Under the pieces are notes generated by a model. It saw only the letters and a list, made by a program, of their open reading frames with translations, did no database searches and was not told where the DNA came from. A program made the position numbers and the translations under genes. Shown piece by piece: positions 1-64,000 of a stretch of DNA of 64,000 bases; within the stretch, counting starts at the first letter, position 1; each line of letters starts with the position of its first letter. Source of the stretch: Lepidodermella squamata (lineage: Eukaryota; Animalia; Gastrotricha); contig JBLDXI010000036.1 in assembly GCA_047495785.1 (NCBI GenBank), positions 1,277,592-1,341,591 of the forward strand. Reading direction: 5' to 3'.

Positions 1-534
1 CCCTAATTTCGGCCACCTCGTCCAGGTACCTTAAATTTGATACCGTTAAATTCGTCTCGACAAGCTGAGTAAGGAAATCGCCCTTTTATCTTTACCTGGG
101 AGCCTTCCCTTTACGACGTGATGCCTGAAGCTCTGGTGATTATGGTAACAAAGCACTCAAGAAACGACATGAGCACCAGCATTAAGAATTATTTTTGTGG
201 GCGACGTAAATTAAGGGTAATTTAATTTAAATTCAAGTGAAGACTAATTTCTAAGAGAAATATTTAGTATATGAAACTGAGAGGTCAAATTTTTAATGCG
301 GATCATAATTTCAATGTTCCATTTCCATCGATGATATCAAAAGTTGTTGAATTAAATTGACTTAAATGTAACAAATACCTGATATTCGGTAATAGGATCA
401 CAGGTTGGGTTGTTATCGCGGCAAGAAGTAAATGCGTTGTTGGTCACTTGGAAGCATCGCTTGAAAACCTGGCCCGATGCCTGGCCGATGAACCCGAACA
501 AAATAACGAGAATTATTAAAATAAAGCTTCTCAT
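1..534 (-). pseudogene. Small secreted Cys-rich protein, possibly Ly6/three-finger-like; second exon degenerate
   Basis: Exon 1 (534-379) encodes a signal peptide (MRSFILIILVILFGFIGQASG) and 3 Cys, and ends at a CAG|GTATTT donor. A candidate exon from 155 reads CFVTIITRASGITS*REGSQVKIKGRFPYSACRDE, with an in-frame stop and a weak GAG acceptor. Confidence 0.4.
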
Positions 535-1619
535 TGCTTTTCGAAAAAATAAGTGCTTAATGACGTGAAAGAGTCGAACAATTTTTTAATATCACGTATT
601 TTTGCCTGTTCTGTTGCTCGCGCCAGATTTCATGTGTGAAAAGACACGCATGAGTTTGAAAAACAAAAACAATAAACAAATCTCATTGAACCCTGACAGG
701 GTCAGCCGCAGCGTTTTCTTCACATAATCGATTTTAACAAGACGTCTATTTTCAGATCAGACTCCAATAACATGTTATTGAAATTGAAATTGAAATTGAG
801 AGTTTTGGCTTCTCCCCCCCGCAACTCATCGTCTGTATCTTCTCGGTTTTTGAGAAAGGCGAAGGAAAGATGGCAAACCAAAGATAGCATTTTATTTAAA
901 GTAAATAAATAATCAATATCAAATAAATTTAATAGAGATGATTTAATCGCAATCAAAAGCATGGCTTCCTATGGGTAACTCGCCCTGATAAATAAATTTG
1001 ATCCCAACAGTCTTTCGTACTATGATGTGTCGTAGGGGTTTATCAAATTCCATTTCGAATTACACCAGTTTGTTTCTATCAAATTCGATAAACTCCTTTG
1101 CAGGGTTCGAAGTAAAGGGGTGCTCGGGTGTCGCGACACCCCAGCTCCGGGTAAATCCAAAACCAGAGGAAGGCTGAAAAATACACAGGGAGCGACTCAT
1201 TGTTTTCTTTGGCTGGGTCCTAGAAAACAAGTAGAAAACGCCTCAGCTCCCGGATCCTACTTCGCACACTGCTCCTTTAGGATTTTTTCGAACGAGAGTG
1301 CTAGTTGCACTCACGCACGGGTGGGGGGAACTCGAAAAATGTATCTCAAGCCTCCGATCTTTTGCGATTGCTTAAGCTCTCTTTCGTTAGAAGTGATAAA
1401 GCTTCTAAATTTCGCAATAAGATATCAGCGAATGTGATAGTATATTTCAGCATTTACGGTAACAGTCAAAAAGGGGCCCTTTTATCTTGCATCACACCAA
1501 AAGGGTGACTACGCACTAATATCATATTGTCTTTTTGTCTTGGATAGAATCCCTCTATCGTAAGGCGCGTCTCATTGACATTTCACCATTTTATTTTAAT
1601 AATTTTCCACAAACATCGA

Positions 1620-2934
1620 TTAAGCTCGCATTTGTTTCCGATCTTTTTCAGGTATCGCAATTTTGCGCGGCAGGTGATACGGCGCCAGTCGCTCGCCCTC
1701 CCACCCGTCCTTGTAGCAATAGGCCGGGCTCAGGATAACTGTCGGCGCATAGTCGACCAGATACCGGTTCAAATGCGACTCTTCGTGGTGCTTCGCAATC
1801 ACCCCGTTGTCGTCATCAATTTTTATCGACTCGACCAACGCCTGCCACAGCTCGACCACTCGACCAGCTCGCCCGCCGTAGAACGCGCCGTCGTAGTAGA
1901 TCCAGCCCTTTTCGGGCGGGATATAGGCCGAGGATGTTTCGTTCTTTTCGTATGTTAGTTCGGTTCGATTACGGTTGAACATCCAGTAGTTTTGGGTAGC
2001 AACCAGATCGCCGAGAATTTCAGGCCCAACTTCATCGACTACGTACATGTCAGCGTCCATCGAGAAGAAAAAATCATGTTCCTAAAGTAAACAAGAAAAA
2101 TAAGAAAAATTGAATTTTTTCGAAATAATTAAAATTTAATTTCAAAAAAATTGTTTTGAAATTTCACAAAAAGAATTTTCCGTAAATTTTCAATGTCAAT
2201 AAATTATGTCAATATATTGAAACCCCGTTTTTTTCCAAAATATTCAAAGATTCATATTTTTTATCCAATTTTTTCAAAAATTTTTAAATTATTTCTCATA
2301 ATTTTTAATAATTTCAAATTATTTTTCAAGAATTTTCTAATTTTTTCAATTTTTTGGCCTTCAACCCTTCACATGTTCTCAATTTTATGGACAATTTTCA
2401 AAAATAAATTGACCAATTAAATGTGATTTTGTCAACATTTTTTCTTACCTCGTTTAACTGATCGTTCAAGCATCGATTAAGATAAATCTCCGGCCGTTTC
2501 ATCGAATCATGCGGCCATCCGAGTCGTTGTTGAAAAACCAGCGCAACATCCTCGCCAAGGTGATCCATCTGATCGGTGAACACGTAGAAATGCAGCCGAG
2601 CGTGACCACGCAGCATAAATTGCCTCGCCGTAGCTATTAACCGGCGTGTAAAATCGAAATACCTCCCCGTTGCCATGACAAAAATTGCAACTCGAGGTAG
2701 ATCGGGCGATTTTTCATCGATTTTTTTTGAAATTAATTCCGAAATGCTGATCGATGGGAAAAATTGGGCGCATATCTTTTTTAGTTCCGATTCGCTCGAT
2801 TCACTCGAATATTGATCGGGTGATTTGCTAACCAGTTGGCTGAGGCAGAAAATTAGCAACAGGGCTGATATGGCGATTGGTAAAGCTAAGCTAAGCCAGT
2901 TTCGGCTTAGTCGGGCGTAGAAGCTCAAATTCAT
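1620..2934 (-). CDS. GT6-family (ABO/GGTA1/Forssman-like) alpha-1,3-Gal/GalNAc transferase, ~315 aa, 2 exons (2934-2449, 2081-1620)
   Basis: N-terminal TM anchor; motifs AIFVMATGRY, FYVFTD, GWPHDSMKR, DxD (MDADM), AYIP..KG.IYYDGAFYGG, HHEESHLNRY and LSPAYC. The phase-0 GT-AG intron joins the exons in frame. Confidence 0.92.
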
Positions 2935-3196
2935 TTGAATCAGTTGAATCGTGATTTTTTCATTCAAAAAAATGGTGGAAAAATTAACGTAGAATTTTTT
3001 GCGTAAATTGTCGCGTGCTCAATAATTTATTCTTATTCACGCGAACAAACAAAAAGTTTCAAAAAATTATCTGAGGAAAATCTGAAATTTAACATTTTTA
3101 TGAGAATAAGGATTCCTATCATTTAGGTAGCTTCAATTAATTAATCACTGAAAATTATTAAAAAAATCGATTATTGCGTTGGTTTTTTTTCAAGTT

Positions 3197-4554
3197 TCAA
3201 TCGGTTGGGTTATCAATTAGGCCAAATCCTTTAATTGCTTCATTTAATTTCGCCGTGACCTCAATTGAAATTCCAAGAAGTTCCGGTTCCATCTTTTCCA
3301 ACTCGATGCCAAATTTTCTCCCGTCTAAAAGAAACGAAAAATTAGGCGAATAATTCGAAAAAAAAATTAAAATAAATTACGCGCTATCAAGTCGATTTTC
3401 ACGATTCGGCCATTTCCAATATCGATTTTTTCGGCCCAAGATATCGGGTAGACATAGCCGTTAGAATACGCCAAATAGCCGCTGATTTCATGTGAATCAT
3501 CGCCTGCCCCACGAATCGTTAGTATCAGACCATTTTCAAATCTCGAAAACATGAAAAATCGATTTTCAACCGAATTTTCGAATATTCGAACGCCGCGAAG
3601 TATCAGCTCTAATGTTTCTGATTCCACCTCAATTGTTCCTCTTATCTCTCCAGTTTGTTCGAAAGTTTTTCGCGAAGGATCGAAAATATTTGAAATTTTC
3701 AATTTTGGACTGGCGGCGTTGCATAGATTTTTGGCAAGAAGCCAAGGGCTGAAATCAACCGAGTGATCGCTCGGATCGGTGAGAGCTTTGAACCAAAATC
3801 GAAGCGTTACTGGGATGAATTCATCCTGGCCGGTTTGACGCTGCTCGTTTTTCATGAGACCTGCATAGACGATGCGATATTTTCGAACTGCGTCAATTTG
3901 CCAGATCCTGAGCCCACCGGCTGCTATTTTTCTTCCATCATCTATGCACATTAAATTAGCAATACTGATTGAAATTCATAAAATGATAAGGAAAATTGCG
4001 TAAAACATCCAATGTCGAATTGAATTTTAAAAATTTCAAAGAAACTGGAAGCTAATTTTGAAAAATTTTCAAAAAAATTCCAAAAAATTTTAAATTTGAA
4101 TTTTAAATTAAAAAAAAAGTAAGATATTATTTTTTGGAATTTTGAAGGCACACAATAAGTATTCAACTAATAAAGAAAAAATTAGAAAATATTTTCCATT
4201 TATACCTGGCTGGGCTGTTTCGTCGTCAATTGCTCTCCAATCAAGCGTGAAACGTCGCCCATCAGCGAGCCTCAACAAAATGATGACATCAACCTTTCCA
4301 ACCTGACTTCGTTTCACAGCTAGGTTGATAACATTCCCAAATTTATCGCTGCCACAAAATTGCAGAATTTTAGCTCGCCCGTTGGTGTAGCCAGCTAAAT
4401 TTTGTTGTAGCATTTCGCTCTCTTGCCGTTGCCTTCGCTGAATCCTGCGCCAAGTTTTATATATCGCCAATAGATTGAAGATAATGAGCCGTTTTAATAT
4501 TCGAAATTTGTTGCAAATAACAACAAAGGCCAGAGTAAGGAATATAAAAATCAT
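3197..4554 (-). CDS. Uncharacterised membrane-anchored protein, 3 exons (4554-4206, 3941-3381, 3324-3197); resembles the stand-alone N-terminal region of animal PEP-synthase/YvkC-like proteins
   Basis: Two phase-1 GT-AG introns give a continuous frame. N-terminal hydrophobic segment. Motifs AAGGLRI..IDAVRKYRIVYAG and FEQTGEIRG.I.V.....L.G.R match that family from memory, not from a search. Confidence 0.65.
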
Positions 4555-5477
4555 TCTGAAATAATCAAATTCGTGCAAATATTCAGTCAAATTTGAGAAA
4601 AGGAAATTTCAATTTTTAGAAAATTTGATTGGACTGTTCAATAAAATTACCCTTAGTTATATTAAAGATCCCGAACAACTGGGATTCATGAGGATTAAAA
4701 AATATTTCCCAACAAATTCGCCTTCGATTTTAAAAATTTCAGAAGCTTCGAGAAAGCTCATAAAAATTGAAATTAAAGCTGTAACGGGGTCAGTCGAGCA
4801 TGTCCAATTAGCTCGAATTTTACTCTTCTTAGATGAATTCGATTTTATATAAAAAAACGGAATATTTAATGCTCTTGATTGAAAATTCGAGAGAATTGTT
4901 TGAAATTCTAATTAAAAATTATTCGTAAAAATAAAAAAAATTAGAATGAAAACCGAATTGAATTAAATTCGATAACATTTGGGCGCTTATATTTGATTTG
5001 ACATTGTGAGTTTCAACATTCGCCTTTGAAATTAAAATTTAATTTAACGGAAATTTAAAATTTAAAATTTAAATTCAATTAAAATTATGAGAGAATAGTT
5101 TAATTTTAACAAAAAAAATGTATTTGGCTATTTTCCAAAACATCATCGCCTCGAGTTTGATGTCAAACGAAAGCTGATGAACGGGAGAATTTCATTGTGG
5201 CTACCGCCGTCCAAATCTAATTTTGGCAGGGCAATTGTCCGTTGCCTGCGAAAAGTTTTCAGAAACGTTCTAAATCCTGCTGAATCCGACACGTTGAGCG
5301 ACGAAATGCAATAAAAATCGGTGCCAAAATGAGTCTATAATTCTCCACGTGATACCTCCATCTTGTTTACCTAGTAATAAACGCGACGTAACGCAACACC
5401 TTGCCGTAATAAATAGAGCTATTGACAAAATAGTTGTCTAAAAACGGCTTAAATCAGTGCAAAGTATATTTTCCGCC

Positions 5478-7475
5478 ATGTTCATAGAAATGTTCGCAAT
5501 TTTAATTATTGCGCTATTAATATGTTTCGCATTATATCGAAAATTAATTGCGCATCGATGGCTGGCAAATGCCGGCATCCCAGGCCCACAGCCGCACTGG
5601 CTCTACGGCAATTTACGCGAGTTATGGTCGACCGATAAACGGCATGAGATTTTTCAAAAATGGGCTGCAAAATACGGACCCGTTTTTGGCTATTACGAAG
5701 GCGGCAATCCTGTTGTTGTGTTCAACCGACTTGAAGATGTTGAAGATATTTCAATTGCTAAATATGACACTTTTCAAGGCCATTACGTATCTGTTCTACA
5801 GGTAAATCCAAAATCAAATTTTTCAGATTGAAATTATCACAAGATTTTTTTTAATTTTTAAATTTCAAAAAATTTCAAAATTCTCAAATTTGAAGTGAAT
5901 TTTACTAATTGCTGTTTTCTTAAAATTTTTGCGATTTATTTTTAGAATTTCATGAGTGAATTGAAAATTCAAGTTTTAAAATAATTTTTTTTTTGAAATT
6001 TTCAGCCAGACCAACAGACTGATATGGAAAGCAGTATATTTCGGCCGAATCTGTTCTTAGGAACGGGCAATTTTCGGCGGCTTCACCGGCGATGCGTGAC
6101 CGAGCTATTCACCGTACCTCGCTTCAAATTGATTTTGCCGCTTTTCGACTCGGCTTTGCAACAATTGGTCGCAGTTCTGCGCTCAAAGGCTCAATCTGGA
6201 ACCGAATTCGATATTCTCGACGTTTTCGAACGATTTTCTATGGTAAGAAAATTTAATTAAATATAAAATCATTTATTTGTGAAAAATTTGAAAAAAAAAC
6301 TAAAAATTCTATTTTTTAATTTTTTGTTTCATTTTAAATGTAAAAATGTAAAAACAAAATTCAAATTTTAGAAAATATTAGAGAATTCGCATGATATTAT
6401 TTAGAAATTTTAGAAAAATTAAAAAATATGTTTCTAAGTATTTTTCTAATTTTCCAAGGATGTAATGGGAACAGCTACAGCTAGCATCGAAATAGGCTGT
6501 TTGGCTAAAATTAACGAGGACAGCAAACTCATCGATAATGTGCGATCAGTCATGCGTGAAAATGTCGAAATCAGCCGTGTCGAGAAATTTTTCATGATTT
6601 TCTACGACATTCTTTATTGGCTAATTCCTTACTTCAAACGCTTCATCGAATTTCTTAACCGCGATTTTCACATCGTGAGCCGTCACAAAATTTGGGACAT
6701 TTGCTACAACGTCGTAAATCGAAGGCTGGACCAAGGCTTGGAGGAAAGATCCGACTGGCTAAATTGGCTACTTCAAGATTCGATCACGGAAAAAGAATTA
6801 ACTAGAGAAGAAATTGCTGGAATTTGCATGCTATTTTTCGTCGCTGGATCCTCAACAACATCGGCTGGAATAACGTTCATAACGCATCTTCTAGCTCGAA
6901 ATCCTCGAATTCAGGCCAAAATTTACGAGGAAATTTCGAAAATTCCGAAAGCTGATTTTGTGGATAGGGTGACACAAAATACGTACCTGGAGTGGGTTTG
7001 CGAGGAAGCGATGCGAATTCACGCCGTCACGCATGGTTCATTGAACCGTATCGTTTTATCGCAAAATCTCGAGGTGAATGGCGTGAAAATTCCGAAAAAT
7101 TGCCGTCACGTTTTCATGGATACTTGGCGCGTTCATTTCGATGCGAAAATCTGGGGCCCAGTCGATCCGTTTCAATTCTACCCGGAACGGTTTAGCCCGG
7201 AATATTTGGCGGCTAACCCGCGGCCTTCGACGGCGTTTCTCGCCTTTGGCATCGGGCCAGGCATGTGTATCGGCAAGAAATTTGGCATTTTTGAGATGAA
7301 ACTAGCGATTGCGAGTGTTGTGAAGAATTTTGTTATTGTGAATGGGAGCCACGAGGTGATAGCTGTTAGATCTGTGCCGGTTTATCAGCCTTCTGATGGC
7401 TTGTTCGTGAAACTGATTCCACGGGGTACGACGGCTACTTTTAATGACAGTTCAGCAAACAGAAATGAGCAGTGA
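5478..7475 (+). CDS. Cytochrome P450, CYP3-clan-like, ~525 aa, 3 exons (5478-5801, 6006-6242, 6459-7475)
   Basis: TM anchor plus GIPGPQPHWLYGN; I-helix AGSSTT; ExxR (EAMR); PERF; heme motif FGIGPGMCIG; two phase-0 GT-AG introns. Confidence 0.95.
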
Positions 7476-8513
7476 AAATTTGTTAAATTTACAAAAAAAT
7501 GCATACCAAAAATGATAATTATAAAAATCGGAAAATTTTTCAAAAAAATTCAGAATTTCAAAATTCAAATTTCAGCAATTTCAACAATTTACGACAAAGA
7601 ATATTTTTCGGTTTTATTCTAAAGAAATTCTCAATTTTTTTTATGAAGAAATATGAAATAATATGCGAATATTTTTTCAAAATTTCAAAATTCAAAATTC
7701 GAAAAGAATACCAAAAATTTTGTAAAATTTCAGAAAAAACGGGCCTTCTCATATGTTTTAGCGGGCAAATTTTTACAGTTTTCAGTGCTGAATTCATTGG
7801 CAACGAATAATTTTTTAACACTTTTTTCTCAATTTAAATTTTTTTATTCATCATTTTTGCTTTTCCCCGTAGTTTTCAAGATTTTTTTCTAGTTTATTGC
7901 TTAAATATTTATTCTTCCTAATTTAGCCTTTAAGATACCAGATACATTCGAGTTTTTCTGAACGTTTTGTTTCCAACTCTCAGGGAATTCTAACGATTAA
8001 AAGCTTGAAAGAGCATTTTGAAATTTGTGGGCTCAAAAATTGAAAATTTGTAATGAACGCTCAAAATGTTGAATTTCGAAACCTCCTGGTGAGAATAGCG
8101 GTCCCTTGGCAACCCGTTGCTATGTATTAGCGTCGTTTTTTCTTCGCTTTCCATCTCCATCTGATGAGTATAAAAGAGGCTAAATTAAGGAATTAAATCA
8201 TGAAAATATCTCAGAAATCGAATCATCAATCCTCTGAATCGCTGAATTATAAAATAAAATTAATATTTTTTTATTAAATTTTAAATTTTAAATTTTAATT
8301 TAAATTTAATTTTTAAACTTTGTTTTTGCTGTCTCAACTATAATTCGAGACATCCTTTGCATTTTTTTTAATTTTCTGTATCATGTTTTATAATCGGCTT
8401 CAATTATGAAATAAACAATGAATGATTTATTCAAACAACAGCTTATTCATTGATACAAAAAAAGGGTTTTTGTTCATTAACGAGTTTTTCTCTCAGTTTC
8501 CTATTTCCCAGGT

Positions 8514-10915
8514 TCAGGCAGCACTCTTCGGCCATTTGCCCATCCAAACTGGGAAATAAATAACGGAAAACGCCGTAATCGAATAGACAATTTCACACGC
8601 CTCAAGCGCGACCAACTGGTCCATCCACGACGACATGATGACAATAATTAGCACGCCGGCGCACAGTATGGTGACGCATAGAATCGACACAATGCGATAG
8701 CACGCAACATCGATTTGGTACTCGACCGATTTCGGCAGGGCCTTAACCTGGTACGCGTAGAAGGCGCTCAAAATCATGAAAATAACATTCAACCCGGTAA
8801 AAGCGCCGGCGACAGGTGCTAAAATCGACGAATAACATCGATGCGACACCAAAATGTAGTACTCGTCCAGGTCGAAATCGAACATAACCCCACTCCTCTC
8901 GGTTATAATGTGGATTGGCTCGTAAAAATGGAGAAAAATCAGTACGGCAACACAGATTAGGAAGGTAACCCCGGTTAGGATGACCGTGTATTTCCCAACA
9001 TCTTTCGAGGCCAGGGATTTAGCTAAGGACCTCCTCCTAGGCTGCGGAGCTGGGTCACTGCTTGTCGAAGCTCTGGAACCTCCCTGGACTGTCATGCTAG
9101 TTTGAAGGGCGGCTTTTGCAGCTGCAGCTTGTTTTTTGTCCGTAGGCACCACAGTGGTATGGGCCAGGCCGTAGTAGATGTGGCCAGGCAGCGTGAAAGA
9201 CCTAGCGCAGATCGCAGCGTTGATGATTGAGAACCCTAGAACTGGCATAATGGCTAACCACGGGCAAACCATGTCGTTATCTGCGAAAGCTTCGATTACA
9301 ACCCCTGAATCTAGGATTAAACAACCGATAGCGATTAGCCCAGATCCGATAAGGTCGAAGTAAGGATTCGGCCCGATTTTCATTGTTAGAAGGCTGAAAC
9401 CGACCTTGGCGAGACAAATCAGTTTCCCAAGCATTAGGAACAGAGAAATAGCTGAAATCACTGATTTGTTGCTTAGGGGCAAATCGGCGCTGTATAACGC
9501 AATGTTCGATAGATCTTTAGGCGGCAGGCCGGATTTCGTGAAGAAAACCGGAGGTTTCGGGTTCTTCTTATAAGGGCCAATCGCGAAGTTTTCAATGTTC
9601 AAATCAGCTGTTGTAGCGTTCAATTTATAGATATTGTAGATATGCTGAAAATCTCCGTTTAGGAACTGAGATACAGACTGGTTCTCCGAATCGACCTCTA
9701 ACCGAATCGACCTCTAACCTCCAACCGGCCCGATCTAACACTGATGAAGTCCAACTCGGCGGCAGCTTTGTACAGCAACGGCTCGGCAATGTCAGTGATA
9801 TCTGCATAGTCTTTCAAAGTTTTGTTGTAGCCGAGTTTCAGGTATGTCTCAGTTTTGTTCAGGGTGAGAAGAGATGCGGTCATGATGTCGTGGCATGCGT
9901 ATCGATTGAAGAAACCGCCCAGGGCCATGAATCGAGGCCCGAGGGTAGCGACTAATTTCCTATCAACATCCTGAGCTGAGTAGCCTAGACTTCCCGGCCC
10001 GTCGTAGTCGCCGAACAACCGAGTCACGCCGACCCAGAATGTTATCTTCATCTGCTCGAAAACCATCTCAGGCCTCGAGCATTCCCTGGGGAATGGGAGG
10101 AGCCTAGGGTCGAGAGGGACGTAGCAGCTAACGCTGAATAGGAACATGTAACTCGGTGCGGTCATGCCGAGGAGATAGGCCTGGCATAGAACCCTAAGGC
10201 AGAATCCGAACGGGTTCGAAGGGAAGGCTACGACAAAGATCCGCGCGTCACTCGCCTTCATCTCATACGCGAAATCTGGCTTAGTGAAATCGACGTCTGT
10301 TATCAAAATCGGCACCTGAATTCCGTTGCTGGTGAAGGTCGATGCGATTTGTTTAGCCATGGCGTAGTCCACAGCGGCGGTTGAAGTTATAATGCCAACC
10401 TGTTGCCATTTGCCGATGCTTTTGATGAAACGCAGATACGCGAAAATCGTATTCTCAACGGGCAGCTGCGGGCGTTGTAGCGCGATATGCCGTTCCCGGG
10501 GTACTGTTAGCGTTATCGAGGAACATCCCAGGGTGTAAGCCAGTGATTTGTAGGCCCTAACGATAGGCGAGTAGTATTGGCAGTTCGTAGGCGAGCCGAG
10601 TATAACAGGCGCTAGTACAGCATCAGATTGGTTGGATCGGAAATTTTCGACAAATGTGACGTAGTTTTTAGGGACTACCTCGCTGGTCCCGCCTTCGTCT
10701 AGCTCAGCGATTTCCAGATCGTAGTCTGGCAGTAAGTCGGTGCGTTTGTTCACCTCTTCGATAGCCATTTTGTACACAGCCTGGCAGACTGGGCTCAGAT
10801 TTGACGGCACGCTTTTCCCTAGAAATGCGATGAGAGTCATTTTCGTTTTTGTTGCGTTCTGCGCAAAGGTGAGGCCTGCAAAGCTCAGTAGCAAAAACTC
10901 ACGAAAATTCAACAT
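8514..10915 (-). pseudogene. Class C GPCR, GABA-B-receptor-like (Venus flytrap + 7TM, no Cys-rich domain); frame broken at ~9696-9718
   Basis: Signal peptide, MAIEEVNKRTDLLPDYDL, W..VGII and ARIFVV VFT motifs; seven hydrophobic helices in 8514-9623. The two ORFs are 23 nt out of register across a 16-bp tandem duplication. Confidence 0.85.
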
Positions 10916-11926
10916 CTTTACGTTAATTTCTAGGTAAAAAATATGAATGGGCAGATTTTTGAGTGCGCATTTTCCGAAATTTTATTAGCTGAAATTTCAC
11001 ACTTCAGCGGATGTTTTTCTGAATTGCAGACCACAATAAACAGCAACGCATATTTCCTGAACCTAAATGAGTGTTTCGACTTGATAAATTTGTCGAGTTT
11101 TCAGGCAGAAAGGCATCATTTTCTTTAGGAGTTGAGATGAAATTAGGCGATAGGGACAGTTTCTGAAGAAGTGATACGTGCAATTTAATTTCTTCCTGAT
11201 GTCTCGGGGTGTTGTTTTTGTTGAACAGGAAATTAAACGGGGCACTCCCTTGGCTTGATGCTGTTAATAGCATGTCGTTGGCTGTGAGGATATTAGAAAA
11301 TCACAGCCGCCCGCACGTGATAACAATTTTGTTGTCCTAATTACAACATTTCGCCGAGTGAGGACAATTTTTTTGATTTGCGATACACTGAGAGACATTT
11401 CAGTGCGATGCTTTTGCGTAACAGAAATGTATGTGTTTGGAAAATTATCAGAAAATTGGTTTATATAATTTGAAGGCTAAATTTGAAGCTGCGCATTGTA
11501 TCACTGACTTGTTTGAAGTTTTAAGGCGTTCGAATTAAATGTTAATTTTTGGTTGCTTTCTTTGTTATTTCAGGGGCATTTTCAGTCATAGTCCGGCTGA
11601 AACATGATATCTCAGTAATGAATTAACTGGATAACAAACCCACTTTTGCCCACTTTTGTTGTACATGTTTCTGAATTCATACTCTATCTACTATGATTGG
11701 GGGCATATTTTCCTGCAGGTAGCTTGCTTATGGGATGCCGGATGCCCTAATCTCTCTCGTTCTCACATCGCTGTTACTTTCTCTCTGAAATTGGCTGAGA
11801 TGAGCTCAAGTCGAAGAACAAACCAGCTCGAATCAGTGAAGGAAACATGAAGTATCTCCCACCACCTTTTCACGCTTTTATTTAAGAGGAATATAGATCG
11901 ATATGAAATCAATTTTGATATCTTTT

Positions 11927-12300
11927 TCAACGGTTATACACCTTGAGCGGCTTTGAGGCTACGTGGACGTAAATGAAGGTATTTTGCGGCAGCGCTGTCT
12001 TCGCGCGGGGGCAGGGTTGGAAATAGCGGCACGTTTTGCCAACATATTGAATGGCGGCACAACTGCTGGCAGAACAGCTCGAGAGGCAAAATTTGATCGA
12101 TGACTGTTGGGCTTCTTTCACCGGCTTTTCCTGGCATGCGATGCTGCTCCGCTCGTAGCTCGTAGCCAATACAATTCGATGCCCATTCCACTGCGAGCAA
12201 ACAAAAATAATTCAAGAATTGTTGTAGTAGGCATTACAACTCGAGACTGTGTAGCATGTATAGCAGCGAAGCAGGATATGACTGCGATCAGGAAAATGCT
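11927..12300 (-). pseudogene. Secreted single PAN/Apple-like protein, copy A (pseudogene)
   Basis: Six-Cys exon 2 (ACQEKP..CLSSCSASSCAAIQY..TCRYFQPC). Three lesions: ATG deleted, donor GTAAGT changed to CACAGT (12251-12246), and a 7-bp duplication (12152-12165) causing a frameshift relative to copy F. Confidence 0.85.
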
Positions 12301-12813
12301 AATGGGCTGTTAGCGTTACGAGCACTGAAAACGGGTTCGCGAACGATCTCAGCTGTCGCGATCTCGGACTGAGGCGACCATCATCGCCAACATAGGAAAA
12401 TTGAATAACAAGTCTAGCCGATTGGTAAATAAGCACCCTCAACTGATGGGCCCCAAGTAGCGGCGGTATTCAACATGTAAACGGTGAGCTGAATTTTTCG
12501 CAAAAATTCTGATATAAGAGGTTTATTATACATATTTATCTGTGATCTTCAATTACATTTTTGGATTGCAAGGTAATTGAAAAATGATATGAAGATAGCG
12601 AATGAACTTCGATCAATAGAACTGAAGTTAGTCGGAAGGTTTGGCTCTGTCAGCCAGAAACTACTCGTATTGAAATCATGGTTATCAGATTTGATATTAG
12701 GTTTTCATGAGATGTTGGATGATGAAGTTTGTTATCAACGTAAAACTTGAATTTAGCTTCTCGATCATCGATATCAACGTAAACTTTGGACAGGTTTCTC
12801 GCCAGTTGTTTAT

Positions 12814-14744
12814 TCAAATCAAATTCGTCCATCGATCACGAAGCGTGTCATACATAGGATCAACAGGGAAGTCATCAAAAGCACATTCATCCCGTTTTTC
12901 ATACAGCGACATAAACCGCCGACCCGGTACAAGGCTCATGCGAGCAGGCGAAATGCCAAAACCACTAAAGCTGAACACCAGCCGTTGCATTTTCGTTAGA
13001 AACAGCCAATCAACGTAGGTCTTCGCTCCATTCTGCCAGTTTCCATCTTGATTTTCACCTGAAATCATTGAAATTTTGTCGATATGACTCGGCTCCATAT
13101 TCACCCTGAGTAGCTTCACGACTTTAAAATCGCTGTTCAAAAATACCGAAGTAAAATTTGATTGAAATGCAGACCAAGCGTTGTTATCGTCGGTCGTAAC
13201 GAAAACAGTGTATTTTGTCGTTTGATTGACAGCATCCGAGTCGATTAGCCGCTTAGTTTCGTCGACAAAGCACTTGACGTAGTTGGGCTTGAACACATTG
13301 AAGCCGTCAACAGCTACGAATTAGAGAAAAACATTTGAAAACACAAAACATTTGAAAGAGCTCGAACTCGAGGTTTCAAAAGTAGTTGGGTCAGATTCCA
13401 ATACTAAGACCTATAAATTACCTTTTAGATAAATAGCCTTTTGTTAAGGTAAACATTGGTTGCTATGGAAGCTTTCTGTTGCCACGCAAAGGTCTAAGGT
13501 GAAGCCGTGAAAAGTTCTCAAGTTACGGAGCAAAAAAGAAAGCTAGGATCTGAGATCTAACGATTCAAATACCAGCTATTGGAACACTATGGCTAATAGG
13601 TTAGCCTTTCCTAAAAGATCCTGTTTGACAGGTCAAAGCGGTAAGAGATTTGTTTTCAAGGTACTGTTGATAAGGTCAACAAAACTTACTATAAACACGA
13701 ATTTGAACGCCAATTTTCTGTGAATTCTTCCAGAATTCGTGGCCAATCGATCTTGAGATGACATTGTCGAACAGCCGTTGAAGCTTTTGCTTAGGTCTCG
13801 AGAACAGCACACGCAAAGCCGCAGCTATTGTCGCTCGATGGTCAATATCACCATATTTGAAAATACTCGGCATAACAGTCATCAATCGATCCATAAAATA
13901 TTTGTTATGAAACAACGCGTCTAGGCCGATGTATCGATTTAGCATGACATTCAAGTTAGGAACATCGTGAAGAGCTGGATAGAAATCTGGCTCTTCAATA
14001 GTTTCGATCAAAGGTTCAGACGGAACTTCATCACTGTGCAGCAGCCATTCTGAAGCAGCTTGTTCCGCTTGACTGATTTCCGCCGGAAAATCGAACCCTG
14101 GGTACAGATTTTTATTCACGTTGAAGAATTTTGAAATATCACCAGGCCCAGGCCAATCGAAGCGGAAAATTCGGTTGGTAGCTACGGCCAGGTAAAACCC
14201 GAAAACGGTCCCGCGAAGCCGGTCGCCCAAGCCGTAACAGCTGACCGATTTGATTTTGCAGTCTTTTGGAGGGTTTTTCCGGTAGACAAAGAACAACTCG
14301 TCGTAGCAGGTGAGATTTTTCGGGAAGTTGCAAGTCGATGTGACAAAGCGTGGTCGGAATCGGGTCAGCTTGGCATAGGAAGCAAATTTTGCAAAGTAAT
14401 TTGTTTGAAGCTCGGATACGACTTCCTCGACGCGCCGATTCAATTCTGGATCTATGGCGTGTTCTTCGTAATTTTCAAACTGGGGCCTTTCATCGAAGCT
14501 CGTTATAACGTCTTCGTCAGAAATATTAAAACTCTGAAAAATGTTCTGCTGAAAATTTCTCGCAAAATGAAAAATAATCTGAAATACTTACAACGGATTG
14601 AGAATCTTTTCCTGCTTGAGAATTGAAATACTTGAGGTCTTCGGGAGCTTTCCATTTCCACAGTGTTAAAATAAGAAAGACACATACGAGGGATAGGGCT
14701 AACTTGGCGGCATTAACCCAGCATTTAGGTCTAAACCTAGTCAT
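12814..14744 (-). CDS. Fucosyltransferase-like glycosyltransferase (alpha-2/alpha-6 FucT superfamily, GT-B), ~498 aa, 3 exons (14744-14592, 14533-13690, 13313-12814)
   Basis: Type II TM anchor; motifs GLGDRLRG, IGVQIR (motif I), VFVTTD (motif II) and DWLFL...SFSGF (motif III); the introns are in frame. Confidence 0.82.
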
Positions 14745-15474
14745 AATTTCATGCGTAAATTTATATCCATCAAAAACATTATTTTAATCATTGAATGAGC
14801 ACGCGTTTTAATCAATTTTTTCCACGCTCAAGTTGTTGTGAAAGCAGTTTGTTACACATTTTTCCATTGAATAATTTAGCTGGGATAATTCAGTGATTTT
14901 TGTTTACGCTGATCGATCAATATTATTGATTGGTTAGCTGTTCATCTGATCACATCTTAATCTGGTCATATCTTAATCTGCTGTTGAAGATGCTGGGATG
15001 AGCACATGGTGCGATCGTCAATCCTGAACATTCCAAGGATCCCAAATTGCTAAATTTTTAAATTTTATCTGATTCTTGTGGGTTTCTGGGTTTTCTTGCA
15101 ACGACTTCTCGAGTTGGAGCTGCGTTACCCCCGATACCTAGGCGCTTGGTAAATAAGCACCCAACGCTGCTCGAATTGACCTGGGTTAGATTCATTCGAA
15201 GATGGGCTAAGATGATGAATTGTTTTCAGAGCCATTTCAGCGATTAGCGATCGGATAGGCAGCAGCCTAGGTACGTGTAACTTTTTCAATGTTTTCAGGG
15301 CCTTGAAATGTTGTTGAAATTTCCGACACCTAATACTTGAAGTACCAAACGCCGAAACTAAAAATAATAATCCACCATCGAGGCGTATTTCCCACCACCT
15401 TGAAACATTTTTTGAGAATAATATAGATCGACATAATGGGATATCATTTTATGTGTTATTCTTTTCGCAGTTGT

Positions 15475-15830
15475 TTACGAGCTCTTTTTGTTCTTGCTTT
15501 GCTGTGGCTTCAATGCGAACAGGTGGGTACCGCTTGGGACAGGAATCTGCGTGGCGGTGCAGGCATTATAAAGGCGGCACGAGTTTGCCGGCCCAACTTC
15601 GAAGGCGGAACAGTTGCCAGTACAGCTTTTGAGACATGTATAAAATCGAGGCCTATTGACAACTTTTGGAGTTTCCTCGCATGTTTTCAACTTTCGCGCG
15701 AAATCACTCAAATTTCCTGCGTGGTAACGTCAGAAATAATGAAGAGCAGGCAAGAAATTCAAGACTTACTAGCATGTACAGCAACGAAGCAGGCTAGAAC
15801 TAAGATCAGAGCAAGACCTAAGGCTTTCAT
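15475..15830 (-). CDS. Secreted single PAN/Apple-like protein, copy B, 100 aa (exons 15830-15770, 15716-15475)
   Basis: Signal MKALGLALILVLACFVAVHA; 53-nt phase-1 intron; C...CxxxC..CxAF....CxLYxxC pattern. Confidence 0.88.
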
Positions 15831-15859
15831 AGTAAGTAAGATACTCGAAGTGGAAGTTA

Positions 15860-15942
15860 AAATTAAGAATTATGAAATGAGCTGGTAGCGCTATGGGCCC
15901 TGAAAACGGGTGCGCAAATGTTAACAGCTGTCGCGAACCTAC
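15860..15942 (-). promoter_or_regulatory. Conserved upstream cassette of the secreted-protein family (copy B)
   Basis: GAGCTGGTAGCGCTATGGGCCCTGAAAACGGG...CAGCTGTCGCGAACC. Homologous blocks lie at 12303-12450, 48460-48725, 45340-45510, 50920-51115 and, in part, 16035-16110. Confidence 0.65.
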
Positions 15943-16034
15943 GGCGAATACTTTACGGCGGATATTAGAGGTTGGTTTTTTTTCATGTTGGCAAGCTAAA
16001 ATGAATGCTGCAAGCGCGAAAGAAGTTGCCTTCC

Positions 16035-16145
16035 GTGTGGATTCACGACAGCCGTAGCGCTACCAGCTCACTTCACCATATTTTATTTGAAATTTGATAT
16101 CAATATCTTACTGGACTGCAGGCTCCAACTGTTTCTACGATAGCC
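16035..16145 (+). pseudogene. Relic promoter and exon 1 of a seventh PAN-family copy, in opposite orientation
   Basis: GATTCACGACAGCC..GTAGCGCTACCAGCTCACTTCA..ATCTTACTG(G)ACTGCAG matches the cassette and the start of exon 1 of copy F; the ATG is lost. Confidence 0.55.
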
Positions 16146-16328
16146 GATACCATTTGATGAATGCTTTCGATGCGCGAAAATCTGGATTCAGTGGCTAGTG
16201 GCTACCAAACTTTCAAATTTCATTCTAGAGTCTCTTTCACGACTTCTGAAAATGCTAGAGAAGAGCCCAAGCGCTCCAAAGCACCAAAGACAGCTCCGGT
16301 GCTTGTTTTCATTTTAATGACTTACATC

Positions 16329-16415
16329 TCTTTGCCTGCCTTCGCCCTCTTCAAAACCGGAAACGGTAATGACGCTTAGTCATGGAGAGGCTAAAAAAAT
16401 AAAACTATTATTATT
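16329..16415 (+). mobile_element. Severely 5'-truncated RTE-like LINE (3' end only)
   Basis: Shares GCCTTCGCCCTCTTCAAAACCGGAAACGGT with the LINE end near 23190; (ATT)n tail; TTACATC duplicated on both sides. Confidence 0.75.
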
Positions 16416-16787
16416 ACATCGAAAATGGGTTTCAGATTTGGAATGAGCGCGAAAAACTGCATTAGACCATGCAATGAACTCGAATTTGAACAAAATGTCG
16501 TAAGCTAAGGTTTTCACTTGTCGCGGCTCATTTTAATAATTCTACGAATTTCATGCGAAGAATTATCGCGCTCCATCTCCCGCAAAAAAGCTTATTACAG
16601 GCCTCGCTAAATTTGGGGATTAGTTCGAAGATGACGTATTTCCCACCACCTTGAAACACTTTTATTTGAGAATAAAATAGATCGATATATTATAGACAAT
16701 AGGATTTTATTATGTTTAATATTCAATGCGAACTTTCACCATTTAGTTTAATGTTAATATTTCACAGTTGCCCGCGTCTTGGATTTG

Positions 16788-17109
16788 TTATACCTTCACG
16801 AAAAGGTCGGTAAATATTTGAACATTGGTCTTGGTGCGGGTGCAGGCTGGATAATGGCGACAGACTCCTTTAAGATCCACGTGGAAGGCGGCGCAACCAG
16901 CATTACAGCTTTGGGAACATGGTAAAAACGACATCCCTCTAACCTCTTTGATAGGCTTCTCCTGACACGTGTAGATGCTCCGCTGGTAATTAGGGAACGC
17001 TGAATGGGAAAAAATCCGACAATGTTAACAAGTGTTATAACTCGAGACTTACCTCGCACAGCAGCGAAAAGATTAGAATTACGATCAGAGAAATAGCTAG
17101 GGTCTGCAT
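16788..17109 (-). pseudogene. Secreted PAN/Apple-like protein, copy C; exon 2 intact, 1-nt deletion in the signal-peptide exon
   Basis: Exon 2 (16999-16788) reads AFPNYQRSIYTCQEKP..CSQSCNAGCAAFHV..VCRHYPAC..*. Exon 1 (17109-17053) is 57 nt and phase 0, whereas the paralogues are phase 1. A T4 run sits where T5 would restore the frame. Confidence 0.8.
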
Positions 17110-19839
17110 AGTTCGGCATAGTTACCCCACAGTTCGGCAGGCCAGAGTGAGAAAAACCCAAAAAATCACAGGGGGTGCCCTTTGGTTTTTCATAAAATTG
17201 TGGCCCGAAGATAGTTCGAGGATTTTACTTCGCGCACTCGAAGCATGGATTCGCCTTTTGCCGTACCGAGGATGTATTTCGTATAGATTTAGGCCGAAAA
17301 CGTTGTAGTACCGTGCAAGCTCGCAGTGGCTTTTTCTGTGCTCATTCCAACCTTATTAGGGTCAAGTCTCGCAAATGCCATTCCCTATCGAAAGCGGGAC
17401 GTAAAAACCCAACATTCGCGATTCGCAACGTAAATCCAACAGAGCTGGAAAACTTGCAAAAATGTCGCACCTGGTGCGTGGGCAATTTTCAGGAAAGTAG
17501 GAAATTTTTAAGGTACATAGTGACGCCAACTTTGCGTGGCCGTTTTCAACCAAGCGGAACGGGATTCTGCGGCAAAATCAATTATTTCTTAATTATTTGC
17601 TGTAAATAAATTAGTTAATGAAAGTTATTATTAATTTCATAAAGAAAATAATTAAATTTAGAGTTTCTATGGCGATTGGGATTGTTTATCGGCTGAAGTA
17701 GTCTCGCGTCGCCTCGCGTTTGCTGGTGCTGAGGCGTCAAGTGGCTAACGTGAGGTGGGTTAAGCTGGACTTGTACGTTTTCTGTTCGTTATCGGCCGAT
17801 TTATCCGTGTTGTAGGTGTACGATCCTACTCCTGAGCATCCTCAAATTGTATAAACAGCCAGCCAAGTTCAGCACGCCTCAATATGCCTTCCTCAATCTT
17901 AAAACTTACAAGTATCTGTGAAACATGCGGTATTGTTACTCAAGAGTAAACGAATTATCCCTTTCAATCTCATCCGTAGTTGAATTGCATCATTGAGATG
18001 GTGAACAAGAAATGATTACGAGTTCTGTTTTGTTCACATCTATTTATTGGCTATGCAAACAGGAATCGACAATCTATAATGCGAATTTAATCGATAATGC
18101 GAAAGATCTCACAGCAAGGTATCGTTCAACTCAGGAACTAAGGAGTCGTAGGTGACATAAATAAAAATGATCTGCCCACCAAGCTTTTTGTACTTTGTAT
18201 TACAAAAAACGAGGAAACAGTGATGGCTAATGGATAAATCGCACGACTCAATACTGTGAAAAACAATCTTCAAGACAGCTGGCTGCACAAAATAATAGAC
18301 TAAATTTGATCAAGTTGGAACGAGGAATTACGAAACCAAAGTAGTGTTAGATAACAAGTGAAATCAGACCAGCCGCCAGCAACTGAGCAACGAGGAGACG
18401 CATTTTTTTTTAACGAATTTCAGACAGACACCTCATGACTGTTATCAACTCCAAATAAAACCCTGCTAATCAACTCTAGTGAATTTCAAAGCAGGTAGAT
18501 GAATGTAATGATGCTGCCAACAAAAAACAGGAATAGATCATCGCACAGAGGAATCCGTAGTTTCGAGTACCAAGAAATAAGCTAAGCATGCCCGTTCACA
18601 AATTTCGCGGAAGAAGAATCGACAAGACGCAGTCCTAAATAAAGAACAATCACGCGAAACTGGTAGGGCATGACGGCGGGTGAAGCAATACCGTATAGAT
18701 GAAATCACTCGAATTTTATGATTTTCAGGCAGAAAATTGTTGACCCAAGTTATTTAAATCAATTGTGAAAATTATAGATCTAATCTTATATCAAAGCAGG
18801 TATTCAAGGTCGCAAACACGGAACAATAGCAAGCTTCAAATACAAAGATAAGACCGGCCATCACTGCAATAGGTATCGGCAGTTGGAAAAACACCAGAGG
18901 AAGCTAAAGTTTTATAATGAACGGATGTTTTCATTCGACGAATGAGTTCCGAAGCGAAGCGCAGGCTGCGTTGAATTTGTTGAGTTACCTCGAAATTTGC
19001 GGCTAATCGACTCACAATCGACTCGCAAATAGATTTCGACAAGGCTGAAACACAAATCAAATTGTAAATTCGATGAAAAAATGAGAAATAAATTAAAAAT
19101 TTGATTGGCAAAATATCAGAATACAAAAAAGTCGATTGGGTGACTAAACAAGAGGGACATCTTTGAACTTGAGAGGATTAACTGAAGAAGATATTTTTTT
19201 CCAAATGAAATTCCCATACATTTTCATTCCCTTAAATTTGCCAGAATTATTCGAAATTTATTCGCAATATGCAAATCAAAGAAATGGAAGAATTTATTTT
19301 TTCTATGCGAATCGTTTCAAGTGAATAAAACTCAAGCGTAACAGCAATTCCTTCGCAATTAAAGTTTTCGAAATTAGTAAATTTAACGATTCCAAGTATC
19401 GATTTTAGAAATCAGTAATTTTCCCGATATCAGCTGTCTTGGAACCTAACATCGATCATTTTTCTACGTAGCTTAGGGCACCATGTAGCTACGATACAAA
19501 AACCCAAGGATCAGGGAGGGCATCAGTATCGATCAAAAAACGAAAACGCCTAAATCGCAAAAAATCTGAAAAATTGAGTACCAGGATGCTTAAATTCAGT
19601 GCTGGATCCTCATTTTTAGTTGTGGAAATATTTGGACCTAATTAGTAATGGTTGAGATACGATGTATTCAAGACGAAAATTACACATCGCCCATTCCTGA
19701 TACCCAAAATACAGGCTATATCCGGAAAGTAGCAACTTGACTAATGTTTAGTCTGACTTGCTTTGGAATCTCTTGAAATGAGTAAAAAATGTCGTGAAAT
19801 CCGAAATAGATGACAAAACCGTGTTCATAGGGCAGGCGT

Positions 19840-21290
19840 CGGTCTTAATTCATAACAAAACAATGCGATTTCATAGCGTTTTTCGAGCGTTTTCAAAAGC
19901 GTTCAGCATTCAAGAAAGTTAGCATTTAGCATTGGAAAAAATATTACTTGGGTAAAATTGACAGCAAATAATGTGACGAGGCATCCGTAAATTCTTCCCG
20001 ATTATTTGACGATTTTATTGACTTTCTGCGCGGGCGGAAAAATGTGAAAAATTGCTACCAAGGGGATCGAAAAACGATTTTTCTATTCACCTGATTTAGA
20101 CCGGATATATTTTATTTGGAGGAGGGCGGTACATTTGAAAAATGGGTAACGAAGCCAGCGAAATGGGATGCCTTCGTCCACGAATTTTTGATACCGGTTA
20201 GATACAATTTTTGGGCCGGCGGAAAAATGTGAAAATTCCTATCTAAGACAGCGGCAGGCCGTGCCTCTACCCGCGGTTTTTCTCAATTTATAAATTCGGA
20301 ATAGTGCATTTTCCTCATTTTGGCGCATTATAGACTTCAGTACCTATTCTCACCGATTTACCGGGGAAACAAATAAGTTCACTGCGAGGAAACCACGACT
20401 AAAGCTCGATCGGAATTAATCGGGAATTATCGGTATATTCAACTTAAGTGAAGTTAATCTGGATTCATCAGATTGTTCCTGCCAAAAAATGCCGGGGCGG
20501 CCTACGGCAATCTATATGAAAATTTCTGGAATATATCGGAGAAAAGTCCGAGAAATTTTTCAGTAACCCTGGAATTTCAAAAATAAAATACCGAATTTTG
20601 CAGAATTTTCATTAAAGCTATCAACGAATAAATTCTGAAATTTAGGGCATGCATGCTGCTGAAATTAGACAAATTATGAGTGTTTTCGATGCAAATGTTT
20701 TGCAAATGGCAACTCAAAGATCCCGAACATTTTTTTTCGATGACAAATGATATTTAATTAATCGGCTGATAATTTTGCCCATCAGGTAAAAATAAGCAAA
20801 TTCTTACCAATTCATCGATGAGGCATGTTGACTAGATCTCGACGTATGATAGAGCCAGCGCCCTCATCAACCAATCATTCAATTGACATTCCTTCATCCC
20901 GAATCCCGAATAACACGCGATCCTCTTTCATGGGTTGCTTGGGCCGGTGGTGGCGCCGGTGGTTGGCGACCCTGGTGCTGTTTTGTCACGCTCGCCGTAG
21001 TCGTGCTGGCGCATTCTGTGGAGGCCACGCTCGCTAATCACTGTGTTGAGCGCGAGAATGTAACACTTTCCAATCGACTCGAAAACTTGAAATGCGGCAT
21101 CTGAAAATAAGAGAAAATAGCTTTGATGACGTGGGTTTTTTCATGATGCAATGTTTGTCGGGAAGTCCGAAGTTCGAGATGCATACGAAAAGATCCATAT
21201 TTTTCCCGAAAAAAACCCGAATTTTGTCCGAATTTTGTAGATGGTGAATAAAAAAGCTTCAACTTGCCTAGAAAAATCAATGGTCTTTCA
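19840..21290. repeat. ~1.3-kb local repeat, copy 1 (copy 2 at ~24690-26030; partial copies at ~21825-23450 and ~27590-28160)
   Basis: Long near-identical blocks, e.g. TTCTTACCAATTCATCGATGAGGCATGTTGACTAGATCTCGACGTATGATAGAGCCAGCGCCCTC at ~20800 and ~25628. Confidence 0.85.
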
Positions 21291-22162
21291 CAGAATTTTG
21301 GTCGGTCATAGAAGGATAGAAAGCCAGGGATATTAAATAGGAAATAGGTGGTAATAATGCGCAGTTACGGTAAAAATGTATCTCTTCACACTTTTCAAAG
21401 CTGGACATATATTTTTGTAAACAAATTTGAAATTGTAATGAGAACTACGAAATCAGACGACGTAACCCCATTTTTTATGCGGAAAAGAGGGTGCAAATTA
21501 TCTGATGAAATTTGGCAGGCACTGATCTTCCAATCGTAATACCGATTTTGGAACGCGAAGGAAATTGCTTTGAATGAGTCAAGAAATCGGAGGGCGACCT
21601 TCGTCAAAGAATTGAACCTCGATGCAAGGCCTTGCCGGCATCTATTCCTGTTTATAGCACGGCATTGAAACACCTTGGAATCCTAGAATCGTCCTTATTC
21701 AAGTCAACACACCTTTCGCCATTTGCTGGAAAATATAGAAAATACCCCAAACCCTATTTTTCACTTGCTACCGGTCAAATAAAAATTAAGTCTATTTTCT
21801 TCGATGCATTAATCAAAAAGGGAATCGGCTGATATTTTTGCCAATCAGATGAAAAAGGAATAAGAAAATTATTACCGATGGCTGGGACATGCTGACTGTA
21901 TCTTGACGCTTGCTATGGGAGCCAGTTCACTCGTCAACCTGTTATTCGATTAGCAATCCTTGTTACCCGCCTAACACGCCTCGAGTTGCTAAGGCTGGTG
22001 GTGGTGCCGGTTGTGGTCGACGCTGGTGTCGCTTTGTCACGCTCGCCGTGTTGACGCATACTACGATGGCTACGCTCGCGCGAGAATGTCCCACTTTCCA
22101 ATCGACTCGACAATTTGAAAAATCATCTGAAAATAAGAAAATAGCTTTAATGACTTGGCTTT

Positions 22163-23271
22163 CCCCCGACGATGAAATTCTATTAGATAAAAATCCAAAT
22201 TTAACGGAAATTACTCTCACCGAAATTAAAAATGCCATCGACCACATGAAAAACGGTAAAGCCCCGGGTATAGATGAAGTAAGACCCGAAATGATCAAAG
22301 CTCTGAGCGAGGCCAATATTGAATGGCTCAGGGAAATTTTGAATCGAGCTTGGATAGATAAGAGGGTCCCAGAAGAATGGTCAACGGCTATAATTACCCC
22401 AATTTATAAAAATAAAGGTGAGAAATCAAAATGCCAAAATTAACTAAACTACAGAATTTCTAAGGCAGGCAGTGTTTTCGGCGCCATGAATAAATTCATG
22501 TGCAACAAAAGTCAGGTTTCCATAGTTACAAAACTTAAGGTACTGACATGTGTTATAATACCTACCATCATTTACGCCTGCGAATCGTGGAACATATCGA
22601 TAGCCCAAGAAAATAGACTAAACACTATAGAATATCGATGGCTTCGATCTATAGTAGGTGTCCACCTAATGGACTATATTCCAAATATAGACATTCGACT
22701 TGCGTTATGCGGAGGTCTCATTGAAGTGAGCCGCATTGTTGAAAAACAAAGGCTAAGATATCTAGGGCACATAATTAGGTCACGTGACTATGACGTAGAA
22801 GGACTAATACACAAAATATATATTTGGACGCCTCCGCTTGGGTGGTTTGCACCCAGAGGTAGACCTCGAACCAGATGGATCAACGGAGTGCATAGAAGCT
22901 TAATTAAAGTAGGTCTTACTAAGGAAATTCGCCGGAAAAAGAAAACCAATAAGAACAATAAGGTCAAGGATAAGAAAAATAAAGCCACCAAGAAACGAGA
23001 AAACAGAAAAAATCCCGGCGAAAAGGATTTTGAGATCAAAATTATTCCCGATGTCCAACTAGCGGAATCGGTTTCTTTTGAAAAAGATGAATGGCGCATG
23101 GTTGTTAACTCGATTGAAAATTACGAATTCTATACAAAAAGCAGAATCCTCGACTGTGGGGGTGGGTGAGGATCATTCTTCGCCTGCCTTCGCCCTCTTC
23201 AAAACCGGAAACGGTACACGACGCTCAGTCCCGAAGAGGATAAATAAAAACATTATTATTATTATATTATT
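22163..23271 (+). mobile_element. 5'-truncated, internally deleted RTE-like non-LTR retrotransposon
   Basis: KNGKAPGIDE..PEEWSTAIITPIYKNKG (N-terminal RT flank); IIPTIIYACESW..RLRYLGHI..RPRTRW (C-terminus); RT core missing; (ATT)n tail; 13-bp TSD ATGACTTGGCTTT at 22150-22162 and 23272-23284. Confidence 0.92.
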
Positions 23272-24689
23272 ATGACTTGGCTTTTTCGCGATGTAATGAG
23301 AAGGTGGAGGCCCATACGAAAATTTTCATAAATATCTCGCAAAGAAGCCGGAATTTCGTTCAACGTTGTGGACATTGTAAAATTTGAGACCTCTCATGTT
23401 AGCCGAAAAATTATGATCAGTCTTTCATTCAATTTTTGTCAGTCATAATTCATCACTTGAATGGGAATATCAATTTTTAGGGAACTTGTGCCAATGAAAG
23501 TAAACCGATCAAGCCAATCTACCCGGGAAAAAAATATTCATGGGTCTGAATTATTTAATTGCGGCTAGATTATTTTTCGACGTTCATCAATTCTTTACAT
23601 ACGACATAATATTAGTATAGACTGTCTACTCACGGGAAAAGGTGTTTAACGCCATGCCTATATGATTCTAAAATTCTAAAGGAAAAATTCTCGAAACCTT
23701 CCAATTATTCTAATTCTAAGGCTAATTATTAGTGATCACCTTTCTCGAAATGTGTCCTAAAAACGACCGAGCGATGACAAAATGAAATACCGATTTGTTT
23801 CAAATTTGCAATTTTTGAAAATTCAAAATGAAAATTTTCAAATTCAAGAAGCCTGAAAAAAACAGAGGAAATAATTACCGATGGGTCATTGATCGATGCC
23901 GACGAAAATTGGCGTCTGATATCACAGCCAGAATCTTGATCGTGTCGCCATTCGATTTCAAATCCGGCTGAGCAGAAAACTTGCGGACATAGGGGCCTGC
24001 TTCCGCTTTTGCGTTGCTAGGCCACACTGCGATTTGTGCCCACTTCGCCGATTTGTGCCCACTCTAGATGGCAACGATGTTGAGGTGGACAAGTCCCAAT
24101 TTTCAACGGCGTCGGATAGCGACCCGCCATCTATAAAGAACGATGAAAAACAATAAATTGGAAAAATCAACACAGAAAGTTCTTAATTTAAAGTGATTGT
24201 AGACAGAGTATCGATGCTCCAAGGCTAACATTAGGTCTTCAAATTGTATAAAATCTACCTTAGATGGCATCTGAACTCATGTCTTATTAAAAAAAAACAG
24301 CGAGCGGAAAAAAATAGTTCGATTTCATCTAAGATCTAATTAAGGTATGCAGCTCTTCACGGCTTTTTTCATAGCGAAGTTGGTAGCTTTCTAATATTTC
24401 AAAGTTTCGCAGGAAATGTGAACATTTTTCTAAATTATTCGACCTCTCATTAACCCCCAGCCACGTCCTTGATCCGTAATTTCACCGAAGAAATAACAAA
24501 ATTTACCAGGGAAAACCGGGAAAAAGCTTCACTATAAAAAAAAGTTCGCTATTTAGCACGGCCGGTTATTTAGGATAAAAATTACAACAATTCCGAATTG
24601 CTAAATATCAGAAAACTATTTAGAATAATCGCGGGTTATTTATCCTGAGTAACATAGGGAAAAATGGAGTTTAGGGTGTCCAAAATAGT

Positions 24690-26030
24690 CGGTCTCAATT
24701 CATAACAATACAATTCGATTTCAAGGCGTTCAGAAAGTTGGCATTTAACACTGAAAACATATTATTAGGGGAAAATTGACCGCAAAAAGGTGAGCATAAA
24801 ATCCGTAAATTATTCCCGATTATTTGAAGTTCATATTTATATTTCTGAGCGGGCGGAAAAAAGTGAAAAATTGATAGCGAGAGGATCGAATGAGGATGTC
24901 TTTATTCACGAATTTTCCTGATTTTGGACCCGGTCTATTTTATTGAGAGGGCGGTAAACTTGAAAAAAACTTGAAAAAGGGGTACCACAGCCAGCGAAAT
25001 GAGAAGCCTTCGTTCACAGAATATTTGATTTTTGACGGGTTAGATTAATTTTTTGGACTGGTGGAAAAATTTGAAAAATTCATAGCAAAGACAGCGGCAT
25101 GCCATACCTCTACCGGCGATTTTTCTCAATTGATAAATTCGGAATAAACTCATTTTCCTAATACTGACGCATAATAGCCTTCAGTACCTGTTCTCAATGA
25201 TTTACCGGGGAAACAAACAAGACAACTGAGGAAACCGCGACTAAAACTCGATCGGAATTAATCGGAAATTACGTCTATGGTTTTTCAATCAACTTAATCT
25301 GGTTTCATCGGATTGTTCCTGTAAAAAATTTCTGGGCGACCTTCGGTGATCTATACACAAATTTCGGAAATCAATCGGAGAAACGCCCGTAACCCTGGAA
25401 TTTTAATAATAAATAGCTGAATTTTCGCTAAACTTTCATTAAAGCTATCAAGGAATAAATTCTGAAATTTCGGGCATGCATGCCGCTGAAATTAGACCAT
25501 TAAAAAATTATGAGTGTTTTCGATGCAAATGGTAACTCAAAGATCTAGCACATTTTTTTCGATGATAAATGATAATTAAAAAGGTAATCGGCTGCTAATT
25601 TTGCCCATCAGGTAAATTTAAGCAAATTCTTACCAATTCATCGATGAGGCATGTTGACTAGATCTCGACGTATGATAGAGCCAGCGCCCTCGTCAACCAG
25701 TCATTCAATTAACATTCCTGCTACCCGAATAACACGCGATCCTCTTTCATGGGTTACTTGGGCCGGTGGTGGCGCCGGTGGTTGGCGACCCTGGTGCTGT
25801 TGTCACGCTCGCCGTAGTCGTGCTGGCGCATTCTGTGGAGGCAACGTTCGCAGTTCACTGTGTTGCGCGCGAGAATGTAACACTTTTCAATCGACTCGGA
25901 AAATTGAAATGCGGCATCTGAAAATAAGAGAAAATAGGTTTAATTACGTGGGATTTTTCATGATGGAATTTTAGTCGAGAAGTCCGAAGTTCGAGATTCG
26001 AGATGCATACGAAAAGTTCCATATTTTTCT
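24690..26030. repeat. ~1.3-kb local repeat, copy 2
   Basis: Colinear with 19840-21210. Confidence 0.85.
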
Positions 26031-26173
26031 CGCAAATTGAGTGGAATTTTTTCAAATTGAGTGGCATTTTCCGCGTGAAGCCACAATTTTAAATTTATAT
26101 CTGAAATATTATTTAAGCGGAATGTTCCGCACAACTTTTATTGTAGAGAGGATTTTTTCGCACGAGAGATCAC

Positions 26174-27103
26174 CATAGAGCTAGTTTTAAGATAGAGGTC
26201 CTACTCCTGACTAAGCCTGTAAACGCCATGGGCGCCGGATGGATGAATCAGCGTCGAGTGGTTGGAAAAGTAAACAAATCAGGTGAGTTTCGATCGCTCG
26301 TTATTCGTAAACGATTGATTACAATCAATCATACCCGGCGGTTCGAGATGGCTCTTGAAACGACGAGCACATTGATTATTTTTCCGAAATTTAAATATTT
26401 TTTGAAATGGGAAAAATCGCATAAAAAGGAAATTAATCAATAATAAAACATGACAGCTGCGAAATTTAAGCGTATTTCTAACGGACCAGGTAGTTCTGAT
26501 CAAGCTCCACATTTCAGTGCTTAGAGAGCTTGGACGAATTTTTCCTGATTTTCTGGAATTTTTTTATTAGTTGAATGAATGGCTTTTCACTGCATTCGAA
26601 CTCCGTTCCAGCTCCGGACTCAACTCAGCCACACGTGGCGCACAAGCTGTCAAGAAAGATTCTGGATTGAATCCAACGGGCAATCTCGATTTTTATAATG
26701 TAAATCCAAGCAGAATAATTTATAAAATTATAGAAAATCAGAAAAAAATCGTCCAAGCTCGCCCCAAGCATCAAAATAGAGTGTGATCAGGATATAACCC
26801 ACTAAATTCGAAACATGCTTCAATTTCGATTTTCGATCTAATTATTAGTTAATTTCCATTTATTCGAAATCAAATAATTGTTTTTACCTGCTCTAAATTT
26901 CTGCTTTACCTGCTCTAAATTTCTCTGAAAATTTCGAAAAAATAATCGCAGTGTTCCCCATTTGAAGCGCTATCTGGTACCACCAAATTTTTCGTCAAGG
27001 AAATTACCATATGAATTAGACATCGGGAATAAAAAAATCGCCTGATTTGTTTACTTTTCAAACAAGTCAGGAGTAGGACCTCTATCTTAAAAATAGCTCT
27101 ATG
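26174..27103. mobile_element. Non-autonomous foldback DNA transposon (P- or hAT-type ends)
   Basis: ~39-bp TIR CATAGAGCTAGTTTTAAGATAGAGGTCCTACTCCTGACT; 8-bp TSD GAGATCAC; further internal inverted blocks; related fragment at ~59640-60100. Confidence 0.88.
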
Positions 27104-28637
27104 GAGATCACAGACAAAAATAGTTTGTTAATCATCGCAACACCACTCTAAGCAAGCTAACGCGTTAAGGTGGATCTATTTTAACGCCTGCAAATGCCTT
27201 CGGACATAACGTTAGTCTGACGGGGAAATGTGTGAATAACGGCAGAAAATACCTGGTTTTTGAATAGTCAAGAATTATCAAGCCTTAGTCGAAAGATTCC
27301 TGGAAATGCTTTTGGAAAATGCCAAAATAATTCCTGAAACTCAGCCCATCCAAGACTTATCAACCGTAAAACCAAGCATTTATTACACGTTAACGAGACG
27401 TTAGGAAAATTCCTCTACATTATAGCCATAATTAAGCGTTAGATCAGGGCGACCTTAACGCCTAGACAAGTCATCCGGCGTTAGCACGAATTTACGCGCA
27501 AAATTCCCATCACTCATTATTCCATGCGGAAATAATACGTGCGCAAAATTCCACTGAACGAATATACCGTGCGGATCTACCTCTGAATCTGATAAGTTTG
27601 CCAATCAGATGAAAAACGAATAAGGAAATTCTTACCGATTCATGGATGGCACATGCTGATTGGATCTCGACGCATGACATCGGAGCCAGTTCCCTCGTCA
27701 ACCCGAGCAATCCTTGTTACTAGGATAACACGCTCTCGTCTTTCTCGAGTTGCAAGGGCCAGTGGTTGTCGACATTGGTTTTGTTATGTCACGCTCGCCG
27801 TAGTCGTATTGATGCACGGTGCGAAGGCCACGCTCGCAGGTAGGTGCTGAGCGCGAGAATGTCCCACTTTTCAATCGACTCGAATAATTGAAAAATCATC
27901 TGAAAATAAGACAAAACAGCTATATATAAAATGATATAGGCTGTTTCGTGAATTAATACTAATTGAGAAGTTCGAGACTCATACGAAAATGTCCATAATT
28001 TTCTGGCAAAGAAACCGGAATTTCGTCCGGATTTTGTGGACCAGCCACAAAGGTATGACTGGTCTTTCATTAAATTTTTGTCGGCCCTGATTATCCCTCA
28101 AATCAAACTAAAATCGAAACTTCTTAGGCTAGATTATATTTTCGGCGTTCATCAATTCTGAACATGGGCGCTAGATCGTCTGCTGATTTATCTATTTCTT
28201 GAAGGCTTAAAATCGAAAAAATCAAAATTCCAACCGTCGATTGGCGATAATGGCCAGAGTATAAAAAACCAAATGTCATCAGATAGATATCTTCAGGAGG
28301 AACACGGTGATATTTTTTCCGCAATTTGAATAATAAAGGAACTGATCAAATATTAGGAAATTTTTTGCATTCCGAAATAAACCATGGCAACAGCTTCCAA
28401 AAGTTAAATAGAACAACGTTTTCAGGAAATTTGATTTTTCATACCAAAAGCTAATAAAAATCCACGATGAGAAATTGAAGTATAACTAGGTCATTTTCCT
28501 TCATTTTGTTTTATTTGTTCCATCAACTGCCAAAACAATACTCCACAATTTTAGACTGAAACGTTGCTAACTAAATAATCTCAGACATCGATGTTAGGGC
28601 CAAAAATCACCTGGCCATTCCTAACAATTTCACCAGT

Positions 28638-28640
<3 letters not shown>

Positions 28641-28670
<30 letters not shown>

Positions 28671-28869
28671 GTTTCATTTAGCCTCTCCTAGACTGTACGT
28701 CCTTATACCGTTTCCGGTTTTGAAGAGGGCGAAGGTAGGCAAAGATTGAAGATTGATCCTTACCCACCCCCACAGTTGAAGATTCTGCTTTTTCCGAAAA
28801 ATTCATAATTTTCAACAATCATGCGCTATTCATCTTTTTCAAAGGATGCGAGTTCAGCTAATTGTAAAG
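28641..28869 (-). mobile_element. Truncated RTE-like LINE 3' end with (ATT)n tail
   Basis: Reverse complement of the 23060-23270 LINE end; flanked by a CCAGTTGAA duplication. Confidence 0.8.
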
Positions 28870-29253
28870 CCAGTTGAAAAAACTAAACTAAAATTCGGAA
28901 AATAACTAAAACAAGACATTTTTACTAAATTTCTAAATTTGAGGGGGCATCTCACGCTGAAAAATGGCTCCGGAAAAACAGTGATACTCTTGATACTTTG
29001 TCTGATTTCGGAAAAAAATCGTTTCAATATTTCACTGTAAGGCTAGGTGAAAACTGCGCTTCAGTTTCAACATAAATTTTCGATAAAATGTCAGTTGAAT
29101 CGTTAATTTGTAATGTCGTCGAACCGACTTGACCCCTCAACCCTGGGCTACTATTTGGGATGAGCAGCAACTGGGGTACTTATGGATCAAATCGTGAATT
29201 TCTAGAAAATGAAACTTTCAAGAAAGAAAAATTAGAAATCAAAAACTGATTTA

Positions 29254-29485
29254 CCGTAGAGCGGTACAATTTTGAACAGGGTACAACTTTGAACATTTTT
29301 TCAAAAGTACAATTTTGAACGAACGTTTGCATTGAAAAAAATGAAAGTGTTCAAAATTGTACTATCGTGAGTGTGAAGTACAATTTTGAACATTAACGAA
29401 ATTTTCAATGCAAACGTTCGTTCAAAATTGTACTTTTGAAAAAATGTTCAACTTTGTACTTGTTCAAAATTGTACCGCTCTACGG
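29254..29485. mobile_element. Palindromic MITE (Tc1/mariner-pogo type)
   Basis: CCGTAGAGCGGTACAATTTTGAAC...GTTCAAAATTGTACCGCTCTACGG; TA on both sides; almost the whole element is an inverted repeat. Confidence 0.88.
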
Positions 29486-32400
29486 TATATTTTTCGCATT
29501 TTTCAAATTTTAGGAAAATCATTATCACAGTGTTGGAATTTATTTTCGGTAAAAATGCGAAACCATGCTCAGCAGAGGTTTACAAAAATTTCTCACCCTG
29601 AAATCGCGCTTAGACATCGACAAACCCGAATCGAATTTTTTATAAAATTTCCCGATATAGGAGAAAATATTTTCAACTTTTCTAACCTTTGTGAATGGTT
29701 CCAGGAGTGATTCGGCTTGTGATCACTGCATTCTGAGCTGAATCAGTTCGAGAATTCCAGAAGAAATCATTTCTTTCCAGCGATAACGAGATGCGAAATA
29801 GCGACCGATCTGACAAAACATCGGGACAATAGCATTCGATCGGCAGGCTATTTCGAAAATGAGATGCCGTCAAAGTACGCGATAAGCGATTGCAACAAGT
29901 TGAGTTTAACAGATGCACAGTGTTGTAGCCAGCGCCTCCTGGCTACCAGCCGTTCGATTCGAAATTTTTCAGCAGGAATTTGAACGCATATTTGATTCGG
30001 GGAGCAGATTTTCGGACTGATGATCACTCCATCAAGGCGACGGATGCACGAAAACCGCGGCGCCTTAACAACAGCCGGATGAAGGAATGAAACATTAAGG
30101 ACCGTCAGATTCAAGAATCTAATAAAAAATGAAAAAAATGAAAAAAAAGTTAGAAAAAATGAAATAATTCCGGTTAGCAAAAATATATCCCAGGATATGT
30201 AAACTAAATACTTTATAGCTGAATTACCCATGGAGTTACAAAAACTCCTGCTTTTTCAACTCATTTCTTTCTTTATGATTAAAACGGTGATAACCAATCG
30301 GGAAGTCTCAATATTTATTCGCGAATATTCCTAGGCATTACCTGGATTTGATAAGAATTTTTCTTAGATGAAGCATGACGGGAACAAATGAGATTTTCCT
30401 ACTTTGGGTCAAAAAACAGCAAGACGTGGCGCTTATTCTCTTGAATTTTATAAACAATAGCTCAACTGAAATGTGCTCTCAGATTTTTGCCCTCGTAGAT
30501 TCTTTGCTGCAAAATTCGAAAATTTTTTATGGGCGAATCTTGAAATGCTAGACCGTGATTTATGGAATGTTGGCGTTCAAAATTAGTGGCCTATACTGTC
30601 CCTCCGGATTCGATTACCATCAGCCAAATCATGCGCAAATTAAATTTACCTGCTCCGAGCAATTAATCAAGTATCATCAATGCTGGTTGCAAAATTAAAA
30701 GTCATAAGCCTTTGGACGCCCAATGATGGGGCAATATTTTATTAACCATGCCACACAAATATTTCATTTCTAACGCAAGCCAAGTCTGAACTGATATCAA
30801 AAATAATCCGAAATTTGATTGAACACGATTGTTGGAATTATCCAATAATTCAATCCGAGCAATCCGACATGTAGTCGCGGTGAGGCGAAGTTGATGAGCG
30901 ACTGGTTAGAGCAACAGCATTAACGGCAGCTACAAATAATTCATTCAGGTGGGTCATCTGAGTGGGTAAAAGTTACCCGCATTAGGTAGCAGTCGCATTG
31001 CAGCACTGCATTGCAGCAAAGAGGTGAGTGTAGAGACGTTGCATCAAAAGCTGCCTAACGATTTCGAGAAATTAATAGAAAATAGAAAATAATGCAGAAA
31101 TGAAGGAATAAAATCGCTAATATGGAACGCTTTCCTCTGTTGTGTAACAGGGGTTTTATGAAACTAAGTCGAGAACAATCTGATCTTGCGTCATCTCCGA
31201 GCCACAATGATCTCCATTACTTACATTTTCATGCACGCTATACAAATTAAGGACGCGAGCGGTCTGAGAACAAAAAATTGCGGGAATATAAAAAAATACC
31301 GGAAAATTGAAATAAAATAACAAAATGCAGGTGATCATCGGCGATCAACACAACGCTCCGGCGAATTTCCAGATACCAGTTCAATCATGGCTATTCACTA
31401 GGCTGACTACTTCTTAAATTTATAAATGTACTAATATAACAGATGAAAAATTGGAAAAATCGAAAAACCAACGAAACATGAAATTCTGTTCACCTTAGCT
31501 ATCGCGAAATTACCCGCGAGTAAACGGGCTCCATCGGGTGCACCGATAATTGCAGCAGAAGAAATTACGAATTTGACACGAATTATATTTCGATGTTATC
31601 AATAAATTCCCATGTCGCAAAAATTCCTCAATATTTTCAGGGAAAAATCCGGGAAAAAAGTGATAGCTCGGAAATTCTGTCTCACAACAAAATGGGTAAT
31701 GATTTGATTTGATTCTTCCCCCCACCTCAATCCTGTGGAAGCAGAAGGTAAAACGTACCAAGTATTAGCAGCCAGGCAAGCAGTGACCGATGAAGGACAA
31801 ATAATGCCGAAAATTGGGGCAGCCACGGGCGGGAGTGAATAACACAATAATAATTAAATGCTAATCTGGTGGTCTAGAACAACAAAAAAATTAAAACTCA
31901 AAAATTATCGAAATATTTAATATTTTAATGGAAATCTACGGATGCTGAAATTGCATAGCGCAGGAGGTCGACGAGGAAAATCGGTTCTTTCTACACGCAC
32001 ACACAAACAAACATCATGACCTGACAAGTAATAAAACAGCAGTAATAAAACGAGTGCGCGGATTATTACACCTTTTACGGCGGCATAATTAGGTCACGGC
32101 CTCAACGTATGACCTGGTCAGCTGCGGCGGCTGGCAGCAGAAATTATCCGTGGATCAAATGGGATGAGCTATGACATGAAGACCAAAAACGTCAGCAAAG
32201 CCACGTAGAAAAAATGGCAAATTTTGAAAAAAATTCAAAAAAATTTCTTTTAAAATAGCATGTAACAATTTCAGCTGCAAGCGTGAAAGGCAATTAATTT
32301 TACGTGGACCCCCGAAGCAATGCAACTGTCGGAGGCTGAAGCAATTTAACATGTCCGTTGAAAATTTTTCGCAAAAACCGCGATAAAATATACAAATAAT

Positions 32401-35400
32401 TTATAGTTCTAAATAAAATAATGGTTAAAATTGTACTGATTCATTCCGGTCATTCGCAGGAATTTTCAGCTTCCTGGTATTGGCAAGTGTAAAGAATTGT
32501 CACGCTGTCAAAATCTAGACTTAATATGCCATAGCCAGATGCCATAACCAATGGGGTCAGACGAATATTAGAGACGAAACTGATAAATTCGGTGCAATAA
32601 AAAATAATAATAATTGAATAAACCATCTAAAATTTCTGGCGTCGCTGGCAATCAATACTGAACAGCTTCAAAGGTTAAAAATTATTGATAAAACATAAAC
32701 CGAACGGATGGACGCAAATGCAAGTTGCCGGGGAATTTCATAAAAATCATTCGGAAATCAATAAATTAAAAATTAAAAATAAAAATTTGAATTAACCGAA
32801 GATAGTTTGAATTACCTAGGAATATTTATCGGAATGTAGATCTATACCCTTGATTTCAGGATATTAATTGCCAGGCGAATGAATTTTGTAAAGTTGGGCA
32901 TTTCTAACAAAATTCTATGTTCTAAAATCTAAAATCTGAAAAATTGTCAAAATTTGCTTCGCACATGCACAAAATTACTCTCTCGCAAAAAAGCATTGTG
33001 CAAAATTCTCACTCATCGATTATTTAAAAAAACACATGGGCAGCGCACAGATTGAAAATTTGTGCGTGAAAAAGGCAGTTTTTATTGCTTTTTCACTCAC
33101 GTCAAAGGTAAATTTCTGCCAGTTTTAATGCTTCGGCATCCGTTTTTTCTCGACAATCTAATTGCCACGACTGCTAGCAACAATATATCGCTCGAAAATC
33201 CGGTTAAAATCGCTTAAAATCGCTAAACAATGGTCAACAAGCAACCAGAACAATCCTCAAAATGGGCATATATTACAGGTATTTCAGCCTGCATTTTAAT
33301 GGTAAAATGTATTCTAAAGCTATTCCTAAGTGATATTATAATGTAAGAGCAGAGGAATCTTAGGATATGTTCAAAATTCGAAAATTTTACAAACTGACCG
33401 AGAAAATCACCTCTATTTAAGGAGAATTCCAAAAAAAATCACGGCCCTCCGTTTAGAAGGGCGCCTGCCTTCATTGTTGCGTCATTAACACAGCCACACT
33501 AGTCACGTGACTCTTAATCGCTTTTAAATTAAACTCAAAGACAGTAAATGCCATAAGCTTGTCACACAAACAGTGCTGATTTTTTCTGAGTGAGATTTTC
33601 GACGCGAAATTTAAAGACTGGGACTACACGTATCATAAAACCTCAATTTCTTTCCACTCAGGTGAAAACTCAGCTCTTACCATTTATTAGGCATTCCTTC
33701 ATCCGACGTGTGGGTAGTTTCAATGGATTTTTTCCTTTTTTAATATATCTATGGAAAGTCCCGCAATGCCACGCTGCATTTTTCACGGTTCCATGCGATT
33801 TTTCCCTAAATTTTCAAAAACTTAATAACCCTAAATTCAACAAAATTCAAAGCGTTTTAATTTTAGTAACATTGAAACCGGCGGTAGTTTTTTGCATTTA
33901 ATGCGACTAAAGCCGATTCTTCTCCCCGCCGATTATGGTACCTACCTGGTACCTGGTATACGCGCTCCTGGTAATGTTAGCTGGTTATGTATGGTACGCA
34001 AATGCTTCCGATTTTGTTTTTGCTATTTCGGCTTTTTTGACTATTATCTACAGCCAGAAGAATAATATTTTCTGATTCATCTTGAAATTAATTTCGACCG
34101 GCAACGGCGGGCGCCGCTTGGCTCATTATTACCAGACTCCGCCAACCCAAAATTACGGGCCACGGCCAATGGCTGTACCTCCATGGCTAATATTATGGAC
34201 ACAGCGTGAGGTGTCTCGACCCTCGACCAATCCCTGTTTTTTTACCTAATTTTAAGCTCAGCGCATGTCTCATCTTGCGGCTCATTTTTCCGCCCTGAGG
34301 CGGCCGATTTGAAATTAAAAAAAACCTGTATTAGCCATATTAACATTATCGGAAAGCATGAAAATATCGTTTCATGGAGACAAAATCGATATTAAGGTGG
34401 ATAAATATAGTGTCCCAGAATTTGCGCAACTATTTTTTAATTTAGCAACTTTTAATAGGAAATTAATTAATTTTATTAAATTAAACCTACCGAGAGAATT
34501 TCCATCTTTTATCGGCGATTTAACCGCGATAAAATAAAAGATTTATTGGAGAAATCCCGGAAAACCCCGATGGTAACTGGTTCGGTAATTTTCGGTATTT
34601 TACCGGGTTGGACCAATTTCTCCGGAATTTTTAATCCCATTTAAAGTGACGCATACTTGCTTTCGTGTGATATTTTGAATTTTTCTACAAATTTTCTGGC
34701 CACGAGGTGTGACTTCGCCTCTCATTTTAAATGTTCTGAACCGTGTATTTTCTTTGCATGCGTTACTTATGGGACACGCTGTAGTTGTCCTGCTCAGTTT
34801 AAAATTTCGGCGGGGACGAAATATGCGAAAAATTATCATTTCTTTGCTGGCTTTCTTTTTCGCTCAAACAGTTTCGCCTTCGATAGCGGGCTTGAGAATA
34901 TTCGCAATATTTGCGGCTCATTTGCGGCAATAGGTGTATACAATCCTGAGGGCAATGCTAGCATTGTAAAGGCCTTCCGCGGTTTTTACCCGGAACCGGT
35001 CCCAAGGCCGGGTTCTTTTACTGGTGGTTATGAAATATTTTCGCCATTTTTTAGCTTCTGCTTCGAGCTCTGCCTGAATGAAAACCTGACAGATATAGAG
35101 CAGTCGTCATCATCTGCCATCAGCCACGGCCACTCAATCGATACTTAAGATGGATTTAAACAGATTTTCACGGAAAAATTACACTTTTGGTTTCCACATT
35201 TTATTGGCATGTTTACCCCGAAAAATTATTTAGAAATTCAATAACAGTTTAACCGCGACATTGAAACAAAGACAACGTTAAATATTAGCTTGATTATAGA
35301 CGGTATTTCTCTTGCGCCAACAGATCCGACATATTCGAAATCGATACCAAAACTGGTCTCAAAAATCTCAGACCACCTGAGAAAATAATCGGAATAAAAT

Positions 35401-38175
35401 TATTGCGGCTGGACAACAGTTGAAATTCTAACATACCACGCTCCTGGATTCGACCATTTTACTTTAGCTCATAGATCCACGATATTATTTTCGTATTTAT
35501 CTTCTTCGTATTCCGATCCCTTGAAAATAATTATATTTTTTCCAATTTTTTAAGAAATTCAACATTAAAAGTACCATTTGTGGTCGTGGCTGAATAACAC
35601 ACCCAGTATCTTCGGTTTGGTTTCTCTTGCTTTGATTTAGTCTGCCGCGAGTCAAGCGCCTGAAGAGCCGACTGCTCAAGGCATAGATCGTATCAGTCGC
35701 ATCGTATTCTCCTTTTGACTAGCCATTTGAAGTTTGATCGATTAATTCTAAGAAAAAAATGTAAATTATTACTCTAAACATACATGAGATATTAACGCAA
35801 TTTAACCTCACGACTGAATTTCGTAAATAATCATCATACATTTCAAAGCAAGGCGGAAATCAAAATGAAACAAATTTATCATGGCATCTCTTAACAAGTT
35901 TTGTTCATAACATCCCATTCTTCATTCTGTTGCCGGCTTCAAGCGTTAGTTATTTTGCTCGTGATTAGCTAGTGTGAGTTTGGATGGATATCGTTGGCGC
36001 TACCAAATAAGTAACTCGGAAATAATCTGGCTAATGACTCAAACTGATGAAAGAACTAAAGAAAGTTCAGTTGACTTGAAATGAAAGGCGTAAAGTCGGA
36101 TTCTTACTAGTCATTAGTCACCTTAAATGTGCCAGCTTAATTCAGAGTGCTCAAGCAGCGCCACCTCATCCACACTCACCTTTCGTTGAATCACGCCAGC
36201 TCACAAACAGCAGAAGCCAGAAGCATTTCAAGTTTAGATGTTGCCTTACATATTTTCCATCATCCATTCGATCCTGGACTGAGAGGCCCAGAGATGTTAC
36301 AACCCTAGCGGACCGTTATTAGCGGTTATATCTAGAAGTTCAAGATTAAAATAATGCAACACTCGAGACTCCTACCAGCATCAAATGCACATAACACATA
36401 ACGTCCCCGAGTGCATCGACGCCGTAACTTCGGTTTTAGAAAGACAGCAAAGAGACCCTAGGGCAAAATTAGATTGAATTCTTAGACAGAAAAGCATTAA
36501 GAAAGTAAATTCTAGTACTCTCATGCCAAGCCAACATAAACAAGGAGCATCCATTAAACCCCATCTCTAACCTGTGAACTCCAATAGCATCTAAAATGTG
36601 AATCAGAGTAACTCCGCGAGAAATTCCCGAAATTTATGAAAACGAGTGGTGTTCTGGATATAAGGAGTTTCAAGTCACAGCAAAGCGCTCCTAATTCAGA
36701 ACAAAACATGGTCGCTTGCTCATCTTCAAAGTCATGAGTTGCAGAAGAACAGCCAGCAACAAGCCGATCTAACTGATAAATCTGAAAAATATGCTGCTTA
36801 ACCACTCCACTGCCGCCTACAATAGCAAAAATTGATCAAATATACAATGCCGCAACTTAAAATAAGCACTAATACACTGCCAGGCAGCCGAAAGTTAACT
36901 TGACGAGCCCAACCCACGGGCAACACGAACTACTGCCTAACACCAGCCAAAAACCTGAAAATTGCGCGCCAGTTCAGCATTAATAAATTGATGTGAAAAC
37001 CAATACGGAAGCCTTTTTATATTTTTCCGAAGTTTGAAATTATGTTTTCTAGATAATTCGAAGATATGAACCCCTGTTAATTAATAAAATCAGGTCGTTT
37101 CTTAAAAATCAGTCCCCACGCAATGCCGGCGGCACTATGTAGGAAACCTTTCCATATTCTCACGCAAGGCAGCGCCTAGCGAACGACGAGCTGTAGTTGT
37201 AGCCTAGTCACAGTATCGGCAACCACGCGCTGGCTAATGGCTAACGGAGAACGCAGCGGTACTGGGAGTTGAAGAGGCTCAGTTCGTGGAAGATCGGGGT
37301 CGAATTGCCCGATGTCAGGCCATTGCAGCCTAACAGCAAAGGAGCAGCATGAGTCCATGAACGAAATAACAGTAAACCATAAACAACCTGGACGAAGACG
37401 TAGGAGTGCGCGACAGGCGTGCGGGGACTGAGCACACGGCCCGCATAGGTTTTTTTTCCGCACACACAGACGCGAACGGCGACAGTATGGGGGTTCCCTC
37501 CGGCATTAGATATTTGGAATCAGCATGAAAAATTGAGGTAGACCCCCAATTAGCGCGCAATTAGCAGCCAAATTCACGAAGAAATCGACTAATTGTTGAA
37601 TTTAGAAAAGATGAAAAGTTCTGAATGTCGACAATCTATCGGAATTCTCGCTCTCGATGACACTTTCTTTGGCCTTCTTGATTGGCTTGAATACTTCAAT
37701 CCAGCTTGACACTCTCGATTAAGATGACATTTTGACATTTTGAGTGCAACGGATTATAAGAATTGATCATAAGACTAAGATTCTTAATTAGCTTGAAAAT
37801 GAAACACAGCGAAAAATGCAGCCCAATTTTCTCGAGTTCTTGTTCCGTGTTAACGTACTCAGTGGCATTTCCGCCAATCTATTCATAGGAATGGCTTTTT
37901 CCAGGTAGTATAAACAATGCGTGACGCAGATGAACATACAAACAAGTAAAATACGCAGCGACAAAACAAGAAGTTAATAACATGTTATTGGTGCTATATA
38001 TCTGATGAGAGAAGGATATTACGAGCTATCACCAATTCTTTATTGACAGCTGCAAAACGTAACGGACTAGAGGTTTGCCTATAAAACCGAGGCGGCAAAG
38101 CGCTCACAAACAGTATTCGTTTTCGATATTTCTTGATCTCTCACTATCATCATCCACCATCATCCGCAATCGGCA

Positions 38176-38559
38176 ATGCAGTCTAAGGTTGTTTTCTTGC
38201 TAGCTATCGTCGTACTGGCTGTTGCCTGCATTCAGCAAGCGAGCGCCGCACCCAAAACAACCAAGCGCACAATCAGTAATAATGAACTTGTGTGGAGCGA
38301 AAGCTAGATAATTGATATTTTTTCTCATTTCACAGCCAACATGAGCTACTTCACGAAGGAAGACACTTACTGCAAGGGCGAGTATCGTCGCGTGAAGGCA
38401 TGGGGCGATGACGAGTGTGCCAGGGAGTGCAGAATCGACCACGCGGGCTGTGTCGCGTTTTTCTACAATGATTTGATGTGTCTCTTGTACAAGGAATGCG
38501 TACCTGGCGCCAAGGTCAGGGGCACGATCTTCACATACAGGATGATCAAGCAAGGCTGA
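38176..38559 (+). CDS. Secreted single PAN/Apple-like protein, divergent copy D, 107 aa (exons 38176-38275, 38336-38559)
   Basis: Signal MQSKVVFLLAIVVLAVACIQQASA; 60-nt phase-1 intron; YCKG..ECARECRIDHAGCVAFFY..MCLLYKEC; TATAAA at ~38080 and AATAAA at ~38699. Confidence 0.88.
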
Positions 38560-39330
38560 AAACCCTGCGAAGAAGAGCAAAAGCTGGTGAGCTGACGTGA
38601 GAAGAGACTTGCATGGGATGCCATACACACCGTTTATTCTGATTGCTGTGTTCTATAGCTCTAAAATTTATGGATTGTGGCATTGATGGAACCCGAGGAA
38701 TAAATTATTCTACTTATTAACATTTCCGACATTCATTATTCCTAACAATTTGGTTGAATCGAAATAGGGCAAAACGTTTCCAAAGTGTCCACCTGGTTTA
38801 CATCGCGCTTAAACATTATTACAGTTAAAGTTGTCTAAGCCGGGCTCGGATCGCGCCAGGCAAAATGGTCCGGTTTAGACTTATAATATATGTTAGAACA
38901 CCGAGTTTTGATTCTAATCGAGAAAACGCGTAATTAGTAGAATTTTTGATAATCTCGAGTAAACGAAGACGAGTCGAAGTTTACGAGAGGGAGCGTTTTC
39001 GAGATTAGGATTAAAACGAGTGATCTAACATTATTAGAGCACGGCTTCTAATTTTCAGGGACTGAGTTGAGCAAGTTTTTCACCTCATTTTAATCAAATT
39101 TTCTGCTTTAATTGAGCATCAACTAGTACCTCGCCGAACATGCCCAACTCATCGAAATTACGATCATCTTAGAGAGCGTATCCAAATGACTGAAATCAAT
39201 GCAATTAGCAATGCGAAATTCGTGCTAGTTCTGCAACGCTCGCATTATTGCTGACACTTGTGTGTGCGTGCTTAGTGTGTGAGTGTTTTATTGAGGGCAA
39301 TAATTTTACAATTTAAAAAATCGTAAATTT

Positions 39331-40848
39331 TAGTGCGCGCGCGTGGTGTGTGTGCGTGTGCGCGCGCTCTGAGGGTGTTTTTTTTTATTCGACCCGACTT
39401 GCCCGCGCCCGCACTGCCCGCACACGTTCATTAATTCCACCCAGACCGCCCGTACATCCACGGGCGCCCGAACACATTTTTTTATCCGCCCGGCTTGCCC
39501 GCACTCTACACATCGCCCATAACGCCCGGCCTCTCAATACCGGGCAGCTGCGGGAAAAATGATCACGCACGCGATTCGCAGCAGCAAAAAATTGCAAAAA
39601 ACACTAAATTCAAGTGATAAAGCAGTGCTAATGAATTTATTTCTGCTGCTGAATAATAATTCAGAAAATTATAAAATAAATGCAAAATAATTATGCTCAA
39701 TAAGAAGTACGGTGAAATCGCAGCGATTGACAAGCGATCTCGGGTGGGTACTTCACCTCAATTTATCTCAAATGGCCCCACATTGGAATTGCTTTAAATT
39801 ATAAGAGGGATAAGAAGTTCGGATCGCTTTTCGTCGTAGACTCGTGTATCGAATCACAATAGCAGTGGAGAAAAATACCGAAAGTCTAAAACCGTATTGA
39901 TTATCAAATTTTAATACTTAATGCTGCATTAAACAGGCTTTAATTAATACTTTATCAAATCCAAATTATTGAATCAGTTATCGGTTATTATCTTGATCTT
40001 TTCTGATTTTGGAGTTTCGTTTTAGAACAGGTCTACCGAGTAAACCATGGCAATTTTCGCGAAATTTGCACATTTTGAATTCAAAAGCCCAGCCTCAGCT
40101 CAAAAATTTACAAAATTTCATGATAATTTTAGAATATTGGTGAATGATGAGATCGAATTTATCCAGATCCGAAGCGAGTCGGACACCGAAATTAAACATT
40201 GCATGGCGAATGACCTTGACCATCAGGTTGGTCAGGCCTGTTTCAGAATATTTTAAATGCTGTTGAATGGGAATTTGCGATCAGATATATCATATGAAAT
40301 CAAACTGAGCATTTAGAACATTTCATTTAATCATGCTGCAGATTTTCCATCAAAATTCACGGGAATAATCAAGTTAAACTGCAATAATGCGAAAAATATT
40401 TTCCCTTGGTTTTTGTGAGCATAATCATGAATCAGCTATCGCCTATCGCAGTAAAAAATCGCGAAAATTAGAGATATTAACACCAGAGCCCGATGACGGT
40501 TTTTTAATCGCCCGTGCTTCCCAGCTTGCCCGCGTAGAAGCTGTTTTGATAAAAAAATGTTTTCGGACGGCCCGCACAGCCCGGATTTTTTTATTCACGT
40601 CGCCCGTGATGCCCGACTCGCCGCCCGGAAGAAAAATCCGGGGAATAAAAAAATGCACACGCGCCCGCAAAGCCCGTATTTTTTTATTGCTCGCCCGCAC
40701 AATCCGCCGGATCTCCCCGGGCACAGTGGGGAATAAAAAAAAACACCCTGAGAAGCTAGCCTTGAATGTGCGCCGCCCCATCTATACAAGTGTGCGCTAA
40801 ATTCGGTGGTGAAATATGCGCGCGCGTGTGCGCGGTGTGTGCGCGCTA
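39331..40848. mobile_element. Probable hAT-like non-autonomous relic
   Basis: TAGTGCGCGC...GCGCGCTA ends and dense GCCCG subterminal repeats near both ends; no clear TSD. Confidence 0.45.
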
Positions 40849-41464
40849 AACTTCACTGGCTCATTACCTCCCCATTTTTAACGATATTCATGCGCAAATT
40901 TACGGCATAGCCCAACTTTTCACGCTGATTCCGAATTTCTAATTTGCATCGAAAAATTCCTCAAAATGAAAAACTTGTTAACAGCCGCATTGCAAGAGAA
41001 AAGTCGAACATTACTTCTTCTTAGCATTATTTGTTCGCGCATTGATCGCGCAATTATTCCAGTTTTTAGTTAACCGATTTACTGAAGCCCATATTTGTAC
41101 TATAATTTCAACAAAGAAGACTAATTTGAATTGAAGAAAAACGGGAGCAATTTTGAGCTGTTTTTATGGAGATTAAAGATATCTAAATTTGCAAGAAAAT
41201 TCGAAAAATATTTAAAAGTGAAAAAGAAAGAAGACGGGATGAGCAATAGAGATGAGCCTAAATAATAAATGGCGTGAGCGAGCGCGTTTTGTAGGAAATT
41301 TCAAATTTGGTGCGTAGGAAGTTCTGCATGTTTTCCAGCTCTGAAATCCAACACGCTGAGAATGGTACTCGCTACGTTACCCTGATAGGCTTGTCACGGG
41401 GAACTCCCGTTGTCGCGGGTCGCGGGTCATGTTCGTGTTCTGTCGGTCTGTCAAAAAGCATCAG

Positions 41465-41945
41465 TATAGGTGTTGAAAATGAGTCCCCTCGCCGACGACT
41501 GTTAGATCGTCAGCATAGGCGTCTAGGGAACAGCCGGGGGCATTCGGCGCAGTTAGAAGGTCAGCAGTGCACACGATGTATAGTAGGGGCGACAGGGGCG
41601 ACCCTTGCGGGACCCCGCAGTTCAGTCCGCTGTTGGCTGAGGAAGCCGGCGACGCGCGCTTGAAGCTTCCGGTCGCGCAGGAAATCGGTAAGCCAGGCGG
41701 CCAGGTTTCGAGGTAGAGGCAGTTCGGTGAGTTTGAAGGCAAGGCCGGCACTCCACACGGAATCGTACGCCGCCTGTACGTCAAGGCCGATGACCTTACG
41801 GTTACGCGACCGGCCGAGGTGGACGCGGTGCGCGATTCGCAGCGGTACGTCCGGAGCGGAGAGCGTGAGCACGAAACGCGTACTGGTTGTCAGGCATTAG
41901 GCTGAGATCCTCTAGGAACCCACCCAACCAGCGCGCGATGATTCT
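41465..41945 (-). mobile_element. Frameshifted non-LTR reverse transcriptase fragment (Jockey/I-like)
   Basis: DVQAAYDSVW, WLTDFLRDR, GVPQGSPLSPLLY and YADD across shifted frames; GC-rich island. Confidence 0.9.
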
Positions 41946-43276
41946 TCACGCGCGATTGAATATTCTGAATAATTTGCCTTTTGTAAAAAATTAAATGAAA
42001 TAAGAGCGCGAAAATTTAATGAGATGATTCACCTGCGACCTAACTGAAAATAAATTGATTTTGAAATTGCCATTTTTCATGTTCACATTATTAAGCCGCA
42101 GGAGCCAATCCAAATGCCGTGAATTTGAGGCTAGTTGACAACAGTATTGAATAAAATCAATTAACCTATGGTTAAAATTTATTGATGAGTGACATCGAAA
42201 TGGCTTCAAGACTGGACGAGGCCTATTAAACCGCTCTAATTTACGTTATGTCCTCTTTTGCGTGCGACCTAGGCGATCCTCGGAATTGCGTGTGACCCTC
42301 TTAATTACTGTCTGCGACCTAAAATTGGGTCGCCGACCCTGTTTTGGTAACCTATGCCCAACGGAATACCCAGGATTGTAGATACGGGCATGGTCAGAAG
42401 CAGACCAGTTGGCTTTTTACATGAATGGGTGCGCAATGGCGGCGTGTTGAAGGAGCACGTGTTAAATTCAATTTGAATGTTAAATTCAATACGTATTGCG
42501 CTTGAGAAGTTGTTTGCTCTGGAATGCATGAGAATATTACAGGAAATTTGAATCACTGAATGTCTTGGTGAGAATCCAGACGAAGTGCATCACGGGTTAT
42601 GGATCTGTTCACTTTCTTAGCAGATCACCACAAATATTGCAAGCAATTTTAACAATATTGTCGAAGACAATTGAGAAGATTTGCATGGCTTCCGTCAAAT
42701 GCTTGATGCTAAAAGGCCGGTTGTTTGCTCAGTTGCTACGTTTTCTTGTCAATTTTACTATACTACAGAAATTGCATAAATAGGTGCATAAATGACTAAA
42801 CGAAATTCGTTGGAAAATTAATTAGCATGGAAAACAAATTGCGACAACCATTCGTCCGCAAATTTATCATGGTTTTGATGTCGGTGGCTATCAGCTTCAA
42901 TCACTTATCATAACTTCAGTGCGCGAAAGAGAAAAGGAGGTATCGTACCTCGTGAGCCAGTTCGCAAGACCTCACTAACACAGGTCCGAGGATTCCCTAA
43001 TCAGTTTCCTAATCAAATTTAGCTACTATTCAGGAGGTTGATTACAATGGATATAACTGGCTGAATTTGGAGATTACCACTCCCTTCTACCAAGCTTTTC
43101 ACCTTGGGATTTGGGATGCTTCTTCGACATCTGCGGAAAATCGTTTAATCACGTTATCTGCAGAACTGGAGTTCATAAGAGAGCTGAATTTGTGGGATCA
43201 GCTCAGGTCAATTGAAGAACCACCTCAACTGAGCATGAGAATCTTGAAATAATTCCCACCACCTTAGATCACATTT

Positions 43277-43924
43277 CGTCGTCGGTGCGGCCAAAAGTAT
43301 TATATCCATAAAAAATCGAAAATGAGATTTTTACAGTTTCGGGCTCAGAATTTAATGCCCGTTATTATTCTGAAAACCGCATCTCAAAATTCGCTAGGGA
43401 TCAAAAGTATTATATCCACTAGGTCACTTTATCGGCAGAATCAACAGTATTATCTCCATGGCATGAGTTTCGAAAAGTATTATATCCAGCAAAAAATCAC
43501 TCAATCGTGAACAAAATGGCGATGTAAAAATCGCCAAAAAGTAAATGCCTGCATGAGGAATCGAACCACAGCAGTGCGATGTTGATGCCAAACAAAAAAT
43601 AACCCACTTTGTCTACGCTTAAAAAGAAAAATCGCCAAAAAAGGGATGCACGCACGGGGACTCGAACCACTCTATGTAAAAACACCATAACACAAAAACA
43701 AAAAAAGTACGAAACAGTATTATATCCAATATATGTCTCGATAGCGCGAAAACGGTGCAGCACCGGTAAACATGGTTGGCGCCATTCGATCCGCCGTGAT
43801 CAACTACCCCTATGTTCGACTTGGTGACATATTTTACTGAAAATTTCGAAAATAAATCTGTTTTTTTCGATTTATCTCAAAATTAATTCTCTTGGATATA
43901 ATACTTTTGGCCGCACCGACGACG
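43277..43924. mobile_element. Non-autonomous DNA transposon, 32-bp perfect TIR, 4-bp ATTT TSD (Sola-like)
   Basis: CGTCGTCGGTGCGGCCAAAAGTATTATATCCA at 43277 and its reverse complement ending at 43924; internal AGTATTATATCCA repeats. Confidence 0.85.
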
Positions 43925-43944
43925 ATTTATTGGAAGCAACACTC

Positions 43945-43951
43945 ATATATA

Positions 43952-43982
<31 letters not shown>
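43945..43982. repeat. (AT)n microsatellite
   Basis: Read directly from the sequence. Confidence 0.9.
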
Positions 43983-44009
43983 GGAGTTATTTTTGTAAAT
44001 AACAGGATG

Positions 44010-44441
44010 TCACATTGTTCCTAAAATAATCAGGAGCAGTTCCCATTGTTCATTTTCGACCATTTTTCGACCTTCTGCTCGGTTCTTTAAATTTAATGAA
44101 AACAACGTTGTTTTTCGGCACCTTGGTGCCCGTTCCGTGCAGGTTTTAAATCTACGGCAAATTTGGGTGGTATTGTATTGGAAGGCTGAGCAGCCTCCAT
44201 CGCCTGAACAGGTTTGCATGCAGACTTGCAGCTTTGCGGCTCTTGTTTCTTTCACCGGCGATTCCTTGCACAAGTAGTGGACCTGCCTGTAACCAGGGTA
44301 GTAAGAATCACCAACTAGAGGAACAATCAAAATAACAAATGTCGAAAGGAATGCATTAAGTTGAGACTTACACTGAGCATTTACAGCAGCGAAGCAGGAT
44401 AGAACTGCGATCAGAGCAACAGCAGTCTGCATAGTCTGCAT
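44010..44441 (-). CDS. Secreted PAN/Apple-like protein, copy E, ~124 aa (exons 44441-44372, 44314-44010)
   Basis: Signal MQTMQTAVALIAVLSCFAAVNA; 57-nt phase-1 intron; LCKESP..VCMQTCSGDGGCSAFQY..ICRRFKTC. It has an extra Cys and a longer tail, and unrelated sequence replaces the upstream cassette. Confidence 0.8.
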   Translation of the reverse strand: MQTMQTAVALIAVLSCFAAVNAQCKSQLNAFLSTFVILIVPLVGDSYYPGYRQVHYLCKESPVKETRAAKLQVCMQTCSGDGGCSAFQYNTTQICRRFKTCTERAPRCRKTTLFSLNLKNRAEGRKMVENEQWELLLIILGTM

Positions 44442-45339
44442 AGTCAATAAGATATTCAAAGTGTAAGGGGGAATATGATATAGACCTCTTGAAGTTGCCG
44501 ATATTTCGAACGAAGCAATTTCAACGAATAGAATGATGAACTAGCGGAAGCATTGTTCAACTCTTGCGTTACTGCATTTTTCATTTTTCGATCAGCCCAG
44601 ACAAATTTGAAGAAATGAAAGCTTCCAAGCTGAAGTCGAACCTGAGAAGATGGCAGAAAAACACAATCGAAAGCATGGTGAGATTATGGATTCTGGAGCT
44701 CCCGAGGATAAACGAATTTCTTCGATTAAGAAAAAGAGCCCAAAATGGCGAGAAAACTTTGGCAATAAGTATATGTGCTGGGAACAAAATGCATTTGCTG
44801 ATTGTTACCAGGCTTCGCAATTCGCATCGGAATAATTCACCCGAATTTGCTGAGCAGACGATTGGTTGTTGCAAACGATTTCTTGGTAGTTACCTCGTTT
44901 CATATGGACGCCGCCATTTACAAAGTCAGTCAAAGAACTTCTCAATTTTGACGCCGGGGTGATAGGAATCATGAATTCATCTAGCCTTTTGAAATGGGGT
45001 AAAATGGACCTCTGAAGCTAAAAAATAGCCAACACGCTCGAAATTTGGGGATGGGTAGCAAAATCTTTAGGATTTTCCACAAAAAGGGTCCAAAGTCTTG
45101 CCTTGCCTTGGCAAAAAGACGGCTTTTCCAGACGTTACTCCGATGTTGGTTGTTGCATTCGGTCCGAATGGTTGTTACATTGTGTAACATGCTGTACCTA
45201 ATTGATTTTCTGGAAACGCTTGTTAATAGTTGCTTTCATTCGTTTTCCATCATTGTTGTGAGGCTGTTAAAAATTCGCTGACTGGCAAAGTCTTCATCCA
45301 TTGCTACAACCCCCTCTACGTCCTCTCACCGTTTTGCTC

Positions 45340-45510
45340 TCAGTTGATGCTTATTTACCCATTGGCTAGACGTGTTTTGTAAATGTTCTCTAAGGATGTA
45401 CTGCACCGCCGTAGTCAGTCTGGGTTCACGACAGCTGATATCATTCGTGAACCCGTTTTCAGGGCTCGCAGCGCAACCAGCTCATTTCATCTTTTTTCAT
45501 TTCGACATTA
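45340..45510 (+). promoter_or_regulatory. Shared upstream cassette in front of peptide precursor gene 1
   Basis: GCTTATTTAC forkhead-like site; perfect dyad GGGTTCACGA-CAGCTG..-TCGTGAACCC (45422-45454); homologous to the PAN-gene upstream regions. Confidence 0.65.
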
Positions 45511-45787
45511 ACTTACCGAATTCGCACGTCATAGCCACTTTAACTTCACGCCTCCTATTAACATTTACACTTCCGAGGAATACTGAGGAAAGAAAATCCC
45601 CCAGTCTGATCGAACTCGGTGTGTGAAGCTCACGGTAATGCTATGGATCTTTCACATTTTCTTGACTGGACCTCTCTAGTATAGTTTATTATGTGTGTAC
45701 AGCAGTTCGAATACAGGAACTGGTTAACTATTCTTTCATTTTCAACTAGATATTAAACGTCGATAATTTTGGTTGACTTTCAAAATC

Positions 45788-46409
45788 ATGATTAAGCTAG
45801 CTCTACTCATCGTTGTAATGGTAACATTGATAAAGATTCACTTTTATCTTTGCTCATCTCATTGCTTTTCAGGCTATCGCTGCTAAGGATGCCCTGGCAG
45901 AGACTAGAACCGTTGGTCAGCCATGCAAAAGTAAACGTGGCTCCGGAACCTACCACCAAATCGGGAAAGGTCCAATTTTCTGCCATGTATCTGAAAGGGG
46001 GCGCGAAGATGCTGTTTTGGAGGAAGCTTCACGCGAAAAGATCGTTGGTCAGCCGTGCAAAAGTAAACGTGGCTCCGGAATCTACCACAAAATCGGGAAA
46101 GGTCCAATTTTCTGCCATGTATCTGAAAGGGGGCGCGAATATGCTGTTTTGGAGGAAGCTTCACGCGAAAAGATCGTTGGTCAGCCATGCAAAAGTAAAC
46201 GTGGCTCCGGAATCTACCACAAAATCGGGAAAGGTCCAATTTTCTGCCATGTATCTGAAAGGGGGCGCGAAGATGCTGTTTTGGAGGAAGCTTCACGCGA
46301 AAAGATCGTTGGTCAGCCGTGCAAAAGTAAACGTGGCTCCGGAATCTACCACAAAATCGGGAAAGGTCCAATTTTCTGCCATGTATCTGAAAGGGGGCGG
46401 AGGGCGTGA
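45788..46409 (+). CDS. Secreted polyprotein precursor with four tandem single-disulfide cationic peptides, 189 aa (exons 45788-45820, 45873-46409)
   Basis: MIKLALLIVVM|AIAAKDALAETR, then 4x (T/I)VGQPCKSKRGSG(T/I)YH(Q/K)IGKGPIFCHVSERG separated by RE(D/Y)AVLEEASR(EK); 52-nt phase-0 intron; AATAAA at ~46523; paralogue at 51334. Confidence 0.88.
45911..46399 (+). repeat. Coding minisatellite, 132-bp unit, ~3.7 copies
   Basis: CGTTGGTCAG recurs at 45911, 46043, 46175 and 46307. Confidence 0.97.
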
Positions 46410-46707
46410 AGTAACCGTCCTCAAGGCGTGAAAAAGTGAGATGATGGGAAGATGTTCCATTGTAAACTGCAAGCAGTCTACACACGTAGCAAAGCTATGA
46501 TACGTACATTTCGTGATTGATGAATAAAAAGCTACGTTATTGAAGATTCGTTCCATCGGTGAAAAAAAATTGTTGATAGGTCACCACGATAACATGAATT
46601 AATAAATTTATCGTTACTAAATCATGTTAAGGCGGCTGACTGATTCTTGGAATTGATTCTTGGAATTGATATCGGCTCGGTAATATTAACTTATTAATAT
46701 TAAGTAT

Positions 46708-47197
46708 CCGTAAAATCCAAAATTAGAGCGCAGGGCCTTATATTTTCAAATCAACTGAAAACTGAGGGCTTAATTCAGAAGAGGCCCAATCGTAGGCTGG
46801 GGTTTTATTTATTCAAATGCTCAAAGACTCCAATGCTAAAATGAAAATTAGCAAAAATTTAACAAATTGAAAATGTGAGGTAGACAAAAAAGGTAAAACT
46901 GAACATTGTCAGCTGTTTCGTTCTCGGAAAATGATGAAAAATGATTTCATTAGGGGGTTCTTTATACACAAGTCGATCATCTTTCACAGTTAACCAGCGA
47001 TTATTATAATATTTTCAATCACACATTTGGAACGCAATTTAAAATTATTGGTCAAGCGAGGCAAACTAAAGCTTTATTTGCACCCTGCGGTACTAAAATA
47101 CGCCTGGGGACTTATTCGCTCAATCATCGTGAAGACTGGGGGCTTAAACCGGGAGAGGTTTTATTACAGACCTGTGGTGTTATTTCGGATTTTACGG
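46708..47197. mobile_element. pogo/Tc1-type MITE
   Basis: CCGTAAAATCC...GGATTTTACGG ends; shares AGACTGGGGGCTTAAACC with the element at 62248-62816. Confidence 0.7.
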
Positions 47198-48065
47198 TAA
47201 TTCGTGAACTCATGGCCACTCATTGCGCGAAATATGCGTGAAATGAAAGTCTATCTGTTAGGCATGATAACAACAAATTTGATATTCCAGTGAAGACTAG
47301 AAACTCAAAATCATATATAGAGGGATTTTAGAGCTGGAGTCTCAAATTTAGCGCTGGAACTCGCTGAATATTAGGAAGAACATGCTTTGTATGTGGTCGG
47401 CTTCTCTATCAGAATGGCTGTTTACTCAGTTGCTACATCTTTTGTCGATGTTGCTTCGCCATGAATGCAAAATACTATGGAGTAAGAAGCCTGGTGAGAT
47501 AAGGTAGACTATGGAACCGAATTGAATCGCCTCAAAATCGGCTTCTTAGCAGCCCCAGGATTAATGATCGCACAGTGATGCCCATCATTAGTTTGCGATC
47601 TTGAATCAATGAGCTGCTAGGGGTGGTAACAATGTTTTCGCTGTATTTGCAAAGTTACTAAATTTCAGCTAAAAACAACCGAAGCGAGGAAATATTGAGG
47701 ATTTTCCACCAAAAGACGCTCCCATTCGCGAAATAGCTGGATAAATTTTCATCTTTATGTCCGAGCTAGGGAGGGATGATATCCATCCCCTTCTAAAAGT
47801 CGCACATATTATAGTCGGTGCAAGATGCTTCATTTCCTCTCCTCTCCCGATCTCACATCACAAATAAATACGTTCTTTCTTTCCTAATTGATCCCTTGAG
47901 TGGGCCCAGGTAAAAATGTTGGGAACGCCAATCCTGGAATCAGTAAACGAAACGAAAAGCACTTCCCACCACCTTGAAACACTTTTATTTGACAGAAATA
48001 TAGATCGATATATTGTAATTAACGTAATAGGATATAGCTATCAGTATGCTTAATGCTTAATGTTA

Positions 48066-48450
48066 TTAACAGTTATGCTTCCCCGACTTTGTAACTGCCT
48101 TAGGGTAAATGAAGGTATTTTTCGGCAGTGCGGTCTTCGTGCGGGTGCATTTTGCATAATGGTAGCACTCGCCTTTAATCATTTGAATCCCGCCACAACC
48201 CCTTGCAGTGCACAGTTGAAGGCATTGTTGGTTTGTTCCCCTGTTATTTTTACCCTCTTTCACCAAATACGGCTTTTCCTGGCATGCGACGCTGATGCGA
48301 TCGTATCCAATAAAGCCAGAGTCTCCGGATACGCCTGAGTGCGAGAAATAATTAAAATGTTATAGTAGGAATTAAGAATTAAGACTTACATGCATCTACA
48401 GCAGCGAAGCAGGATAGGACTGCGATCATTGAAACAGCTAAGATCTGCAT
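48066..48450 (-). CDS. Secreted PAN/Apple-like protein, copy F, 109 aa (exons 48450-48390, 48334-48066)
   Basis: Signal MQILAVSMIAVLSCFAAVDA; 55-nt phase-1 intron; six core Cys plus a Cys at the predicted mature N-terminus and one at the C-terminus. Confidence 0.88.
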
Positions 48451-48459
48451 AGTCAGTAA

Positions 48460-48725
48460 GATACTCGAAATGAAAGTTGAAATTAAAAGTGATGAAATGA
48501 GCTGGTAGCTCTACGGGCCCTGAAAACGGGTTCGCGAATGATTTCAGCTGTCGCGAACCCAGACAGACGCGATGTTTCACGCACCGTCATCTTAGCTTGC
48601 CAAAATACAAAAAACCAGCTAATCTCTATGCTAAATGAGCAGCAGCGGCGGCGGCGGTTCTCATCATTTTAGAAAAATAGAAGAAAGCCAAGCCGCTTGG
48701 CAAACAAGCACCCTTTACTGAGGGG
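48460..48725 (-). promoter_or_regulatory. Shared upstream cassette (copy F)
   Basis: Perfect dyad GGGTTCGCGA/TCGCGAACCC around CAGCTG (48528-48560); GCAAACA forkhead-like site at ~48700. Confidence 0.65.
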
Positions 48726-50475
48726 GAGAAGGAGGGGAGCGATTAGCACCGGGGAAGAATTTACGAAACTTAATGAATATTACAAAAACTAAAATAAATG
48801 TGAGTCTTAGATAACTTTTCTTGGCGAAAATTTTGCATCAGCAAGATAATCAGGTAATTTAAAATGTTAAGAAACTCATTGCCATTTCACAGCCGAATTT
48901 TCTACCTTTGGCAAAATAGTTGGCAGCATTTCCAGAATTTTTCGTCGACAGAAAGTGACAGAAATTGATACGCAAGTCAATGAGACCACACTAGTAATTT
49001 TTGCTTGACTGGATTATGAAATAAGTTGTCATTAATTTCAAGAATTCAATTTCACATCTCGGTTACCAATACGAGCAGGGTGCGATCTTCGATCCCCGAG
49101 CTCTCGGGGATGGAAAAAATATTTTTGCTGTTTTTGCCAAAATGACGAGTCATTTCGGCTAATAACCGAGCGAAGCGAGAAAATTTTGGAGATTTCCCGC
49201 TAAAACACGCCCCAGAACCTTCCAAAATTAACAAAACAGTGGCATAAATTCTCATCATGCTGTCTGGCCCGGCCGAGCTGGGGGGATGATCCCCCCCTGA
49301 AAGTCGCACGCTGAATACTAGATTGACTATAGTTTCAAAGTGGTATGATTGTTCAAAAATCTTGGGACCAGCTTTGGAAAGTAATACTGCTCGAAAGGGC
49401 GAACTACAATTGTTCAAACTGAAATTACATTGCACGTCCAATGTCTAAATTCCCAAATCGTCCCCATGGCCGTGAAAAAGTTAATCGCTGCTTTTAAGGA
49501 AGTCTTGAGCAGGAGACCTCGGAAAGATGGAAGCAACATAACCGAAAAATCCGAAATAACTGTTAATTGGGCATTGACTACTAACTTTAGAGCGAGATGA
49601 ATGGCGTAAAATAGATGATTCGAATTTGAATTTGAATTTGCATTTATAACACCAGCAATATAATTTTCGCTGCGTGAGCTGTGGGAGTGGGTTGAATACA
49701 TTTTGGTTTGGTTTGGTTTTTTCTTCCTCAAAATCTGAATGGGTACAGACGATCGCTCGGAAGAGAATACACCTTTCAATTTCAATGCCTCTAGTCGACT
49801 TTATCTTACCAGACTGCATTCAATAGTATTTTCATTCTTAGCTAACGAAAATCGACAAAAGACGTAGCAGCTGAGTAAGCAACTACTTCGTAATTGAAAA
49901 GCTATCTTCATGGCGACGCGCCAAAACAACTGCTTTGCACATATACTATGTAATAAATGTTTGTTCGAACATTGATCCTTAATGCTAATTACGATCAGTA
50001 CAATAAGTCCTGTAAAAATACCGACCAGTAATATAATAATAAATCTCCGTTGAACAATTTTGCGCAACTTGTGCTTAATTTGCTCAACGAGTGCTCACAA
50101 ATGCACATTGGTGCTTTCGAGTTCCCGCGGCTTTACTGCAAAAAATGCTCGAAAATAATATTTTACTCAATGTATGATTTCTAAAACTAGGATCGCATCA
50201 ATAATTGGAGAGATGTATACAGAAAACTCAATTTCAGTAAGTTGGCTGGCCCAAGTGCCCCAGGATTTTCCTGAACCGCTGGTTCATCTTATTCATTCCC
50301 CTCAATCCTTTGAGTCTCTTTAAAACTTTACCGCCTGACAAATCGATGCAATCGATGAGCTCCCGGAATTTGAGAAACTCGCCCATTCGTCACATAATAC
50401 AAGAAGGGAAAATCTTACGCCGGTACCAAATTTCATTTAATTCAATACCTAACCATTTTATTCGTTTTTTAACTG

Positions 50476-50524
50476 GTTAGGGTTAGGGTTAGGGTTAGGG
50501 TTAGGTTAGGGTTAGGTTAGGGTT
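50476..50524 (+). repeat. Interstitial (TTAGGG)n-like tract (degenerate copies also at ~53490-53635 and ~54338-54357)
   Basis: Read directly from the sequence; the tracts are short and internal. Confidence 0.85.
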
Positions 50525-50919
50525 GAAGACTGGGTCTTCAAATTGGGGATTTGGAACTGTTTGGAATAATTTGGTACGGAATTCAATGATGTTTGGTACT
50601 GAATTCAATTATTTGGTAATGATTTCACTATATCCCATACAAGAAGATAGCCCAATCTGCTCGAACCCAGTGAGCGATGTTCACGATTATCCTGTTGTTT
50701 ATTCCGGGCTTTCTTGCCTGTCCTTACTGAAATTCAACCCGCTATTTCGCCAATTTTCACAGGGATTAATGCATGTTTTCGTGGGAATTCTTCAAAGGTA
50801 ATTAGTTGTTTTCAATTGTTTTCCATTATTTTTGCGAGTCTGTTGAAACTTCGCTGACTGGCTGAGGCTTCATCCGTTGCTACAACACTCAACCCTCTCT
50901 CTTTTCCCTCGCCTTCTTG

Positions 50920-51115
50920 CTCTCAGTTGACGGTGCTTAAGCTTATTTGCCAAGTGGCTAGACGTGTTTTGTCTTATTTTCTATAAGACTGTACTGCAGC
51001 GCCGTTTTCAGTCAAGTTTCTCGACAGCTGATATCATTCGCGAACCCGTTCTCCGGGCCTGTAGCGCTGCCATCAGCTCACTTCATCAGTTTTCATTTCA
51101 ACTATCACTTCGAGT
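50920..51115 (+). promoter_or_regulatory. Shared upstream cassette in front of peptide precursor gene 2
   Basis: Matches the PAN-gene upstream region through ...TTTCAACT.TCA.TTCGAGT, which is ~12 nt before the ATG in the PAN genes. Confidence 0.65.
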
Positions 51116-51333
51116 TTGTTGCCATATTATTTGCCATAGAAATTGCGGCTTCATCAACGGAAACGACCCGCTACCGATATTCGAAGATATTCTTTTGACT
51201 GGACCTCTCGTCAATAATCTTATTGTGTACAGCAGTCCTATGACAGTCTTCAAGTCTTCAACTCACTAAAATTATTTCGGTTTCAACTAGATTGAACGTT
51301 ACATTGTCGATAATTTTGTGGAATTTCAACATC

Positions 51334-51747
51334 ATGATGAAGCTGGCTCTAATTTTCCTTATAGTGGTAAGATACATAACGCTTCCCGTTTATATCGGTC
51401 ATCAAATAATCATTGCTCTTAAGGCTGCCGTTGCTGAAGCAGATGATGAAGCTGATGATGACATAGGTGCATTTTTAGACTCTAGAACCGTTGGCCAGCC
51501 ATGCAAAACTAAACATGGCCCCGGCGTTTACGTGAATTTGAAGGATCCTGCAACATACTGCAGGATTACTAAATTCTCGTGGAAAGCGCGAGAAGAAACC
51601 GTCTTGCAGGAAGCTTCACGCGGACCAATCGTTGGCCAGCCATGCGCAGTAGGTAAACGTGGCACCGGCATTTACGTGCAGACGCGCCCTCCAATGATCT
51701 GCAGATTACTTCAAAAAGGCCAAAAAGGGCGTGAAGAAACCGCCTGA
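51334..51747 (+). CDS. Secreted precursor of two divergent single-disulfide peptides, 118 aa (exons 51334-51366, 51424-51747)
   Basis: MMKLALIFLIV|AAVAEADDEADDDIGAFLDSR, then TVGQPC-X18-C..SWKAR, spacer EETVLQEASR, then GPIVGQPC-X18-C..KGREETA; same intron position as gene 1. Confidence 0.88.
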   Translation: MMKLALIFLIVVRYITLPVYIGHQIIIALKAAVAEADDEADDDIGAFLDSRTVGQPCKTKHGPGVYVNLKDPATYCRITKFSWKAREETVLQEASRGPIVGQPCAVGKRGTGIYVQTRPPMICRLLQKGQKGREETA

Positions 51748-52446
51748 AAAACGACGAAATAGTGAGATGATGAGATGAGTGGTGCAGTCTAAACTCGATT
51801 GATTGATGAATAAAAATTAGGTATCAATTTCAATAACACAGCGCAGCCACGTTTTACCGAGGCCGAGAAAATCTAACAATAGAGCCCGTAATTTGAATAA
51901 TTGAACGTGAACGGATTTTTCGGCGAATATTGTTCATTTTGGATATAGAAAATATTGGCCCAAAAAGTGTTTCCTCTTGGGCGGGTAATTCGTTTACTCT
52001 ATTGTGAGATTTTCTCGGCTACGGTAAAAAGTGGCTGCGCTATGCAATTTTCTGAAGGTTCTGTTCGTCTTGCCGCGAAAAAACATATTGGCATAAGTCG
52101 CCAGGATATTGATTCCAATTCTTTCGCGCACAAAATTAGGCACTCGTTCGCACCTAGTTTGGAGTTCTGTAGAGTTGACATGCTTCTTTTGGCTATTCCG
52201 GATGTTTCGAACAGCCTTTGAATTTTGCCCACAGAACAACACTTCCATCATCTAAGTATATTCAAACAATTCTTCACACGATTTTGAAGGTTTTATTTGT
52301 GCATTGTAGGATTGAAAAACGTGAATGAACACGGGGGAGTAGATAACGAGTTTTTTAAGCATACTGTACACGAAATTTACAACAAATGGCAAGTAACATG
52401 TATTATGTTGTTTTAGTGGAAAGAAGTAGCTCGGGCAAATTTTACA

Positions 52447-53343
52447 ATGCGCCTTATTATATCCATCGTTTTCCTTTGGCTCGTGTCCGGAGTGGACGCT
52501 GAGGATTTCGAGTGTGGCGCTTATCCGCTTCCTTTTACTCCTAAAAGCAAAGTTAACATTCATGGAGTACAACCAAATGAGTTCCCTTGGCTGGTTCGTC
52601 TGTTTAGATTGGTCTCATATAATCAGAACAGGATACTTGTTAAAGGTCTTGCTGGAGATATATTTTAAAAACGAATTATCTGCCTTTTATTGCGATGCTT
52701 CTCTCATCTCATCGAAGCAATGGCTAATTACGGCAGCTCATCGTGGTCGGAATTACAGAGGAACACCAATTTTGTAAGTTTTCGTTTTTCCTTCTGAGTG
52801 CTGGAATGTTCTGATCTTTCAATATTCGGGATCAAAGCTATGCTGGGACGCCACGACATCAGTCTCTGAACCAGTCACTATCGCCGAATCGCAGATGTGT
52901 TTAGCCTCAGATTATCAGATTATGGGAGCAACGTTTGTTGGACGGATGAAGGAGGTCCACTTATGTGTTCGTTTTCAAGGAGGGCTTATCTGCTTGGCAT
53001 GATTTCAAACGACGGCGAAACGTGTTCGGGGGACATTCCGGGCATCTACAGCAGAGTCTGCAAGGTTCCAGATTGGATTACTGAAAGCACCGATGTTCCA
53101 AGCCAGAGAAGTGCTCCTGATCAGTCATGTTACGTACCGGTCGTTGAAGCACCGCGGTCGTGAGCCGAGTGGACGCGGGTACATTAGCTGATACAGGCGA
53201 AGTTATAAGGCCAAGAACTACCGTGGCGAAAGGAGAGGTCGTAATCGTTAAATGCAACGCAGGTTATAACTATTCCGCTTCTATCAATGCCGCAACCTGC
53301 TTACATCCTTTTCGCCCGGCGATGAATGGAAAATGTAGCCCTA
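52447..53343 (+). pseudogene. Decayed 5' half of a modular protease gene: signal peptide, non-catalytic S1 protease domain, first sushi/CCP domain
   Basis: FPWL|VLLEI (52-nt intron 52594-52645), WLITAAHR, CWTDEGGPLMC, PGIYSRVC. Lesions: acceptor AG changed to GG (~52829), stop plus large deletion (~52867), 8-bp duplication at 52908-52923, frameshift at ~53160. Confidence 0.8.
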
Positions 53344-53680
53344 GTTAGTAAGGTCAAAATGAGCGAAATCTTCTGATGACTCAACTTGTGGAAGTTCCGA
53401 ATCCGTTTCGATTTGTCCACCTGGGAAAGGCTAACTTTCAAACCTTGTGACCTAGCCCAAGCCCAAACACTATCCCTATCAACATCCCTGAGCCTAGCCC
53501 TAACCCTAAACCTAACCCTAACCAAAATCCAACCCCAAACCTAAACCCTAACCCAAGCTAAAACTCTAATGAAACCCGAACCTAAACCCCTACCCTAACC
53601 TTACGCTGAATCCTAACCCTTTTCTAACCCTTACCACTAATTGTTGATTAATGGCCTGTTAATACTGTCATTATTGTTAG

Positions 53681-55823
53681 ACTGCGGCGAGATTCCTGTC
53701 GTAAGTAATGGGTATCTGACGAGCTCGAATATGTCCACATCCTACTTGTCCACGATGACTTTAGTCTGCAATCAAGGCTATCGAGTCGTCGGTCAGGCTA
53801 CCAGCCGATGCCAATCGAACGGCAGTTGGTCTCCGCCTGGCAGCTGTGAAGCTTTAGGTGACATTTTTCATTACGCAGTAATTGCTTAAGCACTAACAAT
53901 GTTCTCAAGTTTGCGGACGACCCCCGGCGATACGAAACGGTGCTGTATCTTCTGGGCTCTCGAGCGTCGGAGCAACGCGAAGTGTATCATGCGATCGAAA
54001 TTACGACCTACAAGGCAATGCGGCGATATCATGCCTCGCAAACTTGACATGGTCTCAGCCTGGTTCTTGCATCTTACGGCAACAAGGACCTGTAAGTTCT
54101 AGCATGAATATCAATGAGAAATTACTCATTGAAATATGTTCCCTATAAGTTTTGAATGCTTTAATCGCATTTATTTAATCGGGAAACCGAATTTAACGAA
54201 TTTAACGGAGAGAATCTTATCGGTAATTTTCGGTATTTTTCGAGGTTTGACTAATTTCTCCGGATTTGTTTTAGTTTCAAGTTTTAGGAATTTTCGGAGT
54301 GTCTACTCTCGCAACAATATTTTTGAATAAGGCCAGGCTTAGGGTTTAGGGTTAGGGATGGGCTCAACAAGCAATATCTGATAAGGACTGTCATTTGGGG
54401 AAAATTCTCGATCTGCCCTCTCTTGTGTGTTGTAACTCTTAAATTGTAAATAGAAAATAAATAAACAATAATCGTTAGATAGGGGTGGCAAATTCCTCTT
54501 TGTAATTGTGCCATTTACCTGGCCTCGGTATGTAAGCACTGTTAACAATTTCGATAGCTAGCAAAATTGGAAAATTCTCGTCCTTTGGCCCTATTTTCAA
54601 GCCTTTATACATTTCTTGGTTGTAAGTAAATTTAACAGCAATTTGGTACGATGAAGTACCATATTGATGATTGATGCGAATTTAAAATTATCTGATTATA
54701 TATCTCTCCACTAATGTTTCATTTTTCATGGCGATCAGCCGTCCGGCGAGCCGTGCATAGTCCCAAGTAGACCGAATTCCTTACTCAAGCTGAAATCAAA
54801 TGGAAGAACTGTCCAGGCTAATTCTCTCCCGACTGGTAGCGTTATAGTCATTGAGTGCCTGGCAGGATTTGCTTTCACGATGAGACAGTCTCGCTCAGAA
54901 AGCACTTGTCAGGCGGATGGCGAATGGAGCTACGAGCTGCCGAGATGCGGAAGAGCAGAAGGTGAGGGCAAATCTTAGCATTTCAGCTTCTACTAATCTT
55001 GTGAATTCAAGCCAACTACAGCGCTTGCGGAATAGGACTGGCAGCGAGAGTTATGGGCGGAGCTTACGCTGAACCAGGCGAACTTCCATGGATGGCTAGA
55101 CTTGAAATAACGTATACCGGTCAAAGCCAGCCCGTATACTGCGGCGCTTCTCTCATCTCCCCATCATGGCTTCTATCCGCAGCTCATTGCTTGACTGTAA
55201 ATAGCAATGGCTTAGTAGCGATAATTGCGGAAATTGGGCGGACTAATTTTTCTAGCGAAAGTGAAGCAAGCCAATATGTTCGGCGCGTATCGAGAAACTT
55301 CACCATCCATCCTAATTACAGCAAACTGGATAACTACAACTTCGACTTTGCCCTGATTAAGCTGGAGCCGCCTGTTATCTTGAAACCAACCGCTCGCTTA
55401 ATCTGCCTGCCCGACTCGTCAATGTGCGACGAAACGTATTCGAGGGATAACCAACGCGTCGACAGTTGCGTTCAAGTATCAGCGGCTGGCTGGGGTACGA
55501 CAGAACGGGGCGAGCGCTTGTCGACTACGTTGAAAAAAGTCAACTTGACAATGGCATCGGCTGAGTCTTGCGAAATTTTAGGGGGCTACGACGGGATAAC
55601 AGATGCTCAAATGTGTGCTGGGGCTGAAGTCAGCAAAGTCGATACATGCACCGGCGACTCTGGCGGGCCTTTGATGTGCAGGCGAGACGGCAATGGGCCT
55701 TATCATCAAATTGGAATTGTTTCTTTTGGCCACTCGTGCGGCGTGGCCAATTCGCCTGGAATATATTCCAGGGTTTGCCGAGTCGTAGATTGGATCAGAG
55801 GATACATATCACCCAAAACCTAG
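53681..55823 (+). CDS. Intact 3' half of the same gene: three sushi/CCP domains + trypsin-type S1 serine protease (exons 53681-53857, 53910-54091, 54739-54961, 55012-55823)
   Basis: CCP C..C..C..W..C patterns; zymogen site CG..AR|VMGG; triad SAAHC, DFALIK, GDSGGP; Asp at the S1 pocket (DTCTGDS). All introns are GT-AG and in phase. No intact start or signal peptide is visible. Confidence 0.8.
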
Positions 55824-57074
55824 CCAGCCTAACAAAACAAATCCGATTGGATTATTACTGATTATTACCAACTGATTTTAACTGTCTCATTGACGATCAT
55901 TATAGGTTCTTTGTGACGTTAACCTTGTGGGTTCAATTTATTTCCCAACGAATATATAAATATATGTTTATATTGCCCTTGTCGTTTGTTTGGAACTAAA
56001 TTTCTGATTCATTAAACTCGCTTGTAGCCTTCGGTTGACTCTGACTGCAAATATGCGGCTACGTCCTTGACGTTATGCGAAATAGCTTCATCCAAGCCGG
56101 TAAAGTTCCAGCCATTAACAAAACTGTAACAGATAGGAAACTAACGATCCTTTCTAAGTGAATTTATTCGAGCTGAATTTGCTTCTAACGGCCAATCAGC
56201 CCATTATAATTTTAATTAATTTCAAAAGTCAAAAGCAGCATCCACTCATTACAAATTTGCTTGGTTTTTTTATTGCCAATTATTTGCGATTTCGGGCCAA
56301 ATTTGGCTATCCATGACATAGGCATAATCAAGGCAACGAAACGCTTGATTCCAGTTTATAATCGTTCGCCATTCCGCGACGGAGAGCCAGTTTTTTTCTG
56401 AACCCACTATTGCTAATAAAAAGGTGTGACAAACCATTGTTTCAATGTTCAATAATCGAAATTCGAAAGATCATGTTAATTATGAAATTAGGCTGAAATT
56501 AGTTTACTCAGTTGCTACCTCATTTGTCGATTTTCCTTTGCTGTATTTTCGAAAATGACTAGTATATTCAGCTAAAAACAAGCGAATCGAGGAAATATTG
56601 AACATTTCCCACCAAAACGCAAAAATAGCTGGCTATATGTTCATATTTTTGTTTGATGATACCCATCTCCTCTGAAAGTCGCACACATTCGTTTGTTGGC
56701 ACAGGTCTTGTTGTTGTTGCAAGATGCTTCATTTCGTGTCGTCTTCCGTTCCCTCATCACAGCTACAAACTTTTCGATTCCGATTTTTTTTCGATTCACA
56801 TTCAATTTTCTGCGAATTTTCTGTTGGAGGTTTTTCATCGGGAAAACTGCAAATGACCATATATTTCGCAAGAGGAAGTCTTATTTCTTAGCGATATTTC
56901 TATAAATGCAGTAGCAGTTTATTCCACTGCAAACTTCTTCATCGAGACCACATCGACAGCGCGTGTCGCAAGGCGCGCAAAAGCTTCGCACTCCGGCTCT
57001 CCAGCACTCCAGCTCGCCGCGAAAAATGGCTTGAACCGAATGTGTCTGAAGGCGATGGCAAACGGCCTGGTATT

Positions 57075-57480
57075 TTCGCATTTGCATTACTGCGACACAG
57101 TCATTGGCGAAGCCTGCAAGACTTCAAGAGATCGAATGCAAAGCCTTCCGGACAGAGCCGTTCGTATCATCATGAAAGCGCTGTAAAATGCCGACGCAGC
57201 TCCTTTACGGAAAGAGCTTGGCTGGCTGGACTTGTCTGGGAAACGCAACGTCCATTTAGCTACGTTAATGTTTCGATGCGTCATTGGCGAAGCCCCTGAC
57301 GCCATTATTAACTTATTTACAGTCAGCAAGCCAAGTCGCCTTCGGAGCTCGCGCTTAACCTTCCAGGTACCGAAGATGCGGCTCGATTTCGGAATGGCCA
57401 GCCTGAGCTATCGAGGCCCGAAATTTTTCAACACCCTGCCAGTCAATTTCCATTGCTCAGGATCTCGTAGCCTATTTTCG
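57075..57480 (+). mobile_element. CR1/L2-like LINE ORF2 C-terminal fragment
   Basis: LHYCDTV..RAVRII..LGWL..SLSYRGPKFFNTLP. Confidence 0.75.
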
Positions 57481-57559
57481 ACAGTTAAAATGTTAATAAT
57501 CATCAAACTCACAGGAGCTGTTGAGATGTGCCGAAAAAATAGATATTCTTCGTCTTTGT

Positions 57560-57930
57560 CGACTCATTGTTCATTTTACAAGAGAACTGAATATTGATTC
57601 CGGAAATAAGGGCGGCAAGACGCCGTTACATTTGGCCGCGGAAAATAGCCACATCCTCATTGTAGGGCTACGGAAGGCGAAGCAAATGCGAGAGCTGTTG
57701 ATAAGATCGGCCAGACGCCTTTGCATTAGGCTGCAAGGAATGGCCACGCTTCAGTCGTGCAGTTGCTGATCGATGAAGCGGATACGAAAGCTGTTCATGA
57801 TATCGGCTGGACGCCTTTGCATTTGGCTGCAGAGTTTTGTATTCAGTCGTGCAGTTTCTGATAGACAGATTTAGCGCTTTGGTAACTGTTAAAGATAAAT
57901 GTGGAAAGAAACCGTATGATCTTGTCAGCA
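57560..57930 (+). pseudogene. Degraded ankyrin-repeat coding fragment
   Basis: GKTPLHLAAEN, GQTPLH*AARNGH and GWTPLHLAA in shifting frames. Confidence 0.75.
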
Positions 57931-60871
57931 AGTGACCTTGGATATCTATCGAGCAGAAAGACGAGAATTCGCAAAATCTTGAATGCGCTACCGATTGACA
58001 ATGGGCTATTCGACGGTGTCTACGCGCGACAAAACTGGCAAATACGAACAGATCGTTCCACTGAAGAGTCTTCTAAAACTGACTCTCGCTCGCGTATTCG
58101 ACGTGATGGCTTTCATGGCAGCAATAATCGTTCTTCTCGGCATCAATCTATATCTTATTTCGGCTGCCAACTTGTAATTAGCAGTAATTAATCAACTTGA
58201 AATAGCGTAAACCATGCAACAGAGCCATGGATTCTAAAATGTAATGTTGTGATTAATCGGATCATCTTTGCTGAATGATGCTCGCCAATGCGAATTAAAA
58301 TGACCAAAAAATTACCAGTAAGCCAACAATATCAGCATCTGGGACGTGGGAAGGCATATCTGAAACGAAAGTTTTTTATTCGTATCGAACTAAAATCCTT
58401 TGATTTTTTGCTTTCTTGATCCTTAAGGTTCCGGGTTCGAATCCTCCTTTTTCCCCATTTTTTTTTCTGTCGCCAGTTTTTTTTTGTAAAAGATGACGAA
58501 GTGACGAAACGACGAAACGACGAAGCCACGAAAAAAAAACGCCTCAGAACTAGCTATTCATACCACGTGACAACGTGGACTTTAATCCTGCAATACGGAA
58601 GCATAATGGTTTCATCAAAATTTTTACGCGGCTATTTTTTATCGTATTCATAGTGAAATAAATTATCAGGTGAAATGAAAAGGCTGATTGATAAAATCTG
58701 CATTTGTCGGGTATTAAAAGTGAAAAACGCGTGTATATACGTCGTAGGCGCTGGAGGGTCAAGGTATCCAAAGAAGCAATCATCAACTAGTACCAAACTG
58801 CAAACTGAGAATAGTCATGCGCGCGCGTATTCTGCTGACGTTCTCAGTCTATTATAGGATCCGCCACGAAATAAAATTTGCGGCAATTCGCTGTAGTATT
58901 TTACCGATTCGTCGTCTGATGTTTGTTCTATACGAATAGCACGCTACATGGAGAGGCTACGGCGTGAGGATTTTCGCACGTCAATCTTGAACACGCCTTT
59001 TGCATCTTCAGTAAAAAGAATAAGCAATAATCGATGCTGTGAGACAGTTGGAAAGTCTGTTTTTTTACGTACACCACTATCCTCCTTGACGACACACCTA
59101 ACAACGGCATACAGCCTGCATCGGGTAACTGTGACTACACCGCTATCCTTTTTTAGGTACCCCACTATTCTCCTTGACGAACGAGAGACCGACACACGGA
59201 ACACGGACCGGCCGAACACGACCTACGACAACGGGAGTCAAATCTCCGTCATTTATCAGCGACTGTTCTTGCCAAAATACTCAGACAACCTCTTATCTTA
59301 TCTACCGTAGCTGATAAATTTTCTGTACCCGTTCTCAGACTTGGGACAAATAGAGATGGACTCGAAACAGCCGCATAGGAAAATTACATAACAAGCCGCT
59401 TCCTAAAAAAGAATCCTCAACTGAGGGGAGAAGAAGAGGGATGGTAGCAACGGATGAAATGAAGAGGACATGCAGGTACAGGAGGAAACCTGCAGCAGAC
59501 CGTAGGCCTCTCGAACTCACTAGAGTTGCGACTCGAATTACAGCAACTATTTCTTACATTCAACACTCAACGCTTGAGCGACTGCAATACGCATTTACCG
59601 ATTTTCATTTTACGAACAAATTCTAAATTATGAACACTTTAAAACAACGCTAAAATCGGGAATTTCGACGACTCGTCGCTGATCAACAAATATAAGCCGA
59701 ATTTAGGCTTGTTTACTTCAAGGTCAGAAATGACACACATGTCACATGTCACAAATGCGGCGGCTTTTTAACCGTGAATGGAGAGAATAAAGGACTTCAC
59801 CCAGCACTATACAGCTAGTTTTAAGATGGCGCACGTGCTGTCAACAAAGATTCTGGATAGAATCCAACAGGAAATCTCCATTTTTGAAATGTGAAAAACC
59901 AAATGGAATAATCTATAAAATCATAGAAAATCAGGAAATAAATCTTCCAAGCTCGCTCTAAGCATCAAAATGTAGACCTTGGTCAGATTTACCCTCCGTA
60001 TTTGAAATATGCTTCAATTTCGATTTAAAAATTAGTTAATGCCGAACTAGCTCAATTCCCACCACTTTGAAATGGATATAAACAAGCCTAAATTCGAGTA
60101 ATTTAACGACGCTAACGATATGGTGGCAACTCAAGTGGTAAATACTTCTACACATTCATTTTTCAATCACTTCAAGTGCGTCTGCCGTATGTCTACCCGG
60201 GCTTTTATTGTTTTTTTTGCAAAAAGAACAACCGACTAGAAGCCGGGTTTATATTCGGGTAAATATGGTGCTAAATTTCTGTTTTTCATATTTTGGGCCT
60301 ACACATTAACATTCGGTAGAAGTGGTTGAAATTTAGTCGCCCAGGAATTTTTTTTTATATTTGCACTTATGAATTTCGTATTCATAAGGGCGGTTCACAA
60401 ACTCGGGATTTCCACGTGAATGATTTGTTGCTGCCTCACTTGAATCATGCACGATCATCAATATTGTTTTTCATGCCACCAGTGAACTTTTGTTGATTTA
60501 GGCGTTTCGGGCTGTTATTATCTCCCATTTTCAATGTTGACTTGGATTAACCGAGCTATTGAATTTTTTTTATAATAATTTATTTATTAAAAAAATACAA
60601 AACATTTGGCCTTCATCTTCGGCTAGAACACACTATTTTGACCGAAACTAATAAATTTTGCAAAAATGACCAAAAATAAGTGAAAAGTGTGGTTTGGCGA
60701 AAATTGTGACATTGTGAGATTTTGATGCCGCTTTCAATATCAATTAACGAGAAGTCGAACGATATAAAAAATAGGTTGATACTCATCAGGGATGCCGAGA
60801 AAATGGGCTTTAAAGTATAGGAGTGACAATTTCTAATTTCGAAAAATGCGAAAAATGAAAAGTGTCGGAAC

Positions 60872-61392
60872 ACGCCAAAATATTGACATTCATGTCAGGT
60901 ATCCATCAACAAGCACCCACTGTCATGCAGTCATGGTTCCAGCTGAACGATCCCTCGAACTATGAAACTCGCCACTTTGAACCGATGTTTAAACCAACGT
61001 ACTCGAAGGTTCGCGGCATGCTGAGCATGAGCTACCGAGGCCCTGATCTATGGAACCAGCTCCCGGTCAACGTCCATCCATCTGAAACAGCTCGGACCTG
61101 CAGGGAAGCCACCTACTCGCACTTCTACGAAAAAAATGCTGCAAAATTGAAATTAAAATGAAGCTCTATATATTCTATTTTTATATTTCCTTATCCATGG
61201 TAAAAAAAAAACGGTGAGCTGCCGTTGTTGTAATATTGTTTCGTTTTACTTATCGTTGAGTCAAATTTATGTCATCTCCAATTGTCCTATCCTTTTGTAA
61301 CTGTCCTGCAATTATCTGTTTCCTTTCAAACTTAACTTTGTCGGGCTGCCCTCTCTGGGTGTCATAGCTTTGAAAAAAATAAATAAATAAAT
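60872..61392 (+). mobile_element. CR1/L2-like LINE 3' fragment
   Basis: NYETR..SMSYRGPDLWNQLP; (AAAT)n tail; TCGGAA on both flanks. Confidence 0.75.
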
Positions 61393-61876
61393 CGGAAAGA
61401 CGTTGATTGTAACGATATTTTGGGCATAGATGGTGTCCTCGACTACTTCAATCGACTTTTGGTTCCCACTTTTTGGGTTGCACACGGGTGAACCCGGAAT
61501 AAAGGCAAAAAAACGGCGTACGCAGTTATTTCACTCATGGATCATTACATCATCACATCATTACATGGAATTTTCTAAATGAACAATCCACCAGTTTTTT
61601 TTACTCAAAACAACAGTCAAGTGACTAAAAAAGAGGTTCCTATGAACTGCCTATGATAATGTTCAATTTATTAATGCTACGAGCCCAAGATAGCATGGGG
61701 GCAATATATGTTCACGCTCTGATGACAACCATTCTGTGCCTATAGCGCCGGCCGGCGGAGGGCCTATATAAATAAAACTACGACATACTAACAGTCAAGT
61801 GACTAAAATAAGAGGTTCCCAAGAATTTACAACACTTGTTCTATCAATTTTCAAGAATAAAATGAACAATACACTT

Positions 61877-61978
61877 GATGTACGAATAATCCTTATAAAC
61901 ATACATCCGGATGTACGAACAACTATTAAGCATACATCCTGATGTACAAATAATCCTCAAACATACACCCCGATGTAC
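61877..61978. repeat. ~31-bp minisatellite (3 units)
   Basis: GATGTAC..ATAATCC..AACATACATCC repeats. Confidence 0.7.
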
Positions 61979-62247
61979 GGCTATCAACGCTCTAAAATAA
62001 TTTAGGTTTCAAAGCCTATATTAAAAATACCTCGCATAAAAAATTCTGATGTTACATTTTTATGCGCTGTCGACATTTCCGAGGTTAATCTGAGGTGAGG
62101 AATCTTGCTATATATTCAAACATTTTGTTGGGATCAAGCTGGTGTCTCTAGGACAACTTCAATCAATGACACTTTCCAGTGCATCTCTGGGGTTTTCCGT
62201 GTTTTAAGCCGGATATGGGTTCATGTTAGAAGTCTGAAATTAGAATA

Positions 62248-62816
62248 CCGTAAAAACCGAAATTGGGTGCCGTGTTTTTATAGTTTCAAACCAAGAAAAA
62301 AGTGAGGGCTTATTACGGGCGAGGTACTATTGTAGGCCGTGGTATTATTTATTTAAATCTATCGTCATGAGATTAAAATGAATTTAGAAAAGAGTTTTAA
62401 AATGAAACAACGGTCAAATTTCCGCCTCTTCGTGGAGATCCTTTTCATTTTTTTCAATCTCCTCGGCAACTTCCTCGATTATCAACCAAAACGGGAATCC
62501 TTTCCACAGAAGAGGTTGGTGTGATGTAAAAGTTCGGGATGAAAAAAATGAAACTCAGCAGGTTATAGGTTGTTATTGACCGAAAATGATGACGACTCAT
62601 CTCAACTAACAGGTATTTATACTCACCAGATTAGATTTGAGCTGGACATCAATTTAATTGAATGTTTGCTAAAATTAGCAAGTGCAACATATTTATTAAG
62701 AAACCAAGACACTAATTTAGGTCTGAGATATTATTAGTTCAATCTTCGCTCAGACTGGGGGCTTAAACCAGGCGAGGCACTATTATAGACCTAGGACCCA
62801 ATTTCGGTTTTTACGG
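62248..62816. mobile_element. pogo/Tc1-type MITE, 21-bp TIR, TA TSD
   Basis: TA|CCGTAAAAACCGAAATTGGGT ... ACCCAATTTCGGTTTTTACGG|TA. Confidence 0.85.
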
Positions 62817-64000
62817 TATTCGAAATCCTCAAGAAAAACTGAGTAGAGACACCTAGGAATCCAAATATCGTCCCGCTTCAAGCCAACACGCGTTTTGCGA
62901 TTTGCTGAAAAATACAGAAAATACGCCAAACCCCACTTTTTTTGTGGTGATTTTTTTGGCTCTAATCCAAAATTTCCACGTTATTTCACTGTCATTTTCA
63001 ATGACCTGCTCAGACCTTGCTTCCCCGAATTCGGTGTCAAACGAACCGCCAGGTCATGGCCTACACTTTGCCGTCAGGCATTTTGCCCCTCGACGCATCG
63101 TTGACCCGAAAAAATGACTTTTTGACAGACCCAGGATTTAGACCCAAATATCAGACCTCGCAGTCTATTTTTGGCAGTTAAAGTGTTAACCACCGAAGCT
63201 CGCTATTGGCATAGTGATCCAGCTCTGACCGTGCGAAACCAGTATCCTGGGTTTAGTCAGTGTTTTTAAGGGGTTTACAGGGTTTGCAATGAAAGCATCG
63301 AAAATAGGCAGTGTAAAGCGGAGACACTGCCTCGAAGTTGAACACATTTGAACACTCGAGTGCAAATGATAACATTCTTGAGTCGTCATTCTGAAGTTTC
63401 AGCGCGTGGGAAATATGAATTGCGATTTTGGTATTGAATTAATTTTAAAGATACCTATTCATTTTTTGCTGATATTTTCATAACGAATTCCAAAAAAAAG
63501 CCGAATTTTAAGCGCGCTCCGCTCACATATCACTAAAATTTCGGCAGCTGCTTCAAAAAACTGCTGTAATGGGGAAAACAGCTGTACATTCAAGTTGTCC
63601 ATTGTCCCACACAGAGGAATTCTTTTGGAATTGCACTCTGTACTCCTACAATCGAGCCGCCGACTCATTTATCCAGAATTTTCCTCCCCCACAATAACGA
63701 TGTTGCATGATATCTTTATTGCGAGTTGGCATCCGAATCAGGCAAGTAATTAAAAGTAATTAGACGAAAGGTGTGGCGTTTGATGAAATCGAAAAGACAC
63801 ATTTAGGTAAAAGACATTTTTGTTGGCACTCAAACACATAAAAAAATTAATAAATTCGTGTTCCCTGAACAGGCGAACAACGCCGAACAATATGTTTTCA
63901 ACAGCTGGGCAAAAGCCAAAAGCCGGCAAAAAAGTTTACGGCGTTGCTCGGCTGCTAAAATCTTGAAATCGATTTCACACCCCTGGGCTGTTTACATGGT

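Follow-up and report, generated by a model that had tools for sequence, protein, structure and literature searches.

The cluster of small secreted-protein genes described here, which lies within 44 kb of DNA from the gastrotrich Lepidodermella squamata, raises the question of whether its members are driven by one shared upstream cassette and what their products might do. The window is the whole 64,000-nucleotide stretch that was analysed, and the only sequencing run containing it is a DNA run with an even depth of ~100x. The host genome is 121 Mb and has short introns; the published assembly has 157 contigs, a total length of 122 Mb and a heterozygosity of 3% (PMC11660948). A preliminary description reported six PAN/apple mini-genes and a relic, two peptide-polyprotein genes and a protease, and read them as secretory effectors co-expressed in one gland cell type. 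The observation is confirmed, and the interpretation is partly supported.

The six small secreted PAN/apple proteins (A–F) are encoded by two-exon genes, all of which lie where they had been placed; the relic is confirmed as well. In each gene a GTAAGT..YAG intron of ~55 nt separates the signal-peptide exon from a single exon in which the alignment shows six invariant Cys, an anatomy that can be read directly from the DNA, with splice sites and signal-peptide cleavage as predictions. Wherever the donor could be read, the intron 3' of the signal exon is in phase 1 (B, D, E and F in the window; loci on contigs C29, C30 and C54 and at 1084, 1056, 1088 and 647 kb of C36). Gene F (47934..48580, minus strand) is intact and serves as the reference copy, with a core at 48451-48571, ATG at 48450, signal exon at 48390-48450, phase-1 intron at 48335-48389, exon 2 at 48069-48334 and a 3' block containing AATAAAAGTGTTTCAAGGTGGTGGGAA at 47963-47989; its predicted mature protein has eight Cys, seven from the exon-2 ORF and one via the split junction codon. 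Gene B (15389..15952, minus strand) is likewise intact, with its core at ~15876-15952, ATG at 15830, signal exon at 15770-15830, phase-1 intron at 15717-15769, six-Cys exon at 15478-15716 and 3' block at 15389-15438. Gene D (38080..38559, plus strand), also intact, has a TATAAAA of its own at 38080 and no cassette; its ATG is at 38176, the signal exon runs to 38275, and the phase-1 intron (38276-38335) is followed by the six-Cys exon (38336-38556).

The remaining copies display various degrees of erosion. Gene E (44010..44470, minus strand; ATG 44441, exon 1 to 44372, phase-1 intron 44315-44371, exon 2 44013-44314) retains the 5'UTR and signal exon and has lost the promoter core, and its allele on the haplotype contig C42 is broken by a signal-exon frameshift and a Cys-to-Trp change. 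The status of gene C (16611..17119, minus strand; ATG 17109, exon 1 to 17053, exon 2 at 16791-16982/16998, six-Cys ORF at 16791-16982, 3' block with AATAAA at 16611-16688) is uncertain. Its module remnant comprises only the 5'UTR and the signal exon. Compared with F, this exon has lost 4 nt of length, which puts an exon 2 starting at the first acceptor (16999) out of frame; one starting at the second acceptor (16982) would be read in frame. Gene A (11827..12377, minus strand) is apparently degenerate: its 5'UTR and start codon (ATG) have gone in a deletion of ~56 nt, and its intron lacks a GT donor, with the promoter core (12301-12377), the 3' block (11827-11904) and an open reading frame in exon 2 (PAN ORF, 11930-12190) being kept. 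The relic (approximately 15973..16145, plus strand) is a decayed solo 5' module that stands head-to-head with B; the portion bearing the E-box is deleted, the ATG is gone and no cargo exon lies downstream. Birth-and-death evolution, as had been suggested, is thus visible in the decay of A and the relic, the broken C42 allele of E and the lack of any counterpart of A on C42.

The assignment of these proteins to the PAN/apple group was borne out by profile, PDB and fold matches. Among A–F, E alone exceeds the cut-off of Pfam PAN_1 (24.5 bits against 21.4). The five best PDB matches of a family profile are all PAN/apple domains, headed by MIC5, MIC4 and SML-2, and of 722 HMMER matches five were inspected, four with Pfam PAN domains and one, the top match P0001, lacking them. 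An AlphaFold model of a family protein, with a core pLDDT of ~90, demonstrates the predicted PAN fold through its matches to the plasminogen PAN domain (Z 10.3), the HGF N-domain (Z 8.8), the factor XI apple domain (Z 7.8), the leech anti-platelet protein LAPP (Z 7.3, rmsd 2.5 over 74 residues) and SML-2 (Z 7.2).

A, B, F, the relic and both peptide genes (P1 and P2) do share an upstream cassette, as the preliminary description had claimed, in the form of a core of ~75 nt. This TATA-less proximal core (consensus CGACAGCTGATATCATTCGCGAACCCGTTTTCA.GGCTCGTAGCGCTACYAGCTCATTTCATCAC) contains an E-box between TCGCGA half-sites, followed by an initiator-like TCATTTC; it is the putative promoter, with a predicted position of transcription start. 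In the PAN genes the core is followed by ~45 nt of 5'UTR, the signal-peptide exon and the phase-1 intron of ~55 nt, and the gene ends in a family-specific 3' polyA block of AATAAA and then GTGTTTCAAGGTGGTGGGAA. C, D and E, half of the window's PAN genes, have no such core, so the term 'cassette-driven' does not fit the whole local cluster.

A genome-wide census shows that the module is a low-copy element and not a genome-wide repeat. BLAST returned 24 matches and a sequence-only Infernal covariance model (R1) returned 38 in 121 Mb, nearly all on the two haplotype contigs of one chromosome. The core motif has 19 matches against 1 in the control, 18 of them at loci already known to carry the module, and the 3' motif has 10 against 3, with nine at known family loci. 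Each module copy inspected heads a signal-peptide gene, whose cargo may be three PAN domains (C36:1088074 and C36:647698), two PAN domains (C30), a peptide unit between two PAN domains (C29), peptide repeats (P1, P2 and P3) or small proteins of the YRNDYQ type; many other PAN architectures also occur in this genome. These results bear on a rival view in which the cassette derives, as a fragment, from a mobile element or dispersed repeat and lies beside ORFs by chance, and in which the mini-genes are not real. The window is indeed rich in retroelements, and one cassette gene has been triplicated along with a LINE at C36:993-1009 kb. However, the module is rare, its orientation is constant relative to the ATG, signal peptide and GTAAGT donor, it contains no visible transposase or reverse-transcriptase ORF, and no terminal repeats were noticed by eye; the cargo ORFs, moreover, share six invariant Cys, a PAN fold predicted with high confidence and dN/dS values below 1. 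A chance association is therefore highly improbable, and the census largely refutes it.

The peptide genes extend the module to a second type of cargo. P1 (45413..46528, plus strand) has a promoter core at 45413-45532, a decayed old signal exon, a new signal exon at 45788-45820, an intron at 45821-45872, an exon at 45873-46409 and AATAAA at 46523; its cargo comprises four 132-nt (44-aa) units of TVGQPC-x18-C and an acidic linker, visibly homogenised within the gene. P2 (51007..51815, plus strand) has its core at 51007-51130, signal exon at 51334-51366, intron at 51367-51423, an exon with two units at 51424-51747 and AATAAA at ~51810. There are two such genes, as described; they are not unrelated, being homologous to each other, and a unit of the same type is fused to a PAN domain in the paralogue on C29. 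AlphaFold predicts a three-stranded sheet for the C-x18-C unit (pLDDT 80-88) and a disordered acidic linker, and sequence and structure searches found no relatives of the unit. The precursors may be processed into peptides.

The flanks of the PAN genes stay alignable where the coding regions have diverged, with identities of 72-86% in the signal exon and 66-77% in the intron against 59-71% in the PAN exon. Conservation is highest in the core, where the mean pairwise identity of 14 paralogues is 0.71, compared with 0.49 in the 5'UTR and 0.41 in the signal exon. F and B are separated by a core tree distance of 0.24 as against an exon-2 dN of 0.94 and dS of 1.10, and F and the C29 copy by 0.20 as against a dS of 1.18-1.33, so that the cargo evolves ~4–5 times faster than the core. 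This difference points to a constrained promoter and, from that, to co-regulation. Diversifying or positive selection on the cargo is not demonstrated, since the pairwise check that had been suggested gave paralogues a dN/dS of 0.34-0.88 at dS values that are saturated or nearly so.

Concerted evolution or recent duplication might instead account for the likeness of the 5' and 3' modules with no regulatory constraint, in which case co-expression is not required. Most members are tandem or on one chromosome, the P1 repeats are homogenised, long identical haplotype tracts reveal conversion or loss of heterozygosity here (around B and C, this identity is in good part regional rather than gene-specific), and ectopic gene conversion has been proposed to keep the 5' regions of the analogous Hessian-fly genes similar (PMC2955719). 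Against this, the core is retained at similar identity on the separate contigs C29, C30 and C54, and in P1, P2 and P3 it is 84-88% identical to that of F although the adjoining old signal exon has decayed. Identity ends sharply at the edges of the ~75-nt block, and conversion tracts are not expected to respect so short a common boundary at 14 loci. We consider this explanation quite unlikely.

The proposal of a 44-kb co-expressed unit that includes the protease gains no backing from the cassette, because the core is absent from C, D and E, and at the protease neither a module search nor a core-motif scan found a trace of it. Members do occur across the 44 kb, as had been claimed; 19.6 kb of this is a retroelement-rich block (17516..37138) with non-LTR reverse-transcriptase-like ORFs and 4.8-kb direct repeats, which is outside the gene family and missing from the C42 haplotype, and unrelated genes also lie between members. 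The protease locus (52417..55823, plus strand), which may be one gene or two, encodes a signal peptide; its protease-like domain at 52417-53160 is degenerate, with DEGGP replacing GDSGGP. Sushi-like exons follow at 53148-53345, 53641-53886, 53897-54145 and 54715-54975, the last two identified as sushi domains by domain search, as was the catalytic trypsin domain at 55005-55820. His57/Asp102/Ser195 together with Asp189/Gly216/Gly226 indicate a trypsin-like enzyme; the sushi protease stands, and its supposed Arg specificity is not established, as these residues allow Arg or Lys at P1. With an allelic pN/pS of 0.10, against 0.74 for P1 and 1.53 for P2, this neighbour is a real gene under constraint that is not tied to the module. 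MASP, C1r and Limulus factor C also combine CCP (sushi) domains with a trypsin-like serine protease, and the window protease resembles them in its sushi repeats immediately before an S1 domain with intact triad and Asp189; it differs in its extra degenerate domain, in showing no CUB or EGF domains and in its lack of a link to the cassette family.

The low copy number of the cassette, the signal-peptide genes behind it and the conserved core are explained most simply by a shared promoter, and thus by co-regulation of the genes that carry the cassette. We propose that the locus is one site of a superfamily, specific to this lineage, of small secreted proteins that were all built on this reusable expression module. 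The slot between the module ends would accept one to three PAN/apple domains, a fusion of PAN with the C-x18-C beta-sheet unit, tandem C-x18-C repeats alone (P1-P3) or other small proteins. The family may have grown by tandem duplication along one chromosome, its cargo diverging quickly or being exchanged through the phase-1 intron, and copies such as A, the relic and the C42 allele of E would be its casualties. Purifying selection would hold the core because it drives the same cell-type-specific transcription, and B, F, P1, P2 and ~15 other core-bearing genes genome-wide would then probably be co-secreted by one secretory cell type. Our best guess for their role is as lectin-like binding proteins and cationic disulfide-loop peptides acting in surface, mucus or defence; 'one gland cell type' and 'venom' are interpretations, and nothing specifically indicates venom for the family.

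In extracellular matrices PAN/apple domains serve to bind protein or carbohydrate, as in LET-653, NOAH and FBN-1 of C. elegans. The genes might accordingly encode structural parts of a cuticle or apical extracellular matrix, such as scales or egg shell, that ordinary epidermal cells produce, and not gland 'effectors'. The role of PAN in matrix assembly in nematode aECM proteins, the family members with two or three PAN domains, the many other PAN architectures in the genome and dN/dS below 1 would all suit a matrix function. Interaction or defence is a better fit than a structural role both for the cationic C-x18-C peptides that share this promoter and for a rapid turnover that includes presence/absence variation and pseudogene alleles. 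ZP or other matrix-polymerising domains are absent, and a matrix function is unlikely.

A secreted superfamily on a reusable module has several known counterparts. Toxin superfamilies of the conotoxin type are defined by a conserved signal sequence, and the present family resembles them in its conserved signal region, fast-evolving Cys-framework mature region and birth-and-death; here, however, the conserved parts include a discrete block in the promoter and another at the 3' end, proteins of different fold serve as cargo within one module family, and the family is known from genes alone. Spider-toxin polyprotein precursors carry acidic linkers with PQM/iPQM motifs, and P1 similarly places four near-identical cationic disulfide-loop units between Arg-bounded acidic linkers (..RGR|EDAVLEEASR|EK..); the C29 unit, in contrast, is a C-terminal domain behind PAN with no linkers, so an uncleaved multi-domain protein is equally possible. 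LAPP (PDB 1i8n) and the apicomplexan microneme lectins SML-2, MIC4 and MIC5 likewise have single small secreted PAN/apple domains, although sequence identity is only 15-22%, which does not imply orthology, and the plasminogen and HGF N-domains are better fold matches (Z 10.3-8.8) than LAPP or SML-2. The closest analogue is the SSSGP-1 group of small secreted salivary gland protein gene families of the Hessian fly, Mayetiola destructor (Chen et al. 2010, PMC2955719), in which small two-exon genes also form tandem or inverted clusters and the mature-protein exon is less conserved than the promoter, UTRs, signal-peptide exon and intron. The gastrotrich is free-living and not a plant parasite, its cargo either can be recognised as a PAN/apple domain or has been replaced by unrelated units, and omega above 1 and gland expression have been shown for the fly only. 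Identity between copies is much lower than in SSSGP-1, as the gastrotrich family is older. A conserved module of promoter, signal exon and gene end with fast-changing or swapped cargo is an already known route of secretion evolution.

The window makes up the final 64 kb of contig C36 and contains all six of the PAN/apple mini-genes (A-F) reported in the preliminary description, which on six-frame reading follow one common plan with six invariant cysteines in each. Exon 1 encodes a predicted signal peptide of about 20 hydrophobic residues with an A-x-A-like end (for example MQILAVSMIAVLSCFAAVDA); it closes on a GTAAGT donor in phase 1, and after a predicted intron of 52-57 nt, introns in this genome being about 55 nt long, exon 2 encodes 64-100 residues. 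The cysteine framework, C-x(15-17)-C-x3-C-x(4-6)-C-x(9-11)-C-x5-C, is invariant in 10 aligned domains and includes the C-x3-C helix motif; the disulfide connectivity of apple domains is 1-6, 2-5 and 3-4. B, D, E and F appear intact in the window. A has suffered a deletion of about 56 nt that took the 5'UTR and the ATG, and lacks a GT donor, while the signal exon of C is 4 nt shorter than that of F and keeps its frame only through a second, weaker-looking acceptor, 16982 instead of 16999. Predicted junctions of the intact genes are B 15770|15716, D 38275|38336, E 44372|44314 and F 48390|48334.

The PAN/Apple-like identity suggested for these genes was borne out by HMM and structure searches, all of which, like the fold predictions, were run on single exons. 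E alone passes the Pfam PAN_1 cut-off (24.5 bits against 21.4), and A, B, C, D and F each fall below it when taken singly. A profile of the family returns PAN/apple structures as its best five matches in the PDB (among them MIC5, MIC4, SML-2 and HGF) and retrieves 722 of 1.84 billion representative proteins; of five matches checked, four are PAN_1 or PAN_4 proteins, and the top match, the repetitive protein P0001, is without a Pfam PAN domain. The AlphaFold2 model of the PAN core (pLDDT 86-92) displays the strand-strand-strand-helix-strand x4 order, its top Foldseek matches are nearly all PAN/apple, and its VIA Z scores are 10.3 with the plasminogen PAN domain, 8.8 with the HGF N-domain, 7.8 with a factor XI apple domain and 7.3 with leech LAPP. 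The assignment of the predicted exon-2 domains of A-F to the PAN/apple class is sound, because Pfam, the PDB profile, the protein profile, AlphaFold2 and the fold matches agree. A word-indexed search of 5.8 billion proteins gave no match to the PAN profile, a blank that is uninformative on expression and on novelty, as the organism and its kin are absent from that database. This absence is indicated by a control search with a cytochrome P450 of the window, which matched only rotifer proteins at 33% identity or less, the best of them at 31-33%; best relatives of this kind fit a poorly sampled spiralian. The P450 exon itself (6465-7475, + strand) lies upstream of the cluster and is unrelated to the PAN family.

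Alignment of the 5' regions of eight copies in the window, and then of 14 copies genome-wide, defines a core of about 75 nt with sharp edges (consensus CGACAGCTGATATCATTCGCGAACCCGTTTTCA.GGCTCGTAGCGCTACYAGCTCATTTCATCAC); beyond it come a less conserved stretch of about 45 nt, the ATG and the signal exon. The core is present in A, B and F, and a decayed cassette copy forms the relic at 15973-16145, a solo 5' module head-to-head with B. It also heads the repeat-peptide genes P1 and P2, and a third peptide gene, P3, at C36:12 kb; these three cores are 84-88% identical to that of F, whereas the original start codon and signal exon of each are now degenerate and another signal exon has arisen about 300 nt further downstream. 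The proposal that A, B, F, the relic and both peptide genes of the window carry a common cassette thus holds for every member. E and C retain the 5'UTR and signal exon only, and D uses a TATAAAA promoter of its own, with the TATA box 96 nt before the ATG. The PAN genes have a second family-specific block, AATAAAAGTGTTTCAAGGTGGTGGGAA, about 80 nt past the stop codon. Transcription probably starts at an initiator-like TCATTTC, which would make the 5'UTR about 50 nt long; if the core is a promoter, starts are expected close to CTCATTTC, some 45-50 nt before the ATG. Within the core, an inverted repeat of 10 bp, GGGTTCGCGA..TCGCGAACCC, lies around a CAGCTG E-box (48539-48571, - strand, and equivalents) and may be a palindromic factor site or a hairpin. 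We do not claim a conserved hairpin: the 14 copies show two compensatory changes, one in P1 and one in a copy on contig C30, but many broken pairs. Scans of the window against Rfam and for tRNAs were negative, as was a metagenome scan with the promoter core.

A sequence shared by so many neighbours could be a transposable element or a genome-wide repeat. We searched a genome of 121 Mb in 151 contigs for it; the published L. squamata genome comprises 122 Mb in 157 contigs with 3% heterozygosity (PMC11660948). BLAST places the cassette at 24 sites, a sequence-only covariance model (Infernal, R1) gives 38 matches in 121 Mb, and a 20-nt core motif gives 19 matches in the same 121 Mb against one for the reversed control. 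Nearly all cassette matches fall on C36 and on contig C42, with single matches on C29, C30, C54 and C81, which amounts to about 20 loci per haploid genome. Every inspected copy is followed by an ATG, a predicted signal peptide and a predicted phase-1 GTAAGT donor. The cargo behind these modules comprises three PAN domains at both C36:1088074 and C36:647698, two on C30, and PAN, one repeat unit and a further PAN on C29; elsewhere there are small YRNDYQ-type proteins, and some copies have a cargo not yet identified. On copy number, placement and the genes that follow, with 38 and 19 matches only, concentrated on C36 and C42 and heading signal-peptide genes wherever inspected, the transposable-element or repeat explanation is rejected; this removes the objection of a genome-wide repeat that the preliminary description had itself named. 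At C36:993303-1009260 a unit of 5394 bp is tandemly triplicated; in it a single cassette gene, for a signal peptide and a YRNDYQ-type small protein, is accompanied by a non-LTR retrotransposon whose reverse-transcriptase ORF is 763 aa long, and a fourth, diverged cassette lies nearby.

The preliminary description had noted that coding regions diverge while the flanks stay alignable, and measured distances agree with this. Among the PAN genes of the window, identity is 72-86% in the signal exon, 66-77% in the intron and 59-71% in the PAN exon; over 14 paralogues the mean falls from 0.71 for the core through 0.49 for the 5'UTR to 0.41 for the signal exon. In a maximum-likelihood tree the core distances are 0.24 for F-B and 0.20 for F-C29, against dN 0.94 and dS 1.10 for the F-B exon and, over the PAN exons matching these core pairs, dN 0.84-1.06 and dS 1.10-1.33. 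Even the non-synonymous sites of the cargo evolve four to five times faster than the core, also for copies on different contigs, and because of this we read the core as a putative proximal promoter under purifying selection. Positive selection on the mature regions is not demonstrated by pairwise Nei-Gojobori estimates, in which paralogue omega is 0.34-0.88 with dS running from 0.7 to saturation.

The peptide genes begin with short predicted signal exons (MIKLALLIVVM.. in P1 and MMKLALIFLIV.. in P2), followed by a predicted intron of 52-57 nt and an exon with four units in P1 and two in P2; the predicted junctions are 45820|45873 in P1 and 51366|51424 in P2. Each unit reads (T/I)VGQPC-x18-C and is followed by an acidic, Arg-bounded linker, such as REDAVLEEASREK, that is predicted to be disordered; a further match to the peptide genes lies at C42:982 kb. 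The unit is modelled as a small three-stranded sheet (pLDDT 80-88), with no meaningful match in the PDB by sequence or by structure, and P1 found no match in the word-indexed search of 5.8 billion proteins, again a blank without bearing on expression or novelty given the absence of the organism and its kin. Both peptide genes described earlier are present with their tandem units, and what fails is the description of them as unrelated. P1 is a homologue of P2, and a paralogue on C29 encodes a PAN domain with one unit directly behind it in a single exon, followed by a second PAN exon; given this fusion, the predicted peptide genes are not independent of the PAN family. The unit on C29 looks like an uncleaved domain, and the readings of the unit as a protein domain or as a released peptide are equally open. 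In the core tree the peptide genes cluster with F and B at 55-67% bootstrap and the core of the C29 fusion gene sits on a short branch close to them, which weakly favours descent of the peptide genes from a PAN(+unit) gene of this neighbourhood.

C42:905000-944656 is collinear with positions 1360-55876 of the window at 90-99% identity, and for this reason C36 and C42 look like two haplotypes. C42 is without gene A, which is haplotype-specific, and without a retroelement block at 17.5-37.1 kb. Divergence between the two is a mosaic ranging from 0 to more than 20%, with identical tracts such as 14600-17515 and more than 20% difference at 9500-11000, and synonymous divergence at the protease locus is about 0.12. 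The pattern looks like that of deeply diverged haplotypes with tracts of conversion or loss of heterozygosity. That B and C are identical in both haplotypes was considered as evidence of gene-specific constraint and rejected, as the whole tract at 14.6-17.5 kb is identical and the effect is regional. Alleles of F differ by two synonymous changes and those of D by one change, and the C42 allele of E carries a signal-exon frameshift and a Cys-to-Trp change. The block itself (17516-37138, 19.6 kb) is found in this haplotype only and has non-LTR retrotransposon-like ORFs at 21907-23166; Pfam gave no match for these or for several ORFs outside the block. Its 4.8-kb direct repeats pair about 20.0-21.2 kb with 24.8-26.0 kb and recur near 22.0 and 27.8 kb. 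Next to 39057-41005, a second stretch missing from C42, is another reverse-transcriptase fragment (41464-41889). The only sequencing run found to cover the window does so at an even depth of about 100x; since genes and spacers are covered alike, it is a DNA run, and none of its reads skips a predicted intron.

Between alleles, P1 has a pN/pS of 0.74 and P2 one of 1.53, both on very few changes, and the value for the protease domain is 0.10, on which ground the predicted protease is a real, constrained gene. Its trypsin domain (55005-55820, + strand; Pfam Trypsin E 3.8e-50) has the full triad with Asp189, Gly216 and Gly226, the motifs SAAHC, DFALIKL and GDSGGP, D-T-C before GDSGGP, and an R|VMGG activation site. 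Upstream are at least four sushi-like exons (Pfam Sushi E 1.8e-10 and 2.1e-9). The sushi protease described earlier is therefore present with a catalytic domain, but its specificity is trypsin-like and not demonstrably Arg-only. Directly upstream of the sushi exons, 52417-53160 (+ strand) encodes a signal peptide and a degenerate serine-protease-like domain, with TAAHR and with DEGGP replacing GDSGGP, which may belong to the protease as an N-terminal domain without catalytic activity or may be a protease-homologue gene in its own right. The core motif and window comparison found no cassette at the protease, and what would place it in a co-expressed unit is adjacency alone. Two further loci lie nearby: a class-C GPCR-like gene at 8514-10981 (- strand; ANF_receptor ORF 9701-10981, 7tm_3 ORF 8514-9623), where the two haplotypes differ most, and, between A and B, an ORF of 303 aa (13679-14587, - strand) with a faint fucosyltransferase-like match, conserved in C42 and unrelated to the PAN family.

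As an observation, both the interleaving of PAN genes, relic, peptide genes and protease and the cassette common to A, B, F, the relic, P1 and P2 are confirmed; their interpretation is a separate matter. Co-regulation of the core-bearing genes is plausible, and a venom or gland effector cluster that includes the protease can at most be inferred. That one module serves PAN genes, a fusion of PAN with the peptide unit, and genes made of peptide units alone suggests cargo exchange. We offer, tentatively and as one possibility that we consider rather doubtful, that the module acts as a secretion vector, in which a unit of promoter, signal exon and terminator takes up unrelated coding exons through its phase-1 intron, perhaps as a general mode of building the secretome of this gastrotrich. 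PAN domains, C-x18-C mini-domains and other small proteins would be the plug-in cargo, and their exchange would yield new products of one secretory cell type. To our knowledge there has been hardly any molecular work on gastrotrichs, and such a vector, if real, would for the first time make their gland or epidermal secretory cells accessible to it, through a cell-type-specific promoter and marker genes. The block of about 75 nt heading about 20 secreted-protein genes is a candidate cell-type-specific enhancer or promoter that can be tested directly, and the cassette genes are ready-made candidate markers for the secretory cell type.

The pattern of conserved ends and diversified cargo is itself already known, and the locus provides a clear case, outside arthropods and molluscs, of non-coding sequence evolving more slowly than coding sequence in secreted gene families. 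The closest described system is that of the SSSGP-1 small secreted salivary gland protein genes of the Hessian fly, clustered two-exon genes that conserve promoter, UTRs, signal exon and intron and diversify the mature region (PMC2955719). The likeness lies in the conserved non-coding ends and signal exon set against a diversified mature exon. The L. squamata genes differ in carrying a recognisable PAN domain as cargo, or other units in its place, in the greater age of the PAN-module family, and in an omega of 0.34-0.88, at which selection above neutrality is unproven.
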